Source: Gilvibacter sp. (lineage in GTDB: Bacteria; Bacteroidota; Bacteroidia; Flavobacteriales; Flavobacteriaceae). Taken from it: a stretch of DNA of 64,000 bases. The translations under genes were made by a program, and so were the position numbers. The notes beneath the pieces were generated by a model. The model saw nothing but the letters and a program-made list of their open reading frames with translations. It did no database searches and was not told the DNA's origin. The stretch lies in assembly GCA_965277295.1 (NCBI GenBank), contig OZ255720.1, forward strand, positions 215,376 through 279,375, written 5' to 3'. Shown one piece after another: positions 1 to 64,000 of this stretch. Each line of letters opens with the position of its first letter. The stretch's first letter is position 1.

Positions 1-2
1 TA

Positions 3-296
3 ATAGGTACAATCACCATAAGTTTGGACGAAATTCTAAGTGTAGACGACCTAGAAATAAATTCCATACAATTACAACCCAACCCAGTCCAGAACGAATT
101 AGAAATTAGTGCAAGTCAAAGTGGCTTCAAGTCATTTACTATTTATAATCCTATTGGAACGGCAATTATGGATAAGCAAATAAATGGAGCTAACAACGCA
201 CGAATAGATGTTTCGAGCTTGCAAAGTGGCATTTATTTAATTCGTTTAATTACAACAGAAAATAAGGTGGTGGTAAGAAAATTAGTCAAGCGCTAA
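3..296 (+). CDS. T9SS-secreted protein, C-terminal fragment (5' end outside window)
   Basis: Frame open from base 3; LSVDD..I.LQPNP..N.L.I...[20 protein letters not shown] is a type A T9SS C-terminal sorting domain. Confidence 0.9.
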
Positions 297-1313
297 AACA
301 GCCTGATTAATTTTTTTAATAAGGGCAGGGCCTTCGTAAATAAAACCCGTGTAAAGTTGTACCAAACTAGCGCCAGCTTCCAGTTTTTCTATAGCATCTT
401 GCGCAGAGTGAATCCCCCCTACTCCAATAATAGGAAAAGCGTTGTTGCTTTCTTCAGCTAAAAATCTAATAACTTGTGTACTGCGATTGGTTAAGGGCTT
501 TCCGCTAAGACCTCCATTACCTATTGCATCTACTGTTTGTTTTGACGTTGTTAAAGGTTCTCGAGCAATGGTAGTGTTTGTTGCAATAACACCGGCAATT
601 TTTGTAGTTTTTACAATGTCTATAATATCCAATAGCTGTGAATCCGTTAAATCGGGCGCAATTTTAAGCAAAATAGGCTTAGGCGCTTGTTTCTTGGCAT
701 TTTCTACCATTAAGGTGTTAAGCAATGCCGTTAAGGGTTCTTTATCCTGCAATTCACGCAGATTTGGCGTATTAGGGGAACTTACATTCACAACAAAATA
801 GTCCACGTAGTTAAAAAGTTCATTAAAGCTAATTAGATAATCTTGCGTGGCTTCTGCATTCGGGGTTACCTTATTTTTACCAATATTTCCCCCAATAATA
901 ATTTTTGTTTTACGCTTTTTTAAACGGGCAACAGCTGGCACAACTCCTTTATTATTAAAGCCCATTCTATTAATAATGGCCTTGTCTTTTTTAAGCCTAA
1001 ACAGTCGTTTTTTAGGATTGCCGTCTTGTGGTTTTGGGGTAAGAGTCCCAATTTCTATAAAGCCAAAGCCAAAGTTAGACAGCTCGTTATAAAGCACTGC
1101 ATCTTTATCGAATCCAGCAGCCAATCCCACTGGGTTTTTAAAATGGATTCCAAAGAGTTCGCGGCCTAATTTTGGATTGTTTACCGTATAGATCGACTTA
1201 AATAAAGGTCCTAATCCGATTTTATGCGCAAATCGAATTAAACTAAAGGTAAAGTGATGTACTTTTTCGGGGTCAAAACAAAACAATAATGGGCGTAAAA
1301 GTACTTTATACAT
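282..1313 (-). CDS. pyrD: Quinone-dependent dihydroorotate dehydrogenase (class 2)
   Basis: [37 protein letters not shown] motifs. Confidence 0.97.
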
Positions 1314-1330
1314 GCTGGGATTAATTTTGG

Positions 1331-1338
1331 CAAAAATA
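1331..1338 (-). promoter_or_regulatory. Bacteroidota sigma-70 -7 element for pyrD
   Basis: TATTTTTG on minus strand matches TAnnTTTG, 17 nt upstream of pyrD ATG. Confidence 0.6.
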
Positions 1339-1441
1339 CGTTTTCTAATGCTTTTTTGAATTCTTAAGTATAAAAAATATGGCTTGTACTACTGCGGGCT
1401 TATTGCTACTTTTACTAAAATTCAAATGTACAAGCCGACCT

Positions 1442-2674
1442 ATGATTACTAAAGAAAAATTAATTGAACGTTTTATTGGATACGTAACAACAGATACAGA
1501 AAGCGATCCCAATAGCGATACCACACCAAGTTCGGATAAACAATGGGTATTGGCAAAAGCTTTACACCAAGAACTTATAGAAATAGGCATGAGCGACGTT
1601 ACTATAGACGAAAAATCTTATGTAATGGCTACGCTTCCCGCTAATACAGATAAAAATGTTCCTACTATAGGATTTGTTTCGCACTTTGACACTACTCCAG
1701 ATTTTACCGGAGCTAATGTAAATCCGCAGATTCATGACAATTACGATGGGAAGGACATTGTTTTAAATGCCGAACAAAACATTGTGCTTTCGCCAGATTA
1801 TTTTGAAGATTTACTGCTCTACAAAGGCAAAACCTTAATTACTACAGATGGCACCACGTTACTAGGGGCAGACGACAAAGCGGGTATTGCAGAAATTGTA
1901 TCGGCCATGGAATACTTAATTAATAATCCAGAGATAATACACGGAACCATTCGTGTATGCTTTACGCCTGACGAAGAAATTGGACGCGGAGCGCATCATT
2001 TTGATGTAGAAAAATTTGGTGCCGATTGGGCCTACACCATGGACGGAAGTCAAATTGGCGAATTGGAATACGAAAACTTTAACGCTGCTGGGGCTGTAGT
2101 GACAATAAAAGGCAAAATTGTACACCCAGGATATGCCAAAGGCAAAATGATTAACAGTATGTATATGGCCAAGGAGTTTATTAATGGGCTTCCAGCCAAG
2201 GAAACTCCTGAGCATACAGAAGATCGAGAAGGCTTTTATCATTTATATGATATGCATGGGAGCGTGGATCAAACCAAGCTCCAATACATTATTCGTGATC
2301 ACGATAAAGAGCAATTCGAAGCGCGCAAACAGCATATGCTTTTATTGGCCAAACGATTAAACAAAGCCTTTGGAAGAGATGCCATTACTGTAGAAATTAA
2401 AGATCAGTATTTTAATATGCGAGAAAAAATAGAACCTGTAATGCATATTGTTACTTTGGCAAAAGAAGCAATGATCGAAGCTGGTATAACTCCTATTATA
2501 AAACCCATTAGAGGCGGCACCGATGGATCGCAACTAAGTTTTATGGGCCTACCCTGCCCCAATATTTTTGCGGGTGGACATAACTTTCACGGCCGCTTTG
2601 AATATGTTCCGGTAGAAAGTATGATTAAAGCAATTGAAGTAATTGTTAATATTGCTAAAAATAACGCACAATAA
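1442..2674 (+). CDS. pepT: Peptidase T (M20B tripeptide aminopeptidase)
   Basis: [40 protein letters not shown] motifs; start moved to ATG 1442. Confidence 0.96.
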
Positions 2675-2725
2675 CAACTAAGGCATACTTCTTGTTGCTA
2701 AAACAAGTAGCTTTAAAAATCACCT

Positions 2726-3277
2726 ATGAAAAAACAGATATTAGTACTTCTGCTATGCAGTATTTCTACTTTTAGCTTTAGTCAAGAAGACACAAAAGAT
2801 CCCAAAGACAAAACCAACGCTAAGCATGAATTTAGAATAGACGCTTTAGAGGGTTTAGTCGTCCCCGCTTTAGACATAAGCTACGAATATATAATTAGTC
2901 AATATTCTGGTGTAGGAGCTACGCTTTGGTTAAGTTTTGATTCAGATATAGACGATTATCAAGACTTTGCTTTTACCCCATATTACAGACAATACTTTTT
3001 TAATAAAAAAGATTATGGCGCAAGAGGCTTTTATGCCGAAGGTCTATTACAATTTGCAAGAGGAGAAGAAGATGTTTTTGTAATTGATGGGTCATCTAAT
3101 AATACGACAGAAGATTGGTCTAAATTTGGAATTGGTTTTGCTCTTGGCCAAAAATGGGTAAGTAAAAACGGCTTTAGCCTAGATTTAAATATTGGCGGTG
3201 GACGCTATTTTGGTTCTAGCGATGTTGGCCCTGAGGCCTTTATTAGAGGCGGTATAGGAGTAGGATATCGTTTTTAA
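2726..3277 (+). CDS. Outer-membrane beta-barrel protein (DUF3575-like)
   Basis: Signal peptide, alternating beta-strands, C-terminal GIGVGYRF. Confidence 0.7.
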   Translation: MKKQILVLLLCSISTFSFSQEDTKDPKDKTNAKHEFRIDALEGLVVPALDISYEYIISQYSGVGATLWLSFDSDIDDYQDFAFTPYYRQYFFNKKDYGARGFYAEGLLQFARGEEDVFVIDGSSNNTTEDWSKFGIGFALGQKWVSKNGFSLDLNIGGGRYFGSSDVGPEAFIRGGIGVGYRF

Positions 3278-3296
3278 TTACAGTACAAAATAAAAC

Positions 3297-3325
3297 AAAA
3301 AAAGCCGCTCATAGAGCGGCTTTTT
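3297..3325. terminator. Bidirectional intrinsic terminator
   Basis: A7-GCCGCTC-ATA-GAGCGGC-T5 between convergent genes. Confidence 0.9.
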
Positions 3326-3344
3326 ATAAAATAGGATATCCCTT

Positions 3345-3626
3345 TTATTTTGCAGGAGCATTAAGCTTAGCGCTCATCTCCATAGAGAGTGCCGAACGTT
3401 CAAACTTTACTTTGCCAGCACCTGTTTCAATAATACAAGTACCATCGTCGTTTAAGTCTAAAACTTTACCGTGCATTCCACTTTTGGTAATAACACGATC
3501 TCCCTTTTTAAGTGCCGCAGCAAATTGCTTTTCTTGCTTTTGACGTTTCATTTGTGGGCGTATCATAAAAAAATACACCACTACAAACATTAAAATAAAG
3601 GGCAGAAAACTCTGTATTTGCTCCAT
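3345..3626 (-). CDS. yajC: Preprotein translocase subunit YajC
   Basis: FFMIRPQ..RQK and LKKGDRVIT.SGMHG motifs. Confidence 0.95.
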   Translation of the reverse strand: MEQIQSFLPFILMFVVVYFFMIRPQMKRQKQEKQFAAALKKGDRVITKSGMHGKVLDLNDDGTCIIETGAGKVKFERSALSMEMSAKLNAPAK

Positions 3627-3637
3627 ATATTACTCGC

Positions 3638-4138
3638 TTAGTTTCCTGAAGAATTAACTTGCAAAGGAGAACCATTAGCAGCTCCAGCTTTAGGAGTTAC
3701 AAAAGCTTTAATTTTAATAAGCTCTTTTCCGTTTTGCGTATTTGCAGTAATTGTTACTGTCTTACTTACTTGGTTTTGACCTGATCCGTTAAACTTAACT
3801 AACATTTCGCCTTCGCCTCCTGGAGGAATTGACTCTCTTGACCAAGTAGGAACTGTACAACCACAGCTACTCTTTGCATCTACTACAACTAAAGGAGCAT
3901 CTCCAGTGTTGGTAAACTTAAATAAGTGCTCTACGTTAGTACCTTGATCGATTGTTCCAAAATCATGTTCAGTGGTTTCGAAAACCATAACAGGAAATTT
4001 AGCCGCATCTGCGCTAGCATCTACGGTCGTCGTTGCGTCAGCTCCAGCAGTATCTGCTGCTTTATCGGCAGCATTTTCTTTACATGAAGTAAAAGAAAAA
4101 GCTACAATTGCAGCTAACATTAAAATTGATTTTTTCAT
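3638..4138 (-). CDS. DUF1573 domain lipoprotein
   Basis: Lipobox FTSC; HDFGTI, F.FTNTG..PL, SSCGCTVP, IPPG motifs. Confidence 0.88.
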   Translation of the reverse strand: MKKSILMLAAIVAFSFTSCKENAADKAADTAGADATTTVDASADAAKFPVMVFETTEHDFGTIDQGTNVEHLFKFTNTGDAPLVVVDAKSSCGCTVPTWSRESIPPGGEGEMLVKFNGSGQNQVSKTVTITANTQNGKELIKIKAFVTPKAGAANGSPLQVNSSGN

Positions 4139-4189
4139 CTTTTTAAATTTAATTTTTTAAGCGTGGCTAAAATAATCATTTTTTTATTT

Positions 4190-5134
4190 CTATCTAAGCC
4201 CACGCCCGATTTTATTAAGTGTATTGTTTTCGCGGTATTCGTTAACTAATTTGTCTAGAATTCCATTTATAAAAATACTGCTTTTTGGGGTAGAATATTC
4301 CTTTGCAATTTCTAAATATTCGTTAATTGTTACTTTGACAGGAATCGATGGGAAATATAAAAATTCGGCAATCCCCATTTTTATCATAATTAAATCTAGA
4401 TCTGCAATACGCTCTTTATCCCAATTTGGCGTCTTGTCAACCACGGCTTTTGTTAGCTCAGAATCCTTTAGAATCACCTTTCTAAAAAGGGCTAAGCCAA
4501 ATTCGAGGTCGTCGTCGTTCTTGTAAATTTCAGGTATCATTTTAACTCCTTTGCCACCAGAATTTAACTGCCTAATCATTTTTAAAATACCCGTATTTAC
4601 TAGCGGATAATCGTCCAACCAGGTTAAGCGTTTATCCTCTAAATAATCGTAAAGTTTGTCGTTTGGAGCTATAATTTGCTTAAAAAGGGCAATTACAAAC
4701 TGTCTATCTGCCTCAAAATCAGGGTTATCCAAAGCCATATACTCCTTGTAAATATCTGAATCTCGCATTTCGCGATACAATAAACTAACGTATTCGTTGT
4801 CCAATGACCACAAATCCAGTTTGCGCTTTGCCACAATTGCAGCTAAATCTGAGTTTTCAGAGCATAGTGCAATAACGCGATTGTTTACAAAAGCGGTGTT
4901 GGGATTAAGGTCTTCTTGGGTAACTAAATGCTTTTTCTTTCCCTTTTCAAGTTGGGATTCGGCATATTTATTAATATTAACCAGCATCCAAAGCATTAAA
5001 ATATGCAAGTCGCGCATTTGCTCCATACTGTAAACCAGAAACTTTTCCTGCTTTTTAAGATCGTCCAGGTTAATTTTGTCGAAGGCATAAATAGATTGTA
5101 ACACCTTTATGCGAATATGTCTTCTGGTAAGCAT
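4190..5134 (-). CDS. nusB: Transcription antitermination factor NusB
   Basis: MLTRRHIR start; C-terminal TINEYLEIAKEYST..S..FINGILD. Confidence 0.93.
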   Translation of the reverse strand: MLTRRHIRIKVLQSIYAFDKINLDDLKKQEKFLVYSMEQMRDLHILMLWMLVNINKYAESQLEKGKKKHLVTQEDLNPNTAFVNNRVIALCSENSDLAAIVAKRKLDLWSLDNEYVSLLYREMRDSDIYKEYMALDNPDFEADRQFVIALFKQIIAPNDKLYDYLEDKRLTWLDDYPLVNTGILKMIRQLNSGGKGVKMIPEIYKNDDDLEFGLALFRKVILKDSELTKAVVDKTPNWDKERIADLDLIMIKMGIAEFLYFPSIPVKVTINEYLEIAKEYSTPKSSIFINGILDKLVNEYRENNTLNKIGRGLR

Positions 5135-5178
5135 GGTATAAAAGAACTATAGGTTTACACTGACTAAATAAATCTGTG

Positions 5179-5186
5179 CAAAGTTA
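5179..5186 (-). promoter_or_regulatory. -7 promoter element for nusB-DUF1573-yajC
   Basis: TAACTTTG on minus strand matches TAnnTTTG. Confidence 0.6.
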
Positions 5187-5212
5187 GGCTAAAACAAAAA
5201 GCTGTGAAACTG

Positions 5213-6304
5213 TTACTCCTTTTTTCTTGCATCTATTCTGGCTTGAGCTATTTTAAATGCCGCGTGATGTGTTGTAATATTGCCGGCCTCTGCTTTAGTC
5301 AGGATTTCTAGTGTAGTATTGTAAATATTCTCGGTTTTACGCATAATGTCTGTTTTGCCATAATTTTCCAATTCGGCATAAACATTAATAATTCCACCTG
5401 CGTTAATTAAAAAGTCAGGAGCGTAAACTATTCCCAATTCTTGGAGCTTAGCTCCATGAAGGTTTTCGTCGGCAAGTTGATTATTTGCTGCACCTGCAAT
5501 TACTTTAGCTTGTAATTGATTAATGGTGTCGTTATTTATTGTTGCTCCAAGGGCGCAAGGTGCATAAATGTCCATAGGCTCGGCATAAATATTGTCTCCA
5601 CGATAAATGGTCGCACCATATTTTGCACTAACTTCTACTAGCTTATCCTGATTTATATCGGTCAAAAATACTTGAGCGCCTTCGTTGGTTAGATGCTCGA
5701 CTAAAGATTCCCCAACGTTTCCGATTCCTTGAACATAAACCACACGATTTTCTAAATCGTCTGTTCCAAATTTAAACTTTGCAGCTGCTTTCATTCCCAT
5801 AAAAACGCCATATGCAGTTATTGGAGAAGGATTACCTGCACCACCTTTAGATTCAGAAATACCAGTAACATAAGGGGTTACCGTTCGCACCAAATCCATG
5901 TCTTCCGTTTCCATTCCAACGTCTTCTGCAGTAATATAACGACCTCCTAACGAGTTAACAAACTCGCCAAATTTTAGCATGAGTTCTGGTGTCTTTTGTG
6001 TCTTGGCATCACCTATAATAACTGCCTTACCTCCACCTAAGTTTAAACCCGTAATGGCCGACTTATATGTCATTCCGCGTGAGAGTCTTAAAACATCGTT
6101 TAAGGCATCCCATTCATTCTTATATTGCCACATTCGGGTACCGCCCAAAGCAGGACCTAATACCGTATTGTGGATTCCAATTATTGCCTTTAATCCTGTA
6201 TCTTTGTCGTTGCAAAAAACGAGCTGCTCGTGATTGTCAAAAGAAAATTGTCCAAATACTGGGTCCGATTTACGCAATTGTTCGAAGGTTATTGCTTCTG
6301 CCAT
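5213..6304 (-). CDS. Glu/Leu/Phe/Val dehydrogenase (leucine dehydrogenase-like)
   Basis: LGPALGGTR, GMTYK, GGGKAV, TAEDVG, GAANNQL, APDFLINAGG; start moved to ATG 6304. Confidence 0.93.
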   Translation of the reverse strand: MAEAITFEQLRKSDPVFGQFSFDNHEQLVFCNDKDTGLKAIIGIHNTVLGPALGGTRMWQYKNEWDALNDVLRLSRGMTYKSAITGLNLGGGKAVIIGDAKTQKTPELMLKFGEFVNSLGGRYITAEDVGMETEDMDLVRTVTPYVTGISESKGGAGNPSPITAYGVFMGMKAAAKFKFGTDDLENRVVYVQGIGNVGESLVEHLTNEGAQVFLTDINQDKLVEVSAKYGATIYRGDNIYAEPMDIYAPCALGATINNDTINQLQAKVIAGAANNQLADENLHGAKLQELGIVYAPDFLINAGGIINVYAELENYGKTDIMRKTENIYNTTLEILTKAEAGNITTHHAAFKIAQARIDARKKE

Positions 6305-6421
6305 TGATTGTTTGAATTTAGATATCCTTAAAAAGGACATGCGAAATTAGTGGTTTATTGAATTATTAACAACAAAATAGACTTCAAAATAAGAATAATT
6401 TATTAACCGCCAAGTAACTAA

Positions 6422-8176
6422 ATGAAAGAGCTTCGTTATATAAATCAGTTTTTTATAAAGTACCGTGGACGGTTATTACTGGGGCTAATAATTACCGTTG
6501 CTGCCCGAATTTTTTCTTTATTCATTCCAATATTTATAGGGAATACCGTAGATGTAGTGCGTGCCTTTTACGATGGTGAAATTGTTGCAACAGAAGAGCT
6601 ATACAGTAAAATATTTTACAATATTCTAATCATCTTAGGCGCCGCTTTACTCTCTGGATTTTTTACATTTTTAATGCGGCAAACTATAGTCGTTGTCTCG
6701 AGATATATTGAATTCGATCTTAAAAATGTAATATTTAAGCAGTATCAAAACCTGTCGCTATCTTTCTATAAACAAAATAGAACAGGAGATTTAATGAACC
6801 GTATTAGCGAAGATGTATCTAAAGTTCGATTGTATACGGGTCCCGCAATTATGTATAGCGCAACTACAATTACCACTTTTGTGGTTACCATTAGTTATAT
6901 GCTTTACAAGGCTCCGCTTCTTACCTTGTATGTAGTATTACCATTGCCCGTTTTGTCTTTTGCCATATATAGGCTAAGTATGGCAATTCATAAAAGAAGT
7001 ACCATTGTTCAGGTGTATTTATCTAAACTCACCACCTTTACTCAAGAATCGTTTAGCGGTATTTCAGTAATAAAAGCCTACGGAATTGAGCCTCAAACCG
7101 AGCGCGATTTTCACGAACTGGCCGAAGGCAGCAAAAACAAGAATATAGATCTGGTTAAAGTTCAGGCCTTGTTTTTTCCTTTAATGATTTTACTTATTGG
7201 ATTAAGTAACACGTTGGTAATTTATATTGGAGGAACCCAATATATTAATGGCGAAATTGAATTTGGAACCATTGTTGAATTTTTAGTTTACGTAAATATG
7301 CTTACTTGGCCAGTGGCTATAGTGGGTTGGGTAACGTCTATGGTTCAGCAGGCGGCAGCGTCCCAAAAAAGGATTAACGAATTCTTGAATGAGCAACCAG
7401 AAATAACAAACAATATTCAAGAAGCGACAAATATTGAGGGAAGCATCGAATTTAAAAACGTAAAATTCACCTACCCAGACACGAATATTACTGCGCTAAA
7501 AGGGGTTAGTTTTAAAGTAAAGCAAGGACAATCTTTAGCGATACTAGGTAATACAGGATCGGGTAAATCGACTATTCTGGAACTATTAGGCCGTTTATAC
7601 GATATTGAAAGAGGAACCTTAACAATAGACAACACACCAATTACTGCTATTAATCTAAAATCGTTAAGAACTGCACTAGGTTATGTACCACAAGATGCAT
7701 TTTTATTTAGCGATACCATTAGCAACAACATTAAATTTGGACGTGAGGACGCAACTCAAGAAGAAATAGAGCAGGCTGCAAAAAATGCCGTGGTTCATGC
7801 AAATATTGTTGAATTCAACAACGGGTATAATACGGTACTTGGGGAACGTGGAATTACGCTAAGTGGAGGACAAAAACAGCGAGTTTCTATTGCACGGGCT
7901 ATTATTAAAAATCCTGCAATCTTGCTTTTAGACGATTGTCTTTCTGCCGTAGATACCGAAACCGAAGAGGCCATTTTAAAAAATCTAGGTGAAATCTCTA
8001 AAAACACAACGACCATAAGAGTGAGTCACCGAGTATCTTCAGCAAAAAATGCCGACATGATAATTGTTTTAGACAACGGAGAAGTAATTCAGCAAGGGAC
8101 TCATAATGAACTGGTAAACCAAGAGGGTTATTACAACGAATTGTACAACAAACAACTGGCCGAAAAAGAAATTTAG
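6422..8176 (+). CDS. ABC exporter, fused permease and ATPase (MdlA/MsbA-like)
   Basis: Six-TM N-terminus, Walker A GNTGSGKS, LSGGQKQR, LDD Walker B, SHR. Confidence 0.93.
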   Translation: MKELRYINQFFIKYRGRLLLGLIITVAARIFSLFIPIFIGNTVDVVRAFYDGEIVATEELYSKIFYNILIILGAALLSGFFTFLMRQTIVVVSRYIEFDLKNVIFKQYQNLSLSFYKQNRTGDLMNRISEDVSKVRLYTGPAIMYSATTITTFVVTISYMLYKAPLLTLYVVLPLPVLSFAIYRLSMAIHKRSTIVQVYLSKLTTFTQESFSGISVIKAYGIEPQTERDFHELAEGSKNKNIDLVKVQALFFPLMILLIGLSNTLVIYIGGTQYINGEIEFGTIVEFLVYVNMLTWPVAIVGWVTSMVQQAAASQKRINEFLNEQPEITNNIQEATNIEGSIEFKNVKFTYPDTNITALKGVSFKVKQGQSLAILGNTGSGKSTILELLGRLYDIERGTLTIDNTPITAINLKSLRTALGYVPQDAFLFSDTISNNIKFGREDATQEEIEQAAKNAVVHANIVEFNNGYNTVLGERGITLSGGQKQRVSIARAIIKNPAILLLDDCLSAVDTETEEAILKNLGEISKNTTTIRVSHRVSSAKNADMIIVLDNGEVIQQGTHNELVNQEGYYNELYNKQLAEKEI

Positions 8177-8237
8177 CATTTGGTTGTGTTATTTGGAATT
8201 TTTTTAGATTTTTGGCTAACGCTAAAAAATTAAAAAC

Positions 8238-8627
8238 ATGAGTGAGCATCGTATGGTAGAAAAAGAAGAAATTCATTCTAAAGTCCTACGGGCTGGAAGA
8301 CGAACTTACTTTTTTGACGTGAGAGCGACCAGGGCTGGAGATTATTACCTTACTATAACAGAAAGCAAAAAGTTCACTAATGACGACGGTTCGTTTCATT
8401 ACAAAAAACATAAAATTTATCTGTATAAAGAAGACTTTAGCACCTTTAGAGCCCACGTAAACGAAATGATTGATTTTATTATCGCCGAAAAGGGAGAAGA
8501 AGTAATTAGCGAACGTCACCAAAAAGATTACAAAAAAGAAACTCCCGAGTACGGTGGTGACAATCAGGAGCACGCCAGTACCGAAGGAACACAAAGTTTT
8601 ACCGATCTTAGTTTCGAAGACATTTAA
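8238..8627 (+). CDS. PUR-family DNA/RNA-binding protein (DUF3276)
   Basis: SK.LRAGRRTYFFDVR, YLTITESKK, HKIYLYKEDF motifs. Confidence 0.9.
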   Translation: MSEHRMVEKEEIHSKVLRAGRRTYFFDVRATRAGDYYLTITESKKFTNDDGSFHYKKHKIYLYKEDFSTFRAHVNEMIDFIIAEKGEEVISERHQKDYKKETPEYGGDNQEHASTEGTQSFTDLSFEDI

Positions 8628-8646
8628 GCTTTAATATGACTTTAAG

Positions 8647-8679
8647 AAAAACCGCTGTTTTAATACAAGCGGTTTTTTT
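8647..8679 (+). terminator. Intrinsic terminator
   Basis: AAAAACCGCT...AGCGGTTTTT stem followed by a T run, downstream of PUR gene. Confidence 0.8.
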
Positions 8680-8744
8680 ATCTTTATACTTTATGCCATT
8701 TTACACAGAAGAGTCTGTGTAGCAACAACCAATAACCAATCATC

Positions 8745-11258
8745 GTGAAGCATTTAATACTTTCATTAATTGTTCTAGCTAGCAGTATGTCTATTGCTCA
8801 GGACTATCAAGTAGAACTCGATTATTTTTTACCAACTAACGTTAGCTATAACCCAGATATACCAACACCACAAAGTGTTGTTGGCCACAATGTTGGGGAT
8901 TGGCACATTACACACGATAAATTAGCCATGTATATGATGGCTTTAGCCCAGGCCAGTGATAGAATTACAATAGAGAATCGCGGATCAACTTTCGAAGGCC
9001 GCCCAATTTTATTGCTAACCATTACTTCGCCAAGTAATCACAGTAATATTGCCACTATTCAGGCCAATCATATGGAGCTTACCGATTCGGGAAGCGGCGA
9101 TACCTCTAATATGCCCATAGTGGTTTATCAAGGTTTTTCTATTCACGGAAACGAACCGAGTGGAGCCAATGCTGGCTTGGTTTACGCCTATTATTTAGCG
9201 GCCGCTCAGGGGCCAGAAATAGATGCTCTCTTAGACAATACCGTAATTTTATTAGACCCATCGTTTAATCCAGACGGTTTACAACGATTTGCTTATTGGG
9301 CAAACATTCATAAAAGCCAGAATATAAACCCAGACCCAAACGATCGTGAATACAGCGAAGTTTGGCCAGGAGGACGTACCAATCACTATTGGTTCGATAT
9401 GAACCGAGACTGGTTACCCGTGCAGTTGCCGGAATCTAGAGCTCGTATTGCGAGTTTTCATAAATGGTATCCAAATATTCTAACCGACCATCACGAAATG
9501 GGAACCAATGCCAGTTTCTTTTTTCAGCCAGGAATTCCATCAAGAACGCATCCGCTTACACCGCAGCGCAATCAAGATTTAACTGGAGAAATTGCCAAAT
9601 TTCATGCTGCGGCCTTAGATAAAATTGGTAGTTTTTATTATACCGAAGAAAGCTTCGACGACTTTTATTACGGAAAAGGATCGACCTTCCCAGATATTAA
9701 CGGAGGAATTGGAATTCTTTTTGAACAAGCATCCTCCAGAGGACATGCACAAGAAAGTGACAACGGAATATTAACATTTCCATTTACTATTCGCAATCAG
9801 TTTACGGCAGCCTTATCTACTATAGAGGCGGCTCAAAACATGAGCACCACTATATTGGACTATCAAAAACAGTTCTATGCAGATGCGCGTAAAGAGGGCT
9901 CTAAAGGCGGGGCTTATGTTTTTGGAGACCCAAACGATGCTGGAAAAACCTATCATTTTGCAGAAATTTTGAAGCGTCATAAAATTAAATTCCACGAGGT
10001 TAAAAACGATTTTACCTTAAACGGCAAAACCTACAAAAAAGGGTATAGTTATATTATTCCAAAAAATCAGAAGAATACCAGATTGGTAAATGCAATGTTC
10101 GATGTTAGAACAACTTTTACCGACAGTCTGTTTTACGATATCTCGGCCTGGACTTTTCCTATGGCCTTTAATATGAATTATAGTACAAGTGCCTCTTTAA
10201 GCAATGCGGGTCCAGAAGTTACCGACTTACAGCCCAAGCAGGTAAACACTATAAAGATGGGCAATTACGCCTATTTAATGGAATGGCATGAATATTATTC
10301 GCCTAAGGCCCTAAATGCTATTTTAAACAAAGGCTTGCGTGCTAAAGTTGGCATGAAACCTTTTTCTATAGCGGGTCAAGACTACGACTATGGAACCATA
10401 TTAATTCCTCTGCAAAATCAAGACATGAGTCCGCAGGATATTAGTAAATTTTTACAACAAGTAGCTAAAGAGAGCCATATAGAAATAATAGGTGTAAATA
10501 CCGGATTAACTCAAGGAATAGACCTTGGTAGTAATCAGTTTAGAGCTATAGAAAAACAAAAGGTAGCCATTATTATTGGCGATGGAATTACGCCATACGA
10601 TGCTGGTGAAATCTGGCACTTGTTTGATACCCGTTACCAAATGCACATTACCAAAATTGACACGCGTAATTTTGGAAGAACCGACCTAAGCAGTTATACA
10701 GACATAATTATTCCAAATTCTTGGGGTAACGCATTAGATAAAGACGATGCCGAAAAACTTAAAACCTGGGTTAGTGCAGGCGGAACCTTAATTGGCTATA
10801 AAAATATGGGGCGTTGGCTAAATAGAAACGAACTCATTAAAGTTAAGTTTAAAGCTACTCAAGACACGGCAAAAGCTATAAGTTTTGAGCAGCGTTCTGA
10901 CTATTTTGGCGCACAAGTTATAGGAGGCGCAATATTCCAAACTAAATTAGACAGAACACATCCAATTGCATTTGGTTATACCAACACCACCATGCCTACT
11001 TTTAGAAACAGCACCTTGTTTATGGAAGCAGATACCCAGAGCTATAATAATCCAATACAATATACCGCCAGTCCGCTATTGAGTGGTTATATATCTGAAG
11101 AAAACTTGGAACAACTTAAGAGTACTTCTATGGTAAAAATTCAAGGACGAGGACGTGGTCAAGTTGTTTACTTTACAGACAATACAAACTTTAGAGCCTT
11201 TTGGTACGGTACTAATAAATTACTAATGAACGCTATCTTTTTTGGCGATAAAATGTAA
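8745..11258 (+). CDS. Secreted M14 zinc carboxypeptidase
   Basis: Signal peptide; IHGNEPSG, NPDG..R, R.NHYWFDMNRD, DHHEMG zinc motifs; C-terminal GATase-like domain. Confidence 0.9.
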   Translation: MKHLILSLIVLASSMSIAQDYQVELDYFLPTNVSYNPDIPTPQSVVGHNVGDWHITHDKLAMYMMALAQASDRITIENRGSTFEGRPILLLTITSPSNHSNIATIQANHMELTDSGSGDTSNMPIVVYQGFSIHGNEPSGANAGLVYAYYLAAAQGPEIDALLDNTVILLDPSFNPDGLQRFAYWANIHKSQNINPDPNDREYSEVWPGGRTNHYWFDMNRDWLPVQLPESRARIASFHKWYPNILTDHHEMGTNASFFFQPGIPSRTHPLTPQRNQDLTGEIAKFHAAALDKIGSFYYTEESFDDFYYGKGSTFPDINGGIGILFEQASSRGHAQESDNGILTFPFTIRNQFTAALSTIEAAQNMSTTILDYQKQFYADARKEGSKGGAYVFGDPNDAGKTYHFAEILKRHKIKFHEVKNDFTLNGKTYKKGYSYIIPKNQKNTRLVNAMFDVRTTFTDSLFYDISAWTFPMAFNMNYSTSASLSNAGPEVTDLQPKQVNTIKMGNYAYLMEWHEYYSPKALNAILNKGLRAKVGMKPFSIAGQDYDYGTILIPLQNQDMSPQDISKFLQQVAKESHIEIIGVNTGLTQGIDLGSNQFRAIEKQKVAIIIGDGITPYDAGEIWHLFDTRYQMHITKIDTRNFGRTDLSSYTDIIIPNSWGNALDKDDAEKLKTWVSAGGTLIGYKNMGRWLNRNELIKVKFKATQDTAKAISFEQRSDYFGAQVIGGAIFQTKLDRTHPIAFGYTNTTMPTFRNSTLFMEADTQSYNNPIQYTASPLLSGYISEENLEQLKSTSMVKIQGRGRGQVVYFTDNTNFRAFWYGTNKLLMNAIFFGDKM

Positions 11259-11274
11259 TTTAAAGCTAATTTAT

Positions 11275-11607
11275 TTACCCAATACGCAGGCCATTCGTGG
11301 CCTGTTTGTTTGGGGATATTAGCGTAACATCTTTCCCGTCTACCGCTCCTAAAACCAAGCATTCACTCATAAAGGGACCAATCTGTTTTTTAGGAAAATT
11401 TACAACTGCGATTATCTGAGTTCCCACTAAATCCTGTTTAGTGTATAAACTTGTAATTTGAGCAGAACTGCGCTTTACACCTAACTGGTCACCAAAATCG
11501 ATGGTAAGTTTATAGGCAGGAACTCTTGCTTCGGGAAAATCTGCCACCTTGGTAATGGTTCCAACACGCATATCGACTTTTGTAAAATCGCTCCAGTTTA
11601 ATTCCAT
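11275..11607 (-). CDS. csaA: tRNA-binding / export chaperone CsaA
   Basis: DF.KVDMRVGTI, AYKL.IDFG, SSAQIT, AVVNFP.KQIG.FMSECLVLG. Confidence 0.9.
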   Translation of the reverse strand: MELNWSDFTKVDMRVGTITKVADFPEARVPAYKLTIDFGDQLGVKRSSAQITSLYTKQDLVGTQIIAVVNFPKKQIGPFMSECLVLGAVDGKDVTLISPNKQATNGLRIG

Positions 11608-11720
11608 AGTTGTATTTTTTTAATTTGCTTAACGTAAAAATATAGAATTCCGTGGTATCTTTAACCTAACTATAAAGGTTGCCAATTACATTTACTGCGA
11701 ACCGTATAATAACACTTACA

Positions 11721-12302
11721 ATGGCAAGAACCGAATCCAGTATGATTCCTTTAGGCACGATAGCGCCCGATTTTTATTTAGACGATGTAATGAGCACCGA
11801 CTACCTGAGTCTTAGTCAGGTTAAAGGCGAAAAAGGCACCGTGATTATGTTTATATGTAACCATTGCCCTTTTGTAAAACACGTAAACGAAGAAATAGTT
11901 AGAATTGCTAACGACTATACCGTAACTGGTTTTGGATTTGCAGCCATTAGCAGTAACGATATTATAGGTTACCCTCAAGATGGCCCGGAGCAGATGTACC
12001 AGACTGGTCGCAAAAATAAATATCCTTTTCCGTATTTGTTCGATAGTACGCAGGAAGTGGCAAAAGCCTACGACGCAACTTGTACTCCAGATTTTTTTGT
12101 GTTCGACGCCGATCTAAAACTCGTTTATAGAGGCCAATTAGACAACTCCCGACCGGCAAATGGGATTCCTGTAAATGGGCGTGATTTGCGCGAGGCGCTA
12201 GACAACATTCTTAACAATCATCCACAGCGCAGCGACCAAAAACCTAGCATTGGTTGTAATATAAAGTGGAATAGTGACAATCAAAATTCTGTGCAATTTT
12301 AA
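11721..12302 (+). CDS. Thioredoxin/AhpC-TSA family protein
   Basis: FICNHCPFV, YPQDGP, A.CTPDF, YRGQLD.SRP, SIGCNIKW; start moved to ATG 11721. Confidence 0.9.
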   Translation: MARTESSMIPLGTIAPDFYLDDVMSTDYLSLSQVKGEKGTVIMFICNHCPFVKHVNEEIVRIANDYTVTGFGFAAISSNDIIGYPQDGPEQMYQTGRKNKYPFPYLFDSTQEVAKAYDATCTPDFFVFDADLKLVYRGQLDNSRPANGIPVNGRDLREALDNILNNHPQRSDQKPSIGCNIKWNSDNQNSVQF

Positions 12303-12324
12303 GTTAAGCACCAGATAGTTGGTG

Positions 12325-12332
12325 TATCTTTG
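12325..12332 (+). promoter_or_regulatory. -7 promoter element for SulP gene
   Basis: TATCTTTG matches TAnnTTTG, 21 nt before ATG 12354. Confidence 0.6.
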
Positions 12333-12353
12333 CGGCTTTTTGAACAAAAGCCC

Positions 12354-13970
12354 ATGACAGCACTTTTTAAAAACTTTAGTCCCAAGCCCAAAAACGATAT
12401 TCTTTCTGGAATTACCGTTGCACTTGCCCTTGTACCCGAAGCTGTAGCTTTTGCCTTTGTTGCTGGTATCGATCCCTTAATTGGTCTTTATGGCGCCTTT
12501 ATGATGGGAATAGTCACTGCAATTTTTGGAGGACGTCCTGGTATGATTTCTGGTGCTACAGGAGCCATGGCCGTTGTAATGGTGCATTTAGTAGCAAAAG
12601 GAAACGAAGTAGGAATTGGCTTAGAGCAACCCGTTGAATTGCTGGGAGTTCAGTGGCTTTTTATAACACTGCTCTTGGTGGGGGTAATTCAAATGGGAGC
12701 CGGAGTCCTGCGGTTGGGGAAGTTTGTACGTTTAATTCCACATTCGGTAATGCTAGGCTTTGTAAATGGCTTGGCTATAGTAATCTTTTTGTCGCAGTTA
12801 GAACTCTTTAAAGTTAAAAGTGGAGATGCAACCTCTTGGCTTAGCGGAAGCGCCTTGTACATTATGTTAGCATTAATTGCCCTTACTATGGGAATCATGT
12901 ACGGGCTGCCTAAACTTACCAAAAAAGTACCTTCTGCCTTGGTCGCCATAATAGTGGTCGCGGCAATTACCATTTTTGCGAAGCTAGATGTTAGTACCGT
13001 TGGGTCCTTTATTCGCGATGGTGGCGGTACTGGTCTTAAAGGAGGTTTGCCCCAGTTTCAGTGGCAAATTTTTGATTTGTTTGAAACCTTAGATGGACAC
13101 TTTTTATCTACCATTTTACCAACCGCTTTTGTATTAGCCGCTATTGGACTAATTGAGTCGTTAATGACTCTTAATTTAATAGACGAACTAACAGATAGTC
13201 GTGGTTCTGGAAACAGAGAATGCGTTGCACAAGGAGGCGCCAATATACTAAATGGACTCTTTGGCGGAATGGGCGGTTGCGCCATGATTGGTCAATCTAT
13301 TATTAATGTAAACTCTGGAGGTCGCGGCAGACTCTCTGGAATTGTTGCTGCTCTTGCCTTATTGGCTTTTGTACTATTTGCAGCTCCGCTTATTGAACAA
13401 ATTCCTATTGCTGCCCTAGTAGGCGTTATGTTTATGGTAGTAATTGGAACTTTTGCTTGGAGTAGCTTTAGAATTTTACATAAAATCCCTTTGGCAGACA
13501 CTATTGTATTGGTAGCTGTATCTGCAATCACGGTATGGCAAGATTTAGCCGTGGCAGTTATTGCTGGAGTAATAATTTCGGCATTGGTTTTCGCATGGAA
13601 AAATGCCACAATGATTCGAGCCAGAAAAAGCATTAAAGAAAATGGCACCAAGGTTTACGAAATCTGGGGGCCTTTGTTTTTTGGGTCTGTGCAGAATTTT
13701 AATAGTAAGTTCGATGTAAAAGATGACCCTAAAGTAGTCGAAATCGATTTTATGGAATCTAAAATTAGCGACCATTCTGGCATAGAAGCCTTGCGTGGAA
13801 TTGCTAACAAATACATACAGCAAGACAAGTCGATAAAAATTACACATCTAAGCCCAGATTGTATCGATCTGCTCTTAAAGGCAAATCCTCAATTCGAAGA
13901 AATTATTGAGCGTTCTATAGACGACCCGCGTTACTACGTAGTAACCGATTTAGTCGACGCAGAGGTATAA
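12354..13970 (+). CDS. SulP/SLC26 inorganic anion transporter with STAS domain
   Basis: LVPEAVAFA, GGRPGMISGATGA, GGCAMIGQS, C-terminal STAS domain. Confidence 0.93.
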   Translation: MTALFKNFSPKPKNDILSGITVALALVPEAVAFAFVAGIDPLIGLYGAFMMGIVTAIFGGRPGMISGATGAMAVVMVHLVAKGNEVGIGLEQPVELLGVQWLFITLLLVGVIQMGAGVLRLGKFVRLIPHSVMLGFVNGLAIVIFLSQLELFKVKSGDATSWLSGSALYIMLALIALTMGIMYGLPKLTKKVPSALVAIIVVAAITIFAKLDVSTVGSFIRDGGGTGLKGGLPQFQWQIFDLFETLDGHFLSTILPTAFVLAAIGLIESLMTLNLIDELTDSRGSGNRECVAQGGANILNGLFGGMGGCAMIGQSIINVNSGGRGRLSGIVAALALLAFVLFAAPLIEQIPIAALVGVMFMVVIGTFAWSSFRILHKIPLADTIVLVAVSAITVWQDLAVAVIAGVIISALVFAWKNATMIRARKSIKENGTKVYEIWGPLFFGSVQNFNSKFDVKDDPKVVEIDFMESKISDHSGIEALRGIANKYIQQDKSIKITHLSPDCIDLLLKANPQFEEIIERSIDDPRYYVVTDLVDAEV

Positions 13971-13996
13971 AAAAAGCGGCTTAAAAGCCGCTTTTT
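13969..13996. terminator. Bidirectional intrinsic terminator
   Basis: AAAAAAAGCGGC-TTAAAA-GCCGCTTTTT between convergent SulP and PPIase genes. Confidence 0.9.
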
Positions 13997-13999
13997 AAT

Positions 14000-14932
14000 T
14001 TATTTTACATCCATTAGTTCTACATCGAACACTAAGATTGCGTTAGGTGGGATAACACCGCCAGCACCGCGTTCCCCGTAAGCCAAATTAGGTGGAATAA
14101 CAAAGCGGGCTTTGTCCCCAACTTTTAAAAGCGAAATCCCTTCGTCCCATCCTGGAATAACCTGTCCCATTCCCAAAGGAAAATCAATTGGATTACCGCG
14201 TTTATATGAATTATCGAATTCTACTCCGCTGTCTAACATTCCTTTGTAATGCACAGAAACCGTCTTTCCTTTTTCTGCTTGAGCTCCATCGCCCTTTTGA
14301 ATAACTTGATAATGTAATCCGCTATCTGTTTTTGTAAACCCAGCGGTCAAATCTTTTAGCGCCTTTTCTGAAGCTTCTCTTGCTGCTGCTTCTCTGGCTG
14401 CCTTGGCTCCGTCAAACTGTCTAAAAGTTTCTACTGCATTCCATGCTTTGGCATCTTCACCTACACGTTCTATAGTTAAAGTCTCTATAGCATCACCTTG
14501 GGCAATACTATTAACTACATCCATTCCAGAGGTGACTTTACCAAATACGGTGTGTTTATTATCTAACCAAGGAGTTTCTACATGAGTTATAAAAAACTGA
14601 CTTCCATTGGTTCCAGGCCCAGCATTAGCCATAGATAATACGCCAGGAGCGTCATGTCGTAAATCTGGGTGAAATTCGTCGTCGAAGTTATACCCCGGTC
14701 CACCAGAACCAGTTCCTTGTGGATCTCCACCTTGAACCATAAAGTCGTTAATTACTCTGTGAAAAGTTAAGCCATCGTAATAAGGTGTTCCTTGAGGTTT
14801 GGCTTGGTTTTCTAGCGTACCTTCTGCCAAAGCAACAAAATTTCCAACTGTTCCAGGCGTTTGTTTATAGGTTAATTCCACTACGATTTCTCCTTTAGTG
14901 GTATTAAATTTAGCGTATATTCCGTCTTGCAT
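14000..14932 (-). CDS. Peptidyl-prolyl isomerase, cyclophilin-FKBP fusion
   Basis: Cyclophilin [51 protein letters not shown]; start ATG 14932. Confidence 0.95.
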
Positions 14933-14951
14933 GTGATTGTTTTTAAAGCTG

Positions 14952-14959
14952 CAAAGGTA
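14952..14959 (-). promoter_or_regulatory. -7 promoter element for PPIase gene
   Basis: TACCTTTG on minus strand matches TAnnTTTG. Confidence 0.6.
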
Positions 14960-15039
14960 CAATTCAATTTGCATATAAAATATGCAGTCCGAACGAAAAT
15001 TAGCTAAAGAATGCTTATTTTAAGACTAAATAATCGAAG

Positions 15040-15726
15040 ATGAAAAACAGAATTATATTACTACTGTCCTTAACGCTATTTATTGGAACGGTAAACAGTT
15101 ACGCTCAAGACTACAATGATGACCCACCATTTATTGAAGTAATAGGGCGCGCAGACCAAGAAGTTACGCCAGATATGATTTTTATTTCTGTAACGCTGGT
15201 CGAAGAAACCGTAGGTAAAAGCCGCTTAACAATAGCGCAGCAAGAGTCTAATTTTTTAGAAATAGTAAATCAGTTAAATATAGACCCCAAGAAAGTGGTA
15301 CTTACAGAATCACTTACTCAAATTATTAGAAGAAAACAGCGCGATAAAGGGACAAAAATTGCAAAAACATATATGGTAGAAGTGAATTCTGCAGCACAAG
15401 TTTCTAAATTTTTTGAACTCCTTACGGTAAATGGAATTCGAGAGGCTACAATAGAGCGCACCAACCATAGCGACATAATAAATATTCGTAAAAATGTTAG
15501 AATTGCTGCTATAAAAGCGGCAAAAGAGAAAGCCCAGTATTTAACTGCTGCCATTGGGCAGGAACTAGGAATGCCGCTAGTAATTAGGGCACAAGTGTCT
15601 TCCGATTTTGCTAATGCGTTAAGTGGGAGTAATACAGCTTTAAGCACTGTAACACAGAATATGATTATGGGCTACGACGCTATTACAGTCAGTTTTTCGT
15701 ACTATATTAAGTATCAAATTAATTAG
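15040..15726 (+). CDS. SIMPL (DUF541) domain periplasmic protein
   Basis: Signal peptide; IEV.G.A...V.PD, AAI.AAKEKA..L...IG..LG. Confidence 0.85.
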   Translation: MKNRIILLLSLTLFIGTVNSYAQDYNDDPPFIEVIGRADQEVTPDMIFISVTLVEETVGKSRLTIAQQESNFLEIVNQLNIDPKKVVLTESLTQIIRRKQRDKGTKIAKTYMVEVNSAAQVSKFFELLTVNGIREATIERTNHSDIINIRKNVRIAAIKAAKEKAQYLTAAIGQELGMPLVIRAQVSSDFANALSGSNTALSTVTQNMIMGYDAITVSFSYYIKYQIN

Positions 15727-17911
15727 CCACTTCGCTAATAAACTTAATTCTATATAAGCGCAACTCTTCGTCGTCGTAATCGCCATCAAATTCGTCTATA
15801 GCGACGTCAATTTTGTCGGTTTCTGCCTCTAAAAAGTAATCGTGTATTTCTTCTTGTTGGTCTTCGTCTAGAATATCTTCTAGCCAATAATCAATATTCA
15901 ATTTGGTGCCACTAAAGACTATGGCTTCCATTTCTTTTATAAAATCAGGCATTTCTAACCCTTTGGCAGATGCAATATCTGTAAGCGGTAATTTTCTATC
16001 TACATTTTGAATAATATAGAGTTTTAAGGCCGAATTAACCCCTATAGACTTTACCACAAAATCGTCTGGACGCTCAATCTGATTTTCTTCTACGTAGCGT
16101 TTTATTAGATCGACAAAACTGCTTCCATATTTTTTGGCCTTGCCTTCACCTACCCCGTGAACGTTAGAAAGTTCGTCTATAGTTATAGGATATTTAAGCG
16201 CCATATCTTCTAAAGATGGATCTTGAAAAATCACGAAGGGTGGTAAACTTAATTTACTGGCTACCTTTTTGCGTTCGTCTTTAAGCAATTTAAATAATTG
16301 GGCGTCGGTGCCACCTCCTGCCTTCTTAGCCACGACAATGCTAGAGTCTTCTAAATAATCGAATTTATGATCTTCGGTCATTAAAAAAGATTTAGGTTTT
16401 TCTAAATATTGCAAACCTTCCGGAGTTAGCTTTACAATCCCGTAAGTTTCTATATCTTTTCTAATAAATCTAGCAACTAAAGTCTGTCTAATAAGGGCCA
16501 TCCAATACGTGTCCTCTTTGTCCTTACCAATCCCAAAAAACGGCTGCTGATCTGTTCTGTGCGATTTTATTAAAGCGTTGGCTTTACCAATAAGTACATT
16601 TACCACTTCTTTAGCCTTATACTGCTGATTCGTATCTTTTATTACCCCCAAAAGGGTAACTACTTCGTTCTTGGCTTCGAATTGTTTTTTAGGATTGCGA
16701 ACATTGTCGTCCATTTCTCCTCCTTCGCCTGTTTCGTTGTCAAACTCCTCGCCAAAATAATGGAGTAAAAACTTACGTCTAGACATACTGGTTTCGGCAA
16801 ATGCGACCATTTCCTGAAGTAAGGCATGTCCTATTTCTTGTTCGGCTACAGGTTTGCCGCTCATAAACTTCTCGAGCTTTTCTATGTCTTTATAAGAATA
16901 GAAGGCCAAGCAGTGCCCTTCGCCCCCATCGCGTCCAGCACGACCCGTTTCTTGGTAATAACTTTCTATGCTTTTTGGAATGTCGTTATGAATAACAAAA
17001 CGCACATCGGGTTTATCTATTCCCATTCCAAAGGCAATGGTAGCTACAACAATATCTGCATCTTCCATTAAAAACATATCCTGATGTTTCACCCTTGTTT
17101 TTGGATCTAACCCAGCGTGATATGGAACTGCTAAAATTCCGTTTACCTGTAGGGTTTGGGCCAGTTCTTCTACACGTTTTCTGCTTAAACAATAAATAAT
17201 TCCGCTTTTACCTGCATTTTGTTTTACAAATCGGGTAATATCGGCATCTACATGCTGCGTTTTAGGTCGAACTTCGTAATATAAATTAGGCCTGTTAAAA
17301 GAAGCCTTAAAGGTATTGGCATGTTGTATGCCTAAATTCTTTAAAATATCTTCTTGAACTTTAGGGGTAGCCGTAGCAGTAAGGCCAATTATGGGAATGT
17401 TTTCGCCTATGCGTTCAATTATCTTTCTAAGGTTTCTGTATTCGGGCCTAAAGTCGTGCCCCCATTCACTAATACAATGCGCTTCGTCTATGGCAACAAA
17501 ACTAACTGTTACCGACCTTAAAAAGGCAATGTGTTCTTCTTTTGTTAAGGATTCTGGAGCGACGTAAAGCAACTTGGTAATCCCATTGGTAATGTCACTT
17601 TTTACTTGTTTTACCTCGGATTTATTTAAGGACGAATTCAACACATGAGCAATTCCTTTATTCTCGCTAATAGCTCTAAGGGCATCTACTTGATTCTTCA
17701 TTAGTGCAATTAAAGGAGATACTACAATTGCAGTTCCATCTTTAATTAAAGCAGGTAGCTGGTAACACAATGATTTGCCTCCACCAGTAGGCATAATCAC
17801 AAAAGTGTGTTCGTTTTTAATTACACTTTTAATAACCTCCTCTTGAAGTCCTTTAAACTTGTTAAAGCCAAAATACTTCTTGAGGGCAGCGTATAAGTCT
17901 AAATCGTTCAC
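15719..17911 (-). CDS. recQ: ATP-dependent DNA helicase RecQ
   Basis: MPTGGGKS, DEAHC, TATAT, ATIAFGMGIDK, QETGRAGRDG; RQC and HRDC domains. Confidence 0.96.
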   Translation of the reverse strand: MNDLDLYAALKKYFGFNKFKGLQEEVIKSVIKNEHTFVIMPTGGGKSLCYQLPALIKDGTAIVVSPLIALMKNQVDALRAISENKGIAHVLNSSLNKSEVKQVKSDITNGITKLLYVAPESLTKEEHIAFLRSVTVSFVAIDEAHCISEWGHDFRPEYRNLRKIIERIGENIPIIGLTATATPKVQEDILKNLGIQHANTFKASFNRPNLYYEVRPKTQHVDADITRFVKQNAGKSGIIYCLSRKRVEELAQTLQVNGILAVPYHAGLDPKTRVKHQDMFLMEDADIVVATIAFGMGIDKPDVRFVIHNDIPKSIESYYQETGRAGRDGGEGHCLAFYSYKDIEKLEKFMSGKPVAEQEIGHALLQEMVAFAETSMSRRKFLLHYFGEEFDNETGEGGEMDDNVRNPKKQFEAKNEVVTLLGVIKDTNQQYKAKEVVNVLIGKANALIKSHRTDQQPFFGIGKDKEDTYWMALIRQTLVARFIRKDIETYGIVKLTPEGLQYLEKPKSFLMTEDHKFDYLEDSSIVVAKKAGGGTDAQLFKLLKDERKKVASKLSLPPFVIFQDPSLEDMALKYPITIDELSNVHGVGEGKAKKYGSSFVDLIKRYVEENQIERPDDFVVKSIGVNSALKLYIIQNVDRKLPLTDIASAKGLEMPDFIKEMEAIVFSGTKLNIDYWLEDILDEDQQEEIHDYFLEAETDKIDVAIDEFDGDYDDEELRLYRIKFISEVAN

Positions 17912-18042
17912 GCTTTATTTTTTATAAAGGGGATTCTAATATAATCGTTGTTGCTAATTATACCCATAGAGGTTCACAAAATAAGAAGTTAAATACAGTT
18001 ATATCTCGTAAATATTACCTGACAGAACGAAATAAATTTATG

Positions 18043-18050
18043 TACTTTTG
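18043..18050 (+). promoter_or_regulatory. -7 promoter element for kdsD-tatC-CMD-lptB
   Basis: TACTTTTG matches TAnnTTTG. Confidence 0.55.
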
Positions 18051-18107
18051 TATCTACAAGATACTAATTTCTTTACACCTCGGCAAGAAGAAAATTAACT
18101 GCGTTTA

Positions 18108-19070
18108 ATGAATACAGCACAAATAATTGCAATCGCCAAAAAAACAATAGATACCGAAAGTCGGGCAATTGCACATCTGTCAACTTTAATTAACGATACC
18201 TTCGCTCAAGCGGTTAGCCATTTATTTAACTCCAAAGGGCGCGTAGTGGTTACTGGTATTGGCAAAAGTGCCAATATTGCTACTAAGATTGTAGCTACTT
18301 TAAATTCGACAGGGACTCCAGCAATTTTTATGCATGCAGCCGACGCGATTCACGGCGATTTGGGGACCATTCAAGACGAAGACAGTGTAATTTGTATCTC
18401 TAAAAGTGGTAACACTCCAGAAATTAAAGTTTTGGTTCCATTAATTAAAGCTTTAGGCAATAAACTCTTAGCTATTACCGGAAACCCAGATTCCTTTTTG
18501 GGGCAACAAGCCGATTTTGTCCTTAATGCTTACGTAGAAAAAGAAGCTTGTCCTAATAACTTAGCACCAACAACCAGCACCACAGCACAGCTCGTAATTG
18601 GCGATGCCTTAGCGGTTTGTTTGTTAGAGCTGCGCGGGTTTAACAGCGCAGATTTTGCTAAGTTTCATCCCGGTGGTTCCTTGGGCAAACAACTGTATTT
18701 GCGTGTTAGCGATTTAACTGCGTTAAACGAAAAGCCCCAGGTTTATCCAGATACTACCGTAAAAGATGTGATAATAGAAATTTCTAAAAAAATGCTGGGC
18801 GTAACGGCTGTCATAGAAAACAATAAAATTGTTGGGATAGTTACAGACGGTGATTTGCGTAGAATGCTTACCAAAGTAGATAATATCTCTGGTCTTACTG
18901 CTAAAGACATTATGACTAAAAACCCAAAAACAATCGCCAATAGTGCCATGGCAGTTGCAGCTTACAATAAAATGGACGAATTTGGTATAACGCAACTACT
19001 GGCTAGCGATAACGGGGATTATTGCGGGGTGGTACATATTCATAATTTGACTAAAGAAGGAATAATTTAA
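18108..19070 (+). CDS. kdsD: Arabinose-5-phosphate isomerase (KpsF/GutQ family; SIS plus 2 CBS)
   Basis: GIGKS, HAADAIHGDLG, SKSG.T.E, PT.STTA, FHPGGSLG. Confidence 0.93.
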   Translation: MNTAQIIAIAKKTIDTESRAIAHLSTLINDTFAQAVSHLFNSKGRVVVTGIGKSANIATKIVATLNSTGTPAIFMHAADAIHGDLGTIQDEDSVICISKSGNTPEIKVLVPLIKALGNKLLAITGNPDSFLGQQADFVLNAYVEKEACPNNLAPTTSTTAQLVIGDALAVCLLELRGFNSADFAKFHPGGSLGKQLYLRVSDLTALNEKPQVYPDTTVKDVIIEISKKMLGVTAVIENNKIVGIVTDGDLRRMLTKVDNISGLTAKDIMTKNPKTIANSAMAVAAYNKMDEFGITQLLASDNGDYCGVVHIHNLTKEGII

Positions 19071-19900
19071 TGAGCGCAGAAAATCCGGGTAAAGAAATGT
19101 CCTTTCTGGACCATTTAGAAGATTTAAGATGGCATTTAATTAGGTCCACCATTGCAATTGTGATCATGGGTTTGGTTGCCTTTTTAGCCAAGTCGTTTAT
19201 ATTCGACGTACTAATTTTGGGGCCAAAAAGTTCGGATTTTCCAACCTACAAAATATTATGCCGAGCAGCTACTTGGCTTGGTTTTGAAGACAGTTTTTGT
19301 TTTACAGAACTTCCCTTTAGAATTCAAAGTAGAAAGGTTGCTGGACAGTTCTCTGCCCATATTTGGACTTCTATTACCGCCGGCTTTATTGTTGCCTTTC
19401 CCTATGTTATTTATCAATTCTGGAAATTTATTAGCCCAGGACTTAAACCAAAAGAAAGACGCTCTTCACGAGGTTTTATTGTAATAGCATCGCTATTATT
19501 TTTTACTGGGGTATTGTTTGGATATTATGTGGTAACCCCACTTTCTATTAACTTCTTGGGAAGCTATCAAGTGAGCGATCAGGTTTTTAACGATTTTGAT
19601 TTAGATAGTTATATTGGCCTAGTTAGATCGGCTGTTGTTGCCAGTGGACTAATTTTTGAACTACCAATAATTATATACTTTTTAACCAAAATAGGTGTAG
19701 TCACACCCGAATTCCTGCGTAAATACAGAAAGTATTCCTTAGTTATTGTTTTAATATTATCGGCCATTATTACACCTCCAGATATTGCGAGTCAGATAGT
19801 AGTAGCCGTACCAATTATAATACTCTACGAAGTAAGTATATTTATCTCTAAAGCTGTGGTAAAACGCCAGGCAAAACAAGCAAAAAAAGCTCATGGATGA
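19070..19900 (+). CDS. tatC: Twin-arginine translocase subunit TatC
   Basis: MSFLDHLEDLR, YQFWKFISPGL, IFELP, AIITPPD. Confidence 0.96.
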   Translation: MSAENPGKEMSFLDHLEDLRWHLIRSTIAIVIMGLVAFLAKSFIFDVLILGPKSSDFPTYKILCRAATWLGFEDSFCFTELPFRIQSRKVAGQFSAHIWTSITAGFIVAFPYVIYQFWKFISPGLKPKERRSSRGFIVIASLLFFTGVLFGYYVVTPLSINFLGSYQVSDQVFNDFDLDSYIGLVRSAVVASGLIFELPIIIYFLTKIGVVTPEFLRKYRKYSLVIVLILSAIITPPDIASQIVVAVPIIILYEVSIFISKAVVKRQAKQAKKAHG

Positions 19901-20246
19901 CAACATTGTAGACTCATTTAATGCCTATCGTGCCAAGATGAACGAAAAGATTTTGGCCGACAACAACAAAATTGTTAAGCGCATATTTAATTTGGACACC
20001 AATGCCTTTACCGAAGGGCATTTGTCTAAAAAAACCAAAGAATTATTAGGCCTTGGTAATTCCATTGTCTTGCGTTGCGACGACTGCGTGCGGTATCATT
20101 TAGAGTCCTGCTATAACCTAGGAACTACCAAAGAAGAAGTGGTAGAAGCCATGAGTGTGTCGCTACTTATTGGAGGGACAATTATTATTCCTCACTTGCG
20201 TCGCGCCTATGAATATTGGGATGCTTTAGAAGAAAAGAACCGTTAA
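19893..20246 (+). CDS. Carboxymuconolactone decarboxylase / AhpD-like protein
   Basis: KELLGL..S.VLRCDDC..YH motif. Confidence 0.85.
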   Translation: MDDNIVDSFNAYRAKMNEKILADNNKIVKRIFNLDTNAFTEGHLSKKTKELLGLGNSIVLRCDDCVRYHLESCYNLGTTKEEVVEAMSVSLLIGGTIIIPHLRRAYEYWDALEEKNR

Positions 20247-20297
20247 ACTGGCATTAAAACTATTGGTATTCACTGCAATTATACAGATATTTGACCT

Positions 20298-21038
20298 ATG
20301 AAGCTTCGCGCAGAAAATTTAATGAAGTCCTATAAAGGCCGCCAGGTGGTTAAAGGCATTACTGTAGAAGTTAATCAGGGTGAAATTGTAGGTTTATTAG
20401 GACCCAATGGAGCCGGAAAAACCACATCGTTCTACATGATTGTGGGATTAATTAAGCCTAACGGCGGAACCATTTACTTAGAAGGCACCAATATTACTAA
20501 ATACCCGATGTACAAGCGGGCTCAGAATGGTATTGGCTACCTAGCACAAGAGGCTTCAGTGTTTAGAAAACTAAGCATAGAAGACAATATTTTAAGTGTT
20601 TTACAGCTTACTAAACTCTCTAAAAAAGAACAGCGAGCCAAAATGGAGTCGTTAATAGAAGAGTTTAGTTTAGGCCATATTCGAAAAAACCGGGGAGACC
20701 TACTCTCTGGTGGAGAACGACGCCGTACCGAAATTGCTCGAGCTTTAGCTACCGATCCTCATTTTATTTTGTTAGATGAACCCTTTGCGGGGGTTGACCC
20801 TGTTGCGGTAGAAGATATTCAGCGTATTGTAGCGCAGCTAAAAAACAAAAATATTGGGATACTTATTACCGACCACAACGTTCAGGAAACCTTGGCAATT
20901 ACAGACCGTACCTACCTGATGTTTGAAGGTAGTATATTAAAACACGGTGTGCCAGAAGAACTAGCAGCAGATAAAATGGTACGTAAAGTATATTTAGGTC
21001 AAAACTTTGAACTCCGTAAAAAGAAGCTCGACTTTTAA
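20298..21038 (+). CDS. lptB: LPS export ABC transporter ATPase
   Basis: [43 protein letters not shown]. Confidence 0.96.
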
Positions 21039-21829
21039 GCTTCGCTATTCCCGTTTTCTTGGTCTTCCAGCTCTTTTATAGCTATTAATTTTTTCTGGTA
21101 TTTACTCTGGACAATATCTACAATTACCAAAATTACAATTACAAAGTAAAAGGTAGTTTTGCTCATTGGGGTGATTTCGTTGCCGAATAGTTTTAAATGT
21201 GCCAGATGACCACCTTCGGTAACCAACATTACCCCCACAATAAATAATATAAACAAACCTAGCACTTCGTACATTCTATTGCGCTCTAGGAACGATGCAA
21301 CTCGGTCTGCTAACCAAATCATTAATAAACCACCAATAATAATAGCTGTAGCCATAACCCAAAATACATCGGTTAATGCCATGGCACTTAAAATGGAATC
21401 AAAAGAAAATACCAAATTCATTATAACTATAGACAATACAACACTTCCTATAGGCTTTTTCTTATCGTCTTCTACCTGGGCGGTCATATGGTCGACTCCT
21501 ACCATGTGCCAGATTTCTTTCATGGCTGTGTAAATAATAAAAATTCCACCGGCAAGTACAATCATACTGTGAATATTAAAACTGCCCTCGGCCACATCTA
21601 CAAAGGGAATATTAAGAATAGGATCCTTAAAATAATCGATTACCGAAACCAGTAAGAACAACAAGGCAATTCTAAGTCCAATGGCCATTAAAATTCCCAT
21701 TTTACGCACATAAGCCTGTTTTTCTTTTACTACTTTTTTAGACTCCAAAGAGATGTACAACAAGTTGTCGAAGCCCAGAACTATTTGTAAGAGCACCAAC
21801 ATAAGTAGTGTAATTATATTTTCTACCAT
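21035..21829 (-). CDS. TerC family membrane protein
   Basis: [16 protein letters not shown], multiple TM helices. Confidence 0.9.
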
Positions 21830-21831
21830 GA

Positions 21832-22599
21832 TTAAGGTTTAGCGATTGAATTTTTAATAATAGAAACCAAAACATATCCAATTATAACAAATGGAATTGC
21901 AATAATTTTAAACAGCACTATTGCCGCAATACTAGCTATTAAAAACAAGTAAATATGCAGATTCTCTTTTAGATTAAACGATTTAAACTTTAAAGAAAAT
22001 AGTGGTAATTCGGCATTGAGTATTAAACTACTTATAACCGTAATTGCAAAAAGCACCCAGATATTATTTAGCAATTGGTATGCCCATGCAGGACTAAAAT
22101 CTAAAGTAATTAACACCAAGCTGGCAATAAATATTGAGTTAGCTGGGGTTGGCAAACCAATAAATCCAGTTTTTTGTCTTTGGTCTACATTAAATTTGGC
22201 CAACCGGTAAGCAGAACCAACAACAATTAACAAACCCACAGCAGGCATCCATCTAAACTCGGGTTCTGCAGGCATATCTGGAGTTATGGCCTCGTAAAAA
22301 AGCAGGTTAAAATAACCTGTAATTGTAGTGTTTAAAAGTGCTTGACAAAACAAGTGAACCATAAGAAGTGCTGGCACCAAACCACTTGTAATTACATCGG
22401 CAAGTGAATCCAATTGTAAACCTACAGAACTGGTAACCTTTAAGGCCCGTGCTGCCAGGCCGTCAAAAAAGTCAAAGAAAATTCCTAAGAACATAAAGAT
22501 TACAGCGCCTAAAGGTTCGCCCACAGTTATAGAAATAACAGCAATACAACCGCATAATAAATTAAGCGACGTAATTAAGTTTGGTATAAGTTTTAGCAT
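21832..22599 (-). CDS. pssA: CDP-alcohol phosphatidyltransferase (phosphatidylserine synthase-like)
   Basis: DFFDG..AR...S..G..LDSLAD, RLAKFN, F.GLPTPA. Confidence 0.85.
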   Translation of the reverse strand: MLKLIPNLITSLNLLCGCIAVISITVGEPLGAVIFMFLGIFFDFFDGLAARALKVTSSVGLQLDSLADVITSGLVPALLMVHLFCQALLNTTITGYFNLLFYEAITPDMPAEPEFRWMPAVGLLIVVGSAYRLAKFNVDQRQKTGFIGLPTPANSIFIASLVLITLDFSPAWAYQLLNNIWVLFAITVISSLILNAELPLFSLKFKSFNLKENLHIYLFLIASIAAIVLFKIIAIPFVIIGYVLVSIIKNSIAKP

Positions 22600-22725
22600 G
22601 TACAATTGGCTATAGATTGTAAAAATAATAAAGTATTTTTGTCTTTAGGCTTGACAATACAATATGTATGCAAAAAACTAGTTTAAATAGCTGTAAAATC
22701 AAGCTTTTGCTATAAAAAATACCGC

Positions 22726-23796
22726 TTGAAAAAGAACCTTTTTTTAGTATTACTTTTAAGTTCTGCGATGGCCTTAAGCCAAACCACGCGTAAGTACTCC
22801 AATGAATTTATGAATATTGGTGTAGATGCGGCCTCTTTTGGTATGGCAAATGCTGTTACAGCCTCTACCGGTAATGTAAATTCAGGATACTGGAACCCAG
22901 CAGGTTTGGTAAATCTAGAAGATAATCAGCTTGCGCTTATGCATGCCTCTTATTTTGCAAATATTGCCAATTACGATTATGGAGCCTTTGCGATGCCGCT
23001 AGATAAAGAATCGGCAATAGCGTTGTCTATAATTCGCTTTGGTGTTGACGATATTCTAAACACCACCCAGTTAATAGACGATCAAGGAAACATTGATTAT
23101 AACCGAATTAGTTTATTTTCTACTGCCGATTACGGGATTACCTTTAGCTACGCCAGACGTTTACCTCTGGATGGTTTAAACATTGGAGTAAATGCAAAAG
23201 TAATTCGCAGAATTATTGGAGATTTTGCCAATTCTTGGGGTTTTGGATTAGATGTAGGAATCCAGTTTGAATCTAAATCGAATTGGAAGTTTGGTTTAAT
23301 GGCGAGAGACATAACGACCACTTTTAATGCTTGGAGTATAGACGACGAACAATTCGCTACCATTAGCGACGCCGTTGAAGGGCAAAACCAGGAATTGCCA
23401 GAAACAACAGAATTAACCTTACCCAAGCTACAATTGGGTATGGCCAAAAAATTTGTTTTTCATTACGATTACACCCTTCTGGCAGAAGTAGATTTAAACT
23501 TTAGATTTGCCCAAACCAACGATATTATTTCGAGTGACTTTGCCAGTATTACACCCGCTGCTGGTTTAGAATTTGGATATATAGATTTAGTATTTGTTAG
23601 AGCAGGTGTTGGTAATTTCCAGAACATCCAACAGTTGGACGGAACAGAAAACGTAGGCTTTCAACCAAATATAGGAGTTGGCTTTAAATACAAAGGAATT
23701 CAGCTAGATTATGCCCTTACAGATATAGGTGACCAAAGCGCAGCCTTATATTCAAATGTTTTTTCGCTTACCATTGATTGGGACCTTTTTAGATAG
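22726..23796 (+). CDS. PorV/PorQ-family outer-membrane barrel (T9SS PorV-like paralogue)
   Basis: Signal peptide; EF.NIGV.A...GM.NA, YWNPAGL, G.GLD.G, C-terminal aromatic; FadL/PorV fold. Confidence 0.8.
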   Translation: MKKNLFLVLLLSSAMALSQTTRKYSNEFMNIGVDAASFGMANAVTASTGNVNSGYWNPAGLVNLEDNQLALMHASYFANIANYDYGAFAMPLDKESAIALSIIRFGVDDILNTTQLIDDQGNIDYNRISLFSTADYGITFSYARRLPLDGLNIGVNAKVIRRIIGDFANSWGFGLDVGIQFESKSNWKFGLMARDITTTFNAWSIDDEQFATISDAVEGQNQELPETTELTLPKLQLGMAKKFVFHYDYTLLAEVDLNFRFAQTNDIISSDFASITPAAGLEFGYIDLVFVRAGVGNFQNIQQLDGTENVGFQPNIGVGFKYKGIQLDYALTDIGDQSAALYSNVFSLTIDWDLFR

Positions 23797-23813
23797 TAAC
23801 TTGCCTTAGGCTT

Positions 23814-24989
23814 ATGATTAAAAAAATACTCTTTACATTACTTCTTTGTTGTTCTGCACTTGGTACCGCCCAGCAAATAAACTTGTCGGGGCAAGCCAAA
23901 ATTACGGTGCTCACCATGGGCCCAGGACAAGAGCTTTACGATTCTTTTGGACATAGCGCTTTGCGAGTACAGGACACTCCATTAGGAATAGATGTGGTTT
24001 ACAACTATGGTGTTTACGACTTTAACGATCCACAATTCTACACCAAGTTTGCAAAAGGAAACATGCGTTATCTATTAGATCGCAGACCTACTGAAGCATT
24101 TTTAAGAGCCTATATAGAAGATAATCGATGGGTTAAAGAACAGGTTTTAAATTTAACACAAAGCGAAGTTCAAGATTTATTTAATTTTCTGGAAAACAAC
24201 TTAAAACCAGAAAACAGAGCTTATAATTACGATTTCTTTTACGATAATTGCGCCACAAAAATCCCGGAAGTAATTGGGAAAGTTATCCCTGGAGGAATTC
24301 AAATTGATTCGACCTATATAAAAGAACCCAAAACCTTTAGAACTTTAATACAAGAAAACGTACACTGGAATACCTGGGGAAGTTTTGGAATGGATTTAGG
24401 AATTGGGTCGGTTGTAGATAGAAATACCACTCCTAAAGAACGCTTGTTTTTACCAGAGAATGTGTTTCTGGCTTTTAAAAAATCGACCAGAACATCAGTA
24501 AACGACTCTAATTTACTGGTAAAAGAAACCAAAGATCTATTTGTAAATAACCCGCAAGCTCCCAAAAGCAACTTTATAAAAAGCCCACTTTTGGTCATGA
24601 TTTTACTTGGTGGTTTTATCCTGTTTATTACCTATTCAGACTCCAAAAAACAACAACGTTCGCGCTGGCTAGACGTAAGTTTGGCAGTCATTACAGGAGT
24701 TATTGGAATAATCTTATTACTACTTTGGTTTGGAACAAATCATAGTACCACAGCCTACAATTACAACATATTGTGGGCGTTTCCCTTTAGTATTTTTATA
24801 GTGCTGCAATTAGCAAAGCACGAGCCAAAACGTTGGGTGCAAGGGTTTATTAAATTCCTTTTAATTATGCTAGCGCTGTTATGTATGCATTGGATAATAG
24901 GCGTACAAGGCTTCGCGTTTGCCCTAATACCACTGCTTATAGCGCTGACTATTAGGTATGTTTATGTACTACGGTTTATAAAGCAATAA
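23814..24989 (+). CDS. DUF4105 / Lnb-type lipoprotein N-acyltransferase
   Basis: FGHSALRV, YNYG.YDF, YDFFYDNCAT, C-terminal TM helices. Confidence 0.8.
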   Translation: MIKKILFTLLLCCSALGTAQQINLSGQAKITVLTMGPGQELYDSFGHSALRVQDTPLGIDVVYNYGVYDFNDPQFYTKFAKGNMRYLLDRRPTEAFLRAYIEDNRWVKEQVLNLTQSEVQDLFNFLENNLKPENRAYNYDFFYDNCATKIPEVIGKVIPGGIQIDSTYIKEPKTFRTLIQENVHWNTWGSFGMDLGIGSVVDRNTTPKERLFLPENVFLAFKKSTRTSVNDSNLLVKETKDLFVNNPQAPKSNFIKSPLLVMILLGGFILFITYSDSKKQQRSRWLDVSLAVITGVIGIILLLLWFGTNHSTTAYNYNILWAFPFSIFIVLQLAKHEPKRWVQGFIKFLLIMLALLCMHWIIGVQGFAFALIPLLIALTIRYVYVLRFIKQ

Positions 24990-24994
24990 AGCTA

Positions 24995-26389
24995 TTACTG
25001 TCCCCGATAAAAGATAATAGTACTTAACGTCTTTATTACAATACTTATATCTAAGAACAAGCTTCGACGCTTAATGTAGTACAAATCGTATTGTAATTTT
25101 TCTAAAGCATCTGCATGGGTAACACCGTATTTAGCATTCACTTGAGCCCATCCGGTAACTCCTGGTTTTACAATATGACGAATTTCGTAAAACGGAATAA
25201 TATCGGATAGTTCTTTTACAAATACAGGGCGCTCAGGTCGTGGCCCGATAACGCTCATTTCTCCACGAATAACATTTAAAAACTGTGGTACTTCGTCGAA
25301 TCTAGATTTTCGTAAAAATCTTCCAAATTTAGTGATGCGAACATCTTTGGCCTCGGCGTATTGTGCCCCGTGTTTTTCGGCATCTACTACCATGCTGCGC
25401 AGCTTAATAATTTTAAAAACCTTTCCATTTCGACCAACACGCTCTTGGGTATAAAAAATCGGGCCTCTGTTTCCTATTAGGTTTCCTATTAAAATAATGG
25501 GAGAAATTAGCACCCCAAAAATTAAACCGATTACAGAAAACAACAAGTCTAAAATGCGATGAAAAAACAAATACAATTTGTTTTGATTACTACGACTAAA
25601 AGGGAAATAGCGGTAAAAGTCTCTATCTACATGCTGCACCGGAACTCTTTTAGTTAGCTCTTCGTACACTTGAGTATATTCTCTAATCTGGAACCCAGAT
25701 TCTACTAAATCTAATAATTGATTATACATACCACGGCGAATACCCTTGGCAGAAGGTGACGACACGACAATCTCCGAAACAAAATAATCGGCAATAGTTT
25801 GCTTTAAATCTTTGCCATCGTATTCTTCTAAATTACCAATTTCGAGAGGTTTATAAGCTCTGGATTCTGTGTTTACAAATCCTATTACTTTATAGTTTGG
25901 ATCGGCTTTGTGCAACACAGATGCAATTAATTCTACTTCTGATCCCTCTCCTATTATAAGCACGCGTTTAAAAAAACGGGGGGTTGCAATAAGACTTATA
26001 TAGGCATACCGCCATAAAAATAGTGAAACGTTAATAGCGAGATAGAAATACACAATTTGTATCCTATTTTCGGGTAATTCCGGGCTAAAAAAGGGCGTTA
26101 ATAAATAAAACAGAACGGTAACAGAAGAGGTGAGTATTATATTCTTTACAACCACTTCGAAGTTACTGGCCTTTTGCAGGTCGTAGAGTTCAAAAATAGT
26201 AGCAAAAACCATTAAATAAACCCCTAACAAAATAGACCAAACCCAATGCGTCGAATTTATTTTAAAATAATCGAAGTCAAAAACCAATCCAACTCCATAC
26301 AAAACAGAAAGTACACAGAACACATCCAGAATGCGCAGCAGTACCTTTCGCTCAGAAATGTCGAAGTGAATATTAGATTTTTGATTCAT
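24995..26389 (-). CDS. Initiating polyprenyl phosphoglycosyltransferase (WcaJ/WbaP-like)
   Basis: N-terminal TMs, Rossmann-like domain, K.RSM, D.RIT..G..LRK.R.DE.PQ..NV..G.MS.IGPRPE, KPG.TGWAQV. Confidence 0.95.
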   Translation of the reverse strand: MNQKSNIHFDISERKVLLRILDVFCVLSVLYGVGLVFDFDYFKINSTHWVWSILLGVYLMVFATIFELYDLQKASNFEVVVKNIILTSSVTVLFYLLTPFFSPELPENRIQIVYFYLAINVSLFLWRYAYISLIATPRFFKRVLIIGEGSEVELIASVLHKADPNYKVIGFVNTESRAYKPLEIGNLEEYDGKDLKQTIADYFVSEIVVSSPSAKGIRRGMYNQLLDLVESGFQIREYTQVYEELTKRVPVQHVDRDFYRYFPFSRSNQNKLYLFFHRILDLLFSVIGLIFGVLISPIILIGNLIGNRGPIFYTQERVGRNGKVFKIIKLRSMVVDAEKHGAQYAEAKDVRITKFGRFLRKSRFDEVPQFLNVIRGEMSVIGPRPERPVFVKELSDIIPFYEIRHIVKPGVTGWAQVNAKYGVTHADALEKLQYDLYYIKRRSLFLDISIVIKTLSTIIFYRGQ

Positions 26390-26423
26390 GTTCAGGGGCT
26401 GAATGTGGAATAAAAATAAGAAT

Positions 26424-27437
26424 CTATTTCAAAACAGCCTCCCACAATGGAAGAACCTTTAACCAATCAAAGCTATTTGCCTTTGCCTGGGCGTTTTTAC
26501 ACAATGTATTTGCCATAGTTGAATCTGTAAGTAATTTCGCAATAGCTTGTGCCATAGCTTTTGGATTATTGTTCGCCACCAAGATACCATCTTTATTGTT
26601 GTTAATTAAATAAGGCATTCCGCCCACATTGGTAGACACAATAGGTAATCCTAGAGCCATTGCTTCGATTACACTTAAAGGTGTGTTATCAAAATTGGCC
26701 GTATTTATAAAAATAGCGTAATCGGCTGCCAAAGTCGTCCATTCTTCTCTGGTTAATTTTCCTTTAAATTGTATATCTACATCACTAATTCTTGCCAATT
26801 CCCGACATGCTTTTAGGCTTGAATCAACTTCTGGACCTGCCATACACAAACTTACATTAGGTACAATTTTACTTAATTCGATTGCTGTATGTACTGCCAT
26901 TAACGGATTATAGATAGACACAAACGAACGTACCCACAGCAAGTTTGGTTGCAATTTAGTGCGCTCTTTAAATTTAAATTGTTCTAGGCTAATCGCATTA
27001 GGAATACAGGCTATATTACTAAAACCGGCCTTGTTAAATTGTTCTTGCAAATATGCAGAGGGGCTAATGTTTATTTTTGAACCATTAAAAAAAGACTTCG
27101 ACAGTCTTGGGCTTTTTTTAAGTCTATTGGGTAAGTTACCTCCGTGCAAGATAGGAATGTAATCGAGCTTAAGTTTTCTGCACAACCAACCCACTGCAAT
27201 TGCGTAATAAAAATTTTGTGTACTATAGGTATCTATTAAAACATAGTCGAGCGCTTTACGCTCACTCCATACCGTTTTAAGCATGTCTAAGATTCGTGCA
27301 ACTTTATTGGTTTTTCCAGACGCCAATGTAAGGCTGTATCCAGTTTGGGAAAGCTTTTTCGCCAAGGCTTGCATATAAGTAGGATTGGTATCCTTACGCC
27401 TTAAATTGTTTCCTATGTAAACTAGGTTTTTTTTCAT
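26424..27437 (-). CDS. GT4 glycosyltransferase
   Basis: DNTPLSVIEAMALGLP..STNVGG. Confidence 0.9.
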   Translation of the reverse strand: MKKNLVYIGNNLRRKDTNPTYMQALAKKLSQTGYSLTLASGKTNKVARILDMLKTVWSERKALDYVLIDTYSTQNFYYAIAVGWLCRKLKLDYIPILHGGNLPNRLKKSPRLSKSFFNGSKINISPSAYLQEQFNKAGFSNIACIPNAISLEQFKFKERTKLQPNLLWVRSFVSIYNPLMAVHTAIELSKIVPNVSLCMAGPEVDSSLKACRELARISDVDIQFKGKLTREEWTTLAADYAIFINTANFDNTPLSVIEAMALGLPIVSTNVGGMPYLINNNKDGILVANNNPKAMAQAIAKLLTDSTMANTLCKNAQAKANSFDWLKVLPLWEAVLK

Positions 27438-28761
27438 TTATAACAAATAAAAGGCACAAGCCGTAAATAAATGCAGGTGCGGCCAAGCGCATTGATGAAT
27501 GGTTTATGGTTAAAAACCAAAAGGCAAACAAGGCCATCAAATACGGGTTATGTCGTTGCCTAAGCCAATAAAATAACGGAGTAAAAAACAATAGTATTAA
27601 AGCCGAAAGTCCCAAAATACCGTGTTCAGATAGCAAACGGCTTACTTCGTTATGGGTTGCCGCCAAAGTGCCTGTGCGTTCGTACCTAAATTCCTTAATC
27701 TTACCCACGCCAATACCAGTAACTGGTGCCTCGTAAAAGGCTTCGAGTTCTCCCGAAATTAATTCAGATCTACCCGTTGTAATATCTTGTTTTAAACGTC
27801 CGGCAGCATCCCTATTACTGTAGCGTTTATCTATTAATCCCGTGGTTTGTATACTGGTAAATCCCCAAGTAAGCACAAGCCCCACAACTACAATTAATAT
27901 TTTAGGAAACAGGCGGGCCTTCATCCTAAAACTAGAGGTCCAATATAAAAATAGAATAAAAGTTATAGCACAAATAGCCGCCGTAAGTACTCCTCCACGC
28001 GAGAAGGTTACGATTGCCCGATAGCTCATAAAAAATAATAAGACCAAATCGATTATATTAATAAACCTACTGCTTATAGTAAACAGTCTAGTAATTAATA
28101 TAAACATGCCTAAACCTAAAATAGTGGCTACTTGATTAGGGCCAAAGCCTCCTGAGGTTCTAAAGTTAGATTCGGTTCCGTTTAAGGCATCTTTTATATC
28201 TGGAGTGTACAAATACAAAAACACCATGGTGGTTACTATAGGTAATAAAATTGCCAACAAAATATGTTGTAATTGAGTTCTTGTAACGCGTCTATGGTAC
28301 ATATATATAGCAGCAATCCCCAAGCAAAAAGGGCCGCTTAAATTAAAGATTACCGCCGTTCTAAAGTTGGTTTCGTAGTTTAGATTTATTGCCGAAAAGA
28401 TGATTCCTGGCACCAGAGCAAACAAATATCCCCAAAATGGGATAGATTTTAGTGAAGTACCGCGATAGACCATACCAAGCAGCAAGAAGAATATTACGGC
28501 ATACTTACCTGTTTCGTAAAAAAGCACACCTCCAGTCATTCTATAGAACACCTCAGCCCCCGTAAAATAGGCTGCCGCAATTAGAACTTCGTTATTTTTA
28601 TTACCCTTGGCCAGTACATATACTAAAAAGATTCCCAAGCTTGCCAAAAGTATAAGGGTAGAACTAGGTCTAAATAAATACACACTAAAAGCAATAGCCA
28701 CGTGCAACAAAATTAATTGTACGTAGGTAACTTTTTTAATTGGTTTTAGAACCTGCCTCAT
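27394..28761 (-). CDS. O-antigen ligase/polymerase-family membrane protein (WaaL-like)
   Basis: About 12 TMs; T.SRGG, GIG.G, THN...LL.E.GI.G (PF04932-type) motifs. Confidence 0.8.
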   Translation of the reverse strand: MRQVLKPIKKVTYVQLILLHVAIAFSVYLFRPSSTLILLASLGIFLVYVLAKGNKNNEVLIAAAYFTGAEVFYRMTGGVLFYETGKYAVIFFLLLGMVYRGTSLKSIPFWGYLFALVPGIIFSAINLNYETNFRTAVIFNLSGPFCLGIAAIYMYHRRVTRTQLQHILLAILLPIVTTMVFLYLYTPDIKDALNGTESNFRTSGGFGPNQVATILGLGMFILITRLFTISSRFINIIDLVLLFFMSYRAIVTFSRGGVLTAAICAITFILFLYWTSSFRMKARLFPKILIVVVGLVLTWGFTSIQTTGLIDKRYSNRDAAGRLKQDITTGRSELISGELEAFYEAPVTGIGVGKIKEFRYERTGTLAATHNEVSRLLSEHGILGLSALILLFFTPLFYWLRQRHNPYLMALFAFWFLTINHSSMRLAAPAFIYGLCLLFVINEKKPSLHRKQFKA

Positions 28762-29815
28762 AGATGTTTAGCAATTTAGGAATAATACTTTGGATGCTAT
28801 ACTCTTGTTCTATGTGATTTTGATATGCATTAACCATTTTTTTACGCACCTCTGCATTGTTTAGATAATAGGTTATAGCTTTTGTAATCGCCTTGGGTTC
28901 GTTAGCCGGAATTACTACCCCATTAGGGCCAATTACTTGTGAACATTGTCCTACATCTGTCGTAATAACAGCCAAACCAGCCATACCGTATTCTAGCAGT
29001 GCCATTGGCAGTCCCTCTGAATTTGAAGACAACACCCCGATATCGCATTGTAATAATATACCATAAACGTCTTGGATTGGTCCGTGTAAGGTAATCGCCG
29101 CACCTAGGTTTAAGGCTTCAATTCTACTTATAACCGATTTATAATAAGCGTCTTCCCAATACATGCCAACTAAATGCAGATGCAATTCTTTATCCTGAGC
29201 ATAACTGGCGGCAAAACCACTAAGTAAATTTAAGTGATCTTTTTGTTCCCTAAAATTTGCCAAATGGACAATACGTTTGCCTTTAACTCCTGCAAGTATG
29301 GGAAACGTTCTGTTTGATTCTGGTTTAGGAATGGCGTTTTTTAAAAATACTACCCGTTGGCATAGTAAAGTGGTGTTGGCCCAAGTTTGTAAAAGTTCGT
29401 TTACGGTTATAATTGTGCTAAACTTTTTTGAACACCATTTTAGCATTTTAACAGGACGAAGCTTCAACATTTCGCTTTTCCCGTAGTGATCATGCCAAAT
29501 TAATTTGCAGTTTGGCAAATAAAACATAGCCATTCTAGCAATAAAATAAGACGAACTATGGGCGTGAATATGACTAACAGCATTGCTTTTACAAAATCTA
29601 ACAAGGCGTTTAATTGCTTTAAAATCAAGTGTTTTTGTACGTTCTAAAAACAAATATGTTACTCGAGTGTCCAACTTTTGTTTTAATAAACCTTCTGCTC
29701 GGGTTGTGCATAAAAAAGAGTCAGCATTTGTATCTAGTAACGCATTGGCATAACTCACAGCTACGGTTTCGGCTCCTCCGGGGTTTAATGAATCTATTAG
29801 CTGCAGTACCTTCAT
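28736..29815 (-). CDS. GT4 glycosyltransferase
   Basis: LIDSL.PGGAE, SSNSEGLPMALLEY. Confidence 0.9.
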   Translation of the reverse strand: MKVLQLIDSLNPGGAETVAVSYANALLDTNADSFLCTTRAEGLLKQKLDTRVTYLFLERTKTLDFKAIKRLVRFCKSNAVSHIHAHSSSYFIARMAMFYLPNCKLIWHDHYGKSEMLKLRPVKMLKWCSKKFSTIITVNELLQTWANTTLLCQRVVFLKNAIPKPESNRTFPILAGVKGKRIVHLANFREQKDHLNLLSGFAASYAQDKELHLHLVGMYWEDAYYKSVISRIEALNLGAAITLHGPIQDVYGILLQCDIGVLSSNSEGLPMALLEYGMAGLAVITTDVGQCSQVIGPNGVVIPANEPKAITKAITYYLNNAEVRKKMVNAYQNHIEQEYSIQSIIPKLLNIYEAGSKTN

Positions 29816-30921
29816 AGCTCCAACATGTTTTGTATACTCTGGTCGAATTTATCTAAGGTATACCCCCTTGACCATTCGGCTGCATTTTCCGACATTTGCT
29901 GTAAAGTATCAGGTTGCTTTAATGCGGCATCAAGTTGTTGAGCATCTGTAGATAAATCAAGTAAAAGACCACGTTTACCACGATCTAGCATCCAAGGCAC
30001 GCAGGAAATTAAGGTCGCCATTGGAATACAGCCCCAAAACATGGCTTCTGCAACAGCCTTTGGCCAACCTTCTGATTTAGAAGGTAATATTAAAAAGTGC
30101 GCCTTTTTATAAGCTTCTTTTACCACAGCTTTAGGTTGGTTGCCCAAAAGGCGTACATAGCTAGCACAGTGCTGTTGTGATAGCTGCATTTCTAGCGCTT
30201 CTCGCATAACCCCATCGCCGTAAAAGTCAAGTTTAATAGCTATTCCCATCTCGTGTAATTGCTTTATTAAATTCAATGCATAAAGCGGTCTTTTTCCGGG
30301 ACTTAAACTGCCAACAAATAAAACCGATATGGCTGCGGAATAATCTCGTTTTACTATAGGTTCAATTTCACTCTTGGTATAAGAGGCAGTAAAAAATGGG
30401 ACTATGTTTCTAGACTGATTAGGCCAATCTCCATAAACCAACACCTTTATTTTTCTAGTTAAAAAACTATTACTTAGCAACCATTTTTGAAACTTATAAC
30501 TAATTGGTTGTCTTGCATTTGGATCCCAGTTTCCCGCATATTTAGCCGTTTTTGGAATCCATGGAAACAAAATTTGCATATAACATGCCAGTAAACTGGT
30601 ATTACCTGGACAGCGCACATGAATATGATCTGCTTTTGCCATAGCGACAAGTAACTTTATTTTAGTCACCGCAGTCCCCCAAATAGATTTTACGAACCCT
30701 ATCGGAGAGCCAAAATGCAATGGGGGTACACTAATTACGTGTAAGTCTTGTCTTTTAAATGCAGCTGTTAATAGCGGTTTGTTATATATAGTTGGCGCTA
30801 AAATGGTAATTTTTTTGGGCTGCTCAAACCAAAGATCTAATTCGGCAACCATAGGTGCGTAGGCACAAATTTCCTGATTAGAAGTTAAAATAGGCGCTGT
30901 GCTTACTACTAGTAGATTCAT
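29812..30921 (-). CDS. GT4 glycosyltransferase
   Basis: PSKSEGWPKAVAEAM. Confidence 0.9.
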   Translation of the reverse strand: MNLLVVSTAPILTSNQEICAYAPMVAELDLWFEQPKKITILAPTIYNKPLLTAAFKRQDLHVISVPPLHFGSPIGFVKSIWGTAVTKIKLLVAMAKADHIHVRCPGNTSLLACYMQILFPWIPKTAKYAGNWDPNARQPISYKFQKWLLSNSFLTRKIKVLVYGDWPNQSRNIVPFFTASYTKSEIEPIVKRDYSAAISVLFVGSLSPGKRPLYALNLIKQLHEMGIAIKLDFYGDGVMREALEMQLSQQHCASYVRLLGNQPKAVVKEAYKKAHFLILPSKSEGWPKAVAEAMFWGCIPMATLISCVPWMLDRGKRGLLLDLSTDAQQLDAALKQPDTLQQMSENAAEWSRGYTLDKFDQSIQNMLEL

Positions 30922-31469
30922 AATATATAATCGCTAGAATCGTTATCGCTTACTTTTTGTGCAGGAACACCTACTACAGTTGTTCCTGGAGCTACATTAT
31001 TAGTAACTAAAGAGCAGGCACCTATTACAGCATTATCGCCTATAGTTATTTTACCAGCCACAACAGCATTTGCGCCCAAATAAACACGATCTCCAATTAC
31101 AGGTACTCCACGGGAGTCACCACGACCGCTAACGCCAATTGTAACTCCTTGCGAAATATTACAATCCGAACCAATTACTGCATTGGCATTCACTATTATC
31201 CCTCCAAAGTGCCCAATATAAAATCCAGGACCAATTTGTGCAGCATACGGTAAAGAAATTCCAGTAAAAACTTCTATCCATTTTTGCCCAAATAGGCCAA
31301 AAAATAATAGAATGCGCTTAAAAATACGTGGAATTTTAGCATTGTAAATTGCATTATTTGTTCGGTAGACACTTAAGGCCCACAAACCTTGTTGGGTAAA
31401 CAGCAGTATTAAACTACTCTTTTTAGAATAGCGTTTGTACTTTTTAATATCGGCCTTAAAATGCCCCAT
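30918..31469 (-). CDS. Hexapeptide-repeat acetyltransferase (WcaB/CysE-like, probably glycan O-acetyltransferase)
   Basis: IG.G.YIGH.GGI, P.IGD.V..GANA, IG..SLV, VG.PA. Confidence 0.85.
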   Translation of the reverse strand: MGHFKADIKKYKRYSKKSSLILLFTQQGLWALSVYRTNNAIYNAKIPRIFKRILLFFGLFGQKWIEVFTGISLPYAAQIGPGFYIGHFGGIIVNANAVIGSDCNISQGVTIGVSGRGDSRGVPVIGDRVYLGANAVVAGKITIGDNAVIGACSLVTNNVAPGTTVVGVPAQKVSDNDSSDYIL

Positions 31470-31477
31470 AAACTTAA

Positions 31478-32614
31478 TTAAAGTGACCTGTAAAAATCTA
31501 AATTTTGTGCAACAATCTTATCTAAATCATACTTTGCAATAACATCTTTTCTAGCCCGCTTTCCCATTGCATTTGCCTCTTGCTCGTTTTCTATTATCCA
31601 TAGTATTTGTTTTGCGATATCTTCTGGATTGTACACATCGCATAGCAATCCATTATCGCCGTGAGTTATTGTTTCTGGACCTGGTCCGTATTTAGAAAAC
31701 ACAACAGGGCGTTCTAGTAGCATGGCTTCTAAAGATACTAAACCTTGAGTTTCCATATGCGACGGAAACACACAAACCGCAGCCTGAGCGTAAAGCATAT
31801 CTAATTCTGCCCGAGGAACAACTCCCTTAAAACTAACCTGAGTAAAATACTGGGCATCCAAATCTTTTTTAATTTGTTCTATATAAGAACGCCCATCGGG
31901 ATAAAACCAGTCCCTTCCATAAATATCTAAACATACCTCTGGATATTTTTGGCGAACAATTTTAAATCCTTGAATTAATTGACGCACTCCCTTTTTCTCG
32001 CAGACCGTACCAGCAAATAATATGCTATTTGCATCTACGTGAACCTTTGGTACTGTCACCCCTGTATTCATGGGATAGTTAATAATAGTAAGTTTAGCAT
32101 TACCATAACTTAAATACTTAGCCGTATGCTCCTTAACGTAATTAGTAACTGCTATAAAGCCGTCTGCTTTTTTAAACGATCGCTTTTCTAAGAACCCCTT
32201 ACGCCAATTAATTCCGCGTTGCTCTGCTTCCGAAAAAAAATGATGTCCGCCATGCAAACGAATAACTCGTTTTGCAGTGTGAGATCCAGATAATAAAGCC
32301 AAGCCAAGTTCAGAAGCTTCTATTATGTTAATTGGATGTTCTTTATTAAGTTGCTTTAATTTTTTATTGATTTGCCTGGCATTATGCATAAAATTTGGCA
32401 GTTTACTTTTATTTTTTGCCAACCTATACAAGCCAACGCCTTGATCTTCTAAAACCTGTTCTTGCAAATCGGTACCCGGCCCAACCACGCTTACTTTATG
32501 GCCACGACTAACCAATGCTCGCCCAAAGGTTTGAATAAAAGTTCCTACGCCACCCGATGCCCAAACTGGGTATTCCGGAGATAAAAAAACAATATGTAAT
32601 GCGCTATTACTCAT
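31478..32614 (-). CDS. GT4 glycosyltransferase
   Basis: GGVGT N-terminus; FPSHMETQGLVSLEAM. Confidence 0.9.
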   Translation of the reverse strand: MSNSALHIVFLSPEYPVWASGGVGTFIQTFGRALVSRGHKVSVVGPGTDLQEQVLEDQGVGLYRLAKNKSKLPNFMHNARQINKKLKQLNKEHPINIIEASELGLALLSGSHTAKRVIRLHGGHHFFSEAEQRGINWRKGFLEKRSFKKADGFIAVTNYVKEHTAKYLSYGNAKLTIINYPMNTGVTVPKVHVDANSILFAGTVCEKKGVRQLIQGFKIVRQKYPEVCLDIYGRDWFYPDGRSYIEQIKKDLDAQYFTQVSFKGVVPRAELDMLYAQAAVCVFPSHMETQGLVSLEAMLLERPVVFSKYGPGPETITHGDNGLLCDVYNPEDIAKQILWIIENEQEANAMGKRARKDVIAKYDLDKIVAQNLDFYRSL

Positions 32615-32619
32615 CTAAA

Positions 32620-33993
32620 CTATTTTGTTGTTAATGCCTTATAAATGGCCTCTGAACTGTCTTTTTGTGCTACAATAATACTAAACCAATCGCTAACCGT
32701 GGTGCCCATATTGGCCTCTAATTTAGTTAACAATTGCGGTACATCGTCCTTTGAATTCCACCATAAAACAACTTCTTTATTTGGCATACTTCTAAAGTGC
32801 TGAAAATTATAAATACTATCTACAGACCAAGGAGCCGCATTGGGCTGGTCGTAATTTATATAAATACACGGTTTGTTAAACATACCAAAATCGAAAGCCA
32901 TGGTAGAACCTACGTTTACAACCGCATCGCAATAATACGCCACGCTTACCAACAAACTAACATCCTGCTGTGTTGGATAAACCGCCGACCAAATTGCCGA
33001 ATTAAAATTCCAAAGTGGTGGCGCTTCTTTTATTAATTCAGGAAAGGTATTTATAACAGCTTGATACCTTCCCGAAACATCTACAGGACATCGTCTAAAT
33101 AAAATTTGATACTCCTGCTGTTTCCCAGCAGCAATAATTCCCTGCGCTAAATCGCGTAAATATTCAGGGTCTTTAGGCGATGTATATTCGTCGTCACCAG
33201 AAAAACAAATAATCTTTCGCTGGGGATCCAAACTATAGCTGTTGTAGAATGTCTCTTTGGAAATAATAACTTTGGGGTCAGAATAGACCTCGAACTGTGG
33301 TGTGCCAGTAATAACTACCTGCTCTGGTTTAATTTCTGGGTAAAACTCGATTAATTCGGCTTGCATATAATTAGACCAAACCAAATAATAATCGGCCTTT
33401 AAAGCCAAACGCGCCTTGGGCACATTGTCCCAAGAATAAATAACAGTATAGGTTTTAATTCCTAAATCTTTCGCGGCAGCAAAAATAATTGCCGCCTTTA
33501 ATGCTCGTTGATGCGTGCAAAATAGCACATCGATATCTAAATCTTTTAGTTGATTGGTTACTTGAGTGTAAAATGGGTTTTTTCGCAGCTGTTTATTATA
33601 GGCCTGTTCTAGTTTTTGAATTTTGCCGTAAGCACTATAAAAATTAGACATTAGGGTAATTAGCCCGTAAAAAACTTTAAGTTTTATTCCCGAACGCTTT
33701 TTATGCCACAGATATAAAATAGTGTTGTTGTTAGTTATTTTGGCATTGTGTTTTAACCTGCACAAATGAATTAACTCTCGCAGGTACTTTTCTTTTATTG
33801 GTTCTGCATACTACGGAATTTCTAAGGTTGACTCCAGATTAATTTGGGCCTCGATTGCGCCTATTGTATCGTCGTCAAAATTATGGTACAAATGTAATTT
33901 GGCCGTTCTATTTTTAAAAACTCGCGAGTACAAATAATTGCGAATCCCAACCCCGTCAGGGACAAAAAGTAAGACGTTTTTTTTATAAGCCAT
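32620..33993 (-). pseudogene. Orphan GT-B glycosyltransferase (candidate sialyltransferase) with an in-frame TAG at 33811-33813
   Basis: ORFs 33811..34002 and 32620..33765 share one frame; decoding through gives LEIP*YAEPIKEKYLRELIHLCRLK with one stop only (codon 61 from ATG 33993); HQR, SWDN, TGTPQFE, GSTM motifs. Confidence 0.8.
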
Positions 33994-35110
33994 TAAAGTC
34001 AATAAACTGTTTTTGATGATCTATTTGCCAGAGTGATTCTTCTTCTAAGCTTTTAATAAACTTCTGATTTGCATCTCCCTGACCAAACTGTGTTTGTTGA
34101 TTATCCAATTCTGGTAAGATTCCATTTAGTGCGGCAGTTATGTCTTGAGCATTGTAATCTATATTTATAATATGATCGTGTTGTGCTCTGTTGCGTTGTC
34201 TAGAACCAATATCTATAGTTGGAACCCCATAATAGGGAGCTTCTCGAATTCCAGCGCTCGAATTGCCAATAATAAAATCGGCCCGCTTTAACAGGGTTAA
34301 AAAATATTCAAAACGAATAGACGGAAACACTCTAAAATTAGGCAATTCCTTTAGCGATTCGTACTCCTTTAAAATAGCGCCACTGCCTAAATCATTATTG
34401 GGGTAGATTACAACAAAATTTCTAGAACTTGCCTTTAGACCAGCAACAAATTTGGTGGCATGAGATTGCATTTGCTTAGCCTCTGTTGTTACGGGATGAA
34501 ACAAAACAACCCCGTAATTATCAAAATCTATTTGATAATGTTCACGCACAGCCTTAATATTAGGTAAGTTTTTAGAAAACATAATATCGATGTCTGGCGA
34601 ACCAATAGTATAAATTGACTCAGAAAGCTCGCCCATTTGCTCCAAACGCTGTTTTGCTAATGCATTCGAAACATAGTGAATATGGCTCATTTTACTGGTA
34701 GAATGCCGTATTAGTTCGTCTATAGTACCAGACACTTCGCCACCTTCTATATGCGCGACCAGAATATTATTTAACGACCCTACAATAGCTCCAGCTAAGG
34801 CTTCTACTCGATCTCCATGCACAACAATCATATCTGGATTTACCGTTTTTATATATTGCGAAAAACCACTTATGGTCTTCGCCAAGGTTAAATCCATGGT
34901 AGCTTCGCTGGTGTGGTTATTAAAGGGGTGCACGTTTTTAAAATTACAGCGCTCAACCTCTATTAGCGTGTACCCATAAGTTTCTAACAAGTGCATGCCC
35001 GTCACAAACAAATGCGCATTAAAGTTAGGATGCTCCTCTAGTATTTGTATTAACGATTTAATTTTACCAAAATCGGCTCGAGTTCCAGTAAGAAATACAA
35101 TATTCTTCAT
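33983..35110 (-). CDS. neuC: UDP-GlcNAc 2-epimerase (hydrolysing)
   Basis: TGTRADFG, HGDRVE, HIEGGE.SGT.DE.IRH, FHPVTTE, GNSSAGIREA. Confidence 0.95.
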   Translation of the reverse strand: MKNIVFLTGTRADFGKIKSLIQILEEHPNFNAHLFVTGMHLLETYGYTLIEVERCNFKNVHPFNNHTSEATMDLTLAKTISGFSQYIKTVNPDMIVVHGDRVEALAGAIVGSLNNILVAHIEGGEVSGTIDELIRHSTSKMSHIHYVSNALAKQRLEQMGELSESIYTIGSPDIDIMFSKNLPNIKAVREHYQIDFDNYGVVLFHPVTTEAKQMQSHATKFVAGLKASSRNFVVIYPNNDLGSGAILKEYESLKELPNFRVFPSIRFEYFLTLLKRADFIIGNSSAGIREAPYYGVPTIDIGSRQRNRAQHDHIINIDYNAQDITAALNGILPELDNQQTQFGQGDANQKFIKSLEEESLWQIDHQKQFIDFNGL

Positions 35111-35120
35111 AGTATAGGCC

Positions 35121-36164
35121 TTATTGTTGGACATCCCCTTTTTGCAATTGTACGTCGATTGGTAAATCTTTGGTGGCTTTTTTGCCTAGTAAATCGTTGT
35201 AATGTTCGGCTAAAATGTCACCGGTACCTGGGCGTTTCACCCAAATATTTTGCTTGGTAAATGGTTGGCCTTTTTTAATGGGAGCAATGGTACATACTGT
35301 TGCAAAAGCAAAGTCAATAGTAACCTGCTCTTCTTTTGCCGGTTCTTTTGTACCTCCACGCATTTGCCAAATTTCTTTGGAATTTATTATTAATTCTGCG
35401 CAGGCCTGCTGGTCCATACTACACACAATATCTGGACCTGTTCTGCCCATATGATCTGTAAAATGTCGCTCTAAAATAGATGCTCCTAAAGCGACTGCGC
35501 CTAGACAAGCATTGTTATTTAAGGTATGATCGGATAAACCAAACACGCGATCCGGAAAGGCTTCGTGCATTTGAGTCATCGCGCCAAATCTAACCAAATG
35601 TATAGGTGTTGGATACAAATTGGTGGTATGTAAAATGGCTACGGGTATCTTATGGGCATCGAATATAGCTAAGGCCTTGGCAATACTTTGAATAGTATTC
35701 ATCCCAGTACTCATAATAATTGGTTTCCCAAACGATGCCAAGTGCTCTAAAAGCGGATAATTATTACATTCCCCAGAACCAATTTTGTACGCCGCTACAT
35801 TAAAGGAGTTTAATCGGTCGGCGGCCGCTCTAGAAAAAGGCGTAGAAATAAAGATCATTCCCTGAGCTTCTACATAATTTTTTAGCGCTAGTTCGTCTTC
35901 TCTGTTAAGCGCACAGCGTTCCATTATATGATAAATAGAAACATTGGCATTGCCAGGAATTACTTTTTTGGCAGCTCCACTCATTTCGTCTTCCACAATA
36001 TGAGTTTGGTGTTTAACCACTTCGGCTCCTGCTTGCTTTGCTGCATCTACCATTTGTTTTGCCACGGCTAACGAACCTTCGTGATTAATGCCAATTTCGG
36101 CAATAACCAGTGGCGGATAATCCGAGCCAACCATACGCCCTGCTATATTTATAGATGGATTCAT
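35121..36164 (-). CDS. neuB: N-acetylneuraminate synthase
   Basis: [36 protein letters not shown]-terminal SAF/AFP domain. Confidence 0.96.
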
Positions 36165-36835
36165 AGTTTGGTAGTTTCTAAAATATATTTCGCATAATTT
36201 AAATCGTCCAGAGAATCTATATCGACTCCCGCATAAGGATGATCCACAATAAAAGGTATATTCGAATCTCCTAAAATAACCCCTTGTGCAATTAATTTGG
36301 CCTTGGTAATATAGAGCAAGCCATTTTCGCTGTACAACGGCTCCATATCTTGACTGCGTTGCCCCATACTATAATTAAAAGGGACAAAGCGATTATTTAC
36401 AATTTTACCCAGTTTGTCGGTATTTCTGGATACGGTCATTAGACTATCGGCATTGTGTTTGTTAAAAGCTGTAAGGGCATCTTGTAATAAATTTTTAGGG
36501 CGTAACGGATTTGTAGCCTGTAGTAAAATTACATTGTCAAAATTTTCTTCTAAACTACTAACAACATACTGTAAAACTGCAGCCGTCGTGGCAGTGTCTG
36601 TAGCCAGTTCAGCGGGACGCATTTGTACATGGGCTCCGGCAGCTGTAGCAATCTTAGCCAAGTCCTCGCTGTCTGTAGAAACCACTACTTTATTAATTAA
36701 CCGCGAATTACTTAAGGCGTAATCTATGCTGTGCACCACAAGAGGCTTCCCATTAAAAGCAATACCATTTTTGTTAGTTATTCGCTTGGAACCGCCTCTT
36801 ACAGGTATTATACAAATGTTATTCGTTGTGGTCAA
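36161..36835 (-). CDS. neuA: CMP-N-acetylneuraminic acid synthetase (acylneuraminate cytidylyltransferase)
   Basis: [37 protein letters not shown]. Confidence 0.93.
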
Positions 36836-36847
36836 AAATTATAGTTT

Positions 36848-37864
36848 TTAGTATTGTTTTGCTGCTTTAGCATCCAGACCTTTTTTTCGTAATATCCACT
36901 CCCAAATTGGACCTCGTGTTATAAGTTTAAAGATACTTTTTACCCACCAATTTTTTAGCCCGCTTACCGATTTTAATTTCTGACTAATTGGGCTATTAAA
37001 TTGCTGGCTTTCTTTTGGCTGATTTTGCAAAGTTTCTTGCATCCATGCTTCTAAAGTATTCCCCATATGATAAGCAAAACCAGTACTTGTAGCCAATCTG
37101 TATCCACCGGCATTAAAGGCGGGTTTATCTATAAACACAGTTTCGCTATCGCCTCCTAAAGCATAATTAGAGTGCTTTCCTGCGGGAGGGTCAAAAATTT
37201 CGCTTCTGTAGGTGTTTACAAAATGACCTGAACCTACACTAGCAGTACAATTGTCACTAATTAAACTTAAGGTTTTATCTAAGTGACAATCTTTATAAAA
37301 ATTAGGATTAGCAATACTTTTTTGAAAAGCGACTAAACTTTCACGGTCTAATGTTGGTGTAAACTTAAGTGCAGGCGAAAACGTATAACGCACCCATAAA
37401 TGGGCATTATAATATTTTAAAAACGTTGGAATAGGCACAGGACTAACAGCCGCAGCCTTAGGAAAAGCCTTAAAAATAGAATAAGTCGCCTCTTGCCAAC
37501 CCGACTTAAAAAGTACGTCGGCATCGGTAATGGTGACCAAATCAAAATCGTGTCCGTTTACCCCTTTTAATATGGCGTTTACTTTGCCAATATTTGGCGC
37601 GTGTATTAACTCGTGAATTTGACCATTTGCCAAAAGACTATCTAAATAACTTGTTGTCAGTGCATCGGATCCATTATTAACTATGGTAAAAAAGGTACGC
37701 TCATGACAGGTTTTTAGGAGTGAATCTACACTTAGCTTTAAAATTGCCAAGCTGTTTCTAAAGTAGTCTGTTTGATTGGGTATATAAATAGGAATTACCA
37801 CCTGATGAAAATAATCAGGGGCTAATTTTTCTTGATCCTTATTTGGGTTAAAACCACTTCTCAT
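36848..37864 (-). CDS. GT2 / GT-A glycosyltransferase
   Basis: VVIPIY, VNNGS, ITDAD DxD motif. Confidence 0.8.
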   Translation of the reverse strand: MRSGFNPNKDQEKLAPDYFHQVVIPIYIPNQTDYFRNSLAILKLSVDSLLKTCHERTFFTIVNNGSDALTTSYLDSLLANGQIHELIHAPNIGKVNAILKGVNGHDFDLVTITDADVLFKSGWQEATYSIFKAFPKAAAVSPVPIPTFLKYYNAHLWVRYTFSPALKFTPTLDRESLVAFQKSIANPNFYKDCHLDKTLSLISDNCTASVGSGHFVNTYRSEIFDPPAGKHSNYALGGDSETVFIDKPAFNAGGYRLATSTGFAYHMGNTLEAWMQETLQNQPKESQQFNSPISQKLKSVSGLKNWWVKSIFKLITRGPIWEWILRKKGLDAKAAKQY

Positions 37865-38736
37865 TCCGCTCTAAAATACGTTTTTAAACAATACTGGGGT
37901 TTTAACAACTGCTTCCATTTTGGGATAACCATTGAATGCTCTGGATAAGCTAGCCTCCAATTGGCCTGCTCCATAGCTAAAAGGCGTGATGCAATTCGGT
38001 GTAAAATCCAAGGGGCATGCACTCCCATAGCTTTAAAATTAACAATCATTTTTGCTCCAATACCTATATACTTTTTGCGCTGTAGGGACAGACGCTGATT
38101 AGCCCCATACTCTCTATAGTTGGCTAAGGGTTTATGTATATAAGCTACTTTGTATTTGTAAAAATAGCGCTGGTAAAAGTCTATATCTTCGCCAACTTTT
38201 ATATTGGTGTCAAAAACTAGGGGAGCGACCAAAGTATCTTTTTTAATTAGCGGAGTTGGCGACTTGGCTACCCATACCCCTAAGGCGTTCCAAAATACGT
38301 TGCCCGAGCGCTTATGAGCTTTTTCTGCAGAAGCGCCAATAGTTTGGCCCGTAGGTTTACCTTGTATATCTATTACTACAGCAGCACTATGAACCAAAGT
38401 AACCCCGGGCTGATTTGCAAAGACCTCTAATTGAACCTGCAACTTATCTTCGCGCCAAGAATCGTCGTCGTCTAAAATTGCGACATACTCCCCTTTCGCC
38501 AAATTAATTCCATAATTACGAGCAGAAGATAAACCGCCATTTTCTTTATAGTGATAAGTGCAATTTGTAAAATCTGCACAAATTGCCTCTGCGTAATTAA
38601 CCGACGAGCCATCGTCTATAACCAGAATTTCTAGATTGGTGTACGATTGCGCAGCTACACTAGCAATAGCCTCACGCAAGTAGGTGTCCCTATTGTAGGT
38701 AGTAATTATTACCGAAACCAATGGATTTTTTGCCAT
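37861..38736 (-). CDS. GT2 glycosyltransferase
   Basis: VSVIITTYNR, VIDDGS, N.GLSSARN.G, LDDDD, EDIDF. Confidence 0.92.
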   Translation of the reverse strand: MAKNPLVSVIITTYNRDTYLREAIASVAAQSYTNLEILVIDDGSSVNYAEAICADFTNCTYHYKENGGLSSARNYGINLAKGEYVAILDDDDSWREDKLQVQLEVFANQPGVTLVHSAAVVIDIQGKPTGQTIGASAEKAHKRSGNVFWNALGVWVAKSPTPLIKKDTLVAPLVFDTNIKVGEDIDFYQRYFYKYKVAYIHKPLANYREYGANQRLSLQRKKYIGIGAKMIVNFKAMGVHAPWILHRIASRLLAMEQANWRLAYPEHSMVIPKWKQLLKPQYCLKTYFRAE

Positions 38737-38740
38737 CACT

Positions 38741-39511
38741 TTAACGGGAGAATCTGTTTTTAATTCGTTTAATAACGCCGCCTATTGTATTGCGCTTTGC
38801 GGCAGACAAGTCTGCATTTAGTTGCATTAATTGGTTGTAATCAGGGTAATATTTGCCAAAATATTGTTTTAAAATTTGAGTGTCTTCCACTTCTTTTTTT
38901 GCCCTAAAAGCAGGGTCGTTACTAACTCCAGTCAAGTCAAAAAGCGTTAATGCTACAGGCACGTGAGAAAATTCAAACTGATCGCTAAAATAGCACTTCA
39001 TATAAAAAGCGCGATCTGCGGCAATTTGTAACGATTCATCCTGCAGACCCATGGCTTTAAAAACCGAGGTTTTAAAAAACGTACTCTGATGCGGTAAAGA
39101 CGACTTAAAAAAGAACAGCGGTGTTAACTTATCTGGATATTGTTTCCCGCCATTTGCGTAGGCATAATCTCCATAAATAATGTCCCCACTAAACTGCGGT
39201 GCGTTAATAAATTCGTGTAAAACACGATCTCCATTTAAAACATCACCACTATTTAAAAACAGTACATAATCTCCTTTAGCGGCCTGAATTCCTTTGTTTT
39301 GCGCATTAAAAATCCCGGTGTCGGGTTCGCTTACCCAATGCGAAAACAAGGTTTTATTATCTAGAATTACCGCTTTACTGCCATCGGTAGAACCCCCGTC
39401 GATAATTACAAATTCGTAGTTGGTATAACTTTGGTTTTTAACCGACTGAATAGTTTTTTCTAGCCCAAGCTTGTCATTATAATTTATTGTGATTATGGAG
39501 AGTAAGGGCAT
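38741..39511 (-). CDS. GT2 glycosyltransferase (WcaE-like)
   Basis: SIITINYN, IDGGSTDG, SEPD.GI..A.NKG, LNSGD, HQ. Confidence 0.92.
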   Translation of the reverse strand: MPLLSIITINYNDKLGLEKTIQSVKNQSYTNYEFVIIDGGSTDGSKAVILDNKTLFSHWVSEPDTGIFNAQNKGIQAAKGDYVLFLNSGDVLNGDRVLHEFINAPQFSGDIIYGDYAYANGGKQYPDKLTPLFFFKSSLPHQSTFFKTSVFKAMGLQDESLQIAADRAFYMKCYFSDQFEFSHVPVALTLFDLTGVSNDPAFRAKKEVEDTQILKQYFGKYYPDYNQLMQLNADLSAAKRNTIGGVIKRIKNRFSR

Positions 39512-39523
39512 AGACTGTGGTTA

Positions 39524-40498
39524 TTAATGATCTACCGCATTTGTCGCGACCATATGTGAAATCCATTGATAGGTTTTCTCTAAGCCCACTTGTAAAGGCT
39601 GGGTAGGCTTCCATCCCAATTTATTAAATATTAATTCGTTATCTGAATTTCTCCCGCGCACTCCTTCTGGACCTGGAATATTTGCTATGCTAATGTCTTT
39701 CCCAGACATAGAAATAATAGTTTTTGCAAAATCGTTTATGGAAATCATTTCTTCTGACCCAATATTTACTGGACCTACAAAATCGGACTCCATTAAACGC
39801 TGTACCGCTTCTAAACATTCGTCTATATATAAAAACGAACGTGTTTGTAGGCCATCGCCCCAAACTTCAATGCTTCCACCATTGGGAGTCTCTGCTACCT
39901 TTCTGCATAAGGCAGCAGGTGCTTTTTCCTTTCCGTTGTTCCAAGAACCTTGGGGTCCAAAAATGTTATGAAACCTAGCAATGCGAACATTTAAGTTGTA
40001 ATTGCGCTTAAAGGCTAAAAACATACGCTCACTAAACAACTTCTCCCAACCGTATTCGCTGTCGGGATCGGCAGGATAGGCAGAATCTTCTGCACATTTA
40101 GGATTGTTTGGATCTAGCTGATTGTACTCTGGGTACATACAAGCCGACGACGAATAGAATACCTTTTTTGCCCCTTTTTTAACTGCTTCGCTGGCAACAT
40201 TTAGATTTATTGTTGCCGAATTATGCATAACATCTGCATCGTTATCTCCAGTAAAAATATAACCAGCTCCTCCCATATCTGCAGCCAATTGGTAAATTTC
40301 GTCAACATCTTGATCGACCACTTGAGCAACAACTCGAGGGTCGCGTAAATCGCCAATAATAAAATCATCGGCAGGTAAATCTGTGTAAGCGTGCTGCACT
40401 AAGTCCACGCCTTTTACGTAGCAGCCTTGCGACTTTAAGAGTTTAACCAAGTGGCCTCCAATAAATCCTCCGGCGCCTAATACTAACGTTCTTTTCAT
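39524..40498 (-). CDS. GDP-mannose 3,5-epimerase-like extended SDR
   Basis: GAGGFIG, LAADMGG.G, SSACMYP, YGWEK, RFHNI.GP, EKAPAALCRK, GPEGVRGRNSDN match the GME family as recalled. Confidence 0.85.
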   Translation of the reverse strand: MKRTLVLGAGGFIGGHLVKLLKSQGCYVKGVDLVQHAYTDLPADDFIIGDLRDPRVVAQVVDQDVDEIYQLAADMGGAGYIFTGDNDADVMHNSATINLNVASEAVKKGAKKVFYSSSACMYPEYNQLDPNNPKCAEDSAYPADPDSEYGWEKLFSERMFLAFKRNYNLNVRIARFHNIFGPQGSWNNGKEKAPAALCRKVAETPNGGSIEVWGDGLQTRSFLYIDECLEAVQRLMESDFVGPVNIGSEEMISINDFAKTIISMSGKDISIANIPGPEGVRGRNSDNELIFNKLGWKPTQPLQVGLEKTYQWISHMVATNAVDH

Positions 40499-40508
40499 GG
40501 TTGTACTT

Positions 40509-41732
40509 TTAATTTTTGGGGTTCGTTAAATTATAAAGCTCAAGATACAGGTTTAGGTACTTTTTTGCTTGATTTTTTTCTTGAAAATGTGCTTTGGCTT
40601 GGGTTGCAATTGCAGTGGCATTAAATACTGACTTTATTTTTGCAAACCTACTAATACTGTCGTGCAAACCTTGACCCGAAATACAACTAGACAAGCATCC
40701 GTTTTCTGCTTCGACAATATATTCTTGCATTCCACCAGTTTTAAAGCTAATCACGGGGGTGCCACAACAAAGTGACTCCACCATAGTATTGGGCAGATTA
40801 TCTTCTCGGCTAGGCAACAAAAGCGCATGGGCCTTTTGGTAAATCGCTACCATATTTTTAGGGTCACTTATATAACCTAAGGGTTCAATGTTTACCAAGG
40901 GGTTGGTTATATTTAGTTCGCCCTTTCCTATGGTTAAAAGAGTTATCGGTTCTTTATAGTCATTTAGAGCGTCTACGACTAAGTCTACACCTTTTCTTGG
41001 GTTCTCTAAATTGCCCGCCGTGTATAACAGAGTAAGCGCTTCTGGATGACTTGTGCTGTTTTGCTCTGGACAGTACAAATTGGTATCTATAGTGTTGGCA
41101 ATATCTTTAAACAAGAGCGAATTATTAAAAACTTGAGAAGCTTTGGCCGCCGTTAACAACCAAGCCGATGGACTAACAACGGCGCCTAGCGTAAATGCCT
41201 TTAATGCTTGTTTTTTAATATCCCGTATTTGCTGTTCTAATGGAGCTGCCGCTTCTTTATTTATCTCGCTATCGTGCATATAATGAAACAAGCCTAGAAA
41301 AGGATTCATATCGTGCAAGGTCCAAACAATTGGCTTTTTACAATTTTTAAAAAAATTGGAATACGAAACCATATCGACAACCCAATGCAAATGAATAATA
41401 TCTGCCTCTTGTACCAATGGGTGTTCTAAAATATCTACTTGAGCAAAAGGTAAACTAGCCATTTCGCAATTCAACTTAGGCCTTAATAGACCCAATTCTT
41501 GGCTAAACTTTAATTCGTCACTCGGGTTAAATTTGTTTTTTATTTTCGCTATAAAGCTTGGTCTGTTATAACTAAAAAAGGAATCTTGAACTTGGTTATT
41601 ACCAAAATCTACGGTCAAATCTTTAGCCAAATAAGCTGCTTTGATTCCATTTTTTTGCTGCGCTTGCTGCAAGCGAAGCGCGGCAATTCCGGCACCACCA
41701 TGCTTGGAAGTATTAATATGTACAATTTTTAA
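40509..41732 (-). CDS. GT4 glycosyltransferase (WcaC-like); canonical start codon missing
   Basis: Frame reads LKIVHINTSKHGGAG from 41732; HLHW, WTLHDM, PSREDNLPNT.VES. Confidence 0.85.
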   Translation of the reverse strand, partial: LKIVHINTSKHGGAGIAALRLQQAQQKNGIKAAYLAKDLTVDFGNNQVQDSFFSYNRPSFIAKIKNKFNPSDELKFSQELGLLRPKLNCEMASLPFAQVDILEHPLVQEADIIHLHWVVDMVSYSNFFKNCKKPIVWTLHDMNPFLGLFHYMHDSEINKEAAAPLEQQIRDIKKQALKAFTLGAVVSPSAWLLTAAKASQVFNNSLLFKDIANTIDTNLYCPEQNSTSHPEALTLLYTAGNLENPRKGVDLVVDALNDYKEPITLLTIGKGELNITNPLVNIEPLGYISDPKNMVAIYQKAHALLLPSREDNLPNTMVESLCCGTPVISFKTGGMQEYIVEAENGCLSSCISGQGLHDSISRFAKIKSVFNATAIATQAKAHFQEKNQAKKYLNLYLELYNLTNPKN

Positions 41733-42487
41733 TTCGATTGCTTCGCTGTTATTTTATGATATAATTTTCTGCCAAACTCTTTTAAATATCGCTTAGCATA
41801 AACTTTTGGGTAGCCGTAGATTAAATAATCTGAACTTACTTTAAACAATTGCTTAACCAACCAAATTGGCGATTGTTTGATTGTTTTTCGCCAAGAGTGA
41901 TCCCATAAATGCACCGCTACAGTATTAGCAGTTATATAGTCGTTATAAGGCTTGTTGCTATCTTGATAAGGCAAGGGATAAAAGTACTCAGGACTAAAAA
42001 TCACTTCGTTTTCTTGTAATGCTTGAGTATTAACCAATCCCTTAAAAGTATGTGTAATTACAGGCGGGGAATACCTATTGTAACGCTCATTTTGGTAAAA
42101 TGCAGTCATGTCGTTAAAAAAACGATGTTTGGCAATTCCTCCAAAAATTGCAAAATTAGGGCGCTCAGGCACTTCGTCACCAACAAAAAAATTAAATGCT
42201 AATAGTTGGTCTAAAGGTTTTAATAATAACATATCGGTGTCTAAATAAATCCCTCCAAATTCGGCTAATACTTGAACACGAATACAATCTGCTGCAAAGG
42301 CGTATTTTTTGTTTCTAATGGCATCTTTATAAAAGCTGTTCCAATAGGGTTTGCTGTTGTGCTCGTTCCATTCTTTAAATTCATAATCGGGGCAAAACTG
42401 CTTCCAAGATGCTAGGCATTGTAAGCCAATCTCACTTTTTGAGCTTCCTCCAAACCAACAGCTGTGTATAATTTTAGGAATTGCCAT
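41729..42487 (-). CDS. GT32 (OCH1/capsule synthesis, DxD) glycosyltransferase
   Basis: IPKIIH.CWFG, YAFAAD.IR, GGIYLDTD, H.W..SW. Confidence 0.9.
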   Translation of the reverse strand: MAIPKIIHSCWFGGSSKSEIGLQCLASWKQFCPDYEFKEWNEHNSKPYWNSFYKDAIRNKKYAFAADCIRVQVLAEFGGIYLDTDMLLLKPLDQLLAFNFFVGDEVPERPNFAIFGGIAKHRFFNDMTAFYQNERYNRYSPPVITHTFKGLVNTQALQENEVIFSPEYFYPLPYQDSNKPYNDYITANTVAVHLWDHSWRKTIKQSPIWLVKQLFKVSSDYLIYGYPKVYAKRYLKEFGRKLYHKITAKQSN

Positions 42488-43458
42488 TATATAAATTCAA
42501 GTTCTTTTTTTACAAGCTTGCGCGCTAAGCGATAACTGGTTCTTTTTAATACGTAAAAAAGCCAAAAAACACCTCTAATCTCTAATAAAGCAGTTTTGTT
42601 TTTACGGCCTAAATACTGTTGTAAGTTAGCTAAACCCTTTTTTAAATTTATGTGATCCCTGTTAATGGCCGCAGCCTCAAGCAAAGGAATTAATTGCTTA
42701 TACATATACTTTGCCAGTTGGGCGTCCTGTTGCTCTTGTGCATAAGCCAAATTACTACTGTAAATATATACCTGGGAACGATTAAATTCTGAATTATAGC
42801 GCAAGGCCTGCGCAGATTTTGTTCCCTCATGTTGTCTATATAAAAACCCTATGTTTTTTAAAACTGTAAATCTATTATTGGGAACATATCTAAAAATTCG
42901 CATAAAGAAGTCGGCTTCTTGCCCCCGAACAATCTTGGGGTCAAATAATTCTTTCTCTTCTAAAAACGAGCGCCTAAAGAGCACCGAATTAGTAATCATT
43001 TCGGTTTTGGTATACGCGTATTGTCGGTACAAATCGAAGGTGTTTTCTAATCTAAAATCACGAACGGGTTTTAAATCTTGGTCGGTAACCGTTGCCAACG
43101 TCACAACTACGTCCATATTCTGCGAATTTGCAAAACGAACCGCCAGGTCGTCTGGAAGCATTATATCGTCACTGTCAAACCAAATTATATAATCGCCTTG
43201 TGCGTATTTAAAACCGTAATTTCTGCAACTATTGGCTCCTTTAGAGAGACTATCTGGTCTTTCGAGTAATTTAAATCTGGAATCTTCTGCTACAAACTCT
43301 TGTACAATATCCAGGGTAGTATCTGTACTGGAATCGTCTACTATAATACATTCCCAATTTTTAAACTCCTGCTTTTTAATACTAGCCAAAGTCTGGGCTA
43401 TTAAAGCTTCGCGATTATAGCTAGGAATAATAATAGAAATGTCTGGCTTACTTTGCAT
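42487..43458 (-). CDS. GT2 glycosyltransferase
   Basis: ISIIIP.YNR, VDD.STD, GAN.CRN.G, FDSDD. Confidence 0.92.
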   Translation of the reverse strand: MQSKPDISIIIPSYNREALIAQTLASIKKQEFKNWECIIVDDSSTDTTLDIVQEFVAEDSRFKLLERPDSLSKGANSCRNYGFKYAQGDYIIWFDSDDIMLPDDLAVRFANSQNMDVVVTLATVTDQDLKPVRDFRLENTFDLYRQYAYTKTEMITNSVLFRRSFLEEKELFDPKIVRGQEADFFMRIFRYVPNNRFTVLKNIGFLYRQHEGTKSAQALRYNSEFNRSQVYIYSSNLAYAQEQQDAQLAKYMYKQLIPLLEAAAINRDHINLKKGLANLQQYLGRKNKTALLEIRGVFWLFYVLKRTSYRLARKLVKKELEFI

Positions 43459-43561
43459 AAATATTAAGGGTACCTAAACCTGTATAAATATAAAACTAAA
43501 CACTAGTCGTCGCTGGCTAAAACGCAGAAATTATTATTAACTTGCCAACAGCCTAACACAA

Positions 43562-44439
43562 GTGTTATAAATGCAAGAGCAGTCCAAAACAGTACCGCAT
43601 TTTATTCTGGTTGGAGCCATGAAGGCAGGAACAACAAGCCTTAGGTTTCATTTAAACAATCACCCCCATATTCATTTACCCCAGCGAGAGCTCAACTTTT
43701 TTAACAACCAAAAAAACTTTAATCGAGCTTTAGCATGGTATCAAGAACAAATTGCAAAAGACGCTAAAGATTCGGCGACATTGTTTGGCGAAAAATCTCC
43801 AGCCTATACTTTAGAAGAGTTTGTTCCCAAAAGAATGCATGAGCTTTTGCCCGACGCTAAATTAATCTGGGTATTACGCAATCCTGTAGATAGAACCTAT
43901 TCTAATTATTTACACGAATTAAAGCTAGGGCTGGAAAATCTAAGTTTTAACCAAGCCTTAAATGCCGAACCTACACGGGCAGTTAAAACCATTAAATACG
44001 CCTATACAACAAACAGTATGTACAGCCAGCAAATCGAGCGTTTTTTGGAGTTCTACCCGAAGTCCCAATGTTTTTTTGTGCTGTTCGACGATTTAATTAA
44101 GCCCTATGGCAGCACTCATGTTTTAAACGATTTATTTAACTTTTTAGGAGTCGATACCAGTACATTTAACTACGTAAACGGAGTCAGAAATAAAACAACA
44201 TTGCCTAGGTATCCCAAGTTACTTTTTTATGCCAATAGATGGGGTTTAACTAAATCTTGGAAAATTAAAAAGGCGTTAAACACCTTTAATTTTAAGAATC
44301 AAAAGCCGGGTTATCCTAAATTAACGCAAACACAGCGAGCGGAATTAGCAAAAAAATTCGAACCACATAACGCAAAACTAAGCGCGCTAATAGGCAAAGA
44401 TTTAAGCGGTTGGAATAGGTAGTTTAGTTGGTGTTATAA
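43562..44439. repeat. 9-bp direct repeat GTGTTATAA flanking the inverted sulfotransferase
   Basis: Copies at 43562-43570 (abutting ATG) and 44431-44439. Confidence 0.5.
43571..44422 (+). CDS. PAPS-dependent sulfotransferase (heparan-sulfate 3-OST/NDST-like motifs)
   Basis: 5'-PSB VGAMKAGTTSL, GEKSPAY, 3'-PB LRNPVDRTYS. Confidence 0.88.
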   Translation: MQEQSKTVPHFILVGAMKAGTTSLRFHLNNHPHIHLPQRELNFFNNQKNFNRALAWYQEQIAKDAKDSATLFGEKSPAYTLEEFVPKRMHELLPDAKLIWVLRNPVDRTYSNYLHELKLGLENLSFNQALNAEPTRAVKTIKYAYTTNSMYSQQIERFLEFYPKSQCFFVLFDDLIKPYGSTHVLNDLFNFLGVDTSTFNYVNGVRNKTTLPRYPKLLFYANRWGLTKSWKIKKALNTFNFKNQKPGYPKLTQTQRAELAKKFEPHNAKLSALIGKDLSGWNR

Positions 44440-45641
44440 TAGCTTATTAGTCGCTTAGTGCAAGCTGTAATATCGTGCTTTAAAAGCACTTCTTTTTTAA
44501 GCTTAGCCCCAATATTTGGCCAATCTTGGCGGGCATTTACAGCTTTTTCTATTGCATTATATAACGCAAGGCTATCTTCTGGGGCAGCCAAAAAACCGCC
44601 GTCAGCTAGCATCGCTGGAACATTTCCCACTCGCGTTGCAACACAGGGCAAACCACTAGCTTGTGCTTCTAATAAAACTGTAGGCAAAGCCTCGTTTTTA
44701 CTCGATAGTATAAACAGTTGCGCCTTGCAATAGGACGCAGCTACTAATTGGCTTGGCAAGGCACCTAAAAAAGAAACCTGGTGTTGCAGCCCTACATCTT
44801 TAACGAGTTGCTCCAATTTAGAAGCTAGCTCTCCTTGCCCAATAATATTATATGTCCAAGCTAATTCAGGTCGATTCTTTTTAAGTTTTGCCAAGGCGTT
44901 TAACGCATTGGCGTAATCTTTATCTGCTACTAATCGGCCAACGCTTAAAAAATTTAAAGGAGCATTCCAGTCTCTGTCCTTGCAATTATAGTTTGAAGCG
45001 TTTACACCATTGGGTAAATCCAAAATTTTAGATTTGGTTAAACCCATGGATATTAAGCTTTGGGTGTTAAAGTCAGAAATAGAAAATATACCATTTGCCT
45101 GAGTAAACAAACGACTATATGGCTTTTTATCTAATTGGGTGAGTCCCTGACGAATATCAAAACCATGAAAGGTGGTAAACACTTTTACAGGAAGCCCAAT
45201 TTCTTTAAGGATTGCGGCTTGATTCCCAATGGGTCCATAATGCGCGTGAATAATTTTAATTTTCTGGGTTAGTACATAATGAACCAGATAGAACAGGTTT
45301 AAATTTAAAGCAAAACTACCGTAGGTTTTAAATTTTAGGCTCCGCAAATAATAGGTCCTGTTCTTACTTAAAAGGTTTGCTAAAACAATTCCAGTTGCCT
45401 TTGCAAAACGCGCTATTTTATTAGCAGCTAACAACGAGCCTGGGCTTGCTACACGATCCATTAGCTTGTACTGCTCAAAACCTGTTAAAGCAGCTAATTG
45501 TCGGCCTCCCTTTTTGTGCATTGTATAAATTGTAACCGATTCACCCTGATGTATTAATTCAATAATTTGATCGCGAATAAAGGTTTCTGACACCATAGGA
45601 AACTCCTTTAGATAAAATAATATGTTCCCGTTTTTTGTCAT
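44424..45641 (-). CDS. GT4 glycosyltransferase (WcaL-like)
   Basis: FP..SETFI, HAHYGP.G, TFHGFD, SS.NEALP.VLLEAQA.GLP. Confidence 0.92.
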   Translation of the reverse strand: MTKNGNILFYLKEFPMVSETFIRDQIIELIHQGESVTIYTMHKKGGRQLAALTGFEQYKLMDRVASPGSLLAANKIARFAKATGIVLANLLSKNRTYYLRSLKFKTYGSFALNLNLFYLVHYVLTQKIKIIHAHYGPIGNQAAILKEIGLPVKVFTTFHGFDIRQGLTQLDKKPYSRLFTQANGIFSISDFNTQSLISMGLTKSKILDLPNGVNASNYNCKDRDWNAPLNFLSVGRLVADKDYANALNALAKLKKNRPELAWTYNIIGQGELASKLEQLVKDVGLQHQVSFLGALPSQLVAASYCKAQLFILSSKNEALPTVLLEAQASGLPCVATRVGNVPAMLADGGFLAAPEDSLALYNAIEKAVNARQDWPNIGAKLKKEVLLKHDITACTKRLISYYNTN

Positions 45642-46648
45642 GTAACCTTATGTAATTTACTGGTTTTTAATGCCCATTTATAGAGTCTATACCCTCCAAA
45701 ACCTTTGGTTTTATCTAAATTATAATGCTTAAAGAAACTAAAAAGCAATATGGCTTGTCCTTGCTTTTTTGTAACTATCCCAGAGGTTCTTGCCACTTTT
45801 ACAAACTTAGGTACCCAATGCCACTGCCCTTTAGGAATTAATTGCTGCATAATTACTTTATTAATCATCTTAAAAAGTAATTCGCGGCGCTTTGTAACAG
45901 GAAATATAGAATTGCCGTACGCTTTGGCGCTAAAGATTTTAATATAATCCAGCATGGCCGTATATGCAATATCTAAAAATTTTGAATCTTGATATTTTGA
46001 CTTTTCTTTAGGAATTCGGTAATAAAAATCGACCTGTTGTACCCGCTTTATCTGTATTCCTGCTAATAATAATCGGGTATGAAACTCTACATCTTGAAAG
46101 CGTTTAAAAGCTTGGTTAAAACCCTTAAATTTTTGAAGCGATTCTTTCTTCCAAATAGGACTCGTGGTTTGCCAAGCAATTTTATAACTTAAAAATAGCG
46201 CTGCATAGGCTTCGCTAGTCATTGCATCTGGATCTGTATTTTGAAGCGCTCCCCACCGACCTACTTGGGTAAATACTTGCGCACTGTAAATAAGGGCATC
46301 GTAATTTGGATGCTTTTTAAATGCTGCCAAACGACCCGATAAGCATTGTGGTGCCAAGATATCGTCGGCATCTAGAAAAATTATATAATCTGCACGGCTT
46401 TTTTCTACCCCAAGGTTTCGACAAGCATTTGCACCTTTGGGACTGGTTTCTGGGCGTTTTAAGCTAATAAACCGTTTGTCTTTTAATGCATAATTAGCAC
46501 TTATTTGTTGAGTTGAATCACTACTTAGGTCATCTACAATAATACATTCCCAATTGGTATAATCCTGCTGCAACACGCTATCTAATGTCTGCCGTAATAG
46601 GGCTGCGCTATTAAAAGTGGGAATAACAATAGAAACAACTGGATTCAT
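45638..46648 (-). CDS. GT2 glycosyltransferase
   Basis: VSIVIPTFN, VDD.S.D, GAN.CRN.G, LDADD, QD.EF. Confidence 0.92.
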   Translation of the reverse strand: MNPVVSIVIPTFNSAALLRQTLDSVLQQDYTNWECIIVDDLSSDSTQQISANYALKDKRFISLKRPETSPKGANACRNLGVEKSRADYIIFLDADDILAPQCLSGRLAAFKKHPNYDALIYSAQVFTQVGRWGALQNTDPDAMTSEAYAALFLSYKIAWQTTSPIWKKESLQKFKGFNQAFKRFQDVEFHTRLLLAGIQIKRVQQVDFYYRIPKEKSKYQDSKFLDIAYTAMLDYIKIFSAKAYGNSIFPVTKRRELLFKMINKVIMQQLIPKGQWHWVPKFVKVARTSGIVTKKQGQAILLFSFFKHYNLDKTKGFGGYRLYKWALKTSKLHKVT

Positions 46649-46652
46649 TTTG

Positions 46653-47759
46653 TTATTTATTTTGTGCTGCTAACTTTAATATGTTATCTAGCTCCTTAAG
46701 ATGACGTGCTAAGGTATAGTGTTTTGCCATTCGCGATTTAGCAGCAGCGCCAAACTGTTTTACTTTGTCTGTATCTTCCAGTAAGGCCATCATATTATTG
46801 GCCATTGCATGTACATCGTGTTCTTTAGATAATAATCCCGTTTCGCCATCTAGTATTACATCTGGAATTCCAGCGTGAACCGTGCTAATAACTGGTAGCC
46901 CTGCAGCACTGGCCTCTAAAATAGACAAAGGTGTTCCCTCCATATCGCCACTTGAGGCAGTTATAGAATGTTGCACGTAGGCCTGACTTTCTTCTAAATA
47001 GGTGGTGATTTGTTTGGCATTTACCACTCCCGCAAATTCCACCGAACTAGTAATCCCTAAATGCGAAACCAAATTTACACAGGCTTCTAATAATACCCCA
47101 TTACCCGCTAAGATTAACCGTGCTTTTGGAAAGGTATTTAAAACTTGAGCAAAAGCTAAAATGGTATAATAGGGTGCTTTTTTGTTAGTAAACCTCCCTA
47201 TACTTATAAACTGTTGTCTGCTATAACTAGGTTTAATTTTAGCAAATTCTTCCCGTGGACCATACACATTGTAATGTAATTTATTGGCCGGACAGCCTAA
47301 GTCTAATAAATGTTGCTGCATAAATTTAGAAACCGCAACAATACCAGCAGCCGCACTAAAGACCGCTTTATAATTATTTACATTTTTTAAAATATGATGC
47401 TCTGTGGCATCATGACCATGAAAATGAACTACAAAGGGCAAATTGGCACTTTTAAAAAGCGACAAAAGTCTATGAGCGTGTTGTCCGTATTCTACCAGAA
47501 TAACGTCTATTTTATGACGTTTTAAAGAAGCAATTAAATTGTCTTTTCTAAACTGCGTAATGCTTTTGCCTGTTACTTTATGTAAAACACGTTGTGTAAA
47601 ACTCAGACTATTAAAACGCTTGGCAGGAGCTTCTAATTGAATATCGTCGTAGTACAATCCATAGTAATAAAAAACCGTTCTAGGCAAGCCATTTTTATGC
47701 GCCTGAATAAAGGTCTCGGAATATGGGTTTTTATTGGGACTGAATATGGCGATGTTCAT
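46653..47759 (-). CDS. GT4 glycosyltransferase
   Basis: YSETFI, HFHG.D, GDMEG.P.SILEA.A.GLP. Confidence 0.92.
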   Translation of the reverse strand: MNIAIFSPNKNPYSETFIQAHKNGLPRTVFYYYGLYYDDIQLEAPAKRFNSLSFTQRVLHKVTGKSITQFRKDNLIASLKRHKIDVILVEYGQHAHRLLSLFKSANLPFVVHFHGHDATEHHILKNVNNYKAVFSAAAGIVAVSKFMQQHLLDLGCPANKLHYNVYGPREEFAKIKPSYSRQQFISIGRFTNKKAPYYTILAFAQVLNTFPKARLILAGNGVLLEACVNLVSHLGITSSVEFAGVVNAKQITTYLEESQAYVQHSITASSGDMEGTPLSILEASAAGLPVISTVHAGIPDVILDGETGLLSKEHDVHAMANNMMALLEDTDKVKQFGAAAKSRMAKHYTLARHLKELDNILKLAAQNK

Positions 47760-47772
47760 GGTGCAAGATACT

Positions 47773-48474
47773 TTATTTGATCATGGTTCCGTAAAACCCA
47801 GTATTCATAGTGCTTTCCTTCCATTGTTTAGGTGGAATGTCTCTTTTAACTAACCATTTAATTACCGGAAGACTTATGCGTTGCAACATACGTTTTTTCC
47901 ACGATGGCCTTAAATGTCTCTTAACCCACAACCCAATCATTAGAGCTAAACTCGCATTAAAACCTCCTAACGACTTAATGCTAATTTCTTTAAAACCAAC
48001 TTCCTTAAACATGCGCTCGAGTGTAAATGGAGTATACCGGTAAGCATCATGGGGTACTTCATGTAATGGCCATATAAACGGAACAGTAAAAAAGAATACT
48101 CCACCAGGCTCCATTACGCGGTAAACTTCTGTTAAATAAGCAATTGGATCTGGACAATGTTCTAATACTTCGGTAGCAATAACAGTGTTATAAGATGCAT
48201 CGGCAATAGGCATTACTTTGCCATCCCAAAATAGATCTGGTTTTACTTGATTAGAATAAGCAATCGCGCTTTCAATATCGAGTCCCGTATAGCTCAAAAT
48301 ACTGGAATGTTCTTTTAAGAACTCACGATATGGCATTTTGCCGCAGCCTGCATCTAGTAAATCCCCTTTAAATTGCACCATACTCTCCTGAATAGCTGTA
48401 AAAATAGAAGTCCGCACATAATAACGGTCTAGTGTATTTGAGTTAAGCGGTATGTTTATAAACTGATTATCCAT
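47773..48474 (-). CDS. Class I SAM-dependent methyltransferase
   Basis: LLDAGCG motif I; EVLEH, VPF.WP.HE.P.D..RYT. Confidence 0.9.
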   Translation of the reverse strand: MDNQFINIPLNSNTLDRYYVRTSIFTAIQESMVQFKGDLLDAGCGKMPYREFLKEHSSILSYTGLDIESAIAYSNQVKPDLFWDGKVMPIADASYNTVIATEVLEHCPDPIAYLTEVYRVMEPGGVFFFTVPFIWPLHEVPHDAYRYTPFTLERMFKEVGFKEISIKSLGGFNASLALMIGLWVKRHLRPSWKKRMLQRISLPVIKWLVKRDIPPKQWKESTMNTGFYGTMIK

Positions 48475-48476
48475 TG

Positions 48477-49385
48477 TTACTTAAATAATCGATTAAAAAA
48501 GGAATTTTTTGCTTTTTTGGGATTGGATGGTGCTGCAATTTCGAACATAAACTTAAAATCTTGATTGTGCGAAACTAAACTATTTCTATATTCTGCTAAC
48601 ATGGGCTGTAGCAAGATATCATCTCCTTTTGCAATTCTTTTTATGGTCGCATTGGTAAAATGAATAAATACGACTGGGTATATATTATTTATCAAGACCT
48701 CTCCATTGGCAACAGTGCGTTCACATTCTACTGTATTCCAATTGGAAACATTACAACCTTTGTGTTGTATTTGTGCAACATCGTCGTGGAAATATACTGG
48801 CATTAAATTTAAAAACACCTGATCTACATAATAACCATCTTCCTTACTCATCTTGTAGGAACATGCTTTTAACCACCAATCTAAAACGTGAATAGCGCTA
48901 GAAGTGCATCCAAAAAAACCAGCATTGTAAATTCCTCCTATAAATAACAAATCAAAATTTACAGCATCAATTTCCGGTTTACTGGAACGCCAATGCGGTG
49001 TAAGAATAACTTTATTTTTGTCTAAGAGCTCAAACAAAAATGTAGGATCCTGATAAAAATATAAATCTGGATCTAAAAAAAGTGCCTTATTACATCCCTT
49101 TTCTTCTAAGAGGTATTTAAGCCACAATGGCTTTAATGCCCAGCGCAGGTTGCTTTCTTTGTCGGTTTCATACTTTTGAATGAGTCCATAATCTTCAGGG
49201 TAACGTTCTTTAATAGTTTTAAGGGCATGAACCACTATGTTTTTATAAGACAACGGGGTTTCAATTTGATCTACCACCAATACATGAAAGCTTGCATCAG
49301 TATTAAATCGCTCTAAAGAATCATAAAGCGCTTTGATATAGAAAAAATAATTTGCCGTAATTATGGTGCAAAAGGTCTTTCTCAT
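48477..49385 (-). CDS. Putative GT8-like glycosyltransferase
   Basis: CTIIT.NY, LDPD DxD, YNAGF, DQ..LNL.P. Confidence 0.65.
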   Translation of the reverse strand: MRKTFCTIITANYFFYIKALYDSLERFNTDASFHVLVVDQIETPLSYKNIVVHALKTIKERYPEDYGLIQKYETDKESNLRWALKPLWLKYLLEEKGCNKALFLDPDLYFYQDPTFLFELLDKNKVILTPHWRSSKPEIDAVNFDLLFIGGIYNAGFFGCTSSAIHVLDWWLKACSYKMSKEDGYYVDQVFLNLMPVYFHDDVAQIQHKGCNVSNWNTVECERTVANGEVLINNIYPVVFIHFTNATIKRIAKGDDILLQPMLAEYRNSLVSHNQDFKFMFEIAAPSNPKKAKNSFFNRLFK

Positions 49386-50284
49386 TAGAGTCTTTTATAA
49401 ACACGTAAATATAAGTAACGCAAAACTAACGGAACTGGCAGGCCCACTTTAAATACGGAGCGCTTGCCCATACCATAACGTTTGTTGTGCATTTCTTGCA
49501 AGATCCAATCATATTTAGCCACTTGAAGCCATCTGCCATAAAAAGACAAGTTCCGTTGTATCACGGCTTTATATTCTGCCACGCGCCTTTTTTCTTCTAA
49601 AAACGACTTAGCGGTTCGGGTGGAGGCCGCATGCTTTCTAAACTTATTACACGCTTTACTTAAATATGCGATATCACCGTGGGCTAACAATTTTGACCAA
49701 AGCAACCAATCCCCACAGTATTTGTAATCTACAGGAAAGTCAAGTTTTAGGAGTTGGTCTCTACGAACAAGTGCCGCACTTGCATTTGGAATGGTATTTC
49801 TAAAAGCCAGGTAATTTCTTACCTCATCGGGGCCGGAATTTTTAAAATCACTTTGCCAGCGTTTTGCGTCCAAACCATCGGGCCAGCGGTTTCTTCCTAA
49901 TACCTTACCATCCTGATCGATGATCTGTGAAGCTGTATATGCCAAAACTGTCTGGGGTTCTATCGTTGCAATTAGCTGCTTTAAAAATTCCGGATGAGCG
50001 CTGTCATCACTTTCTGCTATCCAAACTAACTCGCCTTTTGCTATTTCCAAACCCTTTTGCCATTGCTTAAAAGGCGAACCCGAGTTCTGCTCATTGACCA
50101 GATAATTGCTTACATTGGGGTGCTTGGCAAACGCTGCCAATAACTCGCGACTGTTATCGGTAGAAGCGTCGTCCAGTAAAATAATTTCGTAATCTGTAAA
50201 CGTTTGGTTAATTATACTGTCCCAGCGCACTTTTAAAAAACGAGCGTGATTGTAATTGGGCAGTATGACAGAAATTAAAGGCAA
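49385..50284 (-). CDS. GT2 glycosyltransferase
   Basis: SVILPNYN, LDDASTD, NSG, IAESDD, GDW. Confidence 0.9.
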   Translation of the reverse strand: MPLISVILPNYNHARFLKVRWDSIINQTFTDYEIILLDDASTDNSRELLAAFAKHPNVSNYLVNEQNSGSPFKQWQKGLEIAKGELVWIAESDDSAHPEFLKQLIATIEPQTVLAYTASQIIDQDGKVLGRNRWPDGLDAKRWQSDFKNSGPDEVRNYLAFRNTIPNASAALVRRDQLLKLDFPVDYKYCGDWLLWSKLLAHGDIAYLSKACNKFRKHAASTRTAKSFLEEKRRVAEYKAVIQRNLSFYGRWLQVAKYDWILQEMHNKRYGMGKRSVFKVGLPVPLVLRYLYLRVYKRL

Positions 50285-50302
50285 ATAGAAATATTTTGTT
50301 AT

Positions 50303-51091
50303 TTACTTAATTCTAAGTTTTCTCCTAATCCTCGTGAACAAACTTGGCTTATCTTGATTTTTAATCGAATTGTATTTTTTTAACAACTCAAAAAAAGCAT
50401 TCTTATATAGCTCCATATGCTTAGTTTGAACATATTCAATATTCTGCTTCATCATTGCTTTATCAAAACTTCTAATCATTGAATCGCCAGTTACTCTATA
50501 ATCAAAACAAACTTCCTGTAAGTAGTAAAATTGATATTCTGACGCCACTACTCTAAGCCAAAATTCCCAGTCTTCGTGACCTTGGTGAGGCATTTTTGTA
50601 TCATAGGCTCCTAAGTTTGTAAAAACTTCTTTGCGTATTATGGCACAAGCATCTATAAAATTGTGATATAGCATTTTAAACTTATCAAATTCGCCTACTT
50701 TCCAGATTCCATTTTTTTCTCCAAAATACTCGGCATCGCCATAAACAACGCCAATTTTGGAATCTTGCTCCAAGAACGGAATAGCCTGTTTTGCATATTT
50801 GCGTCGCACTTTATTGTCTGAATCTAAGGGTAAAACATATGTGCCAACCGCCTTTTGAATTCCATAGTTTCGTGCAGTACCTAAACCTCCATTTTCTTTT
50901 ATATAATACTTAAACCGGCTGTCCTTTTTTACCCAATCCTTGGCAATACTTTCCACATCATCTGGTGAGCCATCATTAACAATAATTGCTTCCCATAATT
51001 CATAATCCTGATCAAAAACGGATTGTAGCGTTTGTTCAAGCGTTTCCTGAGAATTATAGCATGGAATTACAATACTTAGTTTGGGTGTCAT
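50303..51091 (-). CDS. GT2 glycosyltransferase
   Basis: SIVIPCYN, VNDGSPD, GL..ARN.G, LDSD, EDWEFW. Confidence 0.92.
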   Translation of the reverse strand: MTPKLSIVIPCYNSQETLEQTLQSVFDQDYELWEAIIVNDGSPDDVESIAKDWVKKDSRFKYYIKENGGLGTARNYGIQKAVGTYVLPLDSDNKVRRKYAKQAIPFLEQDSKIGVVYGDAEYFGEKNGIWKVGEFDKFKMLYHNFIDACAIIRKEVFTNLGAYDTKMPHQGHEDWEFWLRVVASEYQFYYLQEVCFDYRVTGDSMIRSFDKAMMKQNIEYVQTKHMELYKNAFFELLKKYNSIKNQDKPSLFTRIRRKLRIK

Positions 51092-51092
51092 A

Positions 51093-51959
51093 CTAATATT
51101 TTAAGTTAAGATAAGACTTATATAAAAATTGTAGCAAAGCATTTTTCCCAAATCTGTTCTTACAAATTTTAACAATTAATCTCCTTCGCTTTTTCCGCAC
51201 AATCTCCATCTCATTTGGATTTAAATGAGGAATAATTACCTTATAAAAATTTAAATACAAAAATGTTTGGGTGTGCGCATTTAAACGCTGATAAACTCCC
51301 TGAGCATGAACCCTATAAACAGACATTACGCTATCCAGACATTTTATTTTTTTATTTCTTGCCACCAAATAATATAAAGCTAAATCACCAAAATTAACTT
51401 CCGTAAACCAACTTGGAATTGTAAAATCTTTTGGAATCCTAAACACAGCACTTGCCGTAGTAATAAAGTTGTAATGTCTTAACAAATCCGCATAACTATA
51501 AACATTATCCTCGGAAGGAGGAATTGGGTGGAGCTCTAAGTCTGAATCGTTTCTCAATACTTTTGCTCTGTGAAAACAAATCCCATAACTAGAATTTTGC
51601 TCCATAAAATCCACTTGTTTTTGCAGTTTTAATGGGTCCGTCCAGTAGTCGTCACCTTCACAAAGCGCAACATATTTTCCCCTGGCTACCTTTAAATTTT
51701 CCATAAAGTTAAAGCGACCCGTAGCATTTCCATTTATATAAATTACATCTTCTCTATTTCTTAAGAACAGTCGAATTTTATCGGAATGTTTTTGTGCGTA
51801 TTCCTGGCAAATTGCTCGTGTACCATCTGTACTATGGTCTTCACCTAAAATTATTTCGATCTTGAAATTAGTTTCCTGCATTAGGACACTATCAATGCAT
51901 TGAGCAATAAATTCCTCGTGGTTGTATGTAGTAATTAAAACGCTTACAGGAATATCCAT
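51093..51959 (-). CDS. GT2 glycosyltransferase
   Basis: SVLITTYN, GED.STDGT, CEGDDYW.D..KLQKQ. Confidence 0.92.
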   Translation of the reverse strand: MDIPVSVLITTYNHEEFIAQCIDSVLMQETNFKIEIILGEDHSTDGTRAICQEYAQKHSDKIRLFLRNREDVIYINGNATGRFNFMENLKVARGKYVALCEGDDYWTDPLKLQKQVDFMEQNSSYGICFHRAKVLRNDSDLELHPIPPSEDNVYSYADLLRHYNFITTASAVFRIPKDFTIPSWFTEVNFGDLALYYLVARNKKIKCLDSVMSVYRVHAQGVYQRLNAHTQTFLYLNFYKVIIPHLNPNEMEIVRKKRRRLIVKICKNRFGKNALLQFLYKSYLNLKY

Positions 51960-51965
51960 TAAGCT

Positions 51966-53015
51966 CTAATATTGATAATATGTGTATGGCAAACTAATTC
52001 CTGTTTTTCTTGCCAACCGTTCGTTTGACTCAATAAACATATTTTTTAGAAACGTTAAGATTTCATTCGGATAAGAAAACCTAATCTCTTGTTCATTGTT
52101 TTTAAGCTGTTTCGCCTTAGTAATATTTTCATTTTTGATTCTCGCATCTTTGTAAAGCAAGCTTTCTTCAATAGAAATATTCAACTCATCACAAAAATAG
52201 TCTTTAAGACGATGAAAGTTAGTTCCAGTGCTAAAAGATTGATTTCCTAATCCATGTACATGAGTTTTATTAAGCTCCCGCATATTATATAATTCGGTCA
52301 GGGATAAGGGTTTGTTATAATGGTCTAAATCCAATTCATAATCATCTAAACCTAGAACCTGAGATAACTTGTTTGTGAGTAAGCAGGTGTTATTTTCATA
52401 ACGCAACTTACCAGATTCATCTCGATAATTTTCAATACAAATAATTTCAATATTTTCGGCACCAAAAAGATTGGAATAAATATTATAAAGATAGTCGTAT
52501 TGAAAATCAAAAATAAAATTTCGATCTCGAGAATAGTAAATAAAGTCTAAGAAATCATTAAATGTTCCGTAATAGCCAATTTTTATAGCTTCTTTGTACA
52601 AAGACTCTATTAGGCTTCTTTGATTTCGAATTATCAAAACGATTTTTGTGCCCAATCCAAAGGCGTTAAATACTCTTTTGGCTTTTTCTTCGATTTCTAT
52701 TTGATCCGTTGTAAATGTAAAAGAAAGTAGCTCTAACGAAATACCACAAACTCTTTTGGTTTGATTAGTTTCAAACTTCTCGAACTCACTATTAAATGCT
52801 CTAGATATACCAAGTTTTGCTTTTTGGTAAGTGAAATTTTTACTGTATTGAAAATGATTTTCACAGGCTGATGCAATTTTAGGGTTTATGTAATCCACAT
52901 TTGAACCTACTCCAACCCCTAAATGATGAATTTGAGGATGCTTACTAAAGAAGTCTCGCTGCAGACTAGTAGACAAGTTTTTCGGCATTCCAATATGAAT
53001 ATATTTTGTCTTCAT
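51966..53015 (-). CDS. Divergent sulfotransferase-fold protein
   Basis: HIGMPK..STSLQ (5'-PSB-like), S.E.LS, IIRNQ....ESLY (3'-PB-like). Confidence 0.6.
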   Translation of the reverse strand: MKTKYIHIGMPKNLSTSLQRDFFSKHPQIHHLGVGVGSNVDYINPKIASACENHFQYSKNFTYQKAKLGISRAFNSEFEKFETNQTKRVCGISLELLSFTFTTDQIEIEEKAKRVFNAFGLGTKIVLIIRNQRSLIESLYKEAIKIGYYGTFNDFLDFIYYSRDRNFIFDFQYDYLYNIYSNLFGAENIEIICIENYRDESGKLRYENNTCLLTNKLSQVLGLDDYELDLDHYNKPLSLTELYNMRELNKTHVHGLGNQSFSTGTNFHRLKDYFCDELNISIEESLLYKDARIKNENITKAKQLKNNEQEIRFSYPNEILTFLKNMFIESNERLARKTGISLPYTYYQY

Positions 53016-53950
53016 TAATCTTCTGTTAAAATAGCATAACCAAACCCAGTTTCACCAAATCCGTTTCCATTATAAACCAAAAACCGCTGGTTATTTACTA
53101 CGAAAGTAGAACTATATTCTTGCATGATCGATTCCCAGTCTTGAACATCTTTCTTAAAATCGATTTCTTCGTCTTTTCTTTCCCAATAGATACCATCTTT
53201 GGAGGTTGCAAATCCAAGCCTATAACTTTGATTTGGGTCTACGCGGTAGTCTAAAGAATTGCGATAAGAATAAATCATATGGTAGCAATTGTCCTGCTTA
53301 TAAACCATTGGCTTTCCAATAGCATGAGTAAAATCATCGTAACCAATACACTCTATATTTTTACGCTCCCAATCAATACCATTTTTTGATTCAGCATATC
53401 TGATTAAATAAAAAGGCTCTGGCCAATTTTTAATGTTTTTCCATCCTGTGCAAGATACATACCACATTCTCCATAAATTTCCTTCTTTAATAACATAAGG
53501 CGCAGTATTAAAATAAGGTTCCTCCTTATCTCTATCTAATAGTGGCCCAACTGAATATTTTTTAAAATTAATTCCATCTTCACTCACTGCAAGGCCTATG
53601 GATAGTCTATAGGACACCGTTATCTGTGGGTTCCAACCGATGTAGTACATAAATAGTCTTCCATTTGTCTCTACAATGGATGACGGCATAATACCATTGT
53701 CGTCAAAGCTTCCTTGCGGACCCAGAGGTAAAATCGGTTCTTTATGGATATTGAGTATTTTGTTAGGCTCTTGTGCAGAAACGTCAATAAATGTAGGTAT
53801 GCTTCTACCATGCTCATCTCTTGTTGCAAAATAGATTCTTACCTTTTCTTTAGAAACAAGATGACATACCGGTAATGCTGCATAGCTGTTAATCCAATTA
53901 GAAGTATTTTTTTTTGGATTAAAAATTAAGCCCTTCTTTTTCCACTGCAT
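53015..53950 (-). CDS. Uncharacterised beta-propeller (GH32/43/130-like fold) protein
   Basis: Repeated blades: G.FD..G, MYYIGW, GLA.S.DG..F, W.MWY, YA.S..G..W, GFA.S.DG..W, YNGNGFG.TG; no signal peptide. Confidence 0.6.
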   Translation of the reverse strand: MQWKKKGLIFNPKKNTSNWINSYAALPVCHLVSKEKVRIYFATRDEHGRSIPTFIDVSAQEPNKILNIHKEPILPLGPQGSFDDNGIMPSSIVETNGRLFMYYIGWNPQITVSYRLSIGLAVSEDGINFKKYSVGPLLDRDKEEPYFNTAPYVIKEGNLWRMWYVSCTGWKNIKNWPEPFYLIRYAESKNGIDWERKNIECIGYDDFTHAIGKPMVYKQDNCYHMIYSYRNSLDYRVDPNQSYRLGFATSKDGIYWERKDEEIDFKKDVQDWESIMQEYSSTFVVNNQRFLVYNGNGFGETGFGYAILTED

Positions 53951-53951
53951 A

Positions 53952-54611
53952 CTAGTAAATATTATAACTTAATTTTCCTTCAATTTTCTTCGCGGGATTT
54001 CCTATATAAACTCCCCACTCATCCGTTTCTTGTTTTGTAATACAAGCGCCCATTGCCACTAAGGTTCCTTGCTTTAAATGACTGTAGTCTCGAATTGTTG
54101 CGTTCACACCAAAAAAACAATGCGACTCCACAATACAATGCCCAGAGAGAACAACATGCGAAGTAAAAAACACATGGTCCTTAATTACTCCATGATGCCC
54201 AATATGATTACCACTCCAAAGCACTACATTATTCCCAATTGTTGTGAATGGTTGAATGGTATTATCTTCTAATATAAAACAATTTTCACCTATTTCATTG
54301 TCACAAATAGTAGCCTTACTGCTTATGTAGGATATAAAAGAATAGCCTTTTGCCTTTCCTTCTAGGTAAATTTTTTCTCGTGCTTGATTCATCTTTTTAC
54401 CCGTCATGGGTGCAAATAACATAAAGTCATCTGGAGAATAAACCTTTTCTAATTCTTCAAAAGGGATTACGGGTAAGTTCTTAAATGTATCATTTTTTAA
54501 ATACTCTTTCGAAACCGTAAAAGCTACAACCTCATGTTCGCTATCAGTGGTTAAATAATAATGTGCCAATTCCGCCGTATCCAACAATCCGAATATGATC
54601 ACTTCTGCCAT
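53952..54611 (-). CDS. Sugar N/O-acyltransferase (NeuD/PglD/VioB family)
   Basis: N-terminal Rossmann IIFG; hexapeptide repeats, N.IGH, G.PAK. Confidence 0.88.
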   Translation of the reverse strand: MAEVIIFGLLDTAELAHYYLTTDSEHEVVAFTVSKEYLKNDTFKNLPVIPFEELEKVYSPDDFMLFAPMTGKKMNQAREKIYLEGKAKGYSFISYISSKATICDNEIGENCFILEDNTIQPFTTIGNNVVLWSGNHIGHHGVIKDHVFFTSHVVLSGHCIVESHCFFGVNATIRDYSHLKQGTLVAMGACITKQETDEWGVYIGNPAKKIEGKLSYNIY

Positions 54612-54613
54612 AA

Positions 54614-55312
54614 TTAACTAAGTTTATATTGATTTAATAGCTCTAGAACTTCTTCTCTAGATTTAATCATTAAAAGATGAATGATTGAAAGTTCGTAATC
54701 ATTTTTATTACTTACACTCTGGAATTGAGTTTCAATAAATTTAAGTTTAATCCCGTTCTCTAAAAAATAACCTTTATCATATAATTTTTTTCCTCCAATT
54801 GGATTAACGTATACATTGGAACCATTTTTTTTGGTAATTGCAATTAACCTATCAGCAGATCTCAAGTCATGCGTGTCTGAAAAATGCTCTGAACTTTTCA
54901 AGAATTCTGTTTCTAATTCCAAATATGATGTGATTGAACTAATACTGTTTATCGCCAAGTCCGCGATACTCTTATTTGATTTATAGAAAACAGACTGTGT
55001 TAGATCGAAAACTTCCTCAAAAAACGGTGCCTTGGCGTAGTTTTGTTGTAAAGTAGTAAAAAACTGATTAACCCATTTATCGCTTTCTTTGATATAAACA
55101 TCCTTAATTAATTTATTCTGAGAAACATGCTGTAAGGGAATTGAAAATAAATACTCATTACCATTAATCAATAATTTATTTCGATTTATCCATCCACGTT
55201 TTATGAAATTTACATCATCATAAAACACAAATACATCTACTTTACTTATTAACTGGAAATACCCTATGTACGGAAAGAGGTAAGGTTGCATTATTGCAAT
55301 AGAGTTATTCAT
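54614..55312 (-). CDS. WbqC family protein
   Basis: AIMQPY.FPYIGYFQLI..VD.FV.YDDV, W.NRN, Y.KAPFF, Y.NP.GG, LSI. Confidence 0.92.
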   Translation of the reverse strand: MNNSIAIMQPYLFPYIGYFQLISKVDVFVFYDDVNFIKRGWINRNKLLINGNEYLFSIPLQHVSQNKLIKDVYIKESDKWVNQFFTTLQQNYAKAPFFEEVFDLTQSVFYKSNKSIADLAINSISSITSYLELETEFLKSSEHFSDTHDLRSADRLIAITKKNGSNVYVNPIGGKKLYDKGYFLENGIKLKFIETQFQSVSNKNDYELSIIHLLMIKSREEVLELLNQYKLS

Positions 55313-56370
55313 GAATTGAGAACATTTACTATTCGGTTTAAATCAACGACGTCAATATCATGTGACAATGGTAGGCACATAATCCGCTTTGAAATATCAT
55401 CAGAGATAGGTAATTCTTTGGATTCGACATACGGGAGATTATTTAAACTGGGATAAAAGTATCTTCGAGGAAAAATATTTATATTATTGAGTCTCTCACG
55501 TTGTTCTAGCAAGTCTGCTTCTGAAGCAAAAATAATTGGATAATACGAAAAATTCCAAAGTGTATTTTCTCGAATTTGAACCGAGTTATATTTTTTTAAA
55601 GCATTTTTATAAAAGCCAACCATATTTTTACGATGCTGCATTATAGTTTTAATATGAGGTAAAACAGCTAGTCCCATGGCTGCTTGTAATTCGGACATTT
55701 TCGCATTAATACCTAGGCCTTTAAAATCTTCCTTCCCCTCATGTCCAAAATTATGATAGCTGAATAATTTTTGAATCAAGCTATTATTTTTTGTAAATAT
55801 TGCTCCACCCTCTCCCGTATGAAACAGTTTGGTAGCATGAAAACTACAAGTACTTATATCTCCATAATTAAATATGGACTCTCCTTTATAAGTTACCCCA
55901 AAGCAATGTGCAGCATCGTAAATAACTTTTAAGTTGTGCTTTTTGGCAATTGCTGCAATGGCCTCTACATGGCAGGGATTCCCAAAAACATGGGTTGCCA
56001 GTATGGCCGAAGTGTTGTTGGTAATTGCAGCTTCTATTTTAGTTTCGTCTATGGTAAGGTATTCCGGGTGAATATCTACAAAAACGGGTGTACAGCCTTC
56101 CCAAACTATACTCGACGTTGTTGCCACATAACTAAAAGGGGTAGTAATAATCTCACCGCTTAAGTTAAGCGCCTTAATTGCAAGTTGTAAGGGCAAAGTA
56201 CCATTTGTCATTGCCAAACAAGGTGAAGATCCAAGATAAGTCTCAATTTTACCCTCTAATTCTTTTACCAATTCACCACGATTTGTAAGCCAGTGGTTAT
56301 CCCACGCTCTTTTTAAAATCGCACCATACTCAGATTGTGGTGGCAAAAATGTTTTAGTTACATGTATCAA
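55309..56370 (-). CDS. DegT/DnrJ/EryC1/StrS sugar aminotransferase (VioA-like)
   Basis: NGT..L, TPFSY.AT, THVFGNP, DAAH, SFHATKLF.T.EGG, NAKMSE.QAA. Confidence 0.9.
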   Translation of the reverse strand: MIHVTKTFLPPQSEYGAILKRAWDNHWLTNRGELVKELEGKIETYLGSSPCLAMTNGTLPLQLAIKALNLSGEIITTPFSYVATTSSIVWEGCTPVFVDIHPEYLTIDETKIEAAITNNTSAILATHVFGNPCHVEAIAAIAKKHNLKVIYDAAHCFGVTYKGESIFNYGDISTCSFHATKLFHTGEGGAIFTKNNSLIQKLFSYHNFGHEGKEDFKGLGINAKMSELQAAMGLAVLPHIKTIMQHRKNMVGFYKNALKKYNSVQIRENTLWNFSYYPIIFASEADLLEQRERLNNINIFPRRYFYPSLNNLPYVESKELPISDDISKRIMCLPLSHDIDVVDLNRIVNVLNS

Positions 56371-56423
56371 ATTTTCATTTTATTTATTCTACGATAAAGA
56401 TAATACAATGTATAGTACCAATC

Positions 56424-57479
56424 TCATTCAAAGTTCAGATTCGATTTTAACAGGAATTCCTCAACAAGTTTTTTTGTTAAAAGTTGAGCTCCTTTGTCAT
56501 TTAAATGACCAACATCAAAAGAATATTCCAGTTCATAGAACTCTGGATATTTCACACTACTGGAAAGATCAATGATATGAGCACTTGGAATTTGATCTGC
56601 TAGTTGATATAAGCCCTTGCTTCCATATCGAGGTAGAATTAAAAAAATCAAGTGAATACCTCGCTGCTTAGAGGTACCGATTAATTTATTTAATTCACTT
56701 AGTAAATCTGCATCATAATACTCACCAGAATTTCTTAAAAACATTGAGCGATTCGCTCTTGCTTTTAAAAGAGTAGAGTCTTGAATAACGGAATTATGGT
56801 TATTGATTAAATTTCTTCTTATAGTACTATCCTCAACTTTTTCTAATTCATCTTCTAGTGAATAAAACCCATCCAACCTAGGACCTAAATACACGCTGTT
56901 TAATTGGTATTTTCCAAGTAGTTTACTTCCAAAATAATCTTTTCTAAATATTTTATCGAAATACGATTTGGAATAACCCGAAATCCCGTATAATTTTTGC
57001 TCCAAACTTAGACTATCTCTATTCAAATAAGACTTCGTTATTAATTTCATATCACTTAGGTTTAACCAATAATACGAGCGCTTTTGATGCAATAATTTGG
57101 GAGCGGTATTCGTAATTGTAGTTAATTCAAAAAAAGCATATTTTACATCTTTACTTAAGTCCGATTTAAGATAATTTCGGTACAAATATTGGGATTGGGG
57201 GCTAAAAGTGGCTGGAGCACCCAAATTAAAAGAGGAAATTTTTTTTTGAGTAATCATGTTTACTTCACGGTCAAATACCTCTGGAGTTATTTGCCTGTAA
57301 ACCCGGCTAGAACCGAAAAACAATACGTTTGGTTGTAATTCATTGTTACCCTGCAAAAATTCAACCTTCGAGGCAAACCACTGATTACCCCAATAATATG
57401 GGGCAAAACTATTCATAACTTGTTTGATAAAAACTACAAGAAAGAACAGTACAGAAACTCGCTTTAGGAGCTTTAACAT
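56424..57479 (-). CDS. Membrane-anchored SGNH-like (DltD/AlgJ-type) protein
   Basis: N-terminal TM; FGSSR nucleophile block; C-terminal FD.GHLN.KGA (DxxH). Confidence 0.6.
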   Translation of the reverse strand: MLKLLKRVSVLFFLVVFIKQVMNSFAPYYWGNQWFASKVEFLQGNNELQPNVLFFGSSRVYRQITPEVFDREVNMITQKKISSFNLGAPATFSPQSQYLYRNYLKSDLSKDVKYAFFELTTITNTAPKLLHQKRSYYWLNLSDMKLITKSYLNRDSLSLEQKLYGISGYSKSYFDKIFRKDYFGSKLLGKYQLNSVYLGPRLDGFYSLEDELEKVEDSTIRRNLINNHNSVIQDSTLLKARANRSMFLRNSGEYYDADLLSELNKLIGTSKQRGIHLIFLILPRYGSKGLYQLADQIPSAHIIDLSSSVKYPEFYELEYSFDVGHLNDKGAQLLTKKLVEEFLLKSNLNFE

Positions 57480-57550
57480 AATTAAATCAATAAATAAAAT
57501 ACAATAAGAAATAGGAGTTTATCTAGTCAAAAATAAATGTTTATCATGTA

Positions 57551-58186
57551 CTAAATATCACTAGATCTATTTTCCCAGGGAAAGTTATCGTATTTGGGTT
57601 CTTTATTTAAAAACTCACAAAGTCTTTTGTATGCTCCTTCTTTAGCAACATTTAAAACTAGTAAATTATTCTTGTTCTTAAAGTAATCTAATACCGATGC
57701 ATTATGGGTGTTGTAGTAGTTTCGCAATTTACGTTCGTTGTAGGGATCTTCGGTGCGTTGAATTCCAAAAACTAACTCACGTACTTGTGCCACATATCCT
57801 TTATAACGATAGGTAGCGTTATCTAAATCCTCCCAGGTTGGCTTGTTCTGGTTTTTAGAAAACAACTTGGTGTGAAAATTAACCAATGAGTTGTACCAAA
57901 CCGTGTCGTTATCTCTAATTGTTAGAATAAATTTGGCGTTGCTAAAAGCTTGGTCTAAAGCAATAAAAGTATGTTGAAAGCAAAACGGTGCATCTTGAAA
58001 GGCGTCGGCGGTTTTGCAGAATTTTATAATTGGCTTAAAATTCCTAGAGGCGTAATCATTAATAAACAACTCACCTTGCTTTTGGCTCCCTAATTTATAA
58101 CCAAAATCGTTAAGGGCTTTTTCTATCGAGGTTGTTCCGGTTTTACCAGACCCAACACAGAATATTTTTTCTTTCTTACCCAACAT
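57551..58186 (-). CDS. Sulfotransferase (Sulfotransfer_4-like)
   Basis: CVG.GKTGTTS, D.P, F.NAKFILT.R....W..S, HN..V.DYF, LC.FL. Confidence 0.8.
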   Translation of the reverse strand: MLGKKEKIFCVGSGKTGTTSIEKALNDFGYKLGSQKQGELFINDYASRNFKPIIKFCKTADAFQDAPFCFQHTFIALDQAFSNAKFILTIRDNDTVWYNSLVNFHTKLFSKNQNKPTWEDLDNATYRYKGYVAQVRELVFGIQRTEDPYNERKLRNYYNTHNASVLDYFKNKNNLLVLNVAKEGAYKRLCEFLNKEPKYDNFPWENRSSDI

Positions 58187-58192
58187 TTAAAA

Positions 58193-59398
58193 TCAATTTA
58201 AATCGGTTAACGTTGTTTCTAGGTAAAAGGGCGGCCAAATTTCTTCTTCGTGTATTACTTGAAAATTTAATACTCCGTTTACTCTTAATAAGGGTTCTCT
58301 AGAATTGGGTTTTACCACACTAATATTAACCGAATAAATACCCTTAGACAACATTAATTGTTCGTGTTCCATACAAAACTGAATCTTATTATCTTTAATT
58401 TTAAGGCCATCTTGAATTTTATTAGGTTCTAACATAGCCACCGGACGTTGTTCTTTGTCATAAATTGAAATATGGAAAGAAGGAATATCTTGCTCCTTTT
58501 TTAATTCAAATACTAACCGTAATTTAAATTTACCCTTCCATTGTATTTGTGGCTGTTCGTTTTGGCTATTAACCCCTAACAATTCTGCTCTTGTTAAAGC
58601 AATTGTATTGTCATCGAAAATTATATTCTGTTCGTTATTCGTAAATCGCTGATAATACAAATCAATGGCTTTTGATACATTAGTTCCTTGAAATGCATCC
58701 GCTCCTCTTTCCATTAATAGAACATGCGTACAAATCCTAGAAACCATAGGCATGGAATGCGACACAAACACAATGGCGGTATTGGGTAAGATGTTATCTA
58801 TGGTTTTAAAACACTTTAAAACAAAACCCAAATCGCCAACAGCCAATACTTCGTCTATTATTAAAATGTCGGGCTCCATTTGTGCAGCAACAGCAAAGCC
58901 CAAGCGCACCTTCATCCCCGAGCTATAATGTTGTACTGGCATATCTATAAACTCTTCGAGTTCTGCAAATTCAATAATCTGAGTAAGCTTAGTGTCTATT
59001 TCTTCACGAGTAAAGCCTAGTACAGCACCATTATTATAAATATTTTCGCGCCCTGTGAGGATATTATTAAATCCTGCACCTAGTTCTATTAAGGCTCCCA
59101 CACGCCCTTTCATGGTAATACTGCCAACATCTGGACGTATTAAACCATTAAGCATTTTTAAAAGTGTAGATTTTCCCGCACCGTTATGCCCTATTAACCC
59201 TAGGCATTCACCACGACGCAATTCAAAATTTATATCCTTTACGGCCCAGAATTCTTTAGGACGTAACATATCTGACTTATTATTGCCAAAAACATTGGCA
59301 AATAAATCCTGTAATCCGTATTTAAGTCCCGTTTTTAGGTCTTTACAAAACTTCTTAGAGAGGTTTTCTACTTTTATTAAAACTTCCTGCTCTTCCAT
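58193..59398 (-). CDS. wzt: Polysaccharide ABC transporter ATPase with C-terminal carbohydrate-binding extension
   Basis: GHNGAGKS, ELGAGF, YSSGM..RLGF, DEVLAVGD, SH; about 150-aa Wzt_C-like tail. Confidence 0.93.
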   Translation of the reverse strand: MEEQEVLIKVENLSKKFCKDLKTGLKYGLQDLFANVFGNNKSDMLRPKEFWAVKDINFELRRGECLGLIGHNGAGKSTLLKMLNGLIRPDVGSITMKGRVGALIELGAGFNNILTGRENIYNNGAVLGFTREEIDTKLTQIIEFAELEEFIDMPVQHYSSGMKVRLGFAVAAQMEPDILIIDEVLAVGDLGFVLKCFKTIDNILPNTAIVFVSHSMPMVSRICTHVLLMERGADAFQGTNVSKAIDLYYQRFTNNEQNIIFDDNTIALTRAELLGVNSQNEQPQIQWKGKFKLRLVFELKKEQDIPSFHISIYDKEQRPVAMLEPNKIQDGLKIKDNKIQFCMEHEQLMLSKGIYSVNISVVKPNSREPLLRVNGVLNFQVIHEEEIWPPFYLETTLTDLN

Positions 59399-59400
59399 AA

Positions 59401-60246
59401 TTATGCGCTACTACGTTCAACAATTATTGGAATAGAAACTCTATAAAATACTAAAGCAATTAAAAATATTGGAATACACGATAGCAAAACAATAAGATAA
59501 TACTGTAAGTGTTCGGTTGGATTGCCAAGTATGGTGCCTCTAGCCATAAGTATTAAAGGACTAAATGGATTGTATTCCATAATGGTCTTCATTATACCTT
59601 CGCTTGGAACAACATATACCACAGGAGTTATATACATTAAAAAGCGCAATGCAGTCATAATTAGCTTAGATACGTCATTATATAAAAGCCCAATGGGCGT
59701 AAGAATTAATCCCAACGAAAACCCAAAGAAAACGGCTCCCAACATAATAATTGGGAACAGCCATATACTGTGATGATAATCTACACCAAAAATAAAAAGT
59801 AAGATTATTAATAATAGTATTTTGGGTATGGCGTTAAATAATAATTTGTAAATACCAGAAAGTAACAAAGCTTCTTTAGGAAAATTAATCTTAGAGATTA
59901 TACTTTTAGCACTACTGGTACTGGTTTGGGGCGAATTAATTGCCCCTACTATTATCGACCAGATTAATGTCCCCGAAAACGCATAGACAGGATACGGAAT
60001 TCCAGTATCTGTTAACTGAATTGTTCCTGTCGCTTGTAAAAACACCCAGACTAAGGCTGTAGTAACCGGAGTTATAAATGCCCAAACAATGCCCAAATAA
60101 GATTGCCGGTATTGCGCCTTGATGTCGCGAATAGCAATTTGCTTAGCCAAAAACGTACTTCCAGCAAGGTCGCGCAAGCTCGCTCCAAGCACCTTTAAAA
60201 TACTGGTATTACCGCGATTAGAATAAACTTTGGTTTGGTTGTTCAT
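59401..60246 (-). CDS. wzm: Polysaccharide ABC transporter permease
   Basis: RDIK.QYRQS.LG..WA, K.NFP.E, Y.TP..Y, YNP. Confidence 0.93.
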   Translation of the reverse strand: MNNQTKVYSNRGNTSILKVLGASLRDLAGSTFLAKQIAIRDIKAQYRQSYLGIVWAFITPVTTALVWVFLQATGTIQLTDTGIPYPVYAFSGTLIWSIIVGAINSPQTSTSSAKSIISKINFPKEALLLSGIYKLLFNAIPKILLLIILLFIFGVDYHHSIWLFPIIMLGAVFFGFSLGLILTPIGLLYNDVSKLIMTALRFLMYITPVVYVVPSEGIMKTIMEYNPFSPLILMARGTILGNPTEHLQYYLIVLLSCIPIFLIALVFYRVSIPIIVERSSA

Positions 60247-60391
60247 GCCTGCTAAATAGTGTTAGCCTACTGCTTTTTTTGAATGTTTAAAAGTTAAGAT
60301 TAAAAAACAATCCTGAGCCAGTGCAAATCTTTAAACTATACCCGAAAAATACTTCTTTTTTTTGGGGATTCAAGGCCATAAACACCAGAGT

Positions 60392-61270
60392 TTACACATT
60401 ATTATTAACCAGTTGTTTACAAGCGTTTATTAGCGACGCCGATATGGAATAGTCCATTTTTCTGGCAAACAATGCCGTAGATTGTTTTATGGCTATAAAA
60501 TCAGTAGTATCTAGAAATGCAGGCAAACTACCATGGCGTTCCTGCCAAACAATAAAACGCTTATTGTCTTGAATCATGCTTCCTGCTAAAGTAGAATTCA
60601 TTAAAATAGTCTGAAAATAAAACTCTTCACTGCAAAAACTGTGTTTTAATCTTCTAAACAAGGCCGGGGTGTTAATATAAAAATTTACAACTTCCTGTAC
60701 AGCAGCACGATGCAAACTCCAATAGGTAGAACCTCCGTAAAGTGGTGGTAAATTTTTACTATATGCCCGTTTAAAACCTAATTTTTTTTGAATTGATAAT
60801 GCTTTTTGAATCCAACGCATAGACGATTTTGCATTCAACAAGTCGTAAAAATTATAGTAATCTATTCTGTCCATTCCCCCATTGTTCCAGCAACTAGCTG
60901 GCATGGTAAAATATTCTAAATAGCTCTTTCCATTTAGTTTAGAGAAGTGCTCTATAAAATAATTGTTAGTCTTAATGGGCATATCCTGACCAGTAATCAT
61001 ATGAAAGTATTCATATTCTTTGCTTTTCAGCGCCGTTTTACATAACAGTAAAATGCTTTTTAAGTGATTTCTCCCACCCCAGTTTACGTTATATTGCTGC
61101 CCAATAAAAACAATGTTTTTAACCTTAGCTAATTTTAGCTTTAACTGGGGCGATAAGGTTGATTTTTTGTCGATATGAATAAACAAACCAAACCTTGAAT
61201 CAAAACACGCCGCCAAGTCTAGCAGCTGTTCCAAATCCTTATAGGCGGTTATTAATATGGCGTGTTTCAT
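60392..61270 (-). CDS. GT14 (core-2/I-branching beta-1,6-GlcNAc transferase family) glycosyltransferase
   Basis: HAILI.AYK, IHID.K, V.WGG, TGQD.P, GS..WSL, EE..FQT, W, D, FARK. Confidence 0.88.
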   Translation of the reverse strand: MKHAILITAYKDLEQLLDLAACFDSRFGLFIHIDKKSTLSPQLKLKLAKVKNIVFIGQQYNVNWGGRNHLKSILLLCKTALKSKEYEYFHMITGQDMPIKTNNYFIEHFSKLNGKSYLEYFTMPASCWNNGGMDRIDYYNFYDLLNAKSSMRWIQKALSIQKKLGFKRAYSKNLPPLYGGSTYWSLHRAAVQEVVNFYINTPALFRRLKHSFCSEEFYFQTILMNSTLAGSMIQDNKRFIVWQERHGSLPAFLDTTDFIAIKQSTALFARKMDYSISASLINACKQLVNNNV

Positions 61271-61274
61271 AATA

Positions 61275-62042
61275 CTAATTAGCAAATTTGCGCTTTAAAC
61301 GCCCCCATTTATAAGCAAGGTAGGGATACTTTAGTCTAAAATTAAGCTTTCCCTGTTTGCCAAACAAAAGGGCTAAATCGGCAAAAGGAGCTATAGTCCA
61401 TTTACGTTTTTCTACAAAATTGTAATCTAAATACGCTAAATCTTTTTTGTAAAACCAAGCAACCATTGACTTTCTTTTTCTAGTGTAGAAAAATGAATAA
61501 TGCGGCAGCTTTTTGTTGTTTACATTGCTGTGCTGGCTAAAAAAATTAGCGGGTAAATTAAGGTCTTTTATAACCTTAGTAAATCCCTGTTGAATGTCTT
61601 CCATTCTAATAATACAATCGTAATCTATTGGGTTGCCGTCTAAGTGCAAATAGTCGTATTGCAGGGTTAAATGATCTCCCATATAGTCGCTATTAAGGGC
61701 ATTTAACCGCGCTTTAAAAGGGCCTGCCTTTTGTAGAAAATTAGAAAACGAACCGTAAACTCCAGTATTGAGCATAACCCAAGGATAATCTGAATAGGCT
61801 CTGGCAAACGGATTTCTTACAATAATAAATTTATAATACGAATCCCACTGGGGTTTTGTAACTAAACCAGATGCTAGCAGCTGTTTTGGCGTTGCGTGCT
61901 GCATGTGCAATTTAAACTCGCTGTTCCAACCATAGCCCATTACAGGATCCAATTGATTGGTCATGCCGAATGCTTCTTCTACAGTTGTACCTGCACATTT
62001 AGAAATATGTATAAAAATGCATTTATGTTTATGACTAACCAT
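61275..62042 (-). CDS. Sulfotransferase family 2 (CHST/HNK-1ST-like)
   Basis: FIHI.KCAGTT, VRNP..R..S.Y, H...Q, YD..IR.E, Y..D...L.Y. Confidence 0.85.
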   Translation of the reverse strand: MVSHKHKCIFIHISKCAGTTVEEAFGMTNQLDPVMGYGWNSEFKLHMQHATPKQLLASGLVTKPQWDSYYKFIIVRNPFARAYSDYPWVMLNTGVYGSFSNFLQKAGPFKARLNALNSDYMGDHLTLQYDYLHLDGNPIDYDCIIRMEDIQQGFTKVIKDLNLPANFFSQHSNVNNKKLPHYSFFYTRKRKSMVAWFYKKDLAYLDYNFVEKRKWTIAPFADLALLFGKQGKLNFRLKYPYLAYKWGRLKRKFAN

Positions 62043-62090
62043 AATCGGGTTCTAAATACTAAACTCGTTCCAAAAAATACGACAGCGAGT

Positions 62091-63074
62091 CTAGGAATTC
62101 ACAAAATGCTGCCACGTAATTGCCAGGCCTTGTTCTACACTAAATGTAGGATTATAGTCCAACAATTGTTGGGCCTTGCCAATATTTGCCAGCGAATCTT
62201 TTACATCGCCCTTGCGAGTTGCTGTAAACTCAGGTTCTAACGTAGCCCCCGAAGTTTCTTTAAGCGCATTCCATAAATCCAACACGCTAATGCGCTCCCC
62301 ACAAGCTACATTAAACACTTGATTATTAGCTTGCTCTGGAGCAAAAAATGCTCGAACGTTGGCTTGCACTGCATTTTCTACAAAAGTAAAATCGCGGGTT
62401 TGTGAGCCATTACCGTGAATAGTAGGTGCTTGCTTGGTTTTAATCGCTTCCATAAACAAAGGAATTACCGCTGCATACGCCCCATTTGGGCTTTGCTTTG
62501 GCCCAAAAACATTAAAATAGCGCAGGCCTATTGTTTTGGTTCCATAGGTTTTAAAAAAGACGTCTGCATATATTTCGTTAACAAGTTTTGTCACGGCATA
62601 AGGCGATAATGGCTTGCCAATTTGATCTTCTACTTTTGGCAATATTTTACTATCGCCATAGGTAGAGCTAGAGGCAGCATACACCATTTTACGAACACTA
62701 CTTGCATTGTTTTGTGCAACCAACATATTTAAAAATCCAGAAACGTTTACTTGGTTGGACGTAATTGGGTTATTTATAGATCGTGGAACAGACCCCAAAG
62801 CCGCTTGGTGGGACACAAAATCGATGCCTACCATGGCCTTGTTGCAGGTTTCTAAATCGCGAATATCCCCTTCTATAAATTCAAAATTAGGATGCTCTAG
62901 AAAGGGAGTAATATTCTCTTTATACCCATTAGAAAGGTTATCCAGAACACGCACATGCTTAGCGTTGTACTTTAATAAATAGGCAACTAAATTCGAACCT
63001 ATAAATCCGGCGCCACCAGTTACTAAAAAACTATACCTACTTAATGGCTCTGTATGATACGTTGTTGTGAACAT
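62091..63074 (-). CDS. UDP-GlcNAc(A) C4-epimerase (WbpP/TviC-like SDR)
   Basis: GGAGFIG, HQAALGSVPRS, YAASSS.YGD, SPYAVTK, YFNVFG..Q.PNGAYAAVIP. Confidence 0.9.
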   Translation of the reverse strand: MFTTTYHTEPLSRYSFLVTGGAGFIGSNLVAYLLKYNAKHVRVLDNLSNGYKENITPFLEHPNFEFIEGDIRDLETCNKAMVGIDFVSHQAALGSVPRSINNPITSNQVNVSGFLNMLVAQNNASSVRKMVYAASSSTYGDSKILPKVEDQIGKPLSPYAVTKLVNEIYADVFFKTYGTKTIGLRYFNVFGPKQSPNGAYAAVIPLFMEAIKTKQAPTIHGNGSQTRDFTFVENAVQANVRAFFAPEQANNQVFNVACGERISVLDLWNALKETSGATLEPEFTATRKGDVKDSLANIGKAQQLLDYNPTFSVEQGLAITWQHFVNS

Positions 63075-64000
63075 TATAATCTGCCGTCTACTTGATTATG
63101 GGGTAAAAACGATTTAACATCGTATACAATCCCTTGGTCGGTTGTTAATCCTGCTATATCTAAATCTTTAAATGCGCTATGGGCTACCGCCAAAATAACA
63201 GTATCGTATTTTTTATTTATACTTTTTAAGTCCGTAAATACGTCACGATTAAATTCTTGATGCACCTCTTGTTTACTTACCCAAGGGTCGTAAATATCTA
63301 CGTTTATATGGTATTTTTCTAGCTCCTGGATAACATCTATAACTCGTGTATTCCTAATATCTGGGCAATTCTCTTTAAAAGTAACTCCTAAAATTAAGGC
63401 ATTGGCATCTTTAATTTTGGCCTCTTTTGCTATCATTATTCTAACTACTTCTTGAGCCACATAAGCGCCCATGCCATCGTTCATTCTTCTACCTGCCAAT
63501 ATAATTTCTGGGTCGTAACCCTCGGTAATTGCCTTTTGAGCTAAATAATAAGGATCTACTCCTATACAATGCCCTCCAACCAAACCAGGAGTAAATCGAA
63601 TAAAATTCCACTTTGTAGCAGCTGCCTCTAATACTGCGGCTGTATCTATATCTAGAATTCTAAAAATCTTAGACAGTTCGTTTACAAAAGCAATATTAAT
63701 ATCGCGTTGTGAATTCTCTATAACCTTGGCAGCCTCGGCCACTTTTATTGATGGTGCCCTATGCGTACCTGCCAATATTACAGATGCGTACACTTGGTCA
63801 ATGTGTTTAGCGGCCTCTTGGGTAGAACCCGAGGTTACCTTTAAAATATTGGTAACGGTATGTTTTTTATCTCCTGGGTTTATACGTTCGGGAGAATAGC
63901 CTACATAAAAATCTTTATTAAAGGTTAATCCCGATTCCTTTTCTAGAATGGGAACACATACCTCTTCTGTAGCACCAGGGTATACGGTAGATTCGTAAAC
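63074..64000 (-). CDS. UDP-N-acetylhexosamine 6-dehydrogenase (WbpO/TviB-like), 5' end outside window
   Basis: Frame open to 64000: YESTVYPG, YSPER.NPGD, KVIEN.QRD, PGLVGGHCI.VDP, G.TFKEN.PD.RN. Confidence 0.93.
   Translation of the reverse strand, partial: VYESTVYPGATEEVCVPILEKESGLTFNKDFYVGYSPERINPGDKKHTVTNILKVTSGSTQEAAKHIDQVYASVILAGTHRAPSIKVAEAAKVIENSQRDINIAFVNELSKIFRILDIDTAAVLEAAATKWNFIRFTPGLVGGHCIGVDPYYLAQKAITEGYDPEIILAGRRMNDGMGAYVAQEVVRIMIAKEAKIKDANALILGVTFKENCPDIRNTRVIDVIQELEKYHINVDIYDPWVSKQEVHQEFNRDVFTDLKSINKKYDTVILAVAHSAFKDLDIAGLTTDQGIVYDVKSFLPHNQVDGRL

Follow-up and report, generated by a model that had tools for sequence, protein, structure and literature searches.

Which surface glycan would be made by a locus that combines four sulfotransferase genes, sialic acid genes and an ABC exporter, and by what route? 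The locus occupies positions 24995-64000 of the window (the whole 64,000-nucleotide stretch of Gilvibacter sp., Flavobacteriaceae, that was analyzed) and is densely packed, with overlaps or gaps between genes of at most 145 bp. The minus strand carries 39 of the 40 locus genes, and the features below lie on it unless stated otherwise. The initial annotation was correct in describing a near-continuous minus-strand locus, but set its limit too early: past the window end, a TviB-like gene is followed upstream by Wzc (64387-66849 in window-equivalent numbering) and Wza (66852-67709). From Wza to the initiating polyprenyl-phosphate hexose-1-phosphate transferase (PGT), the whole locus measures ~42.7 kb with 42 genes, bounded by an ABC-F gene and lnb. 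Every component named in that annotation was found where it had been placed, and its estimate of about 19 glycosyltransferases (GTs) agrees with our count of 19 GT-like genes, of which 17 have clear Pfam matches, one is weakly GT8-like and one is a GT-B orphan. Judging from gene content, the expected product of the cluster is an exported surface polymer that is acidic, sulfated and possibly sialic-acid-bearing; by sequence comparison, the cluster is one version of a type widespread in Flavobacteriaceae, not a one-off.

At the 5' end, a TviB/WbpO-like UDP-GlcNAc 6-dehydrogenase (63074-64363, crossing the window end; NCBIfam NF011729, 555 bits, below cut-off) and a TviC/WbpP-like C4 epimerase (62091-63074; NF011728, 297 bits, below cut-off) are predicted to supply UDP-GalNAcA. 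A Sulfotransfer_2 sulfotransferase (61275-62042) and a GT14 "Branch" glycosyltransferase (60392-61285), both assigned by Pfam, come next and keep the same order in Gilvibacter sediminis (58% and 64% identity, respectively). The Wzm permease (59401-60246) matches that of A. aeolicus (PDB 6m96, E 3e-13), and Wzt (58193-59398) consists of an ATPase and a C-terminal carbohydrate-binding domain (Pfam ABC_tran; Wzt_C, 30.7 bits); its match to the A. aeolicus protein (8dku, E 2e-58) extends to residue 381 and takes in the binding domain. The locus encodes no Wzx; the two Wzx genes of the genome lie at C1:1.457 and 2.383 Mb. The predicted uronic acid and sulfate, the PAPS genes of the genome and the lack of Wzx in the locus all agree with the earlier proposal of a polyanionic, ABC-exported glycan. 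Counting against the ABC route, the locus has no WbdD/WbbB-like coiled-coil terminator protein.

Directly after wzt lies a Sulfotransfer_4 sulfotransferase, ST4 (57551-58186; Pfam, 97 bits; motifs GKTGTT and RDNDTVWYNS), a candidate capping enzyme; 27 of 80 related loci have a homologue among the first three genes after wzt. On a tree of the Wzt C-terminal domain, ST4 adjacency required 12 changes versus 23.5 in shuffles (0 of 300 reached the observed value), while on the ATPase-domain tree it required 23, i.e., random. The Wzt binding domain, unlike the ATPase domain, groups by downstream gene content. This co-variation could reflect physical linkage only.

Downstream of ST4, a protein with a hydrophobic N-terminus (56424-57479) had no Pfam or NCBIfam match and is functionally unassigned. 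The next three genes form an amino-sugar cassette: a DegT/DesI-type 4-aminotransferase (55309-56370; Pfam; NCBIfam TIGR04427, 264 bits, below cut-off), a WbqC-like protein (54614-55312; Pfam) and a NeuD/PglB/VioB-family N-acetyltransferase (53952-54611; Pfam; TIGR03570, 142 bits, below cut-off). Of 80 loci, 49 have a DegT homologue downstream of wzt. A GH130/GH32-like beta-propeller protein (53015-53950), with weak Pfam GH32N/GH130 matches and a sub-cut-off match to NCBIfam beta-1,2-mannobiose phosphorylase (54 bits), suggests possible phosphorylase-type glycosyl transfer. Beyond a further sulfotransferase gene lie three GT2 genes (51093-51959, 50303-51091 and 49385-50284; Pfam); 57 of the 80 related wzt loci contain a homologue of the first. 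Across 50-58 kb, the GC fraction falls to 0.33, and similarity to Mesoflavibacter is higher for the genes there (66-80%) than for the flank genes (49-54%). The 5' block ends with a GT-A-like protein (48477-49385; weak Pfam Glyco_transf_8, E 0.003) and a class I SAM methyltransferase (47773-48474; Pfam Methyltransf_23/_11), each 73% identical in G. sediminis, followed by GT4 (46653-47759), GT2 (45638-46648) and GT4 (44424-45641) enzymes identified by Pfam.

The four sulfotransferases that had been proposed were all recovered, three by Pfam and one by fold and motifs, and the 5'-PSB and 3'-PB (PAPS) motifs are intact in all four. The one without a Pfam model (51966-53015) belongs to a small family of 48 homologues, none with a Pfam domain, in which P11, K12, R130 and S138 are invariant; its AlphaFold model (pLDDT 92) returned PAPS sulfotransferases as the first 29 Foldseek PDB matches (best 3rnl, E 3e-7). 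The remaining enzyme (43571-44422; Sulfotransfer_1/_3 type by Pfam; motifs MKAGTT and RNPVDRTYS) is encoded by the sole plus-strand gene, which divides the two minus-strand blocks; G. sediminis and Lacinutrix gracilariae L008 each have a sulfotransferase gene antisense at this position too. Among related Flavobacteriaceae, 55 of 79 wzt loci have a sulfotransferase no more than two genes after wzt. With a CysQ-CysC-CysD-CysN cassette present at another site in the genome, sulfation of the glycan is plausible.

The 3' block begins with GT2 (42487-43458), GT32 (41729-42487) and GT4 (40509-41672) genes assigned by Pfam, followed by a plant-type GDP-mannose 3,5-epimerase-type (GME) SDR (39524-40498). 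This protein matches PDB 2c59 (E 9e-93, 314 bits; next family only 92 bits), aligns with it at the catalytic motifs SSAC, YGxEK, EKAPAA and GVRGRNSD, is 85% identical in G. sediminis and would yield GDP-L-galactose or GDP-L-gulose. Three GT2 genes (38741-39511, 37861-38739 and, with a weak match, 36848-37864; Pfam Glycos_transf_2) lead to neuABC. Beyond these and the GT-B gene lie a GT4 (31478-32614; Pfam Glycos_transf_1, 110 bits), a hexapeptide-repeat, CysE/WcaB-like O-acetyltransferase (30918-31469; Pfam Hexapep; all NCBIfam matches under cut-off; 74-75% conserved within the genus) and two further GT4s (29812-30921 and 28736-29815; Pfam Glycos_transf_1).

The Wzy_C/O-antigen-ligase-type membrane protein (27394-28761; Pfam Wzy_C, 59 bits) is probably a WaaL-like ligase, given its motif H[NSQ]x9Gxx[GTY] at residue 370. 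Against this assignment, the second Wzy_C gene of the genome also carries the ligase motif, and the Wzy_C family includes polymerases and O-oligosaccharyltransferases as well. Identity of the 27394-28761 protein within the genus (78-81%) exceeds that of most GTs; a PDB sequence search with it gave no match. A GT4 (26424-27437; Pfam Glycos_transf_1) separates it from the last locus gene, the WbaP/EPS-type PGT (24995-26389; Pfam Bac_transf, 203 bits; NCBIfam TIGR03025, 333 bits against a cut-off of 295.55), which is 85-87% identical to same-genus relatives. The genome holds three Bac_transf PGT genes, one in each of three polysaccharide loci, and no WecA; its sole PF00953 match, at C1:2.2076 Mb, is from its position presumably MraY.

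The sialic acid genes neuABC are present as annotated: NeuC, a hydrolysing UDP-GlcNAc 2-epimerase (33983-35134; TIGR03568, 412 bits against a cut-off of 235.9); NeuB, of the N-acetylneuraminate synthase type (35121-36164; Pfam NeuB and SAF; TIGR03569, 389 bits, slightly below its cut-off of 399.65), which scores 439 bits over its full length against N. meningitidis NeuB (1xuu) versus 132 bits against pseudaminic acid synthase; and a NeuA-type CMP-nonulosonate synthetase (36161-36835; Pfam CTP_transf_3, 93 bits; no NCBIfam equivalog passed). Sialylation itself, also claimed, is uncertain because the conserved GT-B-fold gene adjoining neuC (32620-33993) carries an in-frame TAG (33811-33813, codon 61 of the translation). 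Its homologues number more than 1500 with a length of ~456 aa, and a NeuB-family gene lies within 20 kb in 53 of 78 copies. The gene is a context candidate for the nonulosonate transferase, the only one in the locus, where no known sialyltransferase family was recognized. The interruption of this GT is a correction to the initial annotation, and with its premature stop Neu5Ac addition may be lost in this strain. More broadly, the locus may be partly inactive here, compatible with either pathway model below, with the nonsense codon blocking Neu5Ac addition or completion of the inner glycan and leaving no sialic acid or a truncated glycan. The open frame is 396 aa versus at least 456 aa in all 77 other genomes, the gene stands in the public annotation as a fragment of 343 aa, and the glycine-rich N-terminal PDGVGI segment, with family-invariant residues, sits upstream of the stop. 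Nevertheless, the TAG could be an assembly error, all remaining locus genes are intact, and the role of GT-B is putative: 18 genomes carry it without any NeuB-family gene, its fold is generic, and its top 50 structural matches include no known sialyltransferase. We hold partial inactivity to be possible, though on balance doubtful.

Recurrence of the 3' block in other Flavobacteriaceae was borne out by synteny; novelty of the overall combination was not. Most of the locus recurs with its gene order kept in G. sediminis (43-87% identity), where two of the four sulfotransferases (ST4 and that at 51966-53015), the VioB-like acetyltransferase and the GH130-like gene are missing. The Wza..Wzm/Wzt..GT-B..PGT architecture is found in at least 17 other genera; in 17, a single contig carries both Wzt and GT-B, separated by 17-36 kb. 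The same-genus genome G160 retains Wza, Wzc, TviB and TviC (70-79%) and GT-B through PGT (45-85%), with divergent Wzm/Wzt (25% and 45%) and another nonulosonate cassette; it keeps both flanks and swaps the center, as in serotype loci. No publication on flavobacterial loci of this type came up in a literature search. The analysis establishes the gene identities, their synteny and conservation, and Wzt binding-domain co-variation with downstream genes.

We lean slightly towards a single integrated, serotype-like surface-polysaccharide super-locus following an ABC-transporter-dependent route; for this route we infer glycan chemistry, step order and final acceptor. The WbaP-type PGT would prime undecaprenyl phosphate, after which a conserved inner region would be assembled by conserved genes of the 3' block (GT-B, the acetyltransferase and four or five GT4s). 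In the cytoplasm, the GT2, GT4, GT14 and GT32 enzymes of the variable center would then lengthen the chain from UDP-GalNAcA (TviB/TviC-like), GDP-L-Gal or GDP-L-Gul (GME), an N-acyl 4-amino-4,6-dideoxyhexose (DegT/WbqC/VioB-like) and possibly CMP-Neu5Ac (NeuCBA). Four soluble PAPS-dependent sulfotransferases, supplied with PAPS by the CysQ-CysC-CysD-CysN enzymes, and the methyltransferase would modify the chain before export. The predicted product, a polyanionic glycan with uronic acid, sulfate and possibly Neu5Ac, would be recognized by the Wzt binding domain and flipped by Wzm/Wzt, after which the Wzy_C protein would ligate it to lipid A-core, or Wza/Wzc would carry a capsular form.

Several features sit uneasily with a single polymer. 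ABC-dependent polymers usually need few GTs, and 19 is many; Wza/Wzc (PCP-2a type) are normally found with Wzy-dependent capsules rather than with Wzm/Wzt; and the plus-strand sulfotransferase, with its 112-bp divergent gap, parts two blocks that are possibly separate units. The island might instead specify two glycans. The 5' block, from Wza through the GT4 at 44424, would make an ABC-exported sulfated polymer; the 3' block, from the GT2 at 43458 through the PGT, would make a distinct, conserved oligosaccharide or capsule unit containing nonulosonate, flipped by one of the Wzx proteins encoded elsewhere, with Wzy_C as polymerase or ligase and possibly export by Wza/Wzc. The modules are separable: of 33 genomes in which Wzt has a close orthologue, 12 are without GT-B, and a close Wzt orthologue is likewise missing from many of the genomes that carry GT-B. 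However, G160, scored as lacking a close Wzt, has its divergent Wzm/Wzt at the same position, so this separability is partly a threshold artefact, and wherever both modules share a contig their order and orientation are kept. The 5' block moreover has no initiating transferase of its own in a genome without WecA, and the 3' block no flippase. We judge two glycans to be unlikely. Far less probable is that Wzy_C is a PglL-like O-oligosaccharyltransferase passing the lipid-linked glycan to proteins rather than lipid A. The domain is common to WaaL and PglL-type enzymes, cross-genus conservation of the protein is good (44-81%), and, to our knowledge, Bacteroidota O-glycosylation has as yet no known OTase or ligase. 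But known Bacteroidota O-glycan loci open with metG and wzx and close with a pair of conserved GTs, all of which are missing here; the binding-domain Wzt and ~19 GTs indicate a polymer; and the 3' block occurs in just 39% of sampled genera, versus phylum-wide O-glycosylation.

The initial annotation had also proposed a pathway matching no described model. The preferred single-polymer reading leads elsewhere: the parts of the locus (PGT, GTs, modifying enzymes, binding-domain Wzt and ligase) fit the canonical ABC-transporter-dependent scheme, and a sulfated, ABC-exported capsule locus has already been described in Vibrio sp. KMM 8419 (PMC11641403).

The glycan locus at window positions 24995-64000 comprises 40 ORFs there, 39 of them on the minus strand, and neighbouring ORFs overlap or are separated by gaps of at most 145 bp. 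Genes were identified by searches against Pfam, NCBIfam and PDB sequences. Read in transcriptional order, a minus-strand TviB-like UDP-GlcNAc 6-dehydrogenase (63074-64363, cut by the window end) is followed by a TviC/WbpP-like epimerase, a Sulfotransfer_2 sulfotransferase, a GT14 enzyme, Wzm, and Wzt with a Wzt_C domain. After Wzt come a Sulfotransfer_4 sulfotransferase, an unknown protein, a DesI/VioA-type aminotransferase, a WbqC-like protein, a NeuD/PglB/VioB-family acetyltransferase, a GH130-like propeller protein and an unannotated 349-aa protein, and then three GT2 enzymes, a weak GT8-like protein, a methyltransferase, and GT4, GT2 and GT4 enzymes. A plus-strand Sulfotransfer_1/_3 gene (43459-44426 region) lies between this last GT4 and the downstream GT2. 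The remainder runs GT2, GT32, GT4, a GME-type epimerase, three GT2, NeuA, NeuB, NeuC, a GT-B orphan, GT4, an acetyltransferase, two further GT4, a Wzy_C protein, GT4 and, at the 3' end, a WbaP-type initiating transferase (PGT). The GT-like genes number 19.

The head of the locus lies outside the window, with Wza at window-equivalent 66852-67709 and Wzc at 64387-66849. A divergent ABC-F gene borders the Wza end and lnb the PGT end, giving a full unit of ~42.7 kb and 42 genes from Wza to PGT. Every part named in the initial annotation (four sulfotransferases, neuABC, a GME-type epimerase, a GT14 enzyme, Wzm/Wzt, a WaaL-type protein and about 19 glycosyltransferases) was found within 24995-64000; the parts are in place over that extent, but the real locus continues past the window to Wza. 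We conclude that the locus is real, large and well preserved.

The Lnb-type gene that flanks the PGT (Lnb_N and 5TMH_Lnb domains, 23814-24989) also flanks the PGT end in Gilvibacter sediminis and Flavobacterium sp. 1, and in G160, a complete genome of the same genus, by position only. Together with the ABC-F gene at the opposite end, it marks one conserved insertion site. The plus-strand sulfotransferase gene is convergent to the upstream GT4 and divergent from the downstream GT2; its antisense placement is kept in G. sediminis, and Lacinutrix gracilariae (locus L008) has a similar opposite-strand sulfotransferase after its GT4 homologue. An Rfam search of the window returned no RNA family, and promoter scans (sigma-70 and the -33/-7 Bacteroidetes pattern) gave nothing above chance. 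A simple TAnnTTTG match precedes both wza and the 56424-57479 gene, which is weak evidence.

Three of the four sulfotransferases score above their Pfam cut-offs, and the fourth (51966-53015) was assigned from its fold. The latter gave no sequence match in Pfam, NCBIfam or the PDB and belongs to a family without any Pfam model, with only 48 homologues among 5.8 billion proteins. Its AlphaFold model has a pLDDT of 92, and in a Foldseek comparison with the PDB the first 29 matches were, without exception, PAPS sulfotransferases. Invariant residues of the family include P11, K12, R130 and S138. Family members occur in Flavobacteriaceae, as well as in Orenia, Fodinibius, Thiomicrorhabdus and Sulfuricurvum. 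Motifs for binding the PAPS 5'-phosphosulfate and 3'-phosphate are present in all four locus sulfotransferases. By sequence inspection, none of the four has an N-terminal hydrophobic stretch, and therefore they should act in the cytoplasm.

CysQ-like, CysC (APS kinase, 231 bits), CysD-like and CysN-like genes are found at C1:2.785-2.789 Mb (C1, own-genome coordinates), from which we predict that PAPS can be made in this cell. This cassette lies inside a third polysaccharide locus (C1:2.78-2.80 Mb) along with a Wza-like gene and two Sulfotransfer_2 genes. That locus (L090, C1:2781815-2797909) encodes an 811-aa Wza-like protein with SLBB repeats and a GNVR/Wzz-like protein; its two Sulfotransfer_2 genes are adjacent, and a small Bac_transf PGT is found at C1:2807196. 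Further paralogues include a Sulfotransfer_3-like gene in the Wzx/Wzy_C locus at 1.456 Mb (L091) and a Sulfotransfer_2-like gene at window-equivalent 81737-82384 (L001 18713-19384), ~14 kb past the Wza end and 25% identical to the locus copy. With the PAPS cassette and sulfotransferase paralogues at other sites in the genome, glycan sulfation looks like a general trait of the organism, and sulfation of the glycan made by this locus is likely, as judged from gene content.

The SDR at 39524-40498 is clearly GME-type by similarity (2c59, E 9e-93 over 312 residues; next family 92 bits) and by a predicted catalytic set of conserved Cys, Tyr-x3-Lys and Lys, with the SSAC, YGWEK, EKAPAA and GVRGRNSD motifs of GME aligned. 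The GT14 enzyme matches PF02485 (Branch domain) at 81.9 bits against a cut-off of 23.4, a match that assigns the family rather than the linkage formed. The GH130/GH32-like beta-propeller gene (53015-53950) is located within the biosynthetic cluster and, in seven related loci, is accompanied by the acetyltransferase, WbqC and the fourth sulfotransferase; its product may be a phosphorylase-type glycosyl-transfer enzyme.

The locus encodes a set for CMP-Neu5Ac, consisting of an epimerase, a Neu5Ac synthase and a CMP-sugar synthetase. NeuC passes the equivalog model TIGR03568 (412 bits, cut-off 235.9), NeuB scores 389 bits against an NCBIfam cut-off of 399.65, and NeuA was recognised solely by Pfam CTP_transf_3. 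Along its whole length, NeuB aligns with Neisseria meningitidis NeuB (1xuu; 439 bits, E 8.5e-131, 342 aligned residues), compared with 132 bits to the structure of the pseudaminic acid synthase PseI. Given this difference, and with no dehydratase/aminotransferase set beside the neu genes, legionaminic and pseudaminic acid were rejected as alternatives to Neu5Ac for this genome. In relatives, Pse/Leg-type cassettes occupy the same site.

The transfer step is less secure. No locus gene matched a known sialyltransferase family, and none of the GT38, GT42, GT52 or GT80 type was recognised. The GT-B gene beside neuC (32620-33993) was rejected as a recognisable sialyltransferase: a fold search with its predicted structure gave generic GT-B matches only (epimerases, TagF, MshA), with no known sialyltransferase among the top 50. 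The gene has more than 1500 homologues of ~456 aa each and is present in 78 of 201 sampled family genomes. A Neu5Ac-type NeuB orthologue (72-80% identity) is located within 20 kb of it in 21 genomes, and a Pse/Leg-type NeuB paralogue (about 30% identity) in 32; a NeuB-family gene is elsewhere or on another contig in 7 genomes and absent altogether from 18. The association with NeuB is strong (odds ratio 9.9, p 7e-13, uncorrected for phylogeny), and the GT-B protein is therefore a reasonable, if unproven, candidate nonulosonate transferase. The window copy is interrupted by an in-frame TAG at 33811-33813, whereas the reading frame of all other copies runs uninterrupted for 456 aa or more. Metagenome contigs were scanned for the exact pattern around this codon, without a match. 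Because the copy is truncated, the proposal that the glycan is sialylated is the weakest part of the initial annotation, and sialylation in this strain is doubtful.

Wzm and Wzt, encoded 2 bp apart, match the Aquifex aeolicus transporter by PDB sequence search (E 3e-13 and 2e-58, respectively), and TarG/TarH as well. The Wzt_C Pfam score is borderline (30.7 bits, cut-off 30.4); the alignment with full-length A. aeolicus Wzt extends to residue 381 and includes the binding domain. No chain terminator with a coiled-coil ruler and no multidomain terminator was found in the locus, where Wzc is the sole protein of more than 470 aa. The Sulfotransfer_4 gene after wzt and the methyltransferase are candidates for a stand-alone terminator. 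A search of the locus for Wzx found none, and the two Wzx genes of the genome are far off. No WecA was found in the genome, which has three Bac_transf PGTs, each in a different polysaccharide locus. The second of these loci (L091, C1:1455636-1469565) is of the Wzx type; besides Wzx it encodes an SDR, a 450-aa Bac_transf PGT and a Wzy_C protein that has the ligase motif.

Within this locus, the sole primer enzyme is encoded at the 3' end, and Wzm/Wzt, the sole flippase, in the 5' half, a distribution that favours a single ABC-transporter-dependent assembly line. The chief alternative is that two products share the island, in support of which the plus-strand gene divides the locus, Wza and Wzc are present, and the number of glycosyltransferases is high. 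A protein O-glycosylation locus of the LFG type is ruled out, as neither metG nor wzx is found in or beside the locus. For the single assembly line, the Wzy_C protein would be expected to act as the ligase where polymerisation is cytoplasmic. It contains the motif H[NSQ]x9Gxx[GTY], which we take to be a ligase signature in Wzy_C proteins, and belongs to a family that also includes polymerases and OTases. It is 78-81% identical within the genus, above most of the glycosyltransferases; a PDB sequence search gave no useful match.

A Wzt scan with one genome per species identified 373 relatives, and the best 80 of these 373 loci were compared gene by gene. These 80 are 61-69% identical, come from many Flavobacteriaceae genera, and have a recurring layout of Wza, Wzc, (TviB, TviC), Wzm, Wzt, sulfotransferase, DegT, (WbqC, acetyltransferase and others), GT2 and variable glycosyltransferases. 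Gilvibacter sediminis NBRC 101626 has most of the locus on one contig, with gene order kept and 43-87% identity. Its locus includes the GT14, the Sulfotransfer_2 gene, GME, NeuABC, an intact 456-aa GT-B gene and the antisense sulfotransferase, and lacks the Sulfotransfer_4 gene, the VioB-like acetyltransferase, the GH130-like gene and the 51966-53015 sulfotransferase. A close Wzt orthologue shares a contig with the GT-B gene in 17 other genera, at a distance of 17-36 kb and in the same order. Genome tallies are threshold-dependent, and that of close Wzt orthologues (33 of 201) is an undercount, missing divergent Wzm/Wzt pairs such as that of G160.

G160 carries its version of the locus at the corresponding position. 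Identity is 70-79% for Wza, Wzc, TviB and TviC and 45-85% for the genes from GT-B through PGT. The centre differs (Wzm 25%, Wzt 45%, a Pse/Leg-type nonulosonate cassette), and no sulfotransferase was detectable by BLAST in that locus. Such a layout, with a swapped centre between conserved flanks, is that of an O-antigen or capsule locus that varies with serotype. Fitting this pattern, GC content falls to 0.33 across 50-58 kb of the window, and the genes there are 66-80% identical to those of a Mesoflavibacter locus, whereas the flank genes reach only 49-54%, which suggests that cassettes are exchanged between genera. The initial annotation had proposed a pathway not matching a described model, with the novelty in the combination of genes. 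Neither proposal was borne out: the logic is a variant of the ABC-transporter-dependent kind, and relatives have most of the combination too.

Across the 80 related loci, small modifying enzymes dominate directly after wzt. Homologues of the window's sulfotransferases are found within two genes after wzt in 35 of the 80. Pfam analysis of the 69 wzt neighbours left unclassified added 21 Sulfotransfer_1/_3, five Sulfotransfer_2 and one Stf0 protein. In total, a sulfotransferase is present within two genes after wzt in 55 of 79 related loci (about 70%). The same 69 included about 18 methyltransferase ORFs, of the FkbM type or class I, and five pyruvyl transferase ORFs; in these loci (L003-L082) such small capping-type enzymes are frequent as the wzt neighbour when it is no sulfotransferase.

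Mean identity across the related loci is 78% for the Wzt ATPase domain and 41% for the C-terminal domain. The fewest changes in each neighbour trait (Sulfotransfer_4 and DegT within three genes after wzt, any sulfotransferase within two) were counted on quick FastTree trees of each domain and compared with 300 shuffles. On the C-terminal tree, the Sulfotransfer_4 gene required 12 changes against a shuffle mean of 23.5, any sulfotransferase 11 against 21.5, and the DegT aminotransferase 16 against 25.8, with none of the 300 shuffles reaching the observed value in any case. The corresponding counts on the ATPase tree were 23 against about 23.5, i.e., random, 19 against 21.7, and 22 against 26.0. 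Among DegT-positive loci only, Sulfotransfer_4 required 7 changes on the C-terminal tree against 15.8 (0 of 300 shuffles) and 15 on the ATPase tree against 15.9. By this measure, the binding domain is part of the variable downstream cassette.

Such co-variation is expected if the Wzt binding domain reads a structure made by the downstream genes, and also from physical linkage alone. It thus supports a sulfate-containing cap but is not proof of one. More specifically, the sulfate ester added by the small wzt-adjacent sulfotransferase in a large group of marine Flavobacteriaceae might be the non-reducing-end mark read by the Wzt binding domain, a tentative reading that we regard as rather unlikely. 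The sugar bearing it may be the 4-amino-4,6-dideoxyhexose that the neighbouring aminotransferase would produce.

Marine Flavobacteriaceae are known above all for degrading sulfated algal polysaccharides, and many of them also encode, at one conserved chromosomal site, predicted machinery for a sulfated acidic surface glycan of their own. A literature search on wzm/wzt, sulfotransferases or sulfated O-antigens in Flavobacteriaceae found no relevant paper. What is added here is the family-wide pattern of a sulfotransferase next to wzt, the binding-domain co-variation and a small sulfotransferase family without a Pfam model. If the cap reading is true, sulfate would join methyl, methylphosphate and Kdo as a new class of cap that ends the chain and licenses export, with the window locus as a tractable example. 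If the chemistry holds, cultured Gilvibacter, Winogradskyella, Aequorivita and similar strains would offer a genetically accessible model of bacterial glycan sulfation, a test of sulfate as an export licence in ABC-transporter-dependent assembly, and a source of new carbohydrate sulfotransferases, including the 48-protein family; it would further be relevant to recognition by phages and grazers and to how these bacteria escape their own sulfatases.

Like Escherichia coli O9a, Klebsiella pneumoniae O3/O4/O7/O12 and A. aeolicus, Gilvibacter pairs a Wzm permease with a Wzt ATPase that bears a carbohydrate-binding domain at its C terminus. Shared with ABC-dependent O-polysaccharides are the predicted cytoplasmic assembly on a polyprenyl carrier, small modifying enzymes adjoining the transporter, a Wzy_C protein of probable ligase type in a locus without Wzx, and a binding domain that behaves as part of the variable, serotype-specific region. 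For the ABC-dependent O-antigens of E. coli O9a and Klebsiella, the known caps are methyl, methylphosphate and Kdo, and the terminators include coiled-coil rulers (PMC11231755). Gilvibacter, in contrast, has a sulfotransferase as the wzt-adjacent enzyme, no coiled-coil ruler or terminator protein in the locus, a WbaP-type primer rather than WecA, far more glycosyltransferases, and Wza/Wzc at the locus head. Bacteroidota LFG-type O-glycosylation loci are organised differently, running from metG through wzx and variable glycosyltransferases to two conserved terminal glycosyltransferases (PMC12871550).

Sulfated capsules provide a second comparison, with Vibrio sp. KMM 8419 and, named beside it, Cobetia marina KMM 1449. 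In Vibrio sp. KMM 8419, sulfotransferases and cysNDC are encoded alongside an ABC transporter in a single cluster for a sulfated capsule (PMC11641403). Both this strain and Gilvibacter have several sulfotransferases among glycosyltransferase genes, PAPS genes in the genome, and a proposed route dependent on an ABC transporter and undecaprenyl phosphate. The Vibrio strain, however, is a gammaproteobacterium with cysNDC inside the cluster, whereas the Gilvibacter PAPS cassette is in another polysaccharide locus 2.5 Mb away; its polymer structure is solved (sulfated Rha/Glc), while the Gilvibacter glycan is a prediction from genes; and its locus lacks the nonulosonate, GME and GT14 genes that Gilvibacter has. 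The Synechocystis xss cluster for the sulfated exopolysaccharide synechan reportedly combines sulfotransferases, many glycosyltransferases and Wza/Wzc-type export components (PMC8205485), as the Gilvibacter locus does. Synechan assembly is reportedly of the Wzx/Wzy type, unlike that of Gilvibacter, which would export by Wzm/Wzt with no Wzx present in the locus. Finally, the NeuCBA set is shared with the N. meningitidis and E. coli K1 capsules; the Gilvibacter locus differs from these in a NeuA without the esterase domain, in export by Wzm/Wzt rather than KpsMT, in having no recognised sialyltransferase of the types sought, and in the Pse/Leg-type cassette that its relatives carry at the neu position.

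Follow-up and report, generated by a model that had tools for sequence, protein, structure and literature searches.

In bacterial nonulosonate biology, the least known step is that of the transferases by which sialic-acid-like sugars are attached (PMC5420450; PMC7439481), and a surface-polysaccharide cluster of Gilvibacter sp. raises the question in a plain form: which of its enzymes would hand on the CMP-activated sugar made there? The window, by which we mean the whole 64,000-nucleotide stretch of DNA that was analyzed, holds a cluster that encodes many glycosyltransferases (GTs) along with an initiating phosphotransferase and a Wzy-like protein, and within it a neuC-neuB-neuA module with neuC directly upstream of the gene under study. 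A first-pass annotation had read this module as a full CMP-Neu5Ac pathway, and the profile matches of the three proteins indicate that a CMP-nonulosonate pathway is indeed real at the family level. NeuB, encoded by the sole PF03102 gene in the genome, scored 389 bits against TIGR03569, just under the equivalog cut-off of 399.65, and the best model for NeuA was PseF at 154 bits, also below cut-off; no second cytidylyltransferase was detected among the scanned ORFs of the locus (24995–63793). A legionaminic acid pathway was considered as well. A Neu5Ac-type product appears more likely than legionaminic acid because no aminotransferase accompanies the three-gene module in related loci, and because the distal aminotransferase and acetyltransferase genes of the cluster resemble a dTDP-4-amino-sugar route (DesI-like, WbqC, VioB/NeuD-like).

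Table 1. Features of the candidate transferase gene and its neighbors, in window coordinates.
Feature	Position	Strand	Basis or remark
Hexapeptide O-acetyltransferase (CysE/WcaB/NeuD-like)	30918..31469	(-)	After GT4, often conserved there
Canonical GT4 glycosyltransferase, conserved downstream partner	31478..32614	(-)	Glycos_transf_1, E 1e-31
Candidate nonulosonate (sialic-acid-like) transferase gene	32620..33993	(-)	457 codons with one internal TAG; GT-B fold
C-terminal nucleotide-binding domain (residues 256–457)	32623..33228	(-)	C-domain model, pLDDT 86
N-terminal Rossmann-like domain (about residues 1–250)	33244..33993	(-)	AlphaFold2 secondary structure
In-frame amber codon (codon 61)	33811..33813	(-)	Just after strand β3 of the N-domain
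neuC, hydrolysing UDP-GlcNAc 2-epimerase	33983..35134	(-)	PF02350; TIGR03568 412 bits (cut-off 236)
neuB, nonulosonate (N-acetylneuraminate-type) synthase	35121..36164	(-)	PF03102 and SAF
neuA-like CMP-nonulosonate synthetase (cytidylyltransferase)	36161..36835	(-)	PF02348

No canonical sialyltransferase offered itself as the consumer of this sugar, in agreement with the first-pass annotation. Genome-wide searches returned no match to PF07388 (GT38), PF05159 (KpsC/S), or PF01973 (Maf), nor to PF07922 (GT52), PF06002 (GT42), or PF11477 (GT80), the last three being searches without a positive control in which the control genomes were also blank. The target protein itself matched none of the four families for GT38, GT42, GT52, and GT80, and literature searches yielded no described Flavobacteriaceae enzyme of its kind. 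The gene that had been singled out by context overlaps the neuC stop, as described: its ATG (33993–33991) lies inside the last 11 nucleotides of neuC, and it ends at a TAA (32622–32620, minus strand). The quoted motifs are likewise all present in the encoded protein, namely PDGVGIRN (residues 12–19), HQR (161–163), SWDN (187–190), TGTPQFE (229–235), and GSTM (362–365).

Reading of this gene is complicated by the amber codon, which appears as 'cta' on the plus strand and is the sole in-frame stop inside the 457-codon frame. The mechanical ORF is shortened by it to 32620–33765 (381 aa), and the gene call of the genome itself is a 343-aa piece (P0001). The column of codon 61 is variable in homologues; its neighbors P60 and Y62 are invariant in alignment A1 and, in the larger alignment A2, show conservation of 90% or more. 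All five same-genus copies of the gene are open, as are 51 of the 52 copies from other genera, and the family-invariant columns of both alignments are all kept in the Gilvibacter sp. copy on both sides of the stop. Amber suppression was rejected, as none of the 36 tRNAs of the genome carries a CUA anticodon. Because invariant columns are kept, copies in relatives are open, and a suppressor tRNA is absent, the gene was probably inactivated recently in this strain, unless the TAG is a base-call error. Such an error, with the full-length enzyme actually made by the strain, is the less probable alternative, if a serious one: it would fit with the intact invariant residues flanking the TAG and with this being the sole interruption in the listed and scanned ORFs of a tightly packed gene cluster of ~39 kb, whereas the assembly is finished, in one contig, at 99.99% estimated completeness, and assembly errors do not usually consist of a single stop-creating substitution. 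A genuine stop would truncate the protein after its first three strands, and the transferase would therefore probably be inactive; any product of a downstream restart lacks the invariant PDGxG loop.

The target passed no curated Pfam or NCBIfam threshold. Of the GT4 pair PF13439 and PF00534, Glyco_transf_4 stayed below threshold (17.9 bits, cut-off 28.5) and Glycos_transf_1 gave no match; PF04464 Glyphos_transf reached 14.2 bits (gathering cut-off 22.1), and NCBIfam NF046086 (BFO_1060) reached 43.2 bits (E 2.8e-11) over residues 199–317 only, against a cut-off of 200 and the 221 bits scored by a true member (L087). Its family is not a complete orphan, as profile-profile comparison links it to BFO_1060 and TagF/TarL. 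The divergent wing of the target family, whose members are scored by the A2 family profile at E of about 1e-41 to 1e-55, aligned with three true BFO_1060-type proteins (L087, L088, and L089) across 272 columns of the linker and C-domain (hhalign 99.2%, E 1.7e-19). A direct comparison linked the target to a true BFO_1060 protein only weakly (60 residues, hhalign 78%); the strong link runs via intermediates, and the BFO_1060 model had itself picked up two of these sequences. An hhalign E of 1.5e-58 from the mixed alignment A4 was discounted because rows L095 and L097 are true target-family members. Among PDB sequences, a broader superfamily profile matched TarL (E 4.8e-4, over the linker and C-domain), a ribitol-phosphate polymerase that uses a CDP-activated donor, and also reached a diacylglycerol glucosyltransferase. 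On these alignments, the target family is placed in one superfamily with the pseudaminic/legionaminic acid transferases of Tannerella forsythia and with TagF/TarL.

The T. forsythia enzymes (Tanf_01245, TFUB4_00887, and BFO_1060; NF046086) resemble the target in coming from Bacteroidota, in their length of about 445–460 aa, in their predicted GT-B (TagB-like) fold, and in lying beside a CMP-nonulosonate biosynthesis locus; when they are knocked out, the sugar is lost and the CMP-sugar pool persists (PMC5420450). BFO_1060 and the target have in common, in the linker and C-domain, the elements D-x-Y-x-x-W ... I-x-G-T-x-x-F-D/E-x-Y and R-x-x-P and the S-T loop. They differ in that the N-domains are not alignable and the target reaches 43 bits where the BFO_1060 family demands 200, and in the adjacent pathway, which is the three-gene Neu5Ac-type route beside the target and Pse or Leg beside the T. 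forsythia enzymes; knock-out evidence exists for the latter. The HP motif in the C-domain of BFO_1060 family transferases (PMC5420450) takes the form xRxHP in BFO_1060-type proteins and R300-R301-C302-P303 in the target (His to Cys), and the column of the histidine is occupied by C, S, A, V, H, or N across 102 target-family representatives. Bacterial GT-B sialyltransferases, too, have an HP motif, along with D/E-D/E-G (Freiberger et al. 2007, cited in PMC7439481). Both this tripeptide and this dipeptide are absent from the target sequence, their nearest counterparts being SWDN, SGDD, and RRCP. With the GT-B sialyltransferases of GT38, GT52, and GT80 the target would share its proposed chemistry, a metal-independent CMP-nonulosonate transfer, and it shares a nucleotide-binding C-domain carrying an S-S/T loop; it differs from them in having no match to their Pfam families.

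Structure prediction returned a confident GT-B fold for the target (AlphaFold2 pLDDT 90.3, pTM 0.88), as the first reading of its motifs had suggested. The N-domain carries a helical insertion of ~90 residues (about residues 66–152 of the model) and contains both HQR and SWDN. The latter (window 33424–33435) is invariant in the superfamily, with S187, W188, D189, and N190 kept in 101–102 of 102 full-length representatives. The C-domain bears CFSGDD, RRCP (300–303; 33085–33096), which stands where relatives have the 'HP' motif, and NVGSTMAFDF (360–369; GSTM at 32899–32910). Foldseek searches of the full-length model against the PDB retrieved only UDP-GlcNAc 2-epimerases, which filled the top ~30 matches, and generic GT-B enzymes (TM about 0.5–0.57). 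Best overall were the epimerases (PF02350; PDB 1F6D, 5ENZ, and 3DZC), with Foldseek E of about 1e-11 to 1e-12, TM of about 0.5–0.55, and 8–12% identity; they lack the helical insert of the target and resemble it no further than in the generic GT-B fold. The C-domain was also modeled alone to remove domain-orientation effects, upon which TagF rose to as high as rank 5 at 15–17% identity, the highest among the top C-domain structural matches, and the overall result was still generic. Neither the full-length model nor the C-domain model had a sialyltransferase or Kdo-transferase, GT38, GT52, and GT80 structures included, in its Foldseek top 50, and the structural match to such enzymes envisaged in the first-pass annotation thus failed to appear. 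The family HMM found no match among all PDB sequences even at E ≤ 10, and there is no solved structure of a close relative of the target.

We then turn to genomic context. The target family comprises more than 3,200 clusters at 50% identity, with homologues of about 456 aa, and has a single member in the source genome. Among 151 Flavobacteriaceae genomes, sampled at one per genus, 53 carried the family; PF03102 NeuB was present in 52 of these carriers and in 29 of the 98 non-carriers (Fisher p = 2.7e-18), and in 48 of the 53 it lay within 10 kb of the family gene on a shared contig. A second sample consisted of 80 named genome loci, 67 of them extending at least 8 kb upstream. NeuA, NeuB, and NeuC were all present in 61 of the 67, and four further loci were short of just one of them, the upstream flank ending first in three. 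Six of the eight apparent exceptions to linkage were genomes with NeuB elsewhere or across a contig break, and a family gene without any NeuB was encountered in two genomes (L071 and L080) and one sampled genus (G112). The anticipated co-occurrence of homologues with neu genes was therefore borne out.

The tree of the family gene follows taxonomy, and the adjacent neuCBA module alternates between two versions, one with about 65, 79, and 52% identity to the NeuC, NeuB, and NeuA of the window and the other with about 30, 30, and 33%. Sixteen switches between versions were counted, at least nine of them forced by supported branches, with the family gene staying in place; the linkage has therefore survived repeated replacement of the module and is not merely inherited synteny. 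The comparison of tree and module type was meant to separate the target from the GT4 gene, and donor co-evolution, in which the transferase tree would track the type of module, was not seen. A homologue of the GT4 (37–67% identity) lies downstream in 79 of the 80 loci, that is, in every locus that extends past the target gene, and within 1.6 kb of it in 73. Since the GT4 is equally tightly linked in close relatives, co-occurrence alone cannot tell which gene handles the nonulosonate. Distant homologues (E of about 1e-41 to 1e-65 against the family profile) also adjoin NeuB/Epimerase_2/CTP_transf_3, and in these the neuCBA linkage persists and an adjacent GT4 is not always found.

We consider it likely that the target is, or until recently was, the gene of a cytoplasmic GT-B CMP-nonulosonate transferase of an uncharacterized family, and the suggestion that it is by context the most likely consumer of the CMP-sugar is supported. 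The enzyme would take the CMP-activated nine-carbon sugar supplied by the adjacent NeuC-NeuB-NeuA, most likely CMP-Neu5Ac or a close analogue, and pass it to the lipid-linked repeat unit being built for the surface polysaccharide specified by the surrounding cluster, the conserved GT4 next door acting just before or after it. Its C-domain may bind the cytidine nucleotide via R300-x-x-P303, the N-x-G-S-T loop (360–364), and D368/H399, and the invariant SWDN aspartate D189 of the N-domain would be the most likely catalytic base. Gene anatomy, fold, family, linkage, and remote homology are thus directly observed, and donor, acceptor, catalytic residues, and loss of function are inferred from them. 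On balance, we also lean toward regarding the family as a new sequence family of sialic-acid/nonulosonate transferases in which the SWDN Asp and R-x-x-P/N-x-G-S-T would replace the classical D/E-D/E-G and HP; as part of the same reading, it would be widespread in marine and freshwater Flavobacteriaceae and in other Bacteroidota, with the Gilvibacter copy as the broken local version of one of its founding members.

The target could instead be an ordinary UDP- or GDP-sugar glycosyltransferase of the same repeat unit, with another enzyme such as the GT4 using the CMP-sugar, which we regard as unlikely. Co-conservation of the GT4 wherever sequence extends past the target, with the neuCBA linkage common to both genes, is compatible with this assignment, and weak GT4 and GT28 (MGDG synthase) matches of the N-domain and the UDP-sugar-binding nature of the best structural neighbors point the same way. 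The partner GT4, however, is a textbook Glycos_transf_1 enzyme, of a family not known to use CMP-sugars, and it is not always adjacent where distant homologues keep the neuCBA linkage; moreover, the C-domain motifs and profiles of the target point to CMP-releasing enzymes, namely TagF/TarL and the T. forsythia nonulosonate transferases. Example roles for an ordinary glycosyltransferase here include building the acceptor of the nonulosonate or glycosylating the nonulosonate itself.

The relationship to TagF/TarL also admits a polyol-phosphate transferase that moves glycerol- or ribitol-phosphate from a CDP-activated donor onto the polysaccharide. TagF/TarL (PF04464; PDB 3L7K and 8VA1) and the target share the GT-B fold, the C-domain 'S-S/T ... 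F-D/E' loop, the R/K-x-H-P position, and, as proposed for the target, a donor from which a cytidine nucleotide is released. Weak PF04464 matches at a DYSS-like motif (region 355–383) in 37 of 46 family members (best E 1.8e-5), the prominence of TagF among the C-domain structural matches, the TarL match of the broader profile, and database entries named CDP-glycerol glycerophosphotransferase would all accord with such an activity. Yet every PF04464 score in the family is below the gathering cut-off, the target is single-domain and without the membrane-binding region of TagF, no CDP-glycerol/CDP-ribitol synthesis family (TagD/TarI/TarJ type) was matched among the scanned ORFs of 24995–63793, and the one cytidylyltransferase always accompanying the gene is a NeuA-like enzyme, making this role highly improbable. 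A non-transferase GT-B enzyme of epimerase or hydrolase type, modifying a precursor of the nonulosonate pathway, is scarcely credible despite the epimerases heading the full-model structural matches, given the low TM and identity of those matches, the lack of any PF02350 match in the target at E ≤ 1, the true NeuC already next door, and a NeuC/NeuB/NeuA route that needs no further GT-B enzyme.

Should the CMP-nonulosonate transferase assignment be true, it would provide a function for thousands of proteins whose present database labels include 'hypothetical', 'MGDG synthase', and 'CDP-glycerol glycerophosphotransferase', define a new motif-divergent branch of CMP-sugar GT-B enzymes, and offer biocatalyst candidates for making sialosides. 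Such surface sugars would be expected in about a third of Flavobacteriaceae genera (53 of the 151 sampled), and, if the new-family reading also holds, sialylated surface glycans would be far commoner in environmental Bacteroidota than appreciated. The Gilvibacter sp. copy would then be a natural loss-of-function case, with neuCBA intact and the presumed transferase truncated. Elsewhere in the cluster, the hexapeptide O-acetyltransferase possibly modifies the glycan, and a ugd gene at the window end that looked truncated simply runs past the window edge.

Read through its in-frame stop, the gene beside neuC (hereafter the target) forms one frame whose start shares 11 nucleotides with the end of the upstream ORF, and all motifs quoted in the first-pass annotation were located (PDGVGIRN, residues 12–19; HQR, 161–163; SWDN, 187–190; TGTPQFE, 229–235; GSTM, 362–365), as was the reported overlap with the neuC end, the last 11 nucleotides of ORF 33983–35134. 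Because codon 61 is TAG, the mechanical ORF spans only 32620–33765, and the gene annotated in the genome is a 343-residue fragment (P0001). The TAG column is variable in the family alignments; the flanking proline and tyrosine are invariant in the smaller alignment (A1) and at least 90% conserved in the larger (A2), and the window copy keeps every family-invariant residue on either side in both. The frame is open in five of five same-genus copies and in 51 of 52 from other genera, and none of the 36 tRNAs of the window genome has a CUA anticodon. Set beside these observations, we read the TAG as a recent nonsense mutation; a base-call error in this finished single contig (3.49 Mb, genus Gilvibacter) is unlikely. 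Since the TAG lies downstream of strand β3, translation restarting beyond it would yield a protein without the invariant PDGxG loop.

Features of the target gene and its surrounding polysaccharide locus
Feature	Position	Strand	Remark
Polysaccharide locus	24995–63793	minus	one long locus
Canonical GT4	31478–32614	minus	downstream of target
Target gene	32620–33993	minus	single 457-codon frame; ATG from 33993, TAA at 32620–32622
In-frame TAG, target codon 61	33811–33813	minus	from translation
Sulfotransferase	43571–44422	plus	Sulfotransfer_1/3
ORF, ~280–350 aa	48477–49385	minus	no Pfam or NCBIfam match
ORF, ~280–350 aa	51966–53015	minus	no Pfam or NCBIfam match
ORF, ~280–350 aa	56424–57479	minus	no Pfam or NCBIfam match
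Sulfotransferase	57551–58186	minus	Sulfotransfer_4
Wzt-type exporter ATPase	58193–59398		
ORF, ~280–350 aa	59401–60246	minus	no match in the Pfam scan
Core-2/I-branching homologue	60392–61285	minus	PF02485, E 7e-23
Sulfotransferase	61275–62042	minus	Sulfotransfer_2

The nearest relatives of the target are Gilvibacter proteins (57–62% identity). Close relatives of about 456 residues number more than 2,100 in a word-indexed search, and an exhaustive HMM search gave 3,246 clusters at 50% identity (E ≤ 1e-3), with source names ranging over "hypothetical", "MGDG synthase", "UDP-glycosyltransferase" and "CDP-glycerol glycerophosphotransferase"; a literature search, CAZy lying outside it, found no paper describing the family.

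Upstream of the target, on the same strand, are neuC (412 bits to TIGR03568, cut-off 236), a NeuB-type synthase (PF03102 plus SAF; 389 bits to TIGR03569, just below the cut-off of 399.65) and a NeuA-like cytidylyltransferase (PF02348). We sampled the bacterial family to which the window belongs at one genome for each genus (n = 151) and found a target homologue, always single copy, in 53; a PF03102 synthase was present in 52 of these carriers versus 29 of 98 non-carriers (Fisher p = 2.7e-18), and in 48 of the 53 it lay, by coordinates, within 10 kb on the same contig. Among 80 named loci surveyed, 67 have at least 8 kb of upstream sequence; NeuA, NeuB and NeuC homologues are all present in 61 of these, four more miss just one, and only two loci (L049 and L071) have NeuA without NeuB and NeuC. 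In six of the eight genomes with apparent exceptions, NeuB lies elsewhere or beyond a contig break. The co-occurrence with neu genes, proposed earlier as a check, is borne out. Of the distant, profile-only members, the proteins P0271, P0219 and P0258 adjoin NeuB/Epimerase_2/CTP_transf_3, and P0256 (locus L105, 1730–4480) adjoins CTP_transf_3 (a cytidylyltransferase), a KpsC/S-like gene and a radical-SAM enzyme, with NeuB not in view; in one further case the contig is too short for a judgement. P0219 (locus L102, 8001–11273), P0256 and P0225 are about 900–1,090 residues long and hold two tandem module copies.

Two versions of the neuCBA module occur beside the target, with only about 30% identity between them (for example, target-homologue loci L001, 7192–9996, and L003, 7149–9998); against the window NeuC/NeuB/NeuA, one version shows about 65/79/52% identity and the other about 30/30/33%, and both are three-gene sets in which an aminotransferase is absent. 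The maximum-likelihood tree of the target protein follows taxonomy, and on it the module switches version 16 times, with well-supported branches forcing at least nine of these switches. The exchanges separate closely related genomes, some of them members of one genus (Gilvibacter, Patiriisocius, Flavobacterium), and leave the transferase and GT4 on the flank where they were; the transferase gene has therefore kept its place as the adjacent pathway was repeatedly replaced, a pattern that favours functional dependence over an inherited gene order.

No curated Pfam or NCBIfam model accepts the target protein: Glyco_transf_4 gave 17.9 bits (cut-off 28.5), Glyphos_transf 14.2 (cut-off 22.1) and NF046086, "BFO_1060 family glycosyltransferase", 43 (cut-off 200). 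With 46 homologues as its basis, the AlphaFold2 model was confident (pLDDT 90.3, pTM 0.88) and showed a GT-B fold: two Rossmann-like domains, of which the N-domain carries a helical insert roughly 90 residues long. Foldseek matched the full model to UDP-GlcNAc 2-epimerases and other GT-B enzymes in the PDB (TM about 0.5–0.55, 8–12% identity); for the C-domain modelled alone (pLDDT 86), epimerases came first, followed at rank 5 by the teichoic-acid polymerase TagF, whose identity (15–17%) was the highest of the matches, and then by SenB and a heptosyltransferase. The anticipated GT-B fold was borne out; as to specific structures, neither sialyl- nor Kdo-transferases appeared in the top 50 for the full model or the C-domain. 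No PDB sequence matched the family HMM at E ≤ 10.

The weakly matching NF046086 takes its name from BFO_1060, which in strain 92A2 is the homologue of Tannerella forsythia Tanf_01245/TFUB4_00887. Mutants deleted for those genes keep their CMP-sugar pool, yet their O-glycan loses its terminal pseudaminic or legionaminic acid derivative; the sugar returns when the native gene is re-inserted (PMC5420450). A true BFO_1060-family member (L087, 221 bits) aligned directly to the target family over 60 residues only (hhalign 78%). The divergent wing of the family, which the target profile matches at E about 1e-41 to 1e-55, aligned with BFO_1060-type proteins at 20–24% identity over about 290 residues (BLASTP) and, in hhalign, with a probability of 99.2% (E 1.7e-19) across 272 columns of the linker and C-domain. 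A wider-group profile matched the ribitol-phosphate polymerase TarL (8VA1, E 4.8e-4) over the linker and C-domain and a diacylglycerol glucosyltransferase (9WDE, E 3.2e-5) over the N-domain. Across 102 full-length representatives, S187-W188-D189-N190, G230, Q233, R300, P303, N360, S363 and H399 are invariant or nearly so, with T/S kept at 364 and D/E at 368. Position 302, the histidine site of the "HP" motif (xRxHP) in the divergent wing and BFO_1060-type proteins, is cysteine in the subfamily that includes the target and one of C/S/A/V/H/N across all representatives. Given this remote homology and these conserved residues, the family shares the C-domain layout of enzymes releasing a cytidine nucleotide, and it lacks the motifs of canonical sialyltransferases.

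Taken together, the target is probably a CMP-nonulosonate (sialic-acid-like) transferase of an uncharacterised, motif-divergent family, inactivated here; the family belongs to the TagF-like GT-B superfamily that also includes the T. forsythia Pse/Leg transferases. This functional prediction, which covers a very large family, is well supported, but by evidence of association and remote homology, and the local copy is broken. The main rival, quite unlikely beside the shared C-domain layout, makes the target a different glycosyltransferase acting on the same repeat unit and assigns the nonulosonate to the GT4, which likewise stays in place. The window genome has one NeuB and one target-family member, and the absence of a canonical sialyltransferase extends genome-wide: the GT52, GT42, GT80, GT38, KpsC/S and Maf Pfam models found no match, the first three having run without a positive control. 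The locus ORFs that were scanned include one cytidylyltransferase, the NeuA-like enzyme, and none that matched a CDP-glycerol or CDP-ribitol synthesis family. About ten sampled genera (including G060, G077, G090, G092, G094, G109 and G114) have the same NeuB subtype (about 212–242 bits to PF03102) without a target-family member, and the Flavobacteriaceae probably hold at least one further unrecognised type of nonulosonate transferase.

The surrounding locus contains an initiating sugar-phosphate transferase, a Wzy-like protein, many GT2/GT4 genes, a 4-amino-sugar branch, an ABC exporter (the Wzt-type ATPase adjoining a 281-residue ORF without a family match) and three different sulfotransferase-family genes, which suggest a sulfated surface polysaccharide. 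Next to the exporter ATPase lies a bacterial homologue of the Core-2/I-branching enzyme family of animals. A hexapeptide O-acetyltransferase also lies downstream of the target. The GT4 has a counterpart (37–67% identity) after the target in every related locus extending past it, and the target and GT4 together resemble a conserved module of two enzymes. Many Flavobacterium loci have, inserted between neuC and the target homologue, a membrane acyltransferase of DltB/MBOAT-like type (477 residues) and a 293-residue protein without a family match (L022, 7673–9987; L049, 7671–9985); these two may work together to O-acylate the sialic-acid-like sugar.

Follow-up and report, generated by a model that had tools for sequence, protein, structure and literature searches.

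The 64,000-nucleotide stretch of Gilvibacter DNA analyzed here (the window) holds a glycan gene cluster in which one gene resembles plant GDP-mannose 3,5-epimerase (hereafter GME). This raises the question of whether the gene encodes a genuine GME and, if so, which sugar it contributes to a bacterial glycan and whether that sugar is sulfated, as a preliminary description of the sequence had proposed. The gene under study is the following.

39524 to 40498, minus strand, GME (GDP-mannose 3,5-epimerase), assigned from its match to Arabidopsis GME (AtGME; E value, 9e-93), its catalytic residues, and its predicted fold

These coordinates correspond exactly to one open reading frame (ORF), running from ATG to TAA and encoding 324 amino acids. 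In a phmmer search against PDB sequences, the AtGME match (2c59) covered residues 6 to 317 and the Myrciaria dubia enzyme matched at 3.4e-91, whereas the next family, UDP-xylose synthase, reached only 2.6e-25, 68 orders of magnitude weaker. Pfam recognized only the generic NAD-dependent epimerase domain (Epimerase, 1.4e-40), and a search of NCBIfam returned no equivalog model for the ORF. Alignment with AtGME, whose residue numbering was calibrated on the K178R mutant chain 2c54, placed Ser118 and Cys120 of the SSAC motif at S143 and C145, Tyr149 and Lys153 of YGWEK at Y174 and K178, Lys192 of EKAPAA at K217, and Arg283 of GVRGRNSD at R306. Each motif of the catalytic set that the preliminary description had listed (SSAC, YxxxK, EKAPAA, GVRGRNSD) thus aligns to a catalytic residue of the plant enzyme; the roles of the Ser/Tyr/Lys triad, the Cys/Lys pair, and the arginine are those described in work on AtGM35E and MfGM35E (PMC6678494). 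The NAD-binding GxxGxxG motif reads GAGGFIG at residues 8 to 14, with G8, G11, and G14 invariant. When 32 homologues from bacteria and archaea of several phyla were aligned, neither the NAD site nor any of the catalytic residues S118, C120, Y149, K153, K192, and R283 varied.

An AlphaFold2 model of the ORF (pLDDT, 83; pTM, 0.85) adopted an SDR fold, and its 14 best fold matches in the PDB were GME structures only (TM score, 0.85 to 0.89; 41 to 46% identity). A chance ORF or pseudogene was considered and rejected, as was identity as a GDP-L-fucose synthase, since the ORF, the best match in the genome to the fcl model, scored only 107 bits, where the cut-off is 500. The features by which membership of the GM35E family (EC 5.1.3.18) was judged, namely, an SDR fold, the triad, the acid/base pair with its arginine, GMEs as the nearest relatives, and a supply of substrate, were all found. 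Judged by its sequence, the ORF at 39524 to 40498 is a genuine gene for GDP-mannose 3,5-epimerase, with its catalytic activity predicted.

Relatives of this enzyme proved to be widespread. A protein search with GME returned at least 8,000 significant candidates, many of them JGI records titled "GDP-D-mannose 3,5-epimerase," and relatives were found in the genomes of at least 522 species, mostly at 68 to 76% identity, from the Bacteroidota, Acidobacteriota, Chloroflexota, Pseudomonadota, and Deinococcota as well as one archaeon. Among 400 sampled Bacteroidota genomes, 27 carried GME, none of them among the 28 Flavobacteriaceae of that sample, and GME was likewise found in 0 of 18 other Flavobacteriaceae genera examined. 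The nearest named relatives, at 85% identity, are from Gilvibacter itself, in which only three of six congeneric genomes carry the gene. The preliminary description had remarked that few bacterial GMEs are characterized, and one such enzyme, MfGM35E (PMC6678494), was identified. Because GME is very common in bacteria, the enzyme itself is an ordinary one, and what is new at this locus is its occurrence in place of the gmd-fcl gene pair, together with a candidate L-galactosyltransferase.

The surrounding cluster was annotated with Pfam and NCBIfam. All genes from 24995 to 64000 lie on the minus strand, with one sulfotransferase gene as the sole exception, and they include about 20 glycosyltransferases, NeuC, NeuB, and NeuA, a DegT aminotransferase, WbqC, two acyltransferases, a methyltransferase, and TviB- and TviC-like enzymes. 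The genes that bear on the function of GME, apart from the sulfotransferases, are listed here.

24995 to 26389, minus strand, initiating phosphoglycosyl transferase (Pfam Bac_transf), at the cluster end
26424 to 27437, minus strand, GT4 glycosyltransferase (Pfam Glycos_transf_1), at the cluster end
27394 to 28761, minus strand, ligase or polymerase of the Wzy_C family (Pfam Wzy_C), at the cluster end
33983 to 36835, minus strand, NeuC, NeuB, and NeuA-like proteins of nonulosonic acid synthesis and activation (Pfam Epimerase_2, NeuB, and CTP_transf_3)
36848 to 38739, minus strand, two GT2-type glycosyltransferases, 37861 to 38739 and 36848 to 37864 (Pfam Glycos_transf_2), in an order kept in other genera
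38741 to 39511, minus strand, GT2 glycosyltransferase resembling GDP-beta-L-fucose transferases, a candidate L-galactosyltransferase (Pfam GT2, match to WrtF, synteny)
40509 to 41672, minus strand, GT4 glycosyltransferase whose stop lies 10 nucleotides before the GME start (Pfam Glycos_transf_1)
41729 to 42487, minus strand, GT32-like glycosyltransferase with a DXD region, first gene of the module (Pfam Gly_transf_sug and Gb3_synth)
58193 to 60246, minus strand, Wzt ABC ATPase carrying a glycan-binding domain at its C terminus, and a presumed Wzm (Pfam ABC_tran and Wzt_C)

GME is tightly packed between two glycosyltransferase genes, with 10 nucleotides to the GT4 upstream and 12 nucleotides to the GT2 at 38741 to 39511 downstream (hereafter the GT2). 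The presumed Wzm permease has no Pfam match and was assigned from its position. The cluster of the congener G402 is syntenic with nearly the whole cluster of the window.

The genome, assembled as one 3.49-Mb contig (99.99% complete), could be searched for the routes leading to and from GDP-mannose. The preliminary description had advised looking for manB and manC elsewhere in the genome, and this search turned up manA (C1:2456621-2457535), a ManC guanylyltransferase (C1:533218-534270; domain match, 3e-88), and two phosphohexomutases of the PGM/PMM family; an APS kinase is also present. In contrast, the complete genome lacks gmd (best score, 70.7 bits against a cut-off of 415), lacks fcl, for which the best match is GME itself, and holds no Fkp domain, and no enzyme modifying GDP-mannose was found in it besides GME. 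From this set of genes, GDP-mannose can be made and GDP-L-fucose cannot.

To place GME within its neighborhood, 20 kb was fetched around each orthologue of the GT2 for comparison of the loci. Such orthologues (40 to 56% identity) occurred in 15 of 300 sampled Flavobacteriaceae genera. Eleven loci (L106 to L116) keep the order GT32, GT4, a slot, GT2, GT2, and GT2-like, followed by NeuB/NeuC/NeuA-like genes. A pair of ORFs, encoding about 370 and 360 amino acids, occupies the slot in most of these loci. In four tested loci, one of them from the congener G401, these ORFs were identified as gmd (TIGR01472; 594 to 599 bits, over the cut-off) and fcl (NF047922; 449 to 465 bits, with an insertion). 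Identity to the syntenic counterparts is 48 to 58% for the GT32-like protein and 37 to 43% for the GT4 (28% in L110), which is also present in G402, and about 30% for the genes in the NeuC/NeuB/NeuA-like position in other genera. Overall, no fewer than six further genera of the Flavobacteriaceae, as well as two congeneric species, carry gmd-fcl in the slot.

Each of the six Gilvibacter genomes scored for both genes carries exactly one of the two: GME without gmd in the genome studied here (G000), G402, G403, and G404, and gmd without GME in G401 and G405. Orthologues of the GT2 directly follow GME in G000, G402, and G403 and directly follow gmd-fcl in L106, L107, L108, L110, L113, L114, and G405, where the GT2 stands 1.15 kb after gmd; in L112, one extra ORF lies between them. 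GME is 85% identical among the congeners, as against 43 to 70% for the flanking glycosyltransferases, and the GT2 is 70% identical among the GME-type congeners and 52 to 55% identical to those of the gmd-fcl type. GME and a GT2 with the motif NSGD also occur as a two-gene island in other Bacteroidota; in L009/L013, an ECF sigma factor flanks the island on one side and a trmB-like methyltransferase on the other. These comparisons suggest that, in this lineage, a conserved flavobacterial glycan module had its gmd-fcl pair replaced by GME. Across the Bacteroidota, the two routes are not generally exclusive, because 12 of the 27 GME-positive genomes also hold gmd.

The gene following the slot was then compared with known fucosyltransferases. 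The best PDB match of the GT2 was WrtF of Rhizobium tropici (9OMH; E value, 3.5e-11; residues 17 to 177), a GT-A fucosyltransferase (PMC12595478), at a score barely above those of unrelated GT2 enzymes. Because this match is modest, the family assignment alone is only a lead. The best NCBIfam match was WcaE, a colanic-acid transferase inferred to add fucose, and its score of 88.8 bits is far below the cut-off of 369, which makes the GT2 a relative of the WcaE group rather than WcaE itself. D64 (in SEPDTG), the NSGD motif at residues 87 to 90, H141, and D166 of the GT2 align to D66, G89ADD92, H142, and D167 of WrtF, and the N(A/S)GD form of the donor site occurs in BF4306, WbdO, and WcaE (PMC12595478). 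H141 and D166 are invariant among the orthologues, and WrtF Asn143 corresponds to Gln142 in 18 of 18 of them, including those that follow gmd-fcl; WrtF Phe191 lies beyond the aligned stretch. The guanine-binding Asp and the donor-site motif of the GT2 fucosyltransferases (WrtF, BF4306, WbdO, WcaE, and GtfD) were thus found, as was genomic coupling to a GDP-beta-L-galacto donor, and the family score fell short.

Two positions of the GT2, 93 and 217, separate seven GME-linked from seven gmd-fcl-linked sequences. The GME-linked set does not form one clade in a FastTree phylogeny, many of the 120 nearest homologues have Asn93, and one probably GME-linked protein has Cys at this position. Asn93 and Tyr217 are therefore only a lead as specificity positions.

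Collectively, these findings make it very likely that the glycan takes up an L-galacto sugar, because GME fills the gmd-fcl slot and a GT2 of the fucosyltransferase type follows it. L-Fucose is 6-deoxy-L-galactose, and the donors of both sugars are GDP-beta-L-galacto sugars made from GDP-mannose. With gmd, fcl, and Fkp absent and a fucosyltransferase-type GT2 downstream, L-galactose is predicted to take the place of L-fucose. In the proposed pathway, the supply of GDP-mannose would come from genes elsewhere in the genome, those for ManA, a phosphomannomutase, and ManC. GME would oxidize C4 with bound NAD+ through Tyr149, Lys153, and Ser118, the acid/base pair of Cys120 and Lys192 would invert C5 and C3, and C4 would then be re-reduced, giving an equilibrium mixture with GDP-beta-L-galactose as the main product. 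The GT2 encoded 12 nucleotides downstream, of the group of WrtF, BF4306, WbdO, and WcaE, would pull GDP-L-galactose from this equilibrium and place L-galactose where related bacteria place L-fucose.

The simplest reading, which we consider reasonably likely, is that GME-made L-galactose has naturally taken the place of L-fucose at one position of the glycan by way of the GT2. We infer that the GT2 uses GDP-L-galactose and that L-galactose rather than L-gulose is incorporated, and the kind of glycan, be it O-antigen, capsule, or protein O-glycan, is inferred as well. That the strain makes an L-galactose-containing glycan, as the preliminary description had suggested, is in line with the position of GME in the gmd-fcl slot next to the GT2, and on these genomic grounds a surface glycan probably carries L-galactose. 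The user of GDP-L-galactose could be another glycosyltransferase of the module, such as the GT4 or the GT32, both of which belong to families that include GDP-mannose users. According to the GME review, fucosyltransferases accept GDP-L-galactose (PMC8787198).

Other roles for GME have to be weighed against this prediction. GDP-L-gulose, the C5 epimer, is a side product of GME, and the equilibrium would shift toward it under the pull of a transferase specific for gulose (PMC8787198, PMC6678494), so that GME might supply the glycan with L-gulose, a role proposed in the case of bleomycin (BlmG) and of the gulolipid of Thermoplasma. We regard this as improbable: L-galactose is favored because the slot otherwise holds the synthesis of GDP-L-fucose and both donors are L-galacto sugars. 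Moreover, the GT2 is orthologous (50 to 57% identity) to the GT2 that follows gmd-fcl, and accommodating the L-gulo configuration, with its difference at C3, would demand more remodeling of the transferase than accommodating an added 6-hydroxyl. The same slot bears on the idea that GME runs in a catabolic or salvage direction, converting scavenged algal L-galactose by way of GDP-L-galactose to GDP-mannose. L-Galactose is a constituent of agar and porphyran, and the organism lives in the sea; however, the slot is a biosynthetic one, both immediate neighbors of GME are glycosyltransferase genes at 10 and 12 nucleotides, no kinase, nucleotidyltransferase, glycoside hydrolase, or transporter gene adjoins it, and the genome holds no Fkp-type pyrophosphorylase domain. 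Salvage is accordingly very unlikely.

The ORF might also encode a look-alike whose substrate is a different GDP-sugar, for instance, GDP-heptose or an intermediate of GDP-6-deoxyhexose. In favor of this, NCBIfam has no equivalog model for it, and a more distant GME-like subgroup (46 to 49% identity) adjoins gmd in some Bacteroidota, for example, in G260. The ORF studied here belongs instead to the bacterial group of 60 to 75% identity, all the residues used by AtGME are identical in it, and a 4-keto-6-deoxy substrate could not come from gmd, a gene that the genome lacks, which leaves the look-alike with a very small share of the probability.

The remaining question is whether L-galactose, once incorporated, would be sulfated. 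Three sulfotransferase genes lie in the cluster.

43571 to 44422, plus strand, sulfotransferase (Pfam Sulfotransfer_1/3), the only plus-strand gene of the cluster
57551 to 58186, minus strand, sulfotransferase (Pfam Sulfotransfer_4), after Wzt in a variable part of low GC content
61275 to 62042, minus strand, sulfotransferase (Pfam Sulfotransfer_2)

The preliminary description had counted four sulfotransferases, of which these three were confirmed by Pfam; no fourth was found among the unassigned ORFs at 48477 to 49385, 51966 to 53015, and 56424 to 57479 in a Pfam search with E values up to 1. The three differ in their conservation. The variable part with the gene at 57551 to 58186 has a GC content of 0.33 to 0.35, compared to 0.37 to 0.39 elsewhere, and this gene has no counterpart in 60 kb around the G402 cluster. 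The gene at 61275 to 62042 is 58% identical in G402 and has relatives of 26 to 28% identity in the fucose-type loci L106, L108, L111, and L114. The sulfotransferase nearest to GME, at 43571 to 44422 and 3 kb away, is matched in G402 by an orthologue of 54% identity that occupies the corresponding site. G401 and G403 to G406 have no such orthologue, and in L008/G403 the site is empty of it.

It has been suggested that one of these enzymes sulfates the L-galactose made by GME, for example at O-6, a position that carries no hydroxyl in fucose, to give a porphyran-like epitope. In favor of this, the three genes share one co-directional cluster in a genome with an APS kinase, the nearest of them keeps its site in G402, and a change from fucose to galactose would create a new 6-hydroxyl. 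Moreover, of the 80 best-matching GME loci, which come from a few related families, 13 have a relative of the nearest sulfotransferase no more than six genes away from GME, and some loci of Saprospiraceae and Chitinophagaceae have three or four sulfotransferases around GME. This association was rejected as evidence: in the unbiased sample of 400 Bacteroidota genomes, a sulfotransferase of this type lies within 20 kb of GME in 2 of 27 cases and within 25 kb of gmd in at least 5 of 240, an incomplete comparison in which the two frequencies are not distinguishable. Nor was a sulfotransferase found to be consistently linked to the L-galactose step, as expected for a sulfated L-galactan, since the nearest one has no orthologue in two of the four GME-type Gilvibacter genomes (G403 and G404). 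By this sequence comparison it is not an obligatory partner of GME. Fucose-type loci carry a sulfotransferase as well, the roughly 20 glycosyltransferases of the cluster imply many other acceptor residues, and no sulfotransferase can be assigned to any sugar.

The sulfated L-galactose of the preliminary description is thus unsupported; we consider such a modification unlikely, and the analogy with porphyran is conjecture. A more elaborate version, in which the switch from L-fucose to L-galactose was adaptive, the exposed 6-hydroxyl is sulfated by the enzyme of 43571 to 44422 in this strain and in G402 to give a porphyran-like L-galactose-6-sulfate, and Asn93 and Tyr217 are the residues by which the GT2 adapted, is less likely still.

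To our knowledge, L-galactose is rare in bacterial glycans. Literature searches for it in bacterial O-antigens and exopolysaccharides returned only amino-, uronic-, and deoxy-L-galacto sugars and plant papers, and no characterized bacterial L-galactopyranose transferase was found in the searchable literature. Closely related gmd-fcl and GME strains, with the same slot and a co-diverged GT2, would provide a natural comparison of how a GT-A fucosyltransferase scaffold meets a 6-hydroxyl, and from such a pair of strains one could learn which benefit the change brings to a bacterium in terms of antigenicity, phage receptors, or further substitution. A couple of GME and transferase for making L-galactosides has been explicitly called for in the GME review (PMC8787198).

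With regard to the kind of glycan, an O-antigen that depends on an ABC transporter would be consistent with the Wzm/Wzt pair, the Wzy_C-family protein, and the initiating transferase. The order of the module across genera, together with a GT2 fucosyltransferase, nonulosonic acid genes, and a methyltransferase, recalls by analogy the protein O-glycosylation loci of Bacteroidota (PMC8698959), and the T. forsythia O-glycan locus likewise has nonulosonic acid genes and a methyltransferase. The GT2 is not the phylum-wide fucosyltransferase of O-glycosylation, because orthologues of at least 40% identity are confined to those 15 of the 300 genera sampled within the family. It is nevertheless of the same GT2 GT-A type, for a GDP-beta-L-sugar, as BF4306 of B. 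fragilis, Tanf_01305 of T. forsythia, and Phep_4048 (PMC8698959) and as WrtF (PMC12595478), with which it shares the guanine-binding Asp, the N(A/S)GD donor motif, the His corresponding to His142, and the catalytic Asp. It differs in having Gln in place of WrtF Asn143, and its module differs from those with gmd-fcl and a GT2 fucosyltransferase in that the donor gene is GME.

In their sulfotransferases, the nearest parallels are the sulfated capsules of Vibrio sp. KMM 8419 (PMC11641403) and Cobetia marina KMM 1449 (PMC11766843), likewise marine Gram-negative bacteria with sulfotransferases in a glycan locus; a text search of these two papers did not register the term "L-galactose," and neither bears on sulfation of L-galactose here. 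The epimerase itself shares the extended SDR fold, the GxxGxxG motif, the triad, the Cys/Lys pair, and the arginine with both the plant GMEs (Arabidopsis, 2C59; Myrciaria dubia, 8SG0) and MfGM35E of Methylacidiphilum fumariolicum (PMC6678494). The plant enzymes have an N-terminal extension of about 28 residues that the Gilvibacter enzyme is without, and they serve ascorbate, whereas the Gilvibacter GME is predicted to serve glycan synthesis. The closest precedent for the predicted exchange of sugars is the Arabidopsis mur1 mutant, whose xyloglucan carries L-galactose instead of L-fucose (Zablackis 1996, cited by PMC8787198). In these gmd-deficient plants, as in the Gilvibacter genome studied here, the synthesis of GDP-fucose is missing and GME is present, and in the plants fucosyltransferases then insert L-galactose. 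However, mur1 is a laboratory mutant relying on a promiscuous enzyme, whereas the Gilvibacter locus would represent a natural exchange of genes that has become fixed, with a transferase that diverged alongside it.

Two residues of GT2 (window 38741-39511, minus strand), the candidate L-galactosyltransferase encoded directly downstream of GME, a GDP-mannose 3,5-epimerase, separate its orthologues by genomic context. Asn93, three residues past the donor-site motif NSGD, and Tyr217 are both present in all seven GME-linked orthologues and in none of the seven linked to gmd-fcl, the GDP-L-fucose synthesis pair. These residues may contact the 6-OH of L-Gal. However, Asn93 is also frequent in GT2 homologues beyond the 14 context-assigned sequences, and one probably GME-linked protein carries Cys rather than Asn at this position.

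GME and an NSGD-type GT2 also occur as a two-gene island in two Bacteroidia MAGs (L009:9075-12371 and L013), flanked by an ECF sigma factor and, on the other side, a trmB-like methyltransferase; this island is not part of any large glycan locus. Among other Bacteroidota, G228 has gmd paired with GME twice, on two contigs, with the genes approximately 1.5-2 kb apart:

C7:31920-35392, gmd and GME pair, copy 1
C8:336831-340790, gmd and GME pair, copy 2

Both routes are therefore able to coexist within one locus. A more distant GME-like subgroup (46-49% identity) was found in the gmd-containing genomes G260, G072, G180, and G188, and adjoins gmd in G260 (G260:C3:258657-260755). Members of this subgroup may use a different substrate.

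Within the window cluster, the GC content of positions 50000-58200 is 0.33-0.35, versus 0.37-0.39 elsewhere. Most window genes lacking a counterpart in the syntenic GME-type congener G402, compared over 60 kb around its cluster, fall within this stretch:

51966-53015, gene without G402 counterpart
53015-53950, gene without G402 counterpart
53952-54611, gene without G402 counterpart
56424-57479, gene without G402 counterpart
57551-58186, Sulfotransfer_4 gene without G402 counterpart

The stretch looks like a variable insert that was acquired separately. Elsewhere in the same genome, C1:1444045-1468146 has the appearance of a second glycan locus; three sugar-nucleotide enzymes of the SDR type are encoded there, along with a distantly related sulfotransferase paralogue (C1:1455864-1456454).

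A search of sequencing runs recovered window 38741-41672 completely in DNA runs whose species label also has oligo-dT selected RNA libraries; 21-40% of its words were present in marine metagenomes. A eukaryotic host culture may be the source of the assembly, or the Gilvibacter strain may live alongside such a culture.

Finally, four Wzx/Wzy-type GME loci of Saprospiraceae and Chitinophagaceae (L027, L035, L023, and L044) contain three to four sulfotransferases of different Pfam families no more than six genes from GME. These loci make good candidates for bacterial glycans that are heavily sulfated and contain a GME product.

Follow-up and report, generated by a model that had tools for sequence, protein, structure and literature searches.

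A sulfotransferase gene directly after wzt in Gilvibacter sp. and a candidate sulfate mark for ABC-transporter-dependent glycan export

In Gilvibacter sp., a small sulfotransferase gene (ST4) heads a conserved cassette directly behind wzt, which encodes an ABC exporter ATPase with a C-terminal carbohydrate-binding domain (CBM). Among related flavobacterial loci, the family of the gene in this position, hereafter the slot gene, co-varies with the CBM only: the nucleotide-binding domain (NBD) of Wzt, the permease Wzm and the aminotransferase DegT do not follow it. Our tentative proposal, to which we give somewhat less than an even chance, is that ST4 introduces a sulfate late in synthesis and that this group is one part of the feature recognized by the exporter; a sulfate cap confined to the terminus is unproven. 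The window analyzed is the whole stretch of 64,000 nucleotides, and its exporter genes and ST4 are arranged as follows:

59401-60246, minus strand: wzm, ABC-2 type permease of the glycan exporter (281 aa; open reading frame and hydrophobic multi-helix sequence)
58193-59398, minus strand: wzt (open reading frame of 401 aa)
58649-59398, minus strand: nucleotide-binding domain of Wzt, residues 1-250 (ABC_tran, 84.6 bits)
58196-58660, minus strand: C-terminal CBM of Wzt, last 155 aa (Wzt_C, AlphaFold2 model and Foldseek)
57551-58186, minus strand: ST4, predicted PAPS-dependent sulfotransferase (Sulfotransfer_4, PF17784; 211 aa), first gene of the conserved cassette

The wzm and wzt genes are separated by 2 nt, and in 33 of 80 related loci the pair is syntenic, a wzm homologue lying immediately 5' of wzt; in NCBIfam, Wzm itself is matched weakly, at 53 bits and under the cut-off, by the galactan export permease Wzm/RfbD. 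In Wzt, the ABC_tran match spans residues 53-184, the Walker A (GHNGAGKST), signature (YSSGM), Walker B (ILIIDE) and H-loop (VSH) motifs are all intact as read from the sequence, and phmmer matches A. aeolicus Wzt (8dku/7k2t) with an E of 2e-58. The preliminary description of this DNA had noted an extension of about 150 aa past the ATPase domain and had taken it for a CBM. The length of the extension is confirmed, and the assignment of the fold has held: Wzt_C (PF14524) covers residues 265-384 with 30.7 bits (cut-off 30.4; 33.3 bits in the genome search), the AlphaFold2 model of the last 155 aa reaches a pLDDT of 88.6, and the best Foldseek matches of this model in the PDB are all solved Wzt carbohydrate-binding domains (probability 1.0, E ~1e-7, TM 0.64-0.72), namely 8dky/6o14 from A. 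aeolicus, 5hno/5hnp from K. pneumoniae O12 and 2r5o from E. coli O9a. A CBM-only profile yielded zero matches among PDB sequences up to E 0.1, and the similarity in sequence to the O9a-type CBM is undetectable by profile search.

The stop codon of wzt (TGA) ends at 58193 and is followed by six bases (ttttaa) and the ATG of ST4 at 58186. Both the gap of 6 nt and the identity of the neighbor as a sulfotransferase are thus as first described: PF17784 matches residues 7-210 of 211 with 96.9 bits (cut-off 22.8), and in an alignment of 18 diverse members K15, T16, G17, T18, T19, R91 and S100 are invariant and D92 nearly so, with GxGKTGTTS and RD...S as the PAPS-binding motifs of the family. ST4 has over 1000 homologues, with identities of 45-72%. 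Its closest solved relatives in a profile search are the sulfotransferases 5tiz, 9kf1, 8y9p and 4mua, Schistosoma oxamniquine and bacterial Sulfotransfer_4 structures that have the Pfam family and the PAPS-binding scaffold in common with ST4; these are profile-search matches at low identity, and the solved enzymes act on small molecules, whereas ST4 is found in a lipid-linked glycan locus. PAPS would be supplied by an APS kinase encoded elsewhere in the genome (G000:C1:2786703-2787152; PF01583, 231.7 bits). Judged by its sequence, ST4 is a bona fide PAPS-type sulfotransferase of predicted activity, the acceptor of which is suggested solely by the cassette.

Cap-gated export through Wzt is a well-studied form of quality control, for which methyl, methyl-phosphate and Kdo are proven caps. 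In the mechanism that we propose, the window encodes a Wzm/Wzt exporter of an undecaprenyl-linked surface polysaccharide, and the cassette would make, attach and sulfate an N-acyl-amino-dideoxyhexose residue. As a small cytoplasmic enzyme that uses PAPS, ST4 would act late, on the finished lipid-linked glycan and at or near its distal residue, both the acceptor sugar and the timing being presumed. Before transport, the CBM would then bind an epitope that includes the sulfated residue, presumably with contacts to the sulfate, which would serve as an export tag analogous to the methyl, methyl-phosphate or Kdo of known systems; an effect on elongation is conceivable. Since coiled-coil proteins are absent, we do not expect chain length to be controlled by a ruler: judged by open reading frame length and domain span, the locus has no coiled-coil ruler, ST4 is catalytic domain throughout, and the largest open reading frame of the operon between 44 and 64 kb is at most 405 aa long. 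The terminators WbdD and WbbB and those of K. pneumoniae O4 and O7, on the other hand, contain a molecular ruler in the form of an extended coiled coil (PMC11231755). We found no report of a sulfotransferase as chain terminator in the part of the literature that we searched; a census of terminator chemistries (Mann, Kimber, Whitfield 2019, Glycobiology 29:822) may list sulfotransferase domains.

The position after wzt was surveyed in 80 Flavobacteriaceae wzt loci that were chosen by Wzt similarity alone. It is occupied by a sulfotransferase in 25 of them (a 26th is locus L107), by a methyltransferase in 20, by a pyruvyltransferase in 7 and by a kinase-domain protein of 620-630 aa in 3, which places a group-transfer enzyme in 55 of the 80 slots; labels derive from Pfam scans of cluster representatives and local phmmer, and 6 slot genes are unnamed. 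In E. coli O9a, wbdD holds this same position. The identity of the CBMs amounts to 39% in ST-linked pairs, 33% in methyltransferase-linked pairs (50% within MT21, one methyltransferase clade) and 29% between the classes, whereas that of the NBDs is flat at 79% across the same pair classes. Likewise, no class effect is seen in Wzm (60/66/63% identity for sulfotransferase, methyltransferase and between-class pairs), DegT (67/65/66%) or the cassette glycosyltransferase GT2a (36/37/35%). On the CBM tree, the slot-gene family changes 15 times compared to 23.8 times in shuffles (0 of 300 as low), and it is distributed randomly on the trees of the NBD (25 changes), Wzm (20 vs 20.0) and DegT (15 vs 15.7). 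In an unbiased sample, the CBM tree required 11 changes and the shuffles 17.3 (0 of 500 as low). Most of this co-variation is supplied by the MT21 clade, and the signal is weak once it is omitted (10 vs 12.7 changes, 8 of 500). Two loci with MT21 in the slot and sulfotransferases further downstream still have MT21-type CBMs, and the CBM of the window groups with ST-linked (36-47% identity) and not with MT21-linked CBMs (27-32%). Binding of a modified non-reducing terminus by the CBM, as a requirement for export, is putative here and is suggested by this co-variation.

Linkage alone could produce the same pattern, because the CBM and the slot gene adjoin each other in a segment bounded by conserved recombination anchors. 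Neighboring variable DNA would then have moved together between these anchors, the CBM would have no role in cap gating, and export would need no terminal mark. The flanking NBD (79%) and DegT (66%) are conserved and offer potential crossover sites, and the terminal pyruvate of K. pneumoniae O1 is dispensable for export, though by a transporter that has no CBM (PMC11231755, PMC10629545). We nevertheless hold this explanation to be unlikely: all systems studied depend on the Wzt CBM, which recognizes the terminated glycan specifically (PMC9445017, PMC11231755), and the CBM of the window is well folded in the model and retains the motifs that are conserved across its Wzt lineage.

A complementary survey started from ST4 and comprised 80 loci fetched by its sequence, 75 of them with enough upstream sequence, so that the two surveys together cover about 160 related loci. 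The wzt-sulfotransferase linkage recurs in other genomes, which had been named as a check: Wzt is encoded immediately upstream of ST4 in 22 of the 80 loci and one gene away in 14, and these counts (36 in total) argue that the adjacency is not due to chance. Wzt is found anywhere in the flank in 41. In the reverse direction the linkage is weak, as a close orthologue of Wzt (59-68% identity) is encoded in about 28 genomes, of which only 4-5 carry ST4. The most constant partner of ST4 is DegT (74 of 80 loci), and the two belong to a conserved cassette of seven genes, namely ST4, DegT, WbqC, acetyltransferase, beta-propeller, second sulfotransferase and GT2. The cassette downstream of ST4 and the other relevant genes of the locus are:

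61275-62042, minus strand: Sulfotransfer_2 enzyme, just upstream of wzm (domain scan)
60392-61285, minus strand: GT14 'Branch' glycosyltransferase, just upstream of wzm (domain scan)
56424-57479, minus strand: TM-anchored protein resembling DUF1574/LB_356, which in this genome separates ST4 from DegT (look-alikes in the Atlas include DUF1574/LB_356 clusters)
55309-56370, minus strand: DegT/DesI-like sugar aminotransferase (PF01041, 292.6 bits)
54614-55312, minus strand: WbqC-like protein of the cassette (PF08889, 211 bits)
53952-54611, minus strand: NeuD/PglB/VioB-family sugar N-acetyltransferase of the cassette (Hexapep; TIGR03570, 142 bits, below the cut-off of 160.8 bits)
53015-53950, minus strand: GH32/GH130-like beta-propeller protein of the cassette (weak Glyco_hydro_32N/130 and weak beta-1,2-mannobiose phosphorylase matches)
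51966-53015, minus strand: STx, candidate second sulfotransferase of the cassette (PAPS-loop-like GMPKNLSTS and RNQRS motifs, read from the sequence)
51093-51959, minus strand: GT2a, GT2 glycosyltransferase that closes the cassette (PF00535, 83 bits)
47773-48474, minus strand: SAM methyltransferase (Methyltransf_23/11)
43571-44422, plus strand: Sulfotransfer_1/3 enzyme on the opposite strand

The best NCBIfam match of DegT is a dTDP-4-dehydro-6-deoxyglucose aminotransferase, under the equivalog cut-off. Across the 80 ST4 loci, GT2a is present in 59, the WbqC-like gene in 43, the acetyltransferase in 27 (median identity 70%), the beta-propeller gene in 20 and STx, which has no match in the Pfam scan, in 13 and in the same cassette position. 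The inserted protein at 56424-57479 is without a match in Pfam and NCBIfam scans and has a homologue in just 2 of the 80 loci.

Moreover, a Wzx flippase gene precedes ST4 in 17 loci, in the same position as wzt elsewhere, so that an exporter gene adjoins ST4 or lies one gene away in 53 of 75 loci (36 Wzt, 17 Wzx). At least two clusters of proteins (P0128 and P0131) join a member of the ST4 family to the C-terminus of Wzx; together with the 17 Wzx loci, these fusions extend the family beyond ABC-transporter-dependent loci. Wzx systems are not known to have a CBM or a chain cap. Because the tie between ST4 and DegT is tighter than that between ST4 and Wzt, and because ST4 takes the same position after Wzx, its adjacency to wzt can be a matter of cassette architecture. 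We abandoned this adjacency as evidence for capping when the cassette and the Wzx-linked loci emerged. For the sulfate cap as export signal, as put forward in the preliminary description, the outcome is therefore mixed: the CBM fold, the PAPS-type sulfotransferase, the recurring linkage and the co-variation of CBM and slot gene speak for it, whereas the argument that the neighbor of wzt must be the cap-maker is weakened, since ST4 heads a cassette, is tied to DegT and occurs behind, or fused to, Wzx.

These findings also open an alternative that we regard as quite possible, if not probable: ST4 might only decorate internal residues in the repeat unit of a heavily sulfated polysaccharide, the cassette being always placed right after an exporter gene of whatever type, and the CBM might recognize another feature, for instance a terminal sugar that is unmodified or carries a different modification. 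The conserved cassette with its constant DegT, the loci and fusions with Wzx, and the presence of four sulfotransferases in the locus (next to one methyltransferase) are all consistent with it, and so are several properties of the CBMs. Orthologues of ST4 accompany Wzts of two lineages, between which the CBMs are unalignable, and no convergence across lineages is apparent, the ST4-linked CBMs of the second lineage being only 9-19% identical to that of the window. Within this second lineage (type B), ST4-linked CBMs are no more similar to each other than to the CBMs of DegT-first loci that lack ST4 (21% vs 23%). A basic bias is also missing from the ST-linked CBMs: their net charge is -3.3, compared to -3.9 for methyltransferase-linked CBMs and -4 for that of the window, neither net charge nor K+R content differs between the two classes in either lineage (p = 0.46 and 0.30), and no alignment column is basic solely in ST-linked CBMs. 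What internal decoration leaves unexplained is that, among CBM, NBD, Wzm and DegT, the slot-gene family is followed by the CBM alone, and that most slots hold group-transfer enzymes, among them proteins with a kinase domain, a feature of the known terminator WbdD as well.

A methyl cap, for which the methyltransferase at 47773-48474 would be responsible, is another candidate, with O8-type systems and A. aeolicus as precedents and all sulfates as internal decorations. Methyl is the commonest known cap (PMC9445017, PMC10629545), the gene, which the preliminary description had pointed out, is a real SAM methyltransferase gene of the operon, and methyltransferases are frequent slot genes in related loci. 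However, it sits about 10 kb from wzt amid variable glycosyltransferases and has a homologue in only 3 of the 80 ST4 loci, and the closer resemblance of the window's CBM to ST-linked than to MT21-linked CBMs likewise makes a methyl cap decidedly unlikely.

For the late sulfate that we favor, known systems offer partial parallels. The polymannose systems of E. coli O9a/O8 and K. pneumoniae O3/O5 equally combine an ABC exporter that has a C-terminal jelly-roll CBM (2r5o is among our best fold matches) with a non-glycosyl group-transfer enzyme encoded beside wzt, but their WbdD is a methyltransferase/kinase of 708 aa with a coiled-coil ruler (PMC3482155), whereas ST4 has 211 aa, no coiled coil and, putatively, PAPS as donor. 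WzmWzt of A. aeolicus (8dky, 8dku, 7k2t) provides both the best full-length sequence match of Wzt and the best fold match of the CBM and shares the order of NBD and CBM; its cap is a 3-O-methyl-Man/Rha, the methyl group of which sits in a hydrophobic pocket with Trp362 (PMC9445017). The WbbB systems of K. pneumoniae O12/R. terrigena and A. salmonicida also have a CBM-bearing Wzt (5hno among the fold matches) but differ in their cap, a beta-Kdo from a coiled-coil multidomain enzyme. In A. salmonicida A450, wzt is followed by a gene of 216 aa with a sulfotransferase domain and then by wbbB, a wzt-sulfotransferase pair in a studied pathogen; no sulfate is reported in this O-antigen despite the arrangement, which counts against a sulfate cap (PMC4483657). 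An anionic, non-glycosyl terminal modification made in the cytoplasm, as proposed here, is represented by the terminal pyruvate of K. pneumoniae O1b (WbbZ) and by the pyruvate-terminator candidates of B. vietnamiensis and P. protegens, with pyruvate as yet a candidate cap (PMC10629545); pyruvyltransferases also hold 7 of the 80 surveyed slots after wzt.

If the proposal is true, sulfate adds an anionic, PAPS-dependent chemistry to the known caps, and one that, to judge by the ~25 of 80 sampled loci with a sulfotransferase right behind wzt, would be common in marine Flavobacteriaceae. Such a cap would be relevant to the biosynthesis of sulfated glycans on bacterial surfaces and to the turnover of carbon and sulfur in the sea. 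The Wzx-sulfotransferase fusions raise the broader idea that both pathways couple export to a final sulfation step. In its full form, which we consider rather doubtful, a widespread family of small sulfotransferases would be coupled genetically, and sometimes physically, to lipid-linked glycan exporters of both classes and would place a 'finished' sulfate on the distal glycan residue; the Wzt CBM would read a true sulfate cap in ABC systems, and Wzx would take the sulfated unit. On this view, sulfate would take the place of the enterobacterial methyl, methyl-phosphate or Kdo for about one third of the CBM-bearing wzt genes sampled in Flavobacteriaceae. Another sulfotransferase of the locus recurs close to wzt as well: in 14 loci a single gene separates wzt from ST4, and in most of these that gene is a relative of the enzyme at 43571-44422.

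The wzm-wzt-ST4 genes are part of a long polysaccharide operon on the minus strand; the genome is a single contig of 3.49 Mb with ~37% G+C. The exporter and group-modifying genes of the locus are the following:

Exporter and modifying genes of the locus (window positions, strand, basis)
43571-44422, plus strand: sulfotransferase, Sulfotransfer_1/3 (Pfam)
47773-48474, minus strand: methyltransferase (Pfam)
51966-53015, minus strand: candidate sulfotransferase (motifs only)
57551-58186, minus strand: ST4, sulfotransferase of 211 aa (ORF; Sulfotransfer_4), after a 6-nt spacer behind wzt
58193-59398, minus strand: wzt (ORF; intact ABC domain; Wzt_C match)
59401-60246, minus strand: wzm (ORF)
61275-62042, minus strand: sulfotransferase, Sulfotransfer_2 (Pfam)

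ST4 clearly belongs to Sulfotransfer_4 (96.9 bits); its PAPS-binding motifs are invariant within the family, and its closest solved relatives are sulfotransferases; an APS kinase is encoded in the same genome, and three further sulfotransferase genes accompany ST4 in the locus. The Sulfotransfer_2 enzyme and a GT14 'Core-2/I-branching' type glycosyltransferase (60392-62042, minus strand) stand directly 5' of wzm, and in several other genomes relatives of this Sulfotransfer_2 enzyme occupy the slot, that is, the position of the first gene after wzt.

The preliminary description had rested on a sulfotransferase gene placed 6 nt behind a wzt with a carbohydrate-binding tail (CBM), and ORFs, Pfam and fold search confirm this arrangement in full. 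The closest solved relative of the window Wzt is the full-length A. aeolicus protein (E 2e-58); its ABC domain is intact, and its Wzt_C score is barely above the Pfam cut-off. The last 155 residues were modelled with AlphaFold2 from 41 homologues (pLDDT 88.6); the top PDB fold matches of the model are exclusively Wzt carbohydrate-binding domains (A. aeolicus, K. pneumoniae O12, E. coli O9a), and on the strength of this model the tail therefore has a CBM fold, as had been supposed.

Methyl, methyl-phosphate and Kdo are proven caps (PMC9445017, PMC11231755), and pyruvate is a candidate that forms a dispensable terminal group in K. pneumoniae O1 (PMC10629545); a literature search of limited reach found no description of a sulfate cap. 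In A. salmonicida A450, wzt is likewise followed by a small sulfotransferase gene (216 aa), there with wbbB as the next gene, and its O-antigen has no reported sulfate (PMC4483657); in our view, routine structural work might miss a terminal sulfate present in sub-stoichiometric amounts. Between 44 and 64 kb the operon has no ORF longer than 405 aa, which, judged by ORF length, leaves no room for a coiled-coil ruler of the WbdD/WbbB type, and we do not predict a ruler mechanism here. A methyl cap added by the 47773-48474 product, the conventional alternative, would draw on a proven chemistry and on the sole methyltransferase of the locus, which is encoded amid many glycosyltransferases; we consider it decidedly unlikely.

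Slot occupancy was surveyed in 80 Flavobacteriaceae loci chosen solely by similarity to the window Wzt, split evenly between the lineage of that Wzt and a second one (35-50% identity), 40 each.

First gene after wzt in 80 loci
Sulfotransferase, three Pfam families: 25 (a 26th, L107, was added later)
Methyltransferase: 20
Pyruvyltransferase: 7
620-630-aa protein with kinase domain: 3
DegT: 7
Glycosyltransferase: 7
Other or unnamed: 11

In 55 of the 80 loci, then, the slot holds a group-transfer enzyme. The E. coli O9a cluster has wbdD in this place; the kinase-domain proteins, all from the second lineage (L122:1510-3372, L124:2627-4519, L138:2761-4653), may be WbdD-like terminators in Flavobacteriaceae. 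Other occupants include radical-SAM and polysaccharide pyruvyltransferase fusions of 726-746 aa (L111:2415-4655, L128:2318-4498, L153:1706-3886). One gene past wzt, behind a small sulfotransferase, 711-714-aa proteins occur (L093:2126-4270, L110:3110-5248, L112:3103-5238), of which the one scanned, that of L093, has two methyltransferase domains.

The ST4 family is large and strongly conserved (~213 aa, 45-72% identity between members) and spans Bacteroidota, Proteobacteria, Acidobacteriota, Planctomycetota, Chloroflexota, Firmicutes and others. The wzt-sulfotransferase linkage recurs beyond the window: among 80 loci fetched by similarity to ST4, Wzt is encoded immediately upstream in 22 and one gene off in another 14, mostly with a second sulfotransferase of the Sulfotransfer_1/3 kind (ST1/3) intervening. 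The steadiest partner of ST4 is a DegT-type aminotransferase (74/80), within the recurrent order ST4, DegT, WbqC-like, NeuD/VioB-like acetyltransferase, GH32/130-like beta-propeller, second sulfotransferase, GT2. The window carries this entire cassette plus one inserted gene (56424-57479, minus strand) between ST4 and DegT; its 351-aa product has an N-terminal membrane anchor, look-alikes among DUF1574/LB_356 clusters and a homologue in just 2 of the 80 loci.

In the best-supported account, which we hold tentatively and at somewhat less than an even chance, ST4 would head an exporter-linked cassette whose products make an N-acyl-amino-dideoxyhexose residue and sulfate it; the enzyme would act late, on the lipid-linked glycan, and in an ABC-type locus such as this one the sulfated residue would belong to the epitope recognised by the CBM of Wzt. 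The main rival, doubtful but a serious possibility, holds that ST4 provides plain internal decoration and owes its place beside wzt to the cassette layout. A Wzx flippase gene precedes ST4 or an ST1/3-ST4 pair in 17 Wzt-less loci (Polysacc_synt_3 in 10/10 scanned, E 1e-77 to 1e-100), where ST4 cannot be making a CBM-read polymer cap; of the 75 loci that reach far enough upstream, 53 have ST4 linked to an exporter gene of one kind or the other. A close Wzt orthologue is present in ~28 genomes, merely 4-5 of which have ST4. In at least two protein clusters (P0128 and P0131, 713 aa) ST4 is fused to the flippase C-terminus, with Polysacc_synt_3 at residues 33-322 and Sulfotransfer_4 at 512-713. 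P0136 (716 aa) is laid out similarly, its N-terminal part bearing no Pfam name, and Sulfotransfer_4 is also fused to glycosyltransferases in P0137, P0133 and P0139 (1524 aa, GT2+GT4+ST4).

What speaks for a possible sulfate export signal in ABC-type loci is that the CBM tracks the slot-gene family. Across 38 loci of the window's Wzt lineage, identity of the ATPase domain (NBD) is flat at 79% for same or different slot class, while CBM identity is 39% for sulfotransferase-linked pairs, 50% within the FkbM-type methyltransferase group MT21 and 29% between both classes; slot class has no effect on Wzm (60/66/63%), DegT (67/65/66%) or cassette GT2 (36/37/35%). On the CBM tree the slot-gene family changes 15 times versus 23.8 in shuffles (0/300), and 11 versus 17.3 times (0/500) in the sample whose loci were not picked through ST4; its distribution over the trees of NBD, Wzm and DegT is random. 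Two MT21-slot loci with sulfotransferases farther downstream still have MT21-type CBMs. Such a pattern would be expected of a slot enzyme that makes part of the CBM target. The MT21 clade is the source of most of the co-variation; with MT21 left out, 10 changes compare with 12.7 (8/500). Because the CBM-coding segment directly adjoins the slot gene, and both are flanked by conserved genes that offer possible crossover points, linkage alone may give co-variation, and pure linkage with no gating is an unlikely but tenable reading. Orthologous ST4s are also paired with second-lineage CBMs unalignable with the window's (9-19% identity), and in that lineage ST4-linked CBMs are equally like those of ST4-less DegT-first loci (21% vs 23%). 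Sulfotransferase-linked CBMs were not found to be more basic, and no alignment column was basic solely in them. The slot pattern across the family, the co-variation of the CBM and the fusions to Wzx carry more of the value than the single gene pair of the window.

The L002 locus, on a contig binned as uncultured Alteromonas, has the order Ugd-epimerase-wzm-wzt-ST4-DegT-WbqC-acetyltransferase, with proteins 58-65% identical to those of the window, reflecting either inter-phylum gene transfer or a mis-binned contig. In L102/L070 (G014:C39:25539-28505), a tandem pair of CBM-bearing wzt genes, each 61% identical to the window's, precedes DegT and ST4.
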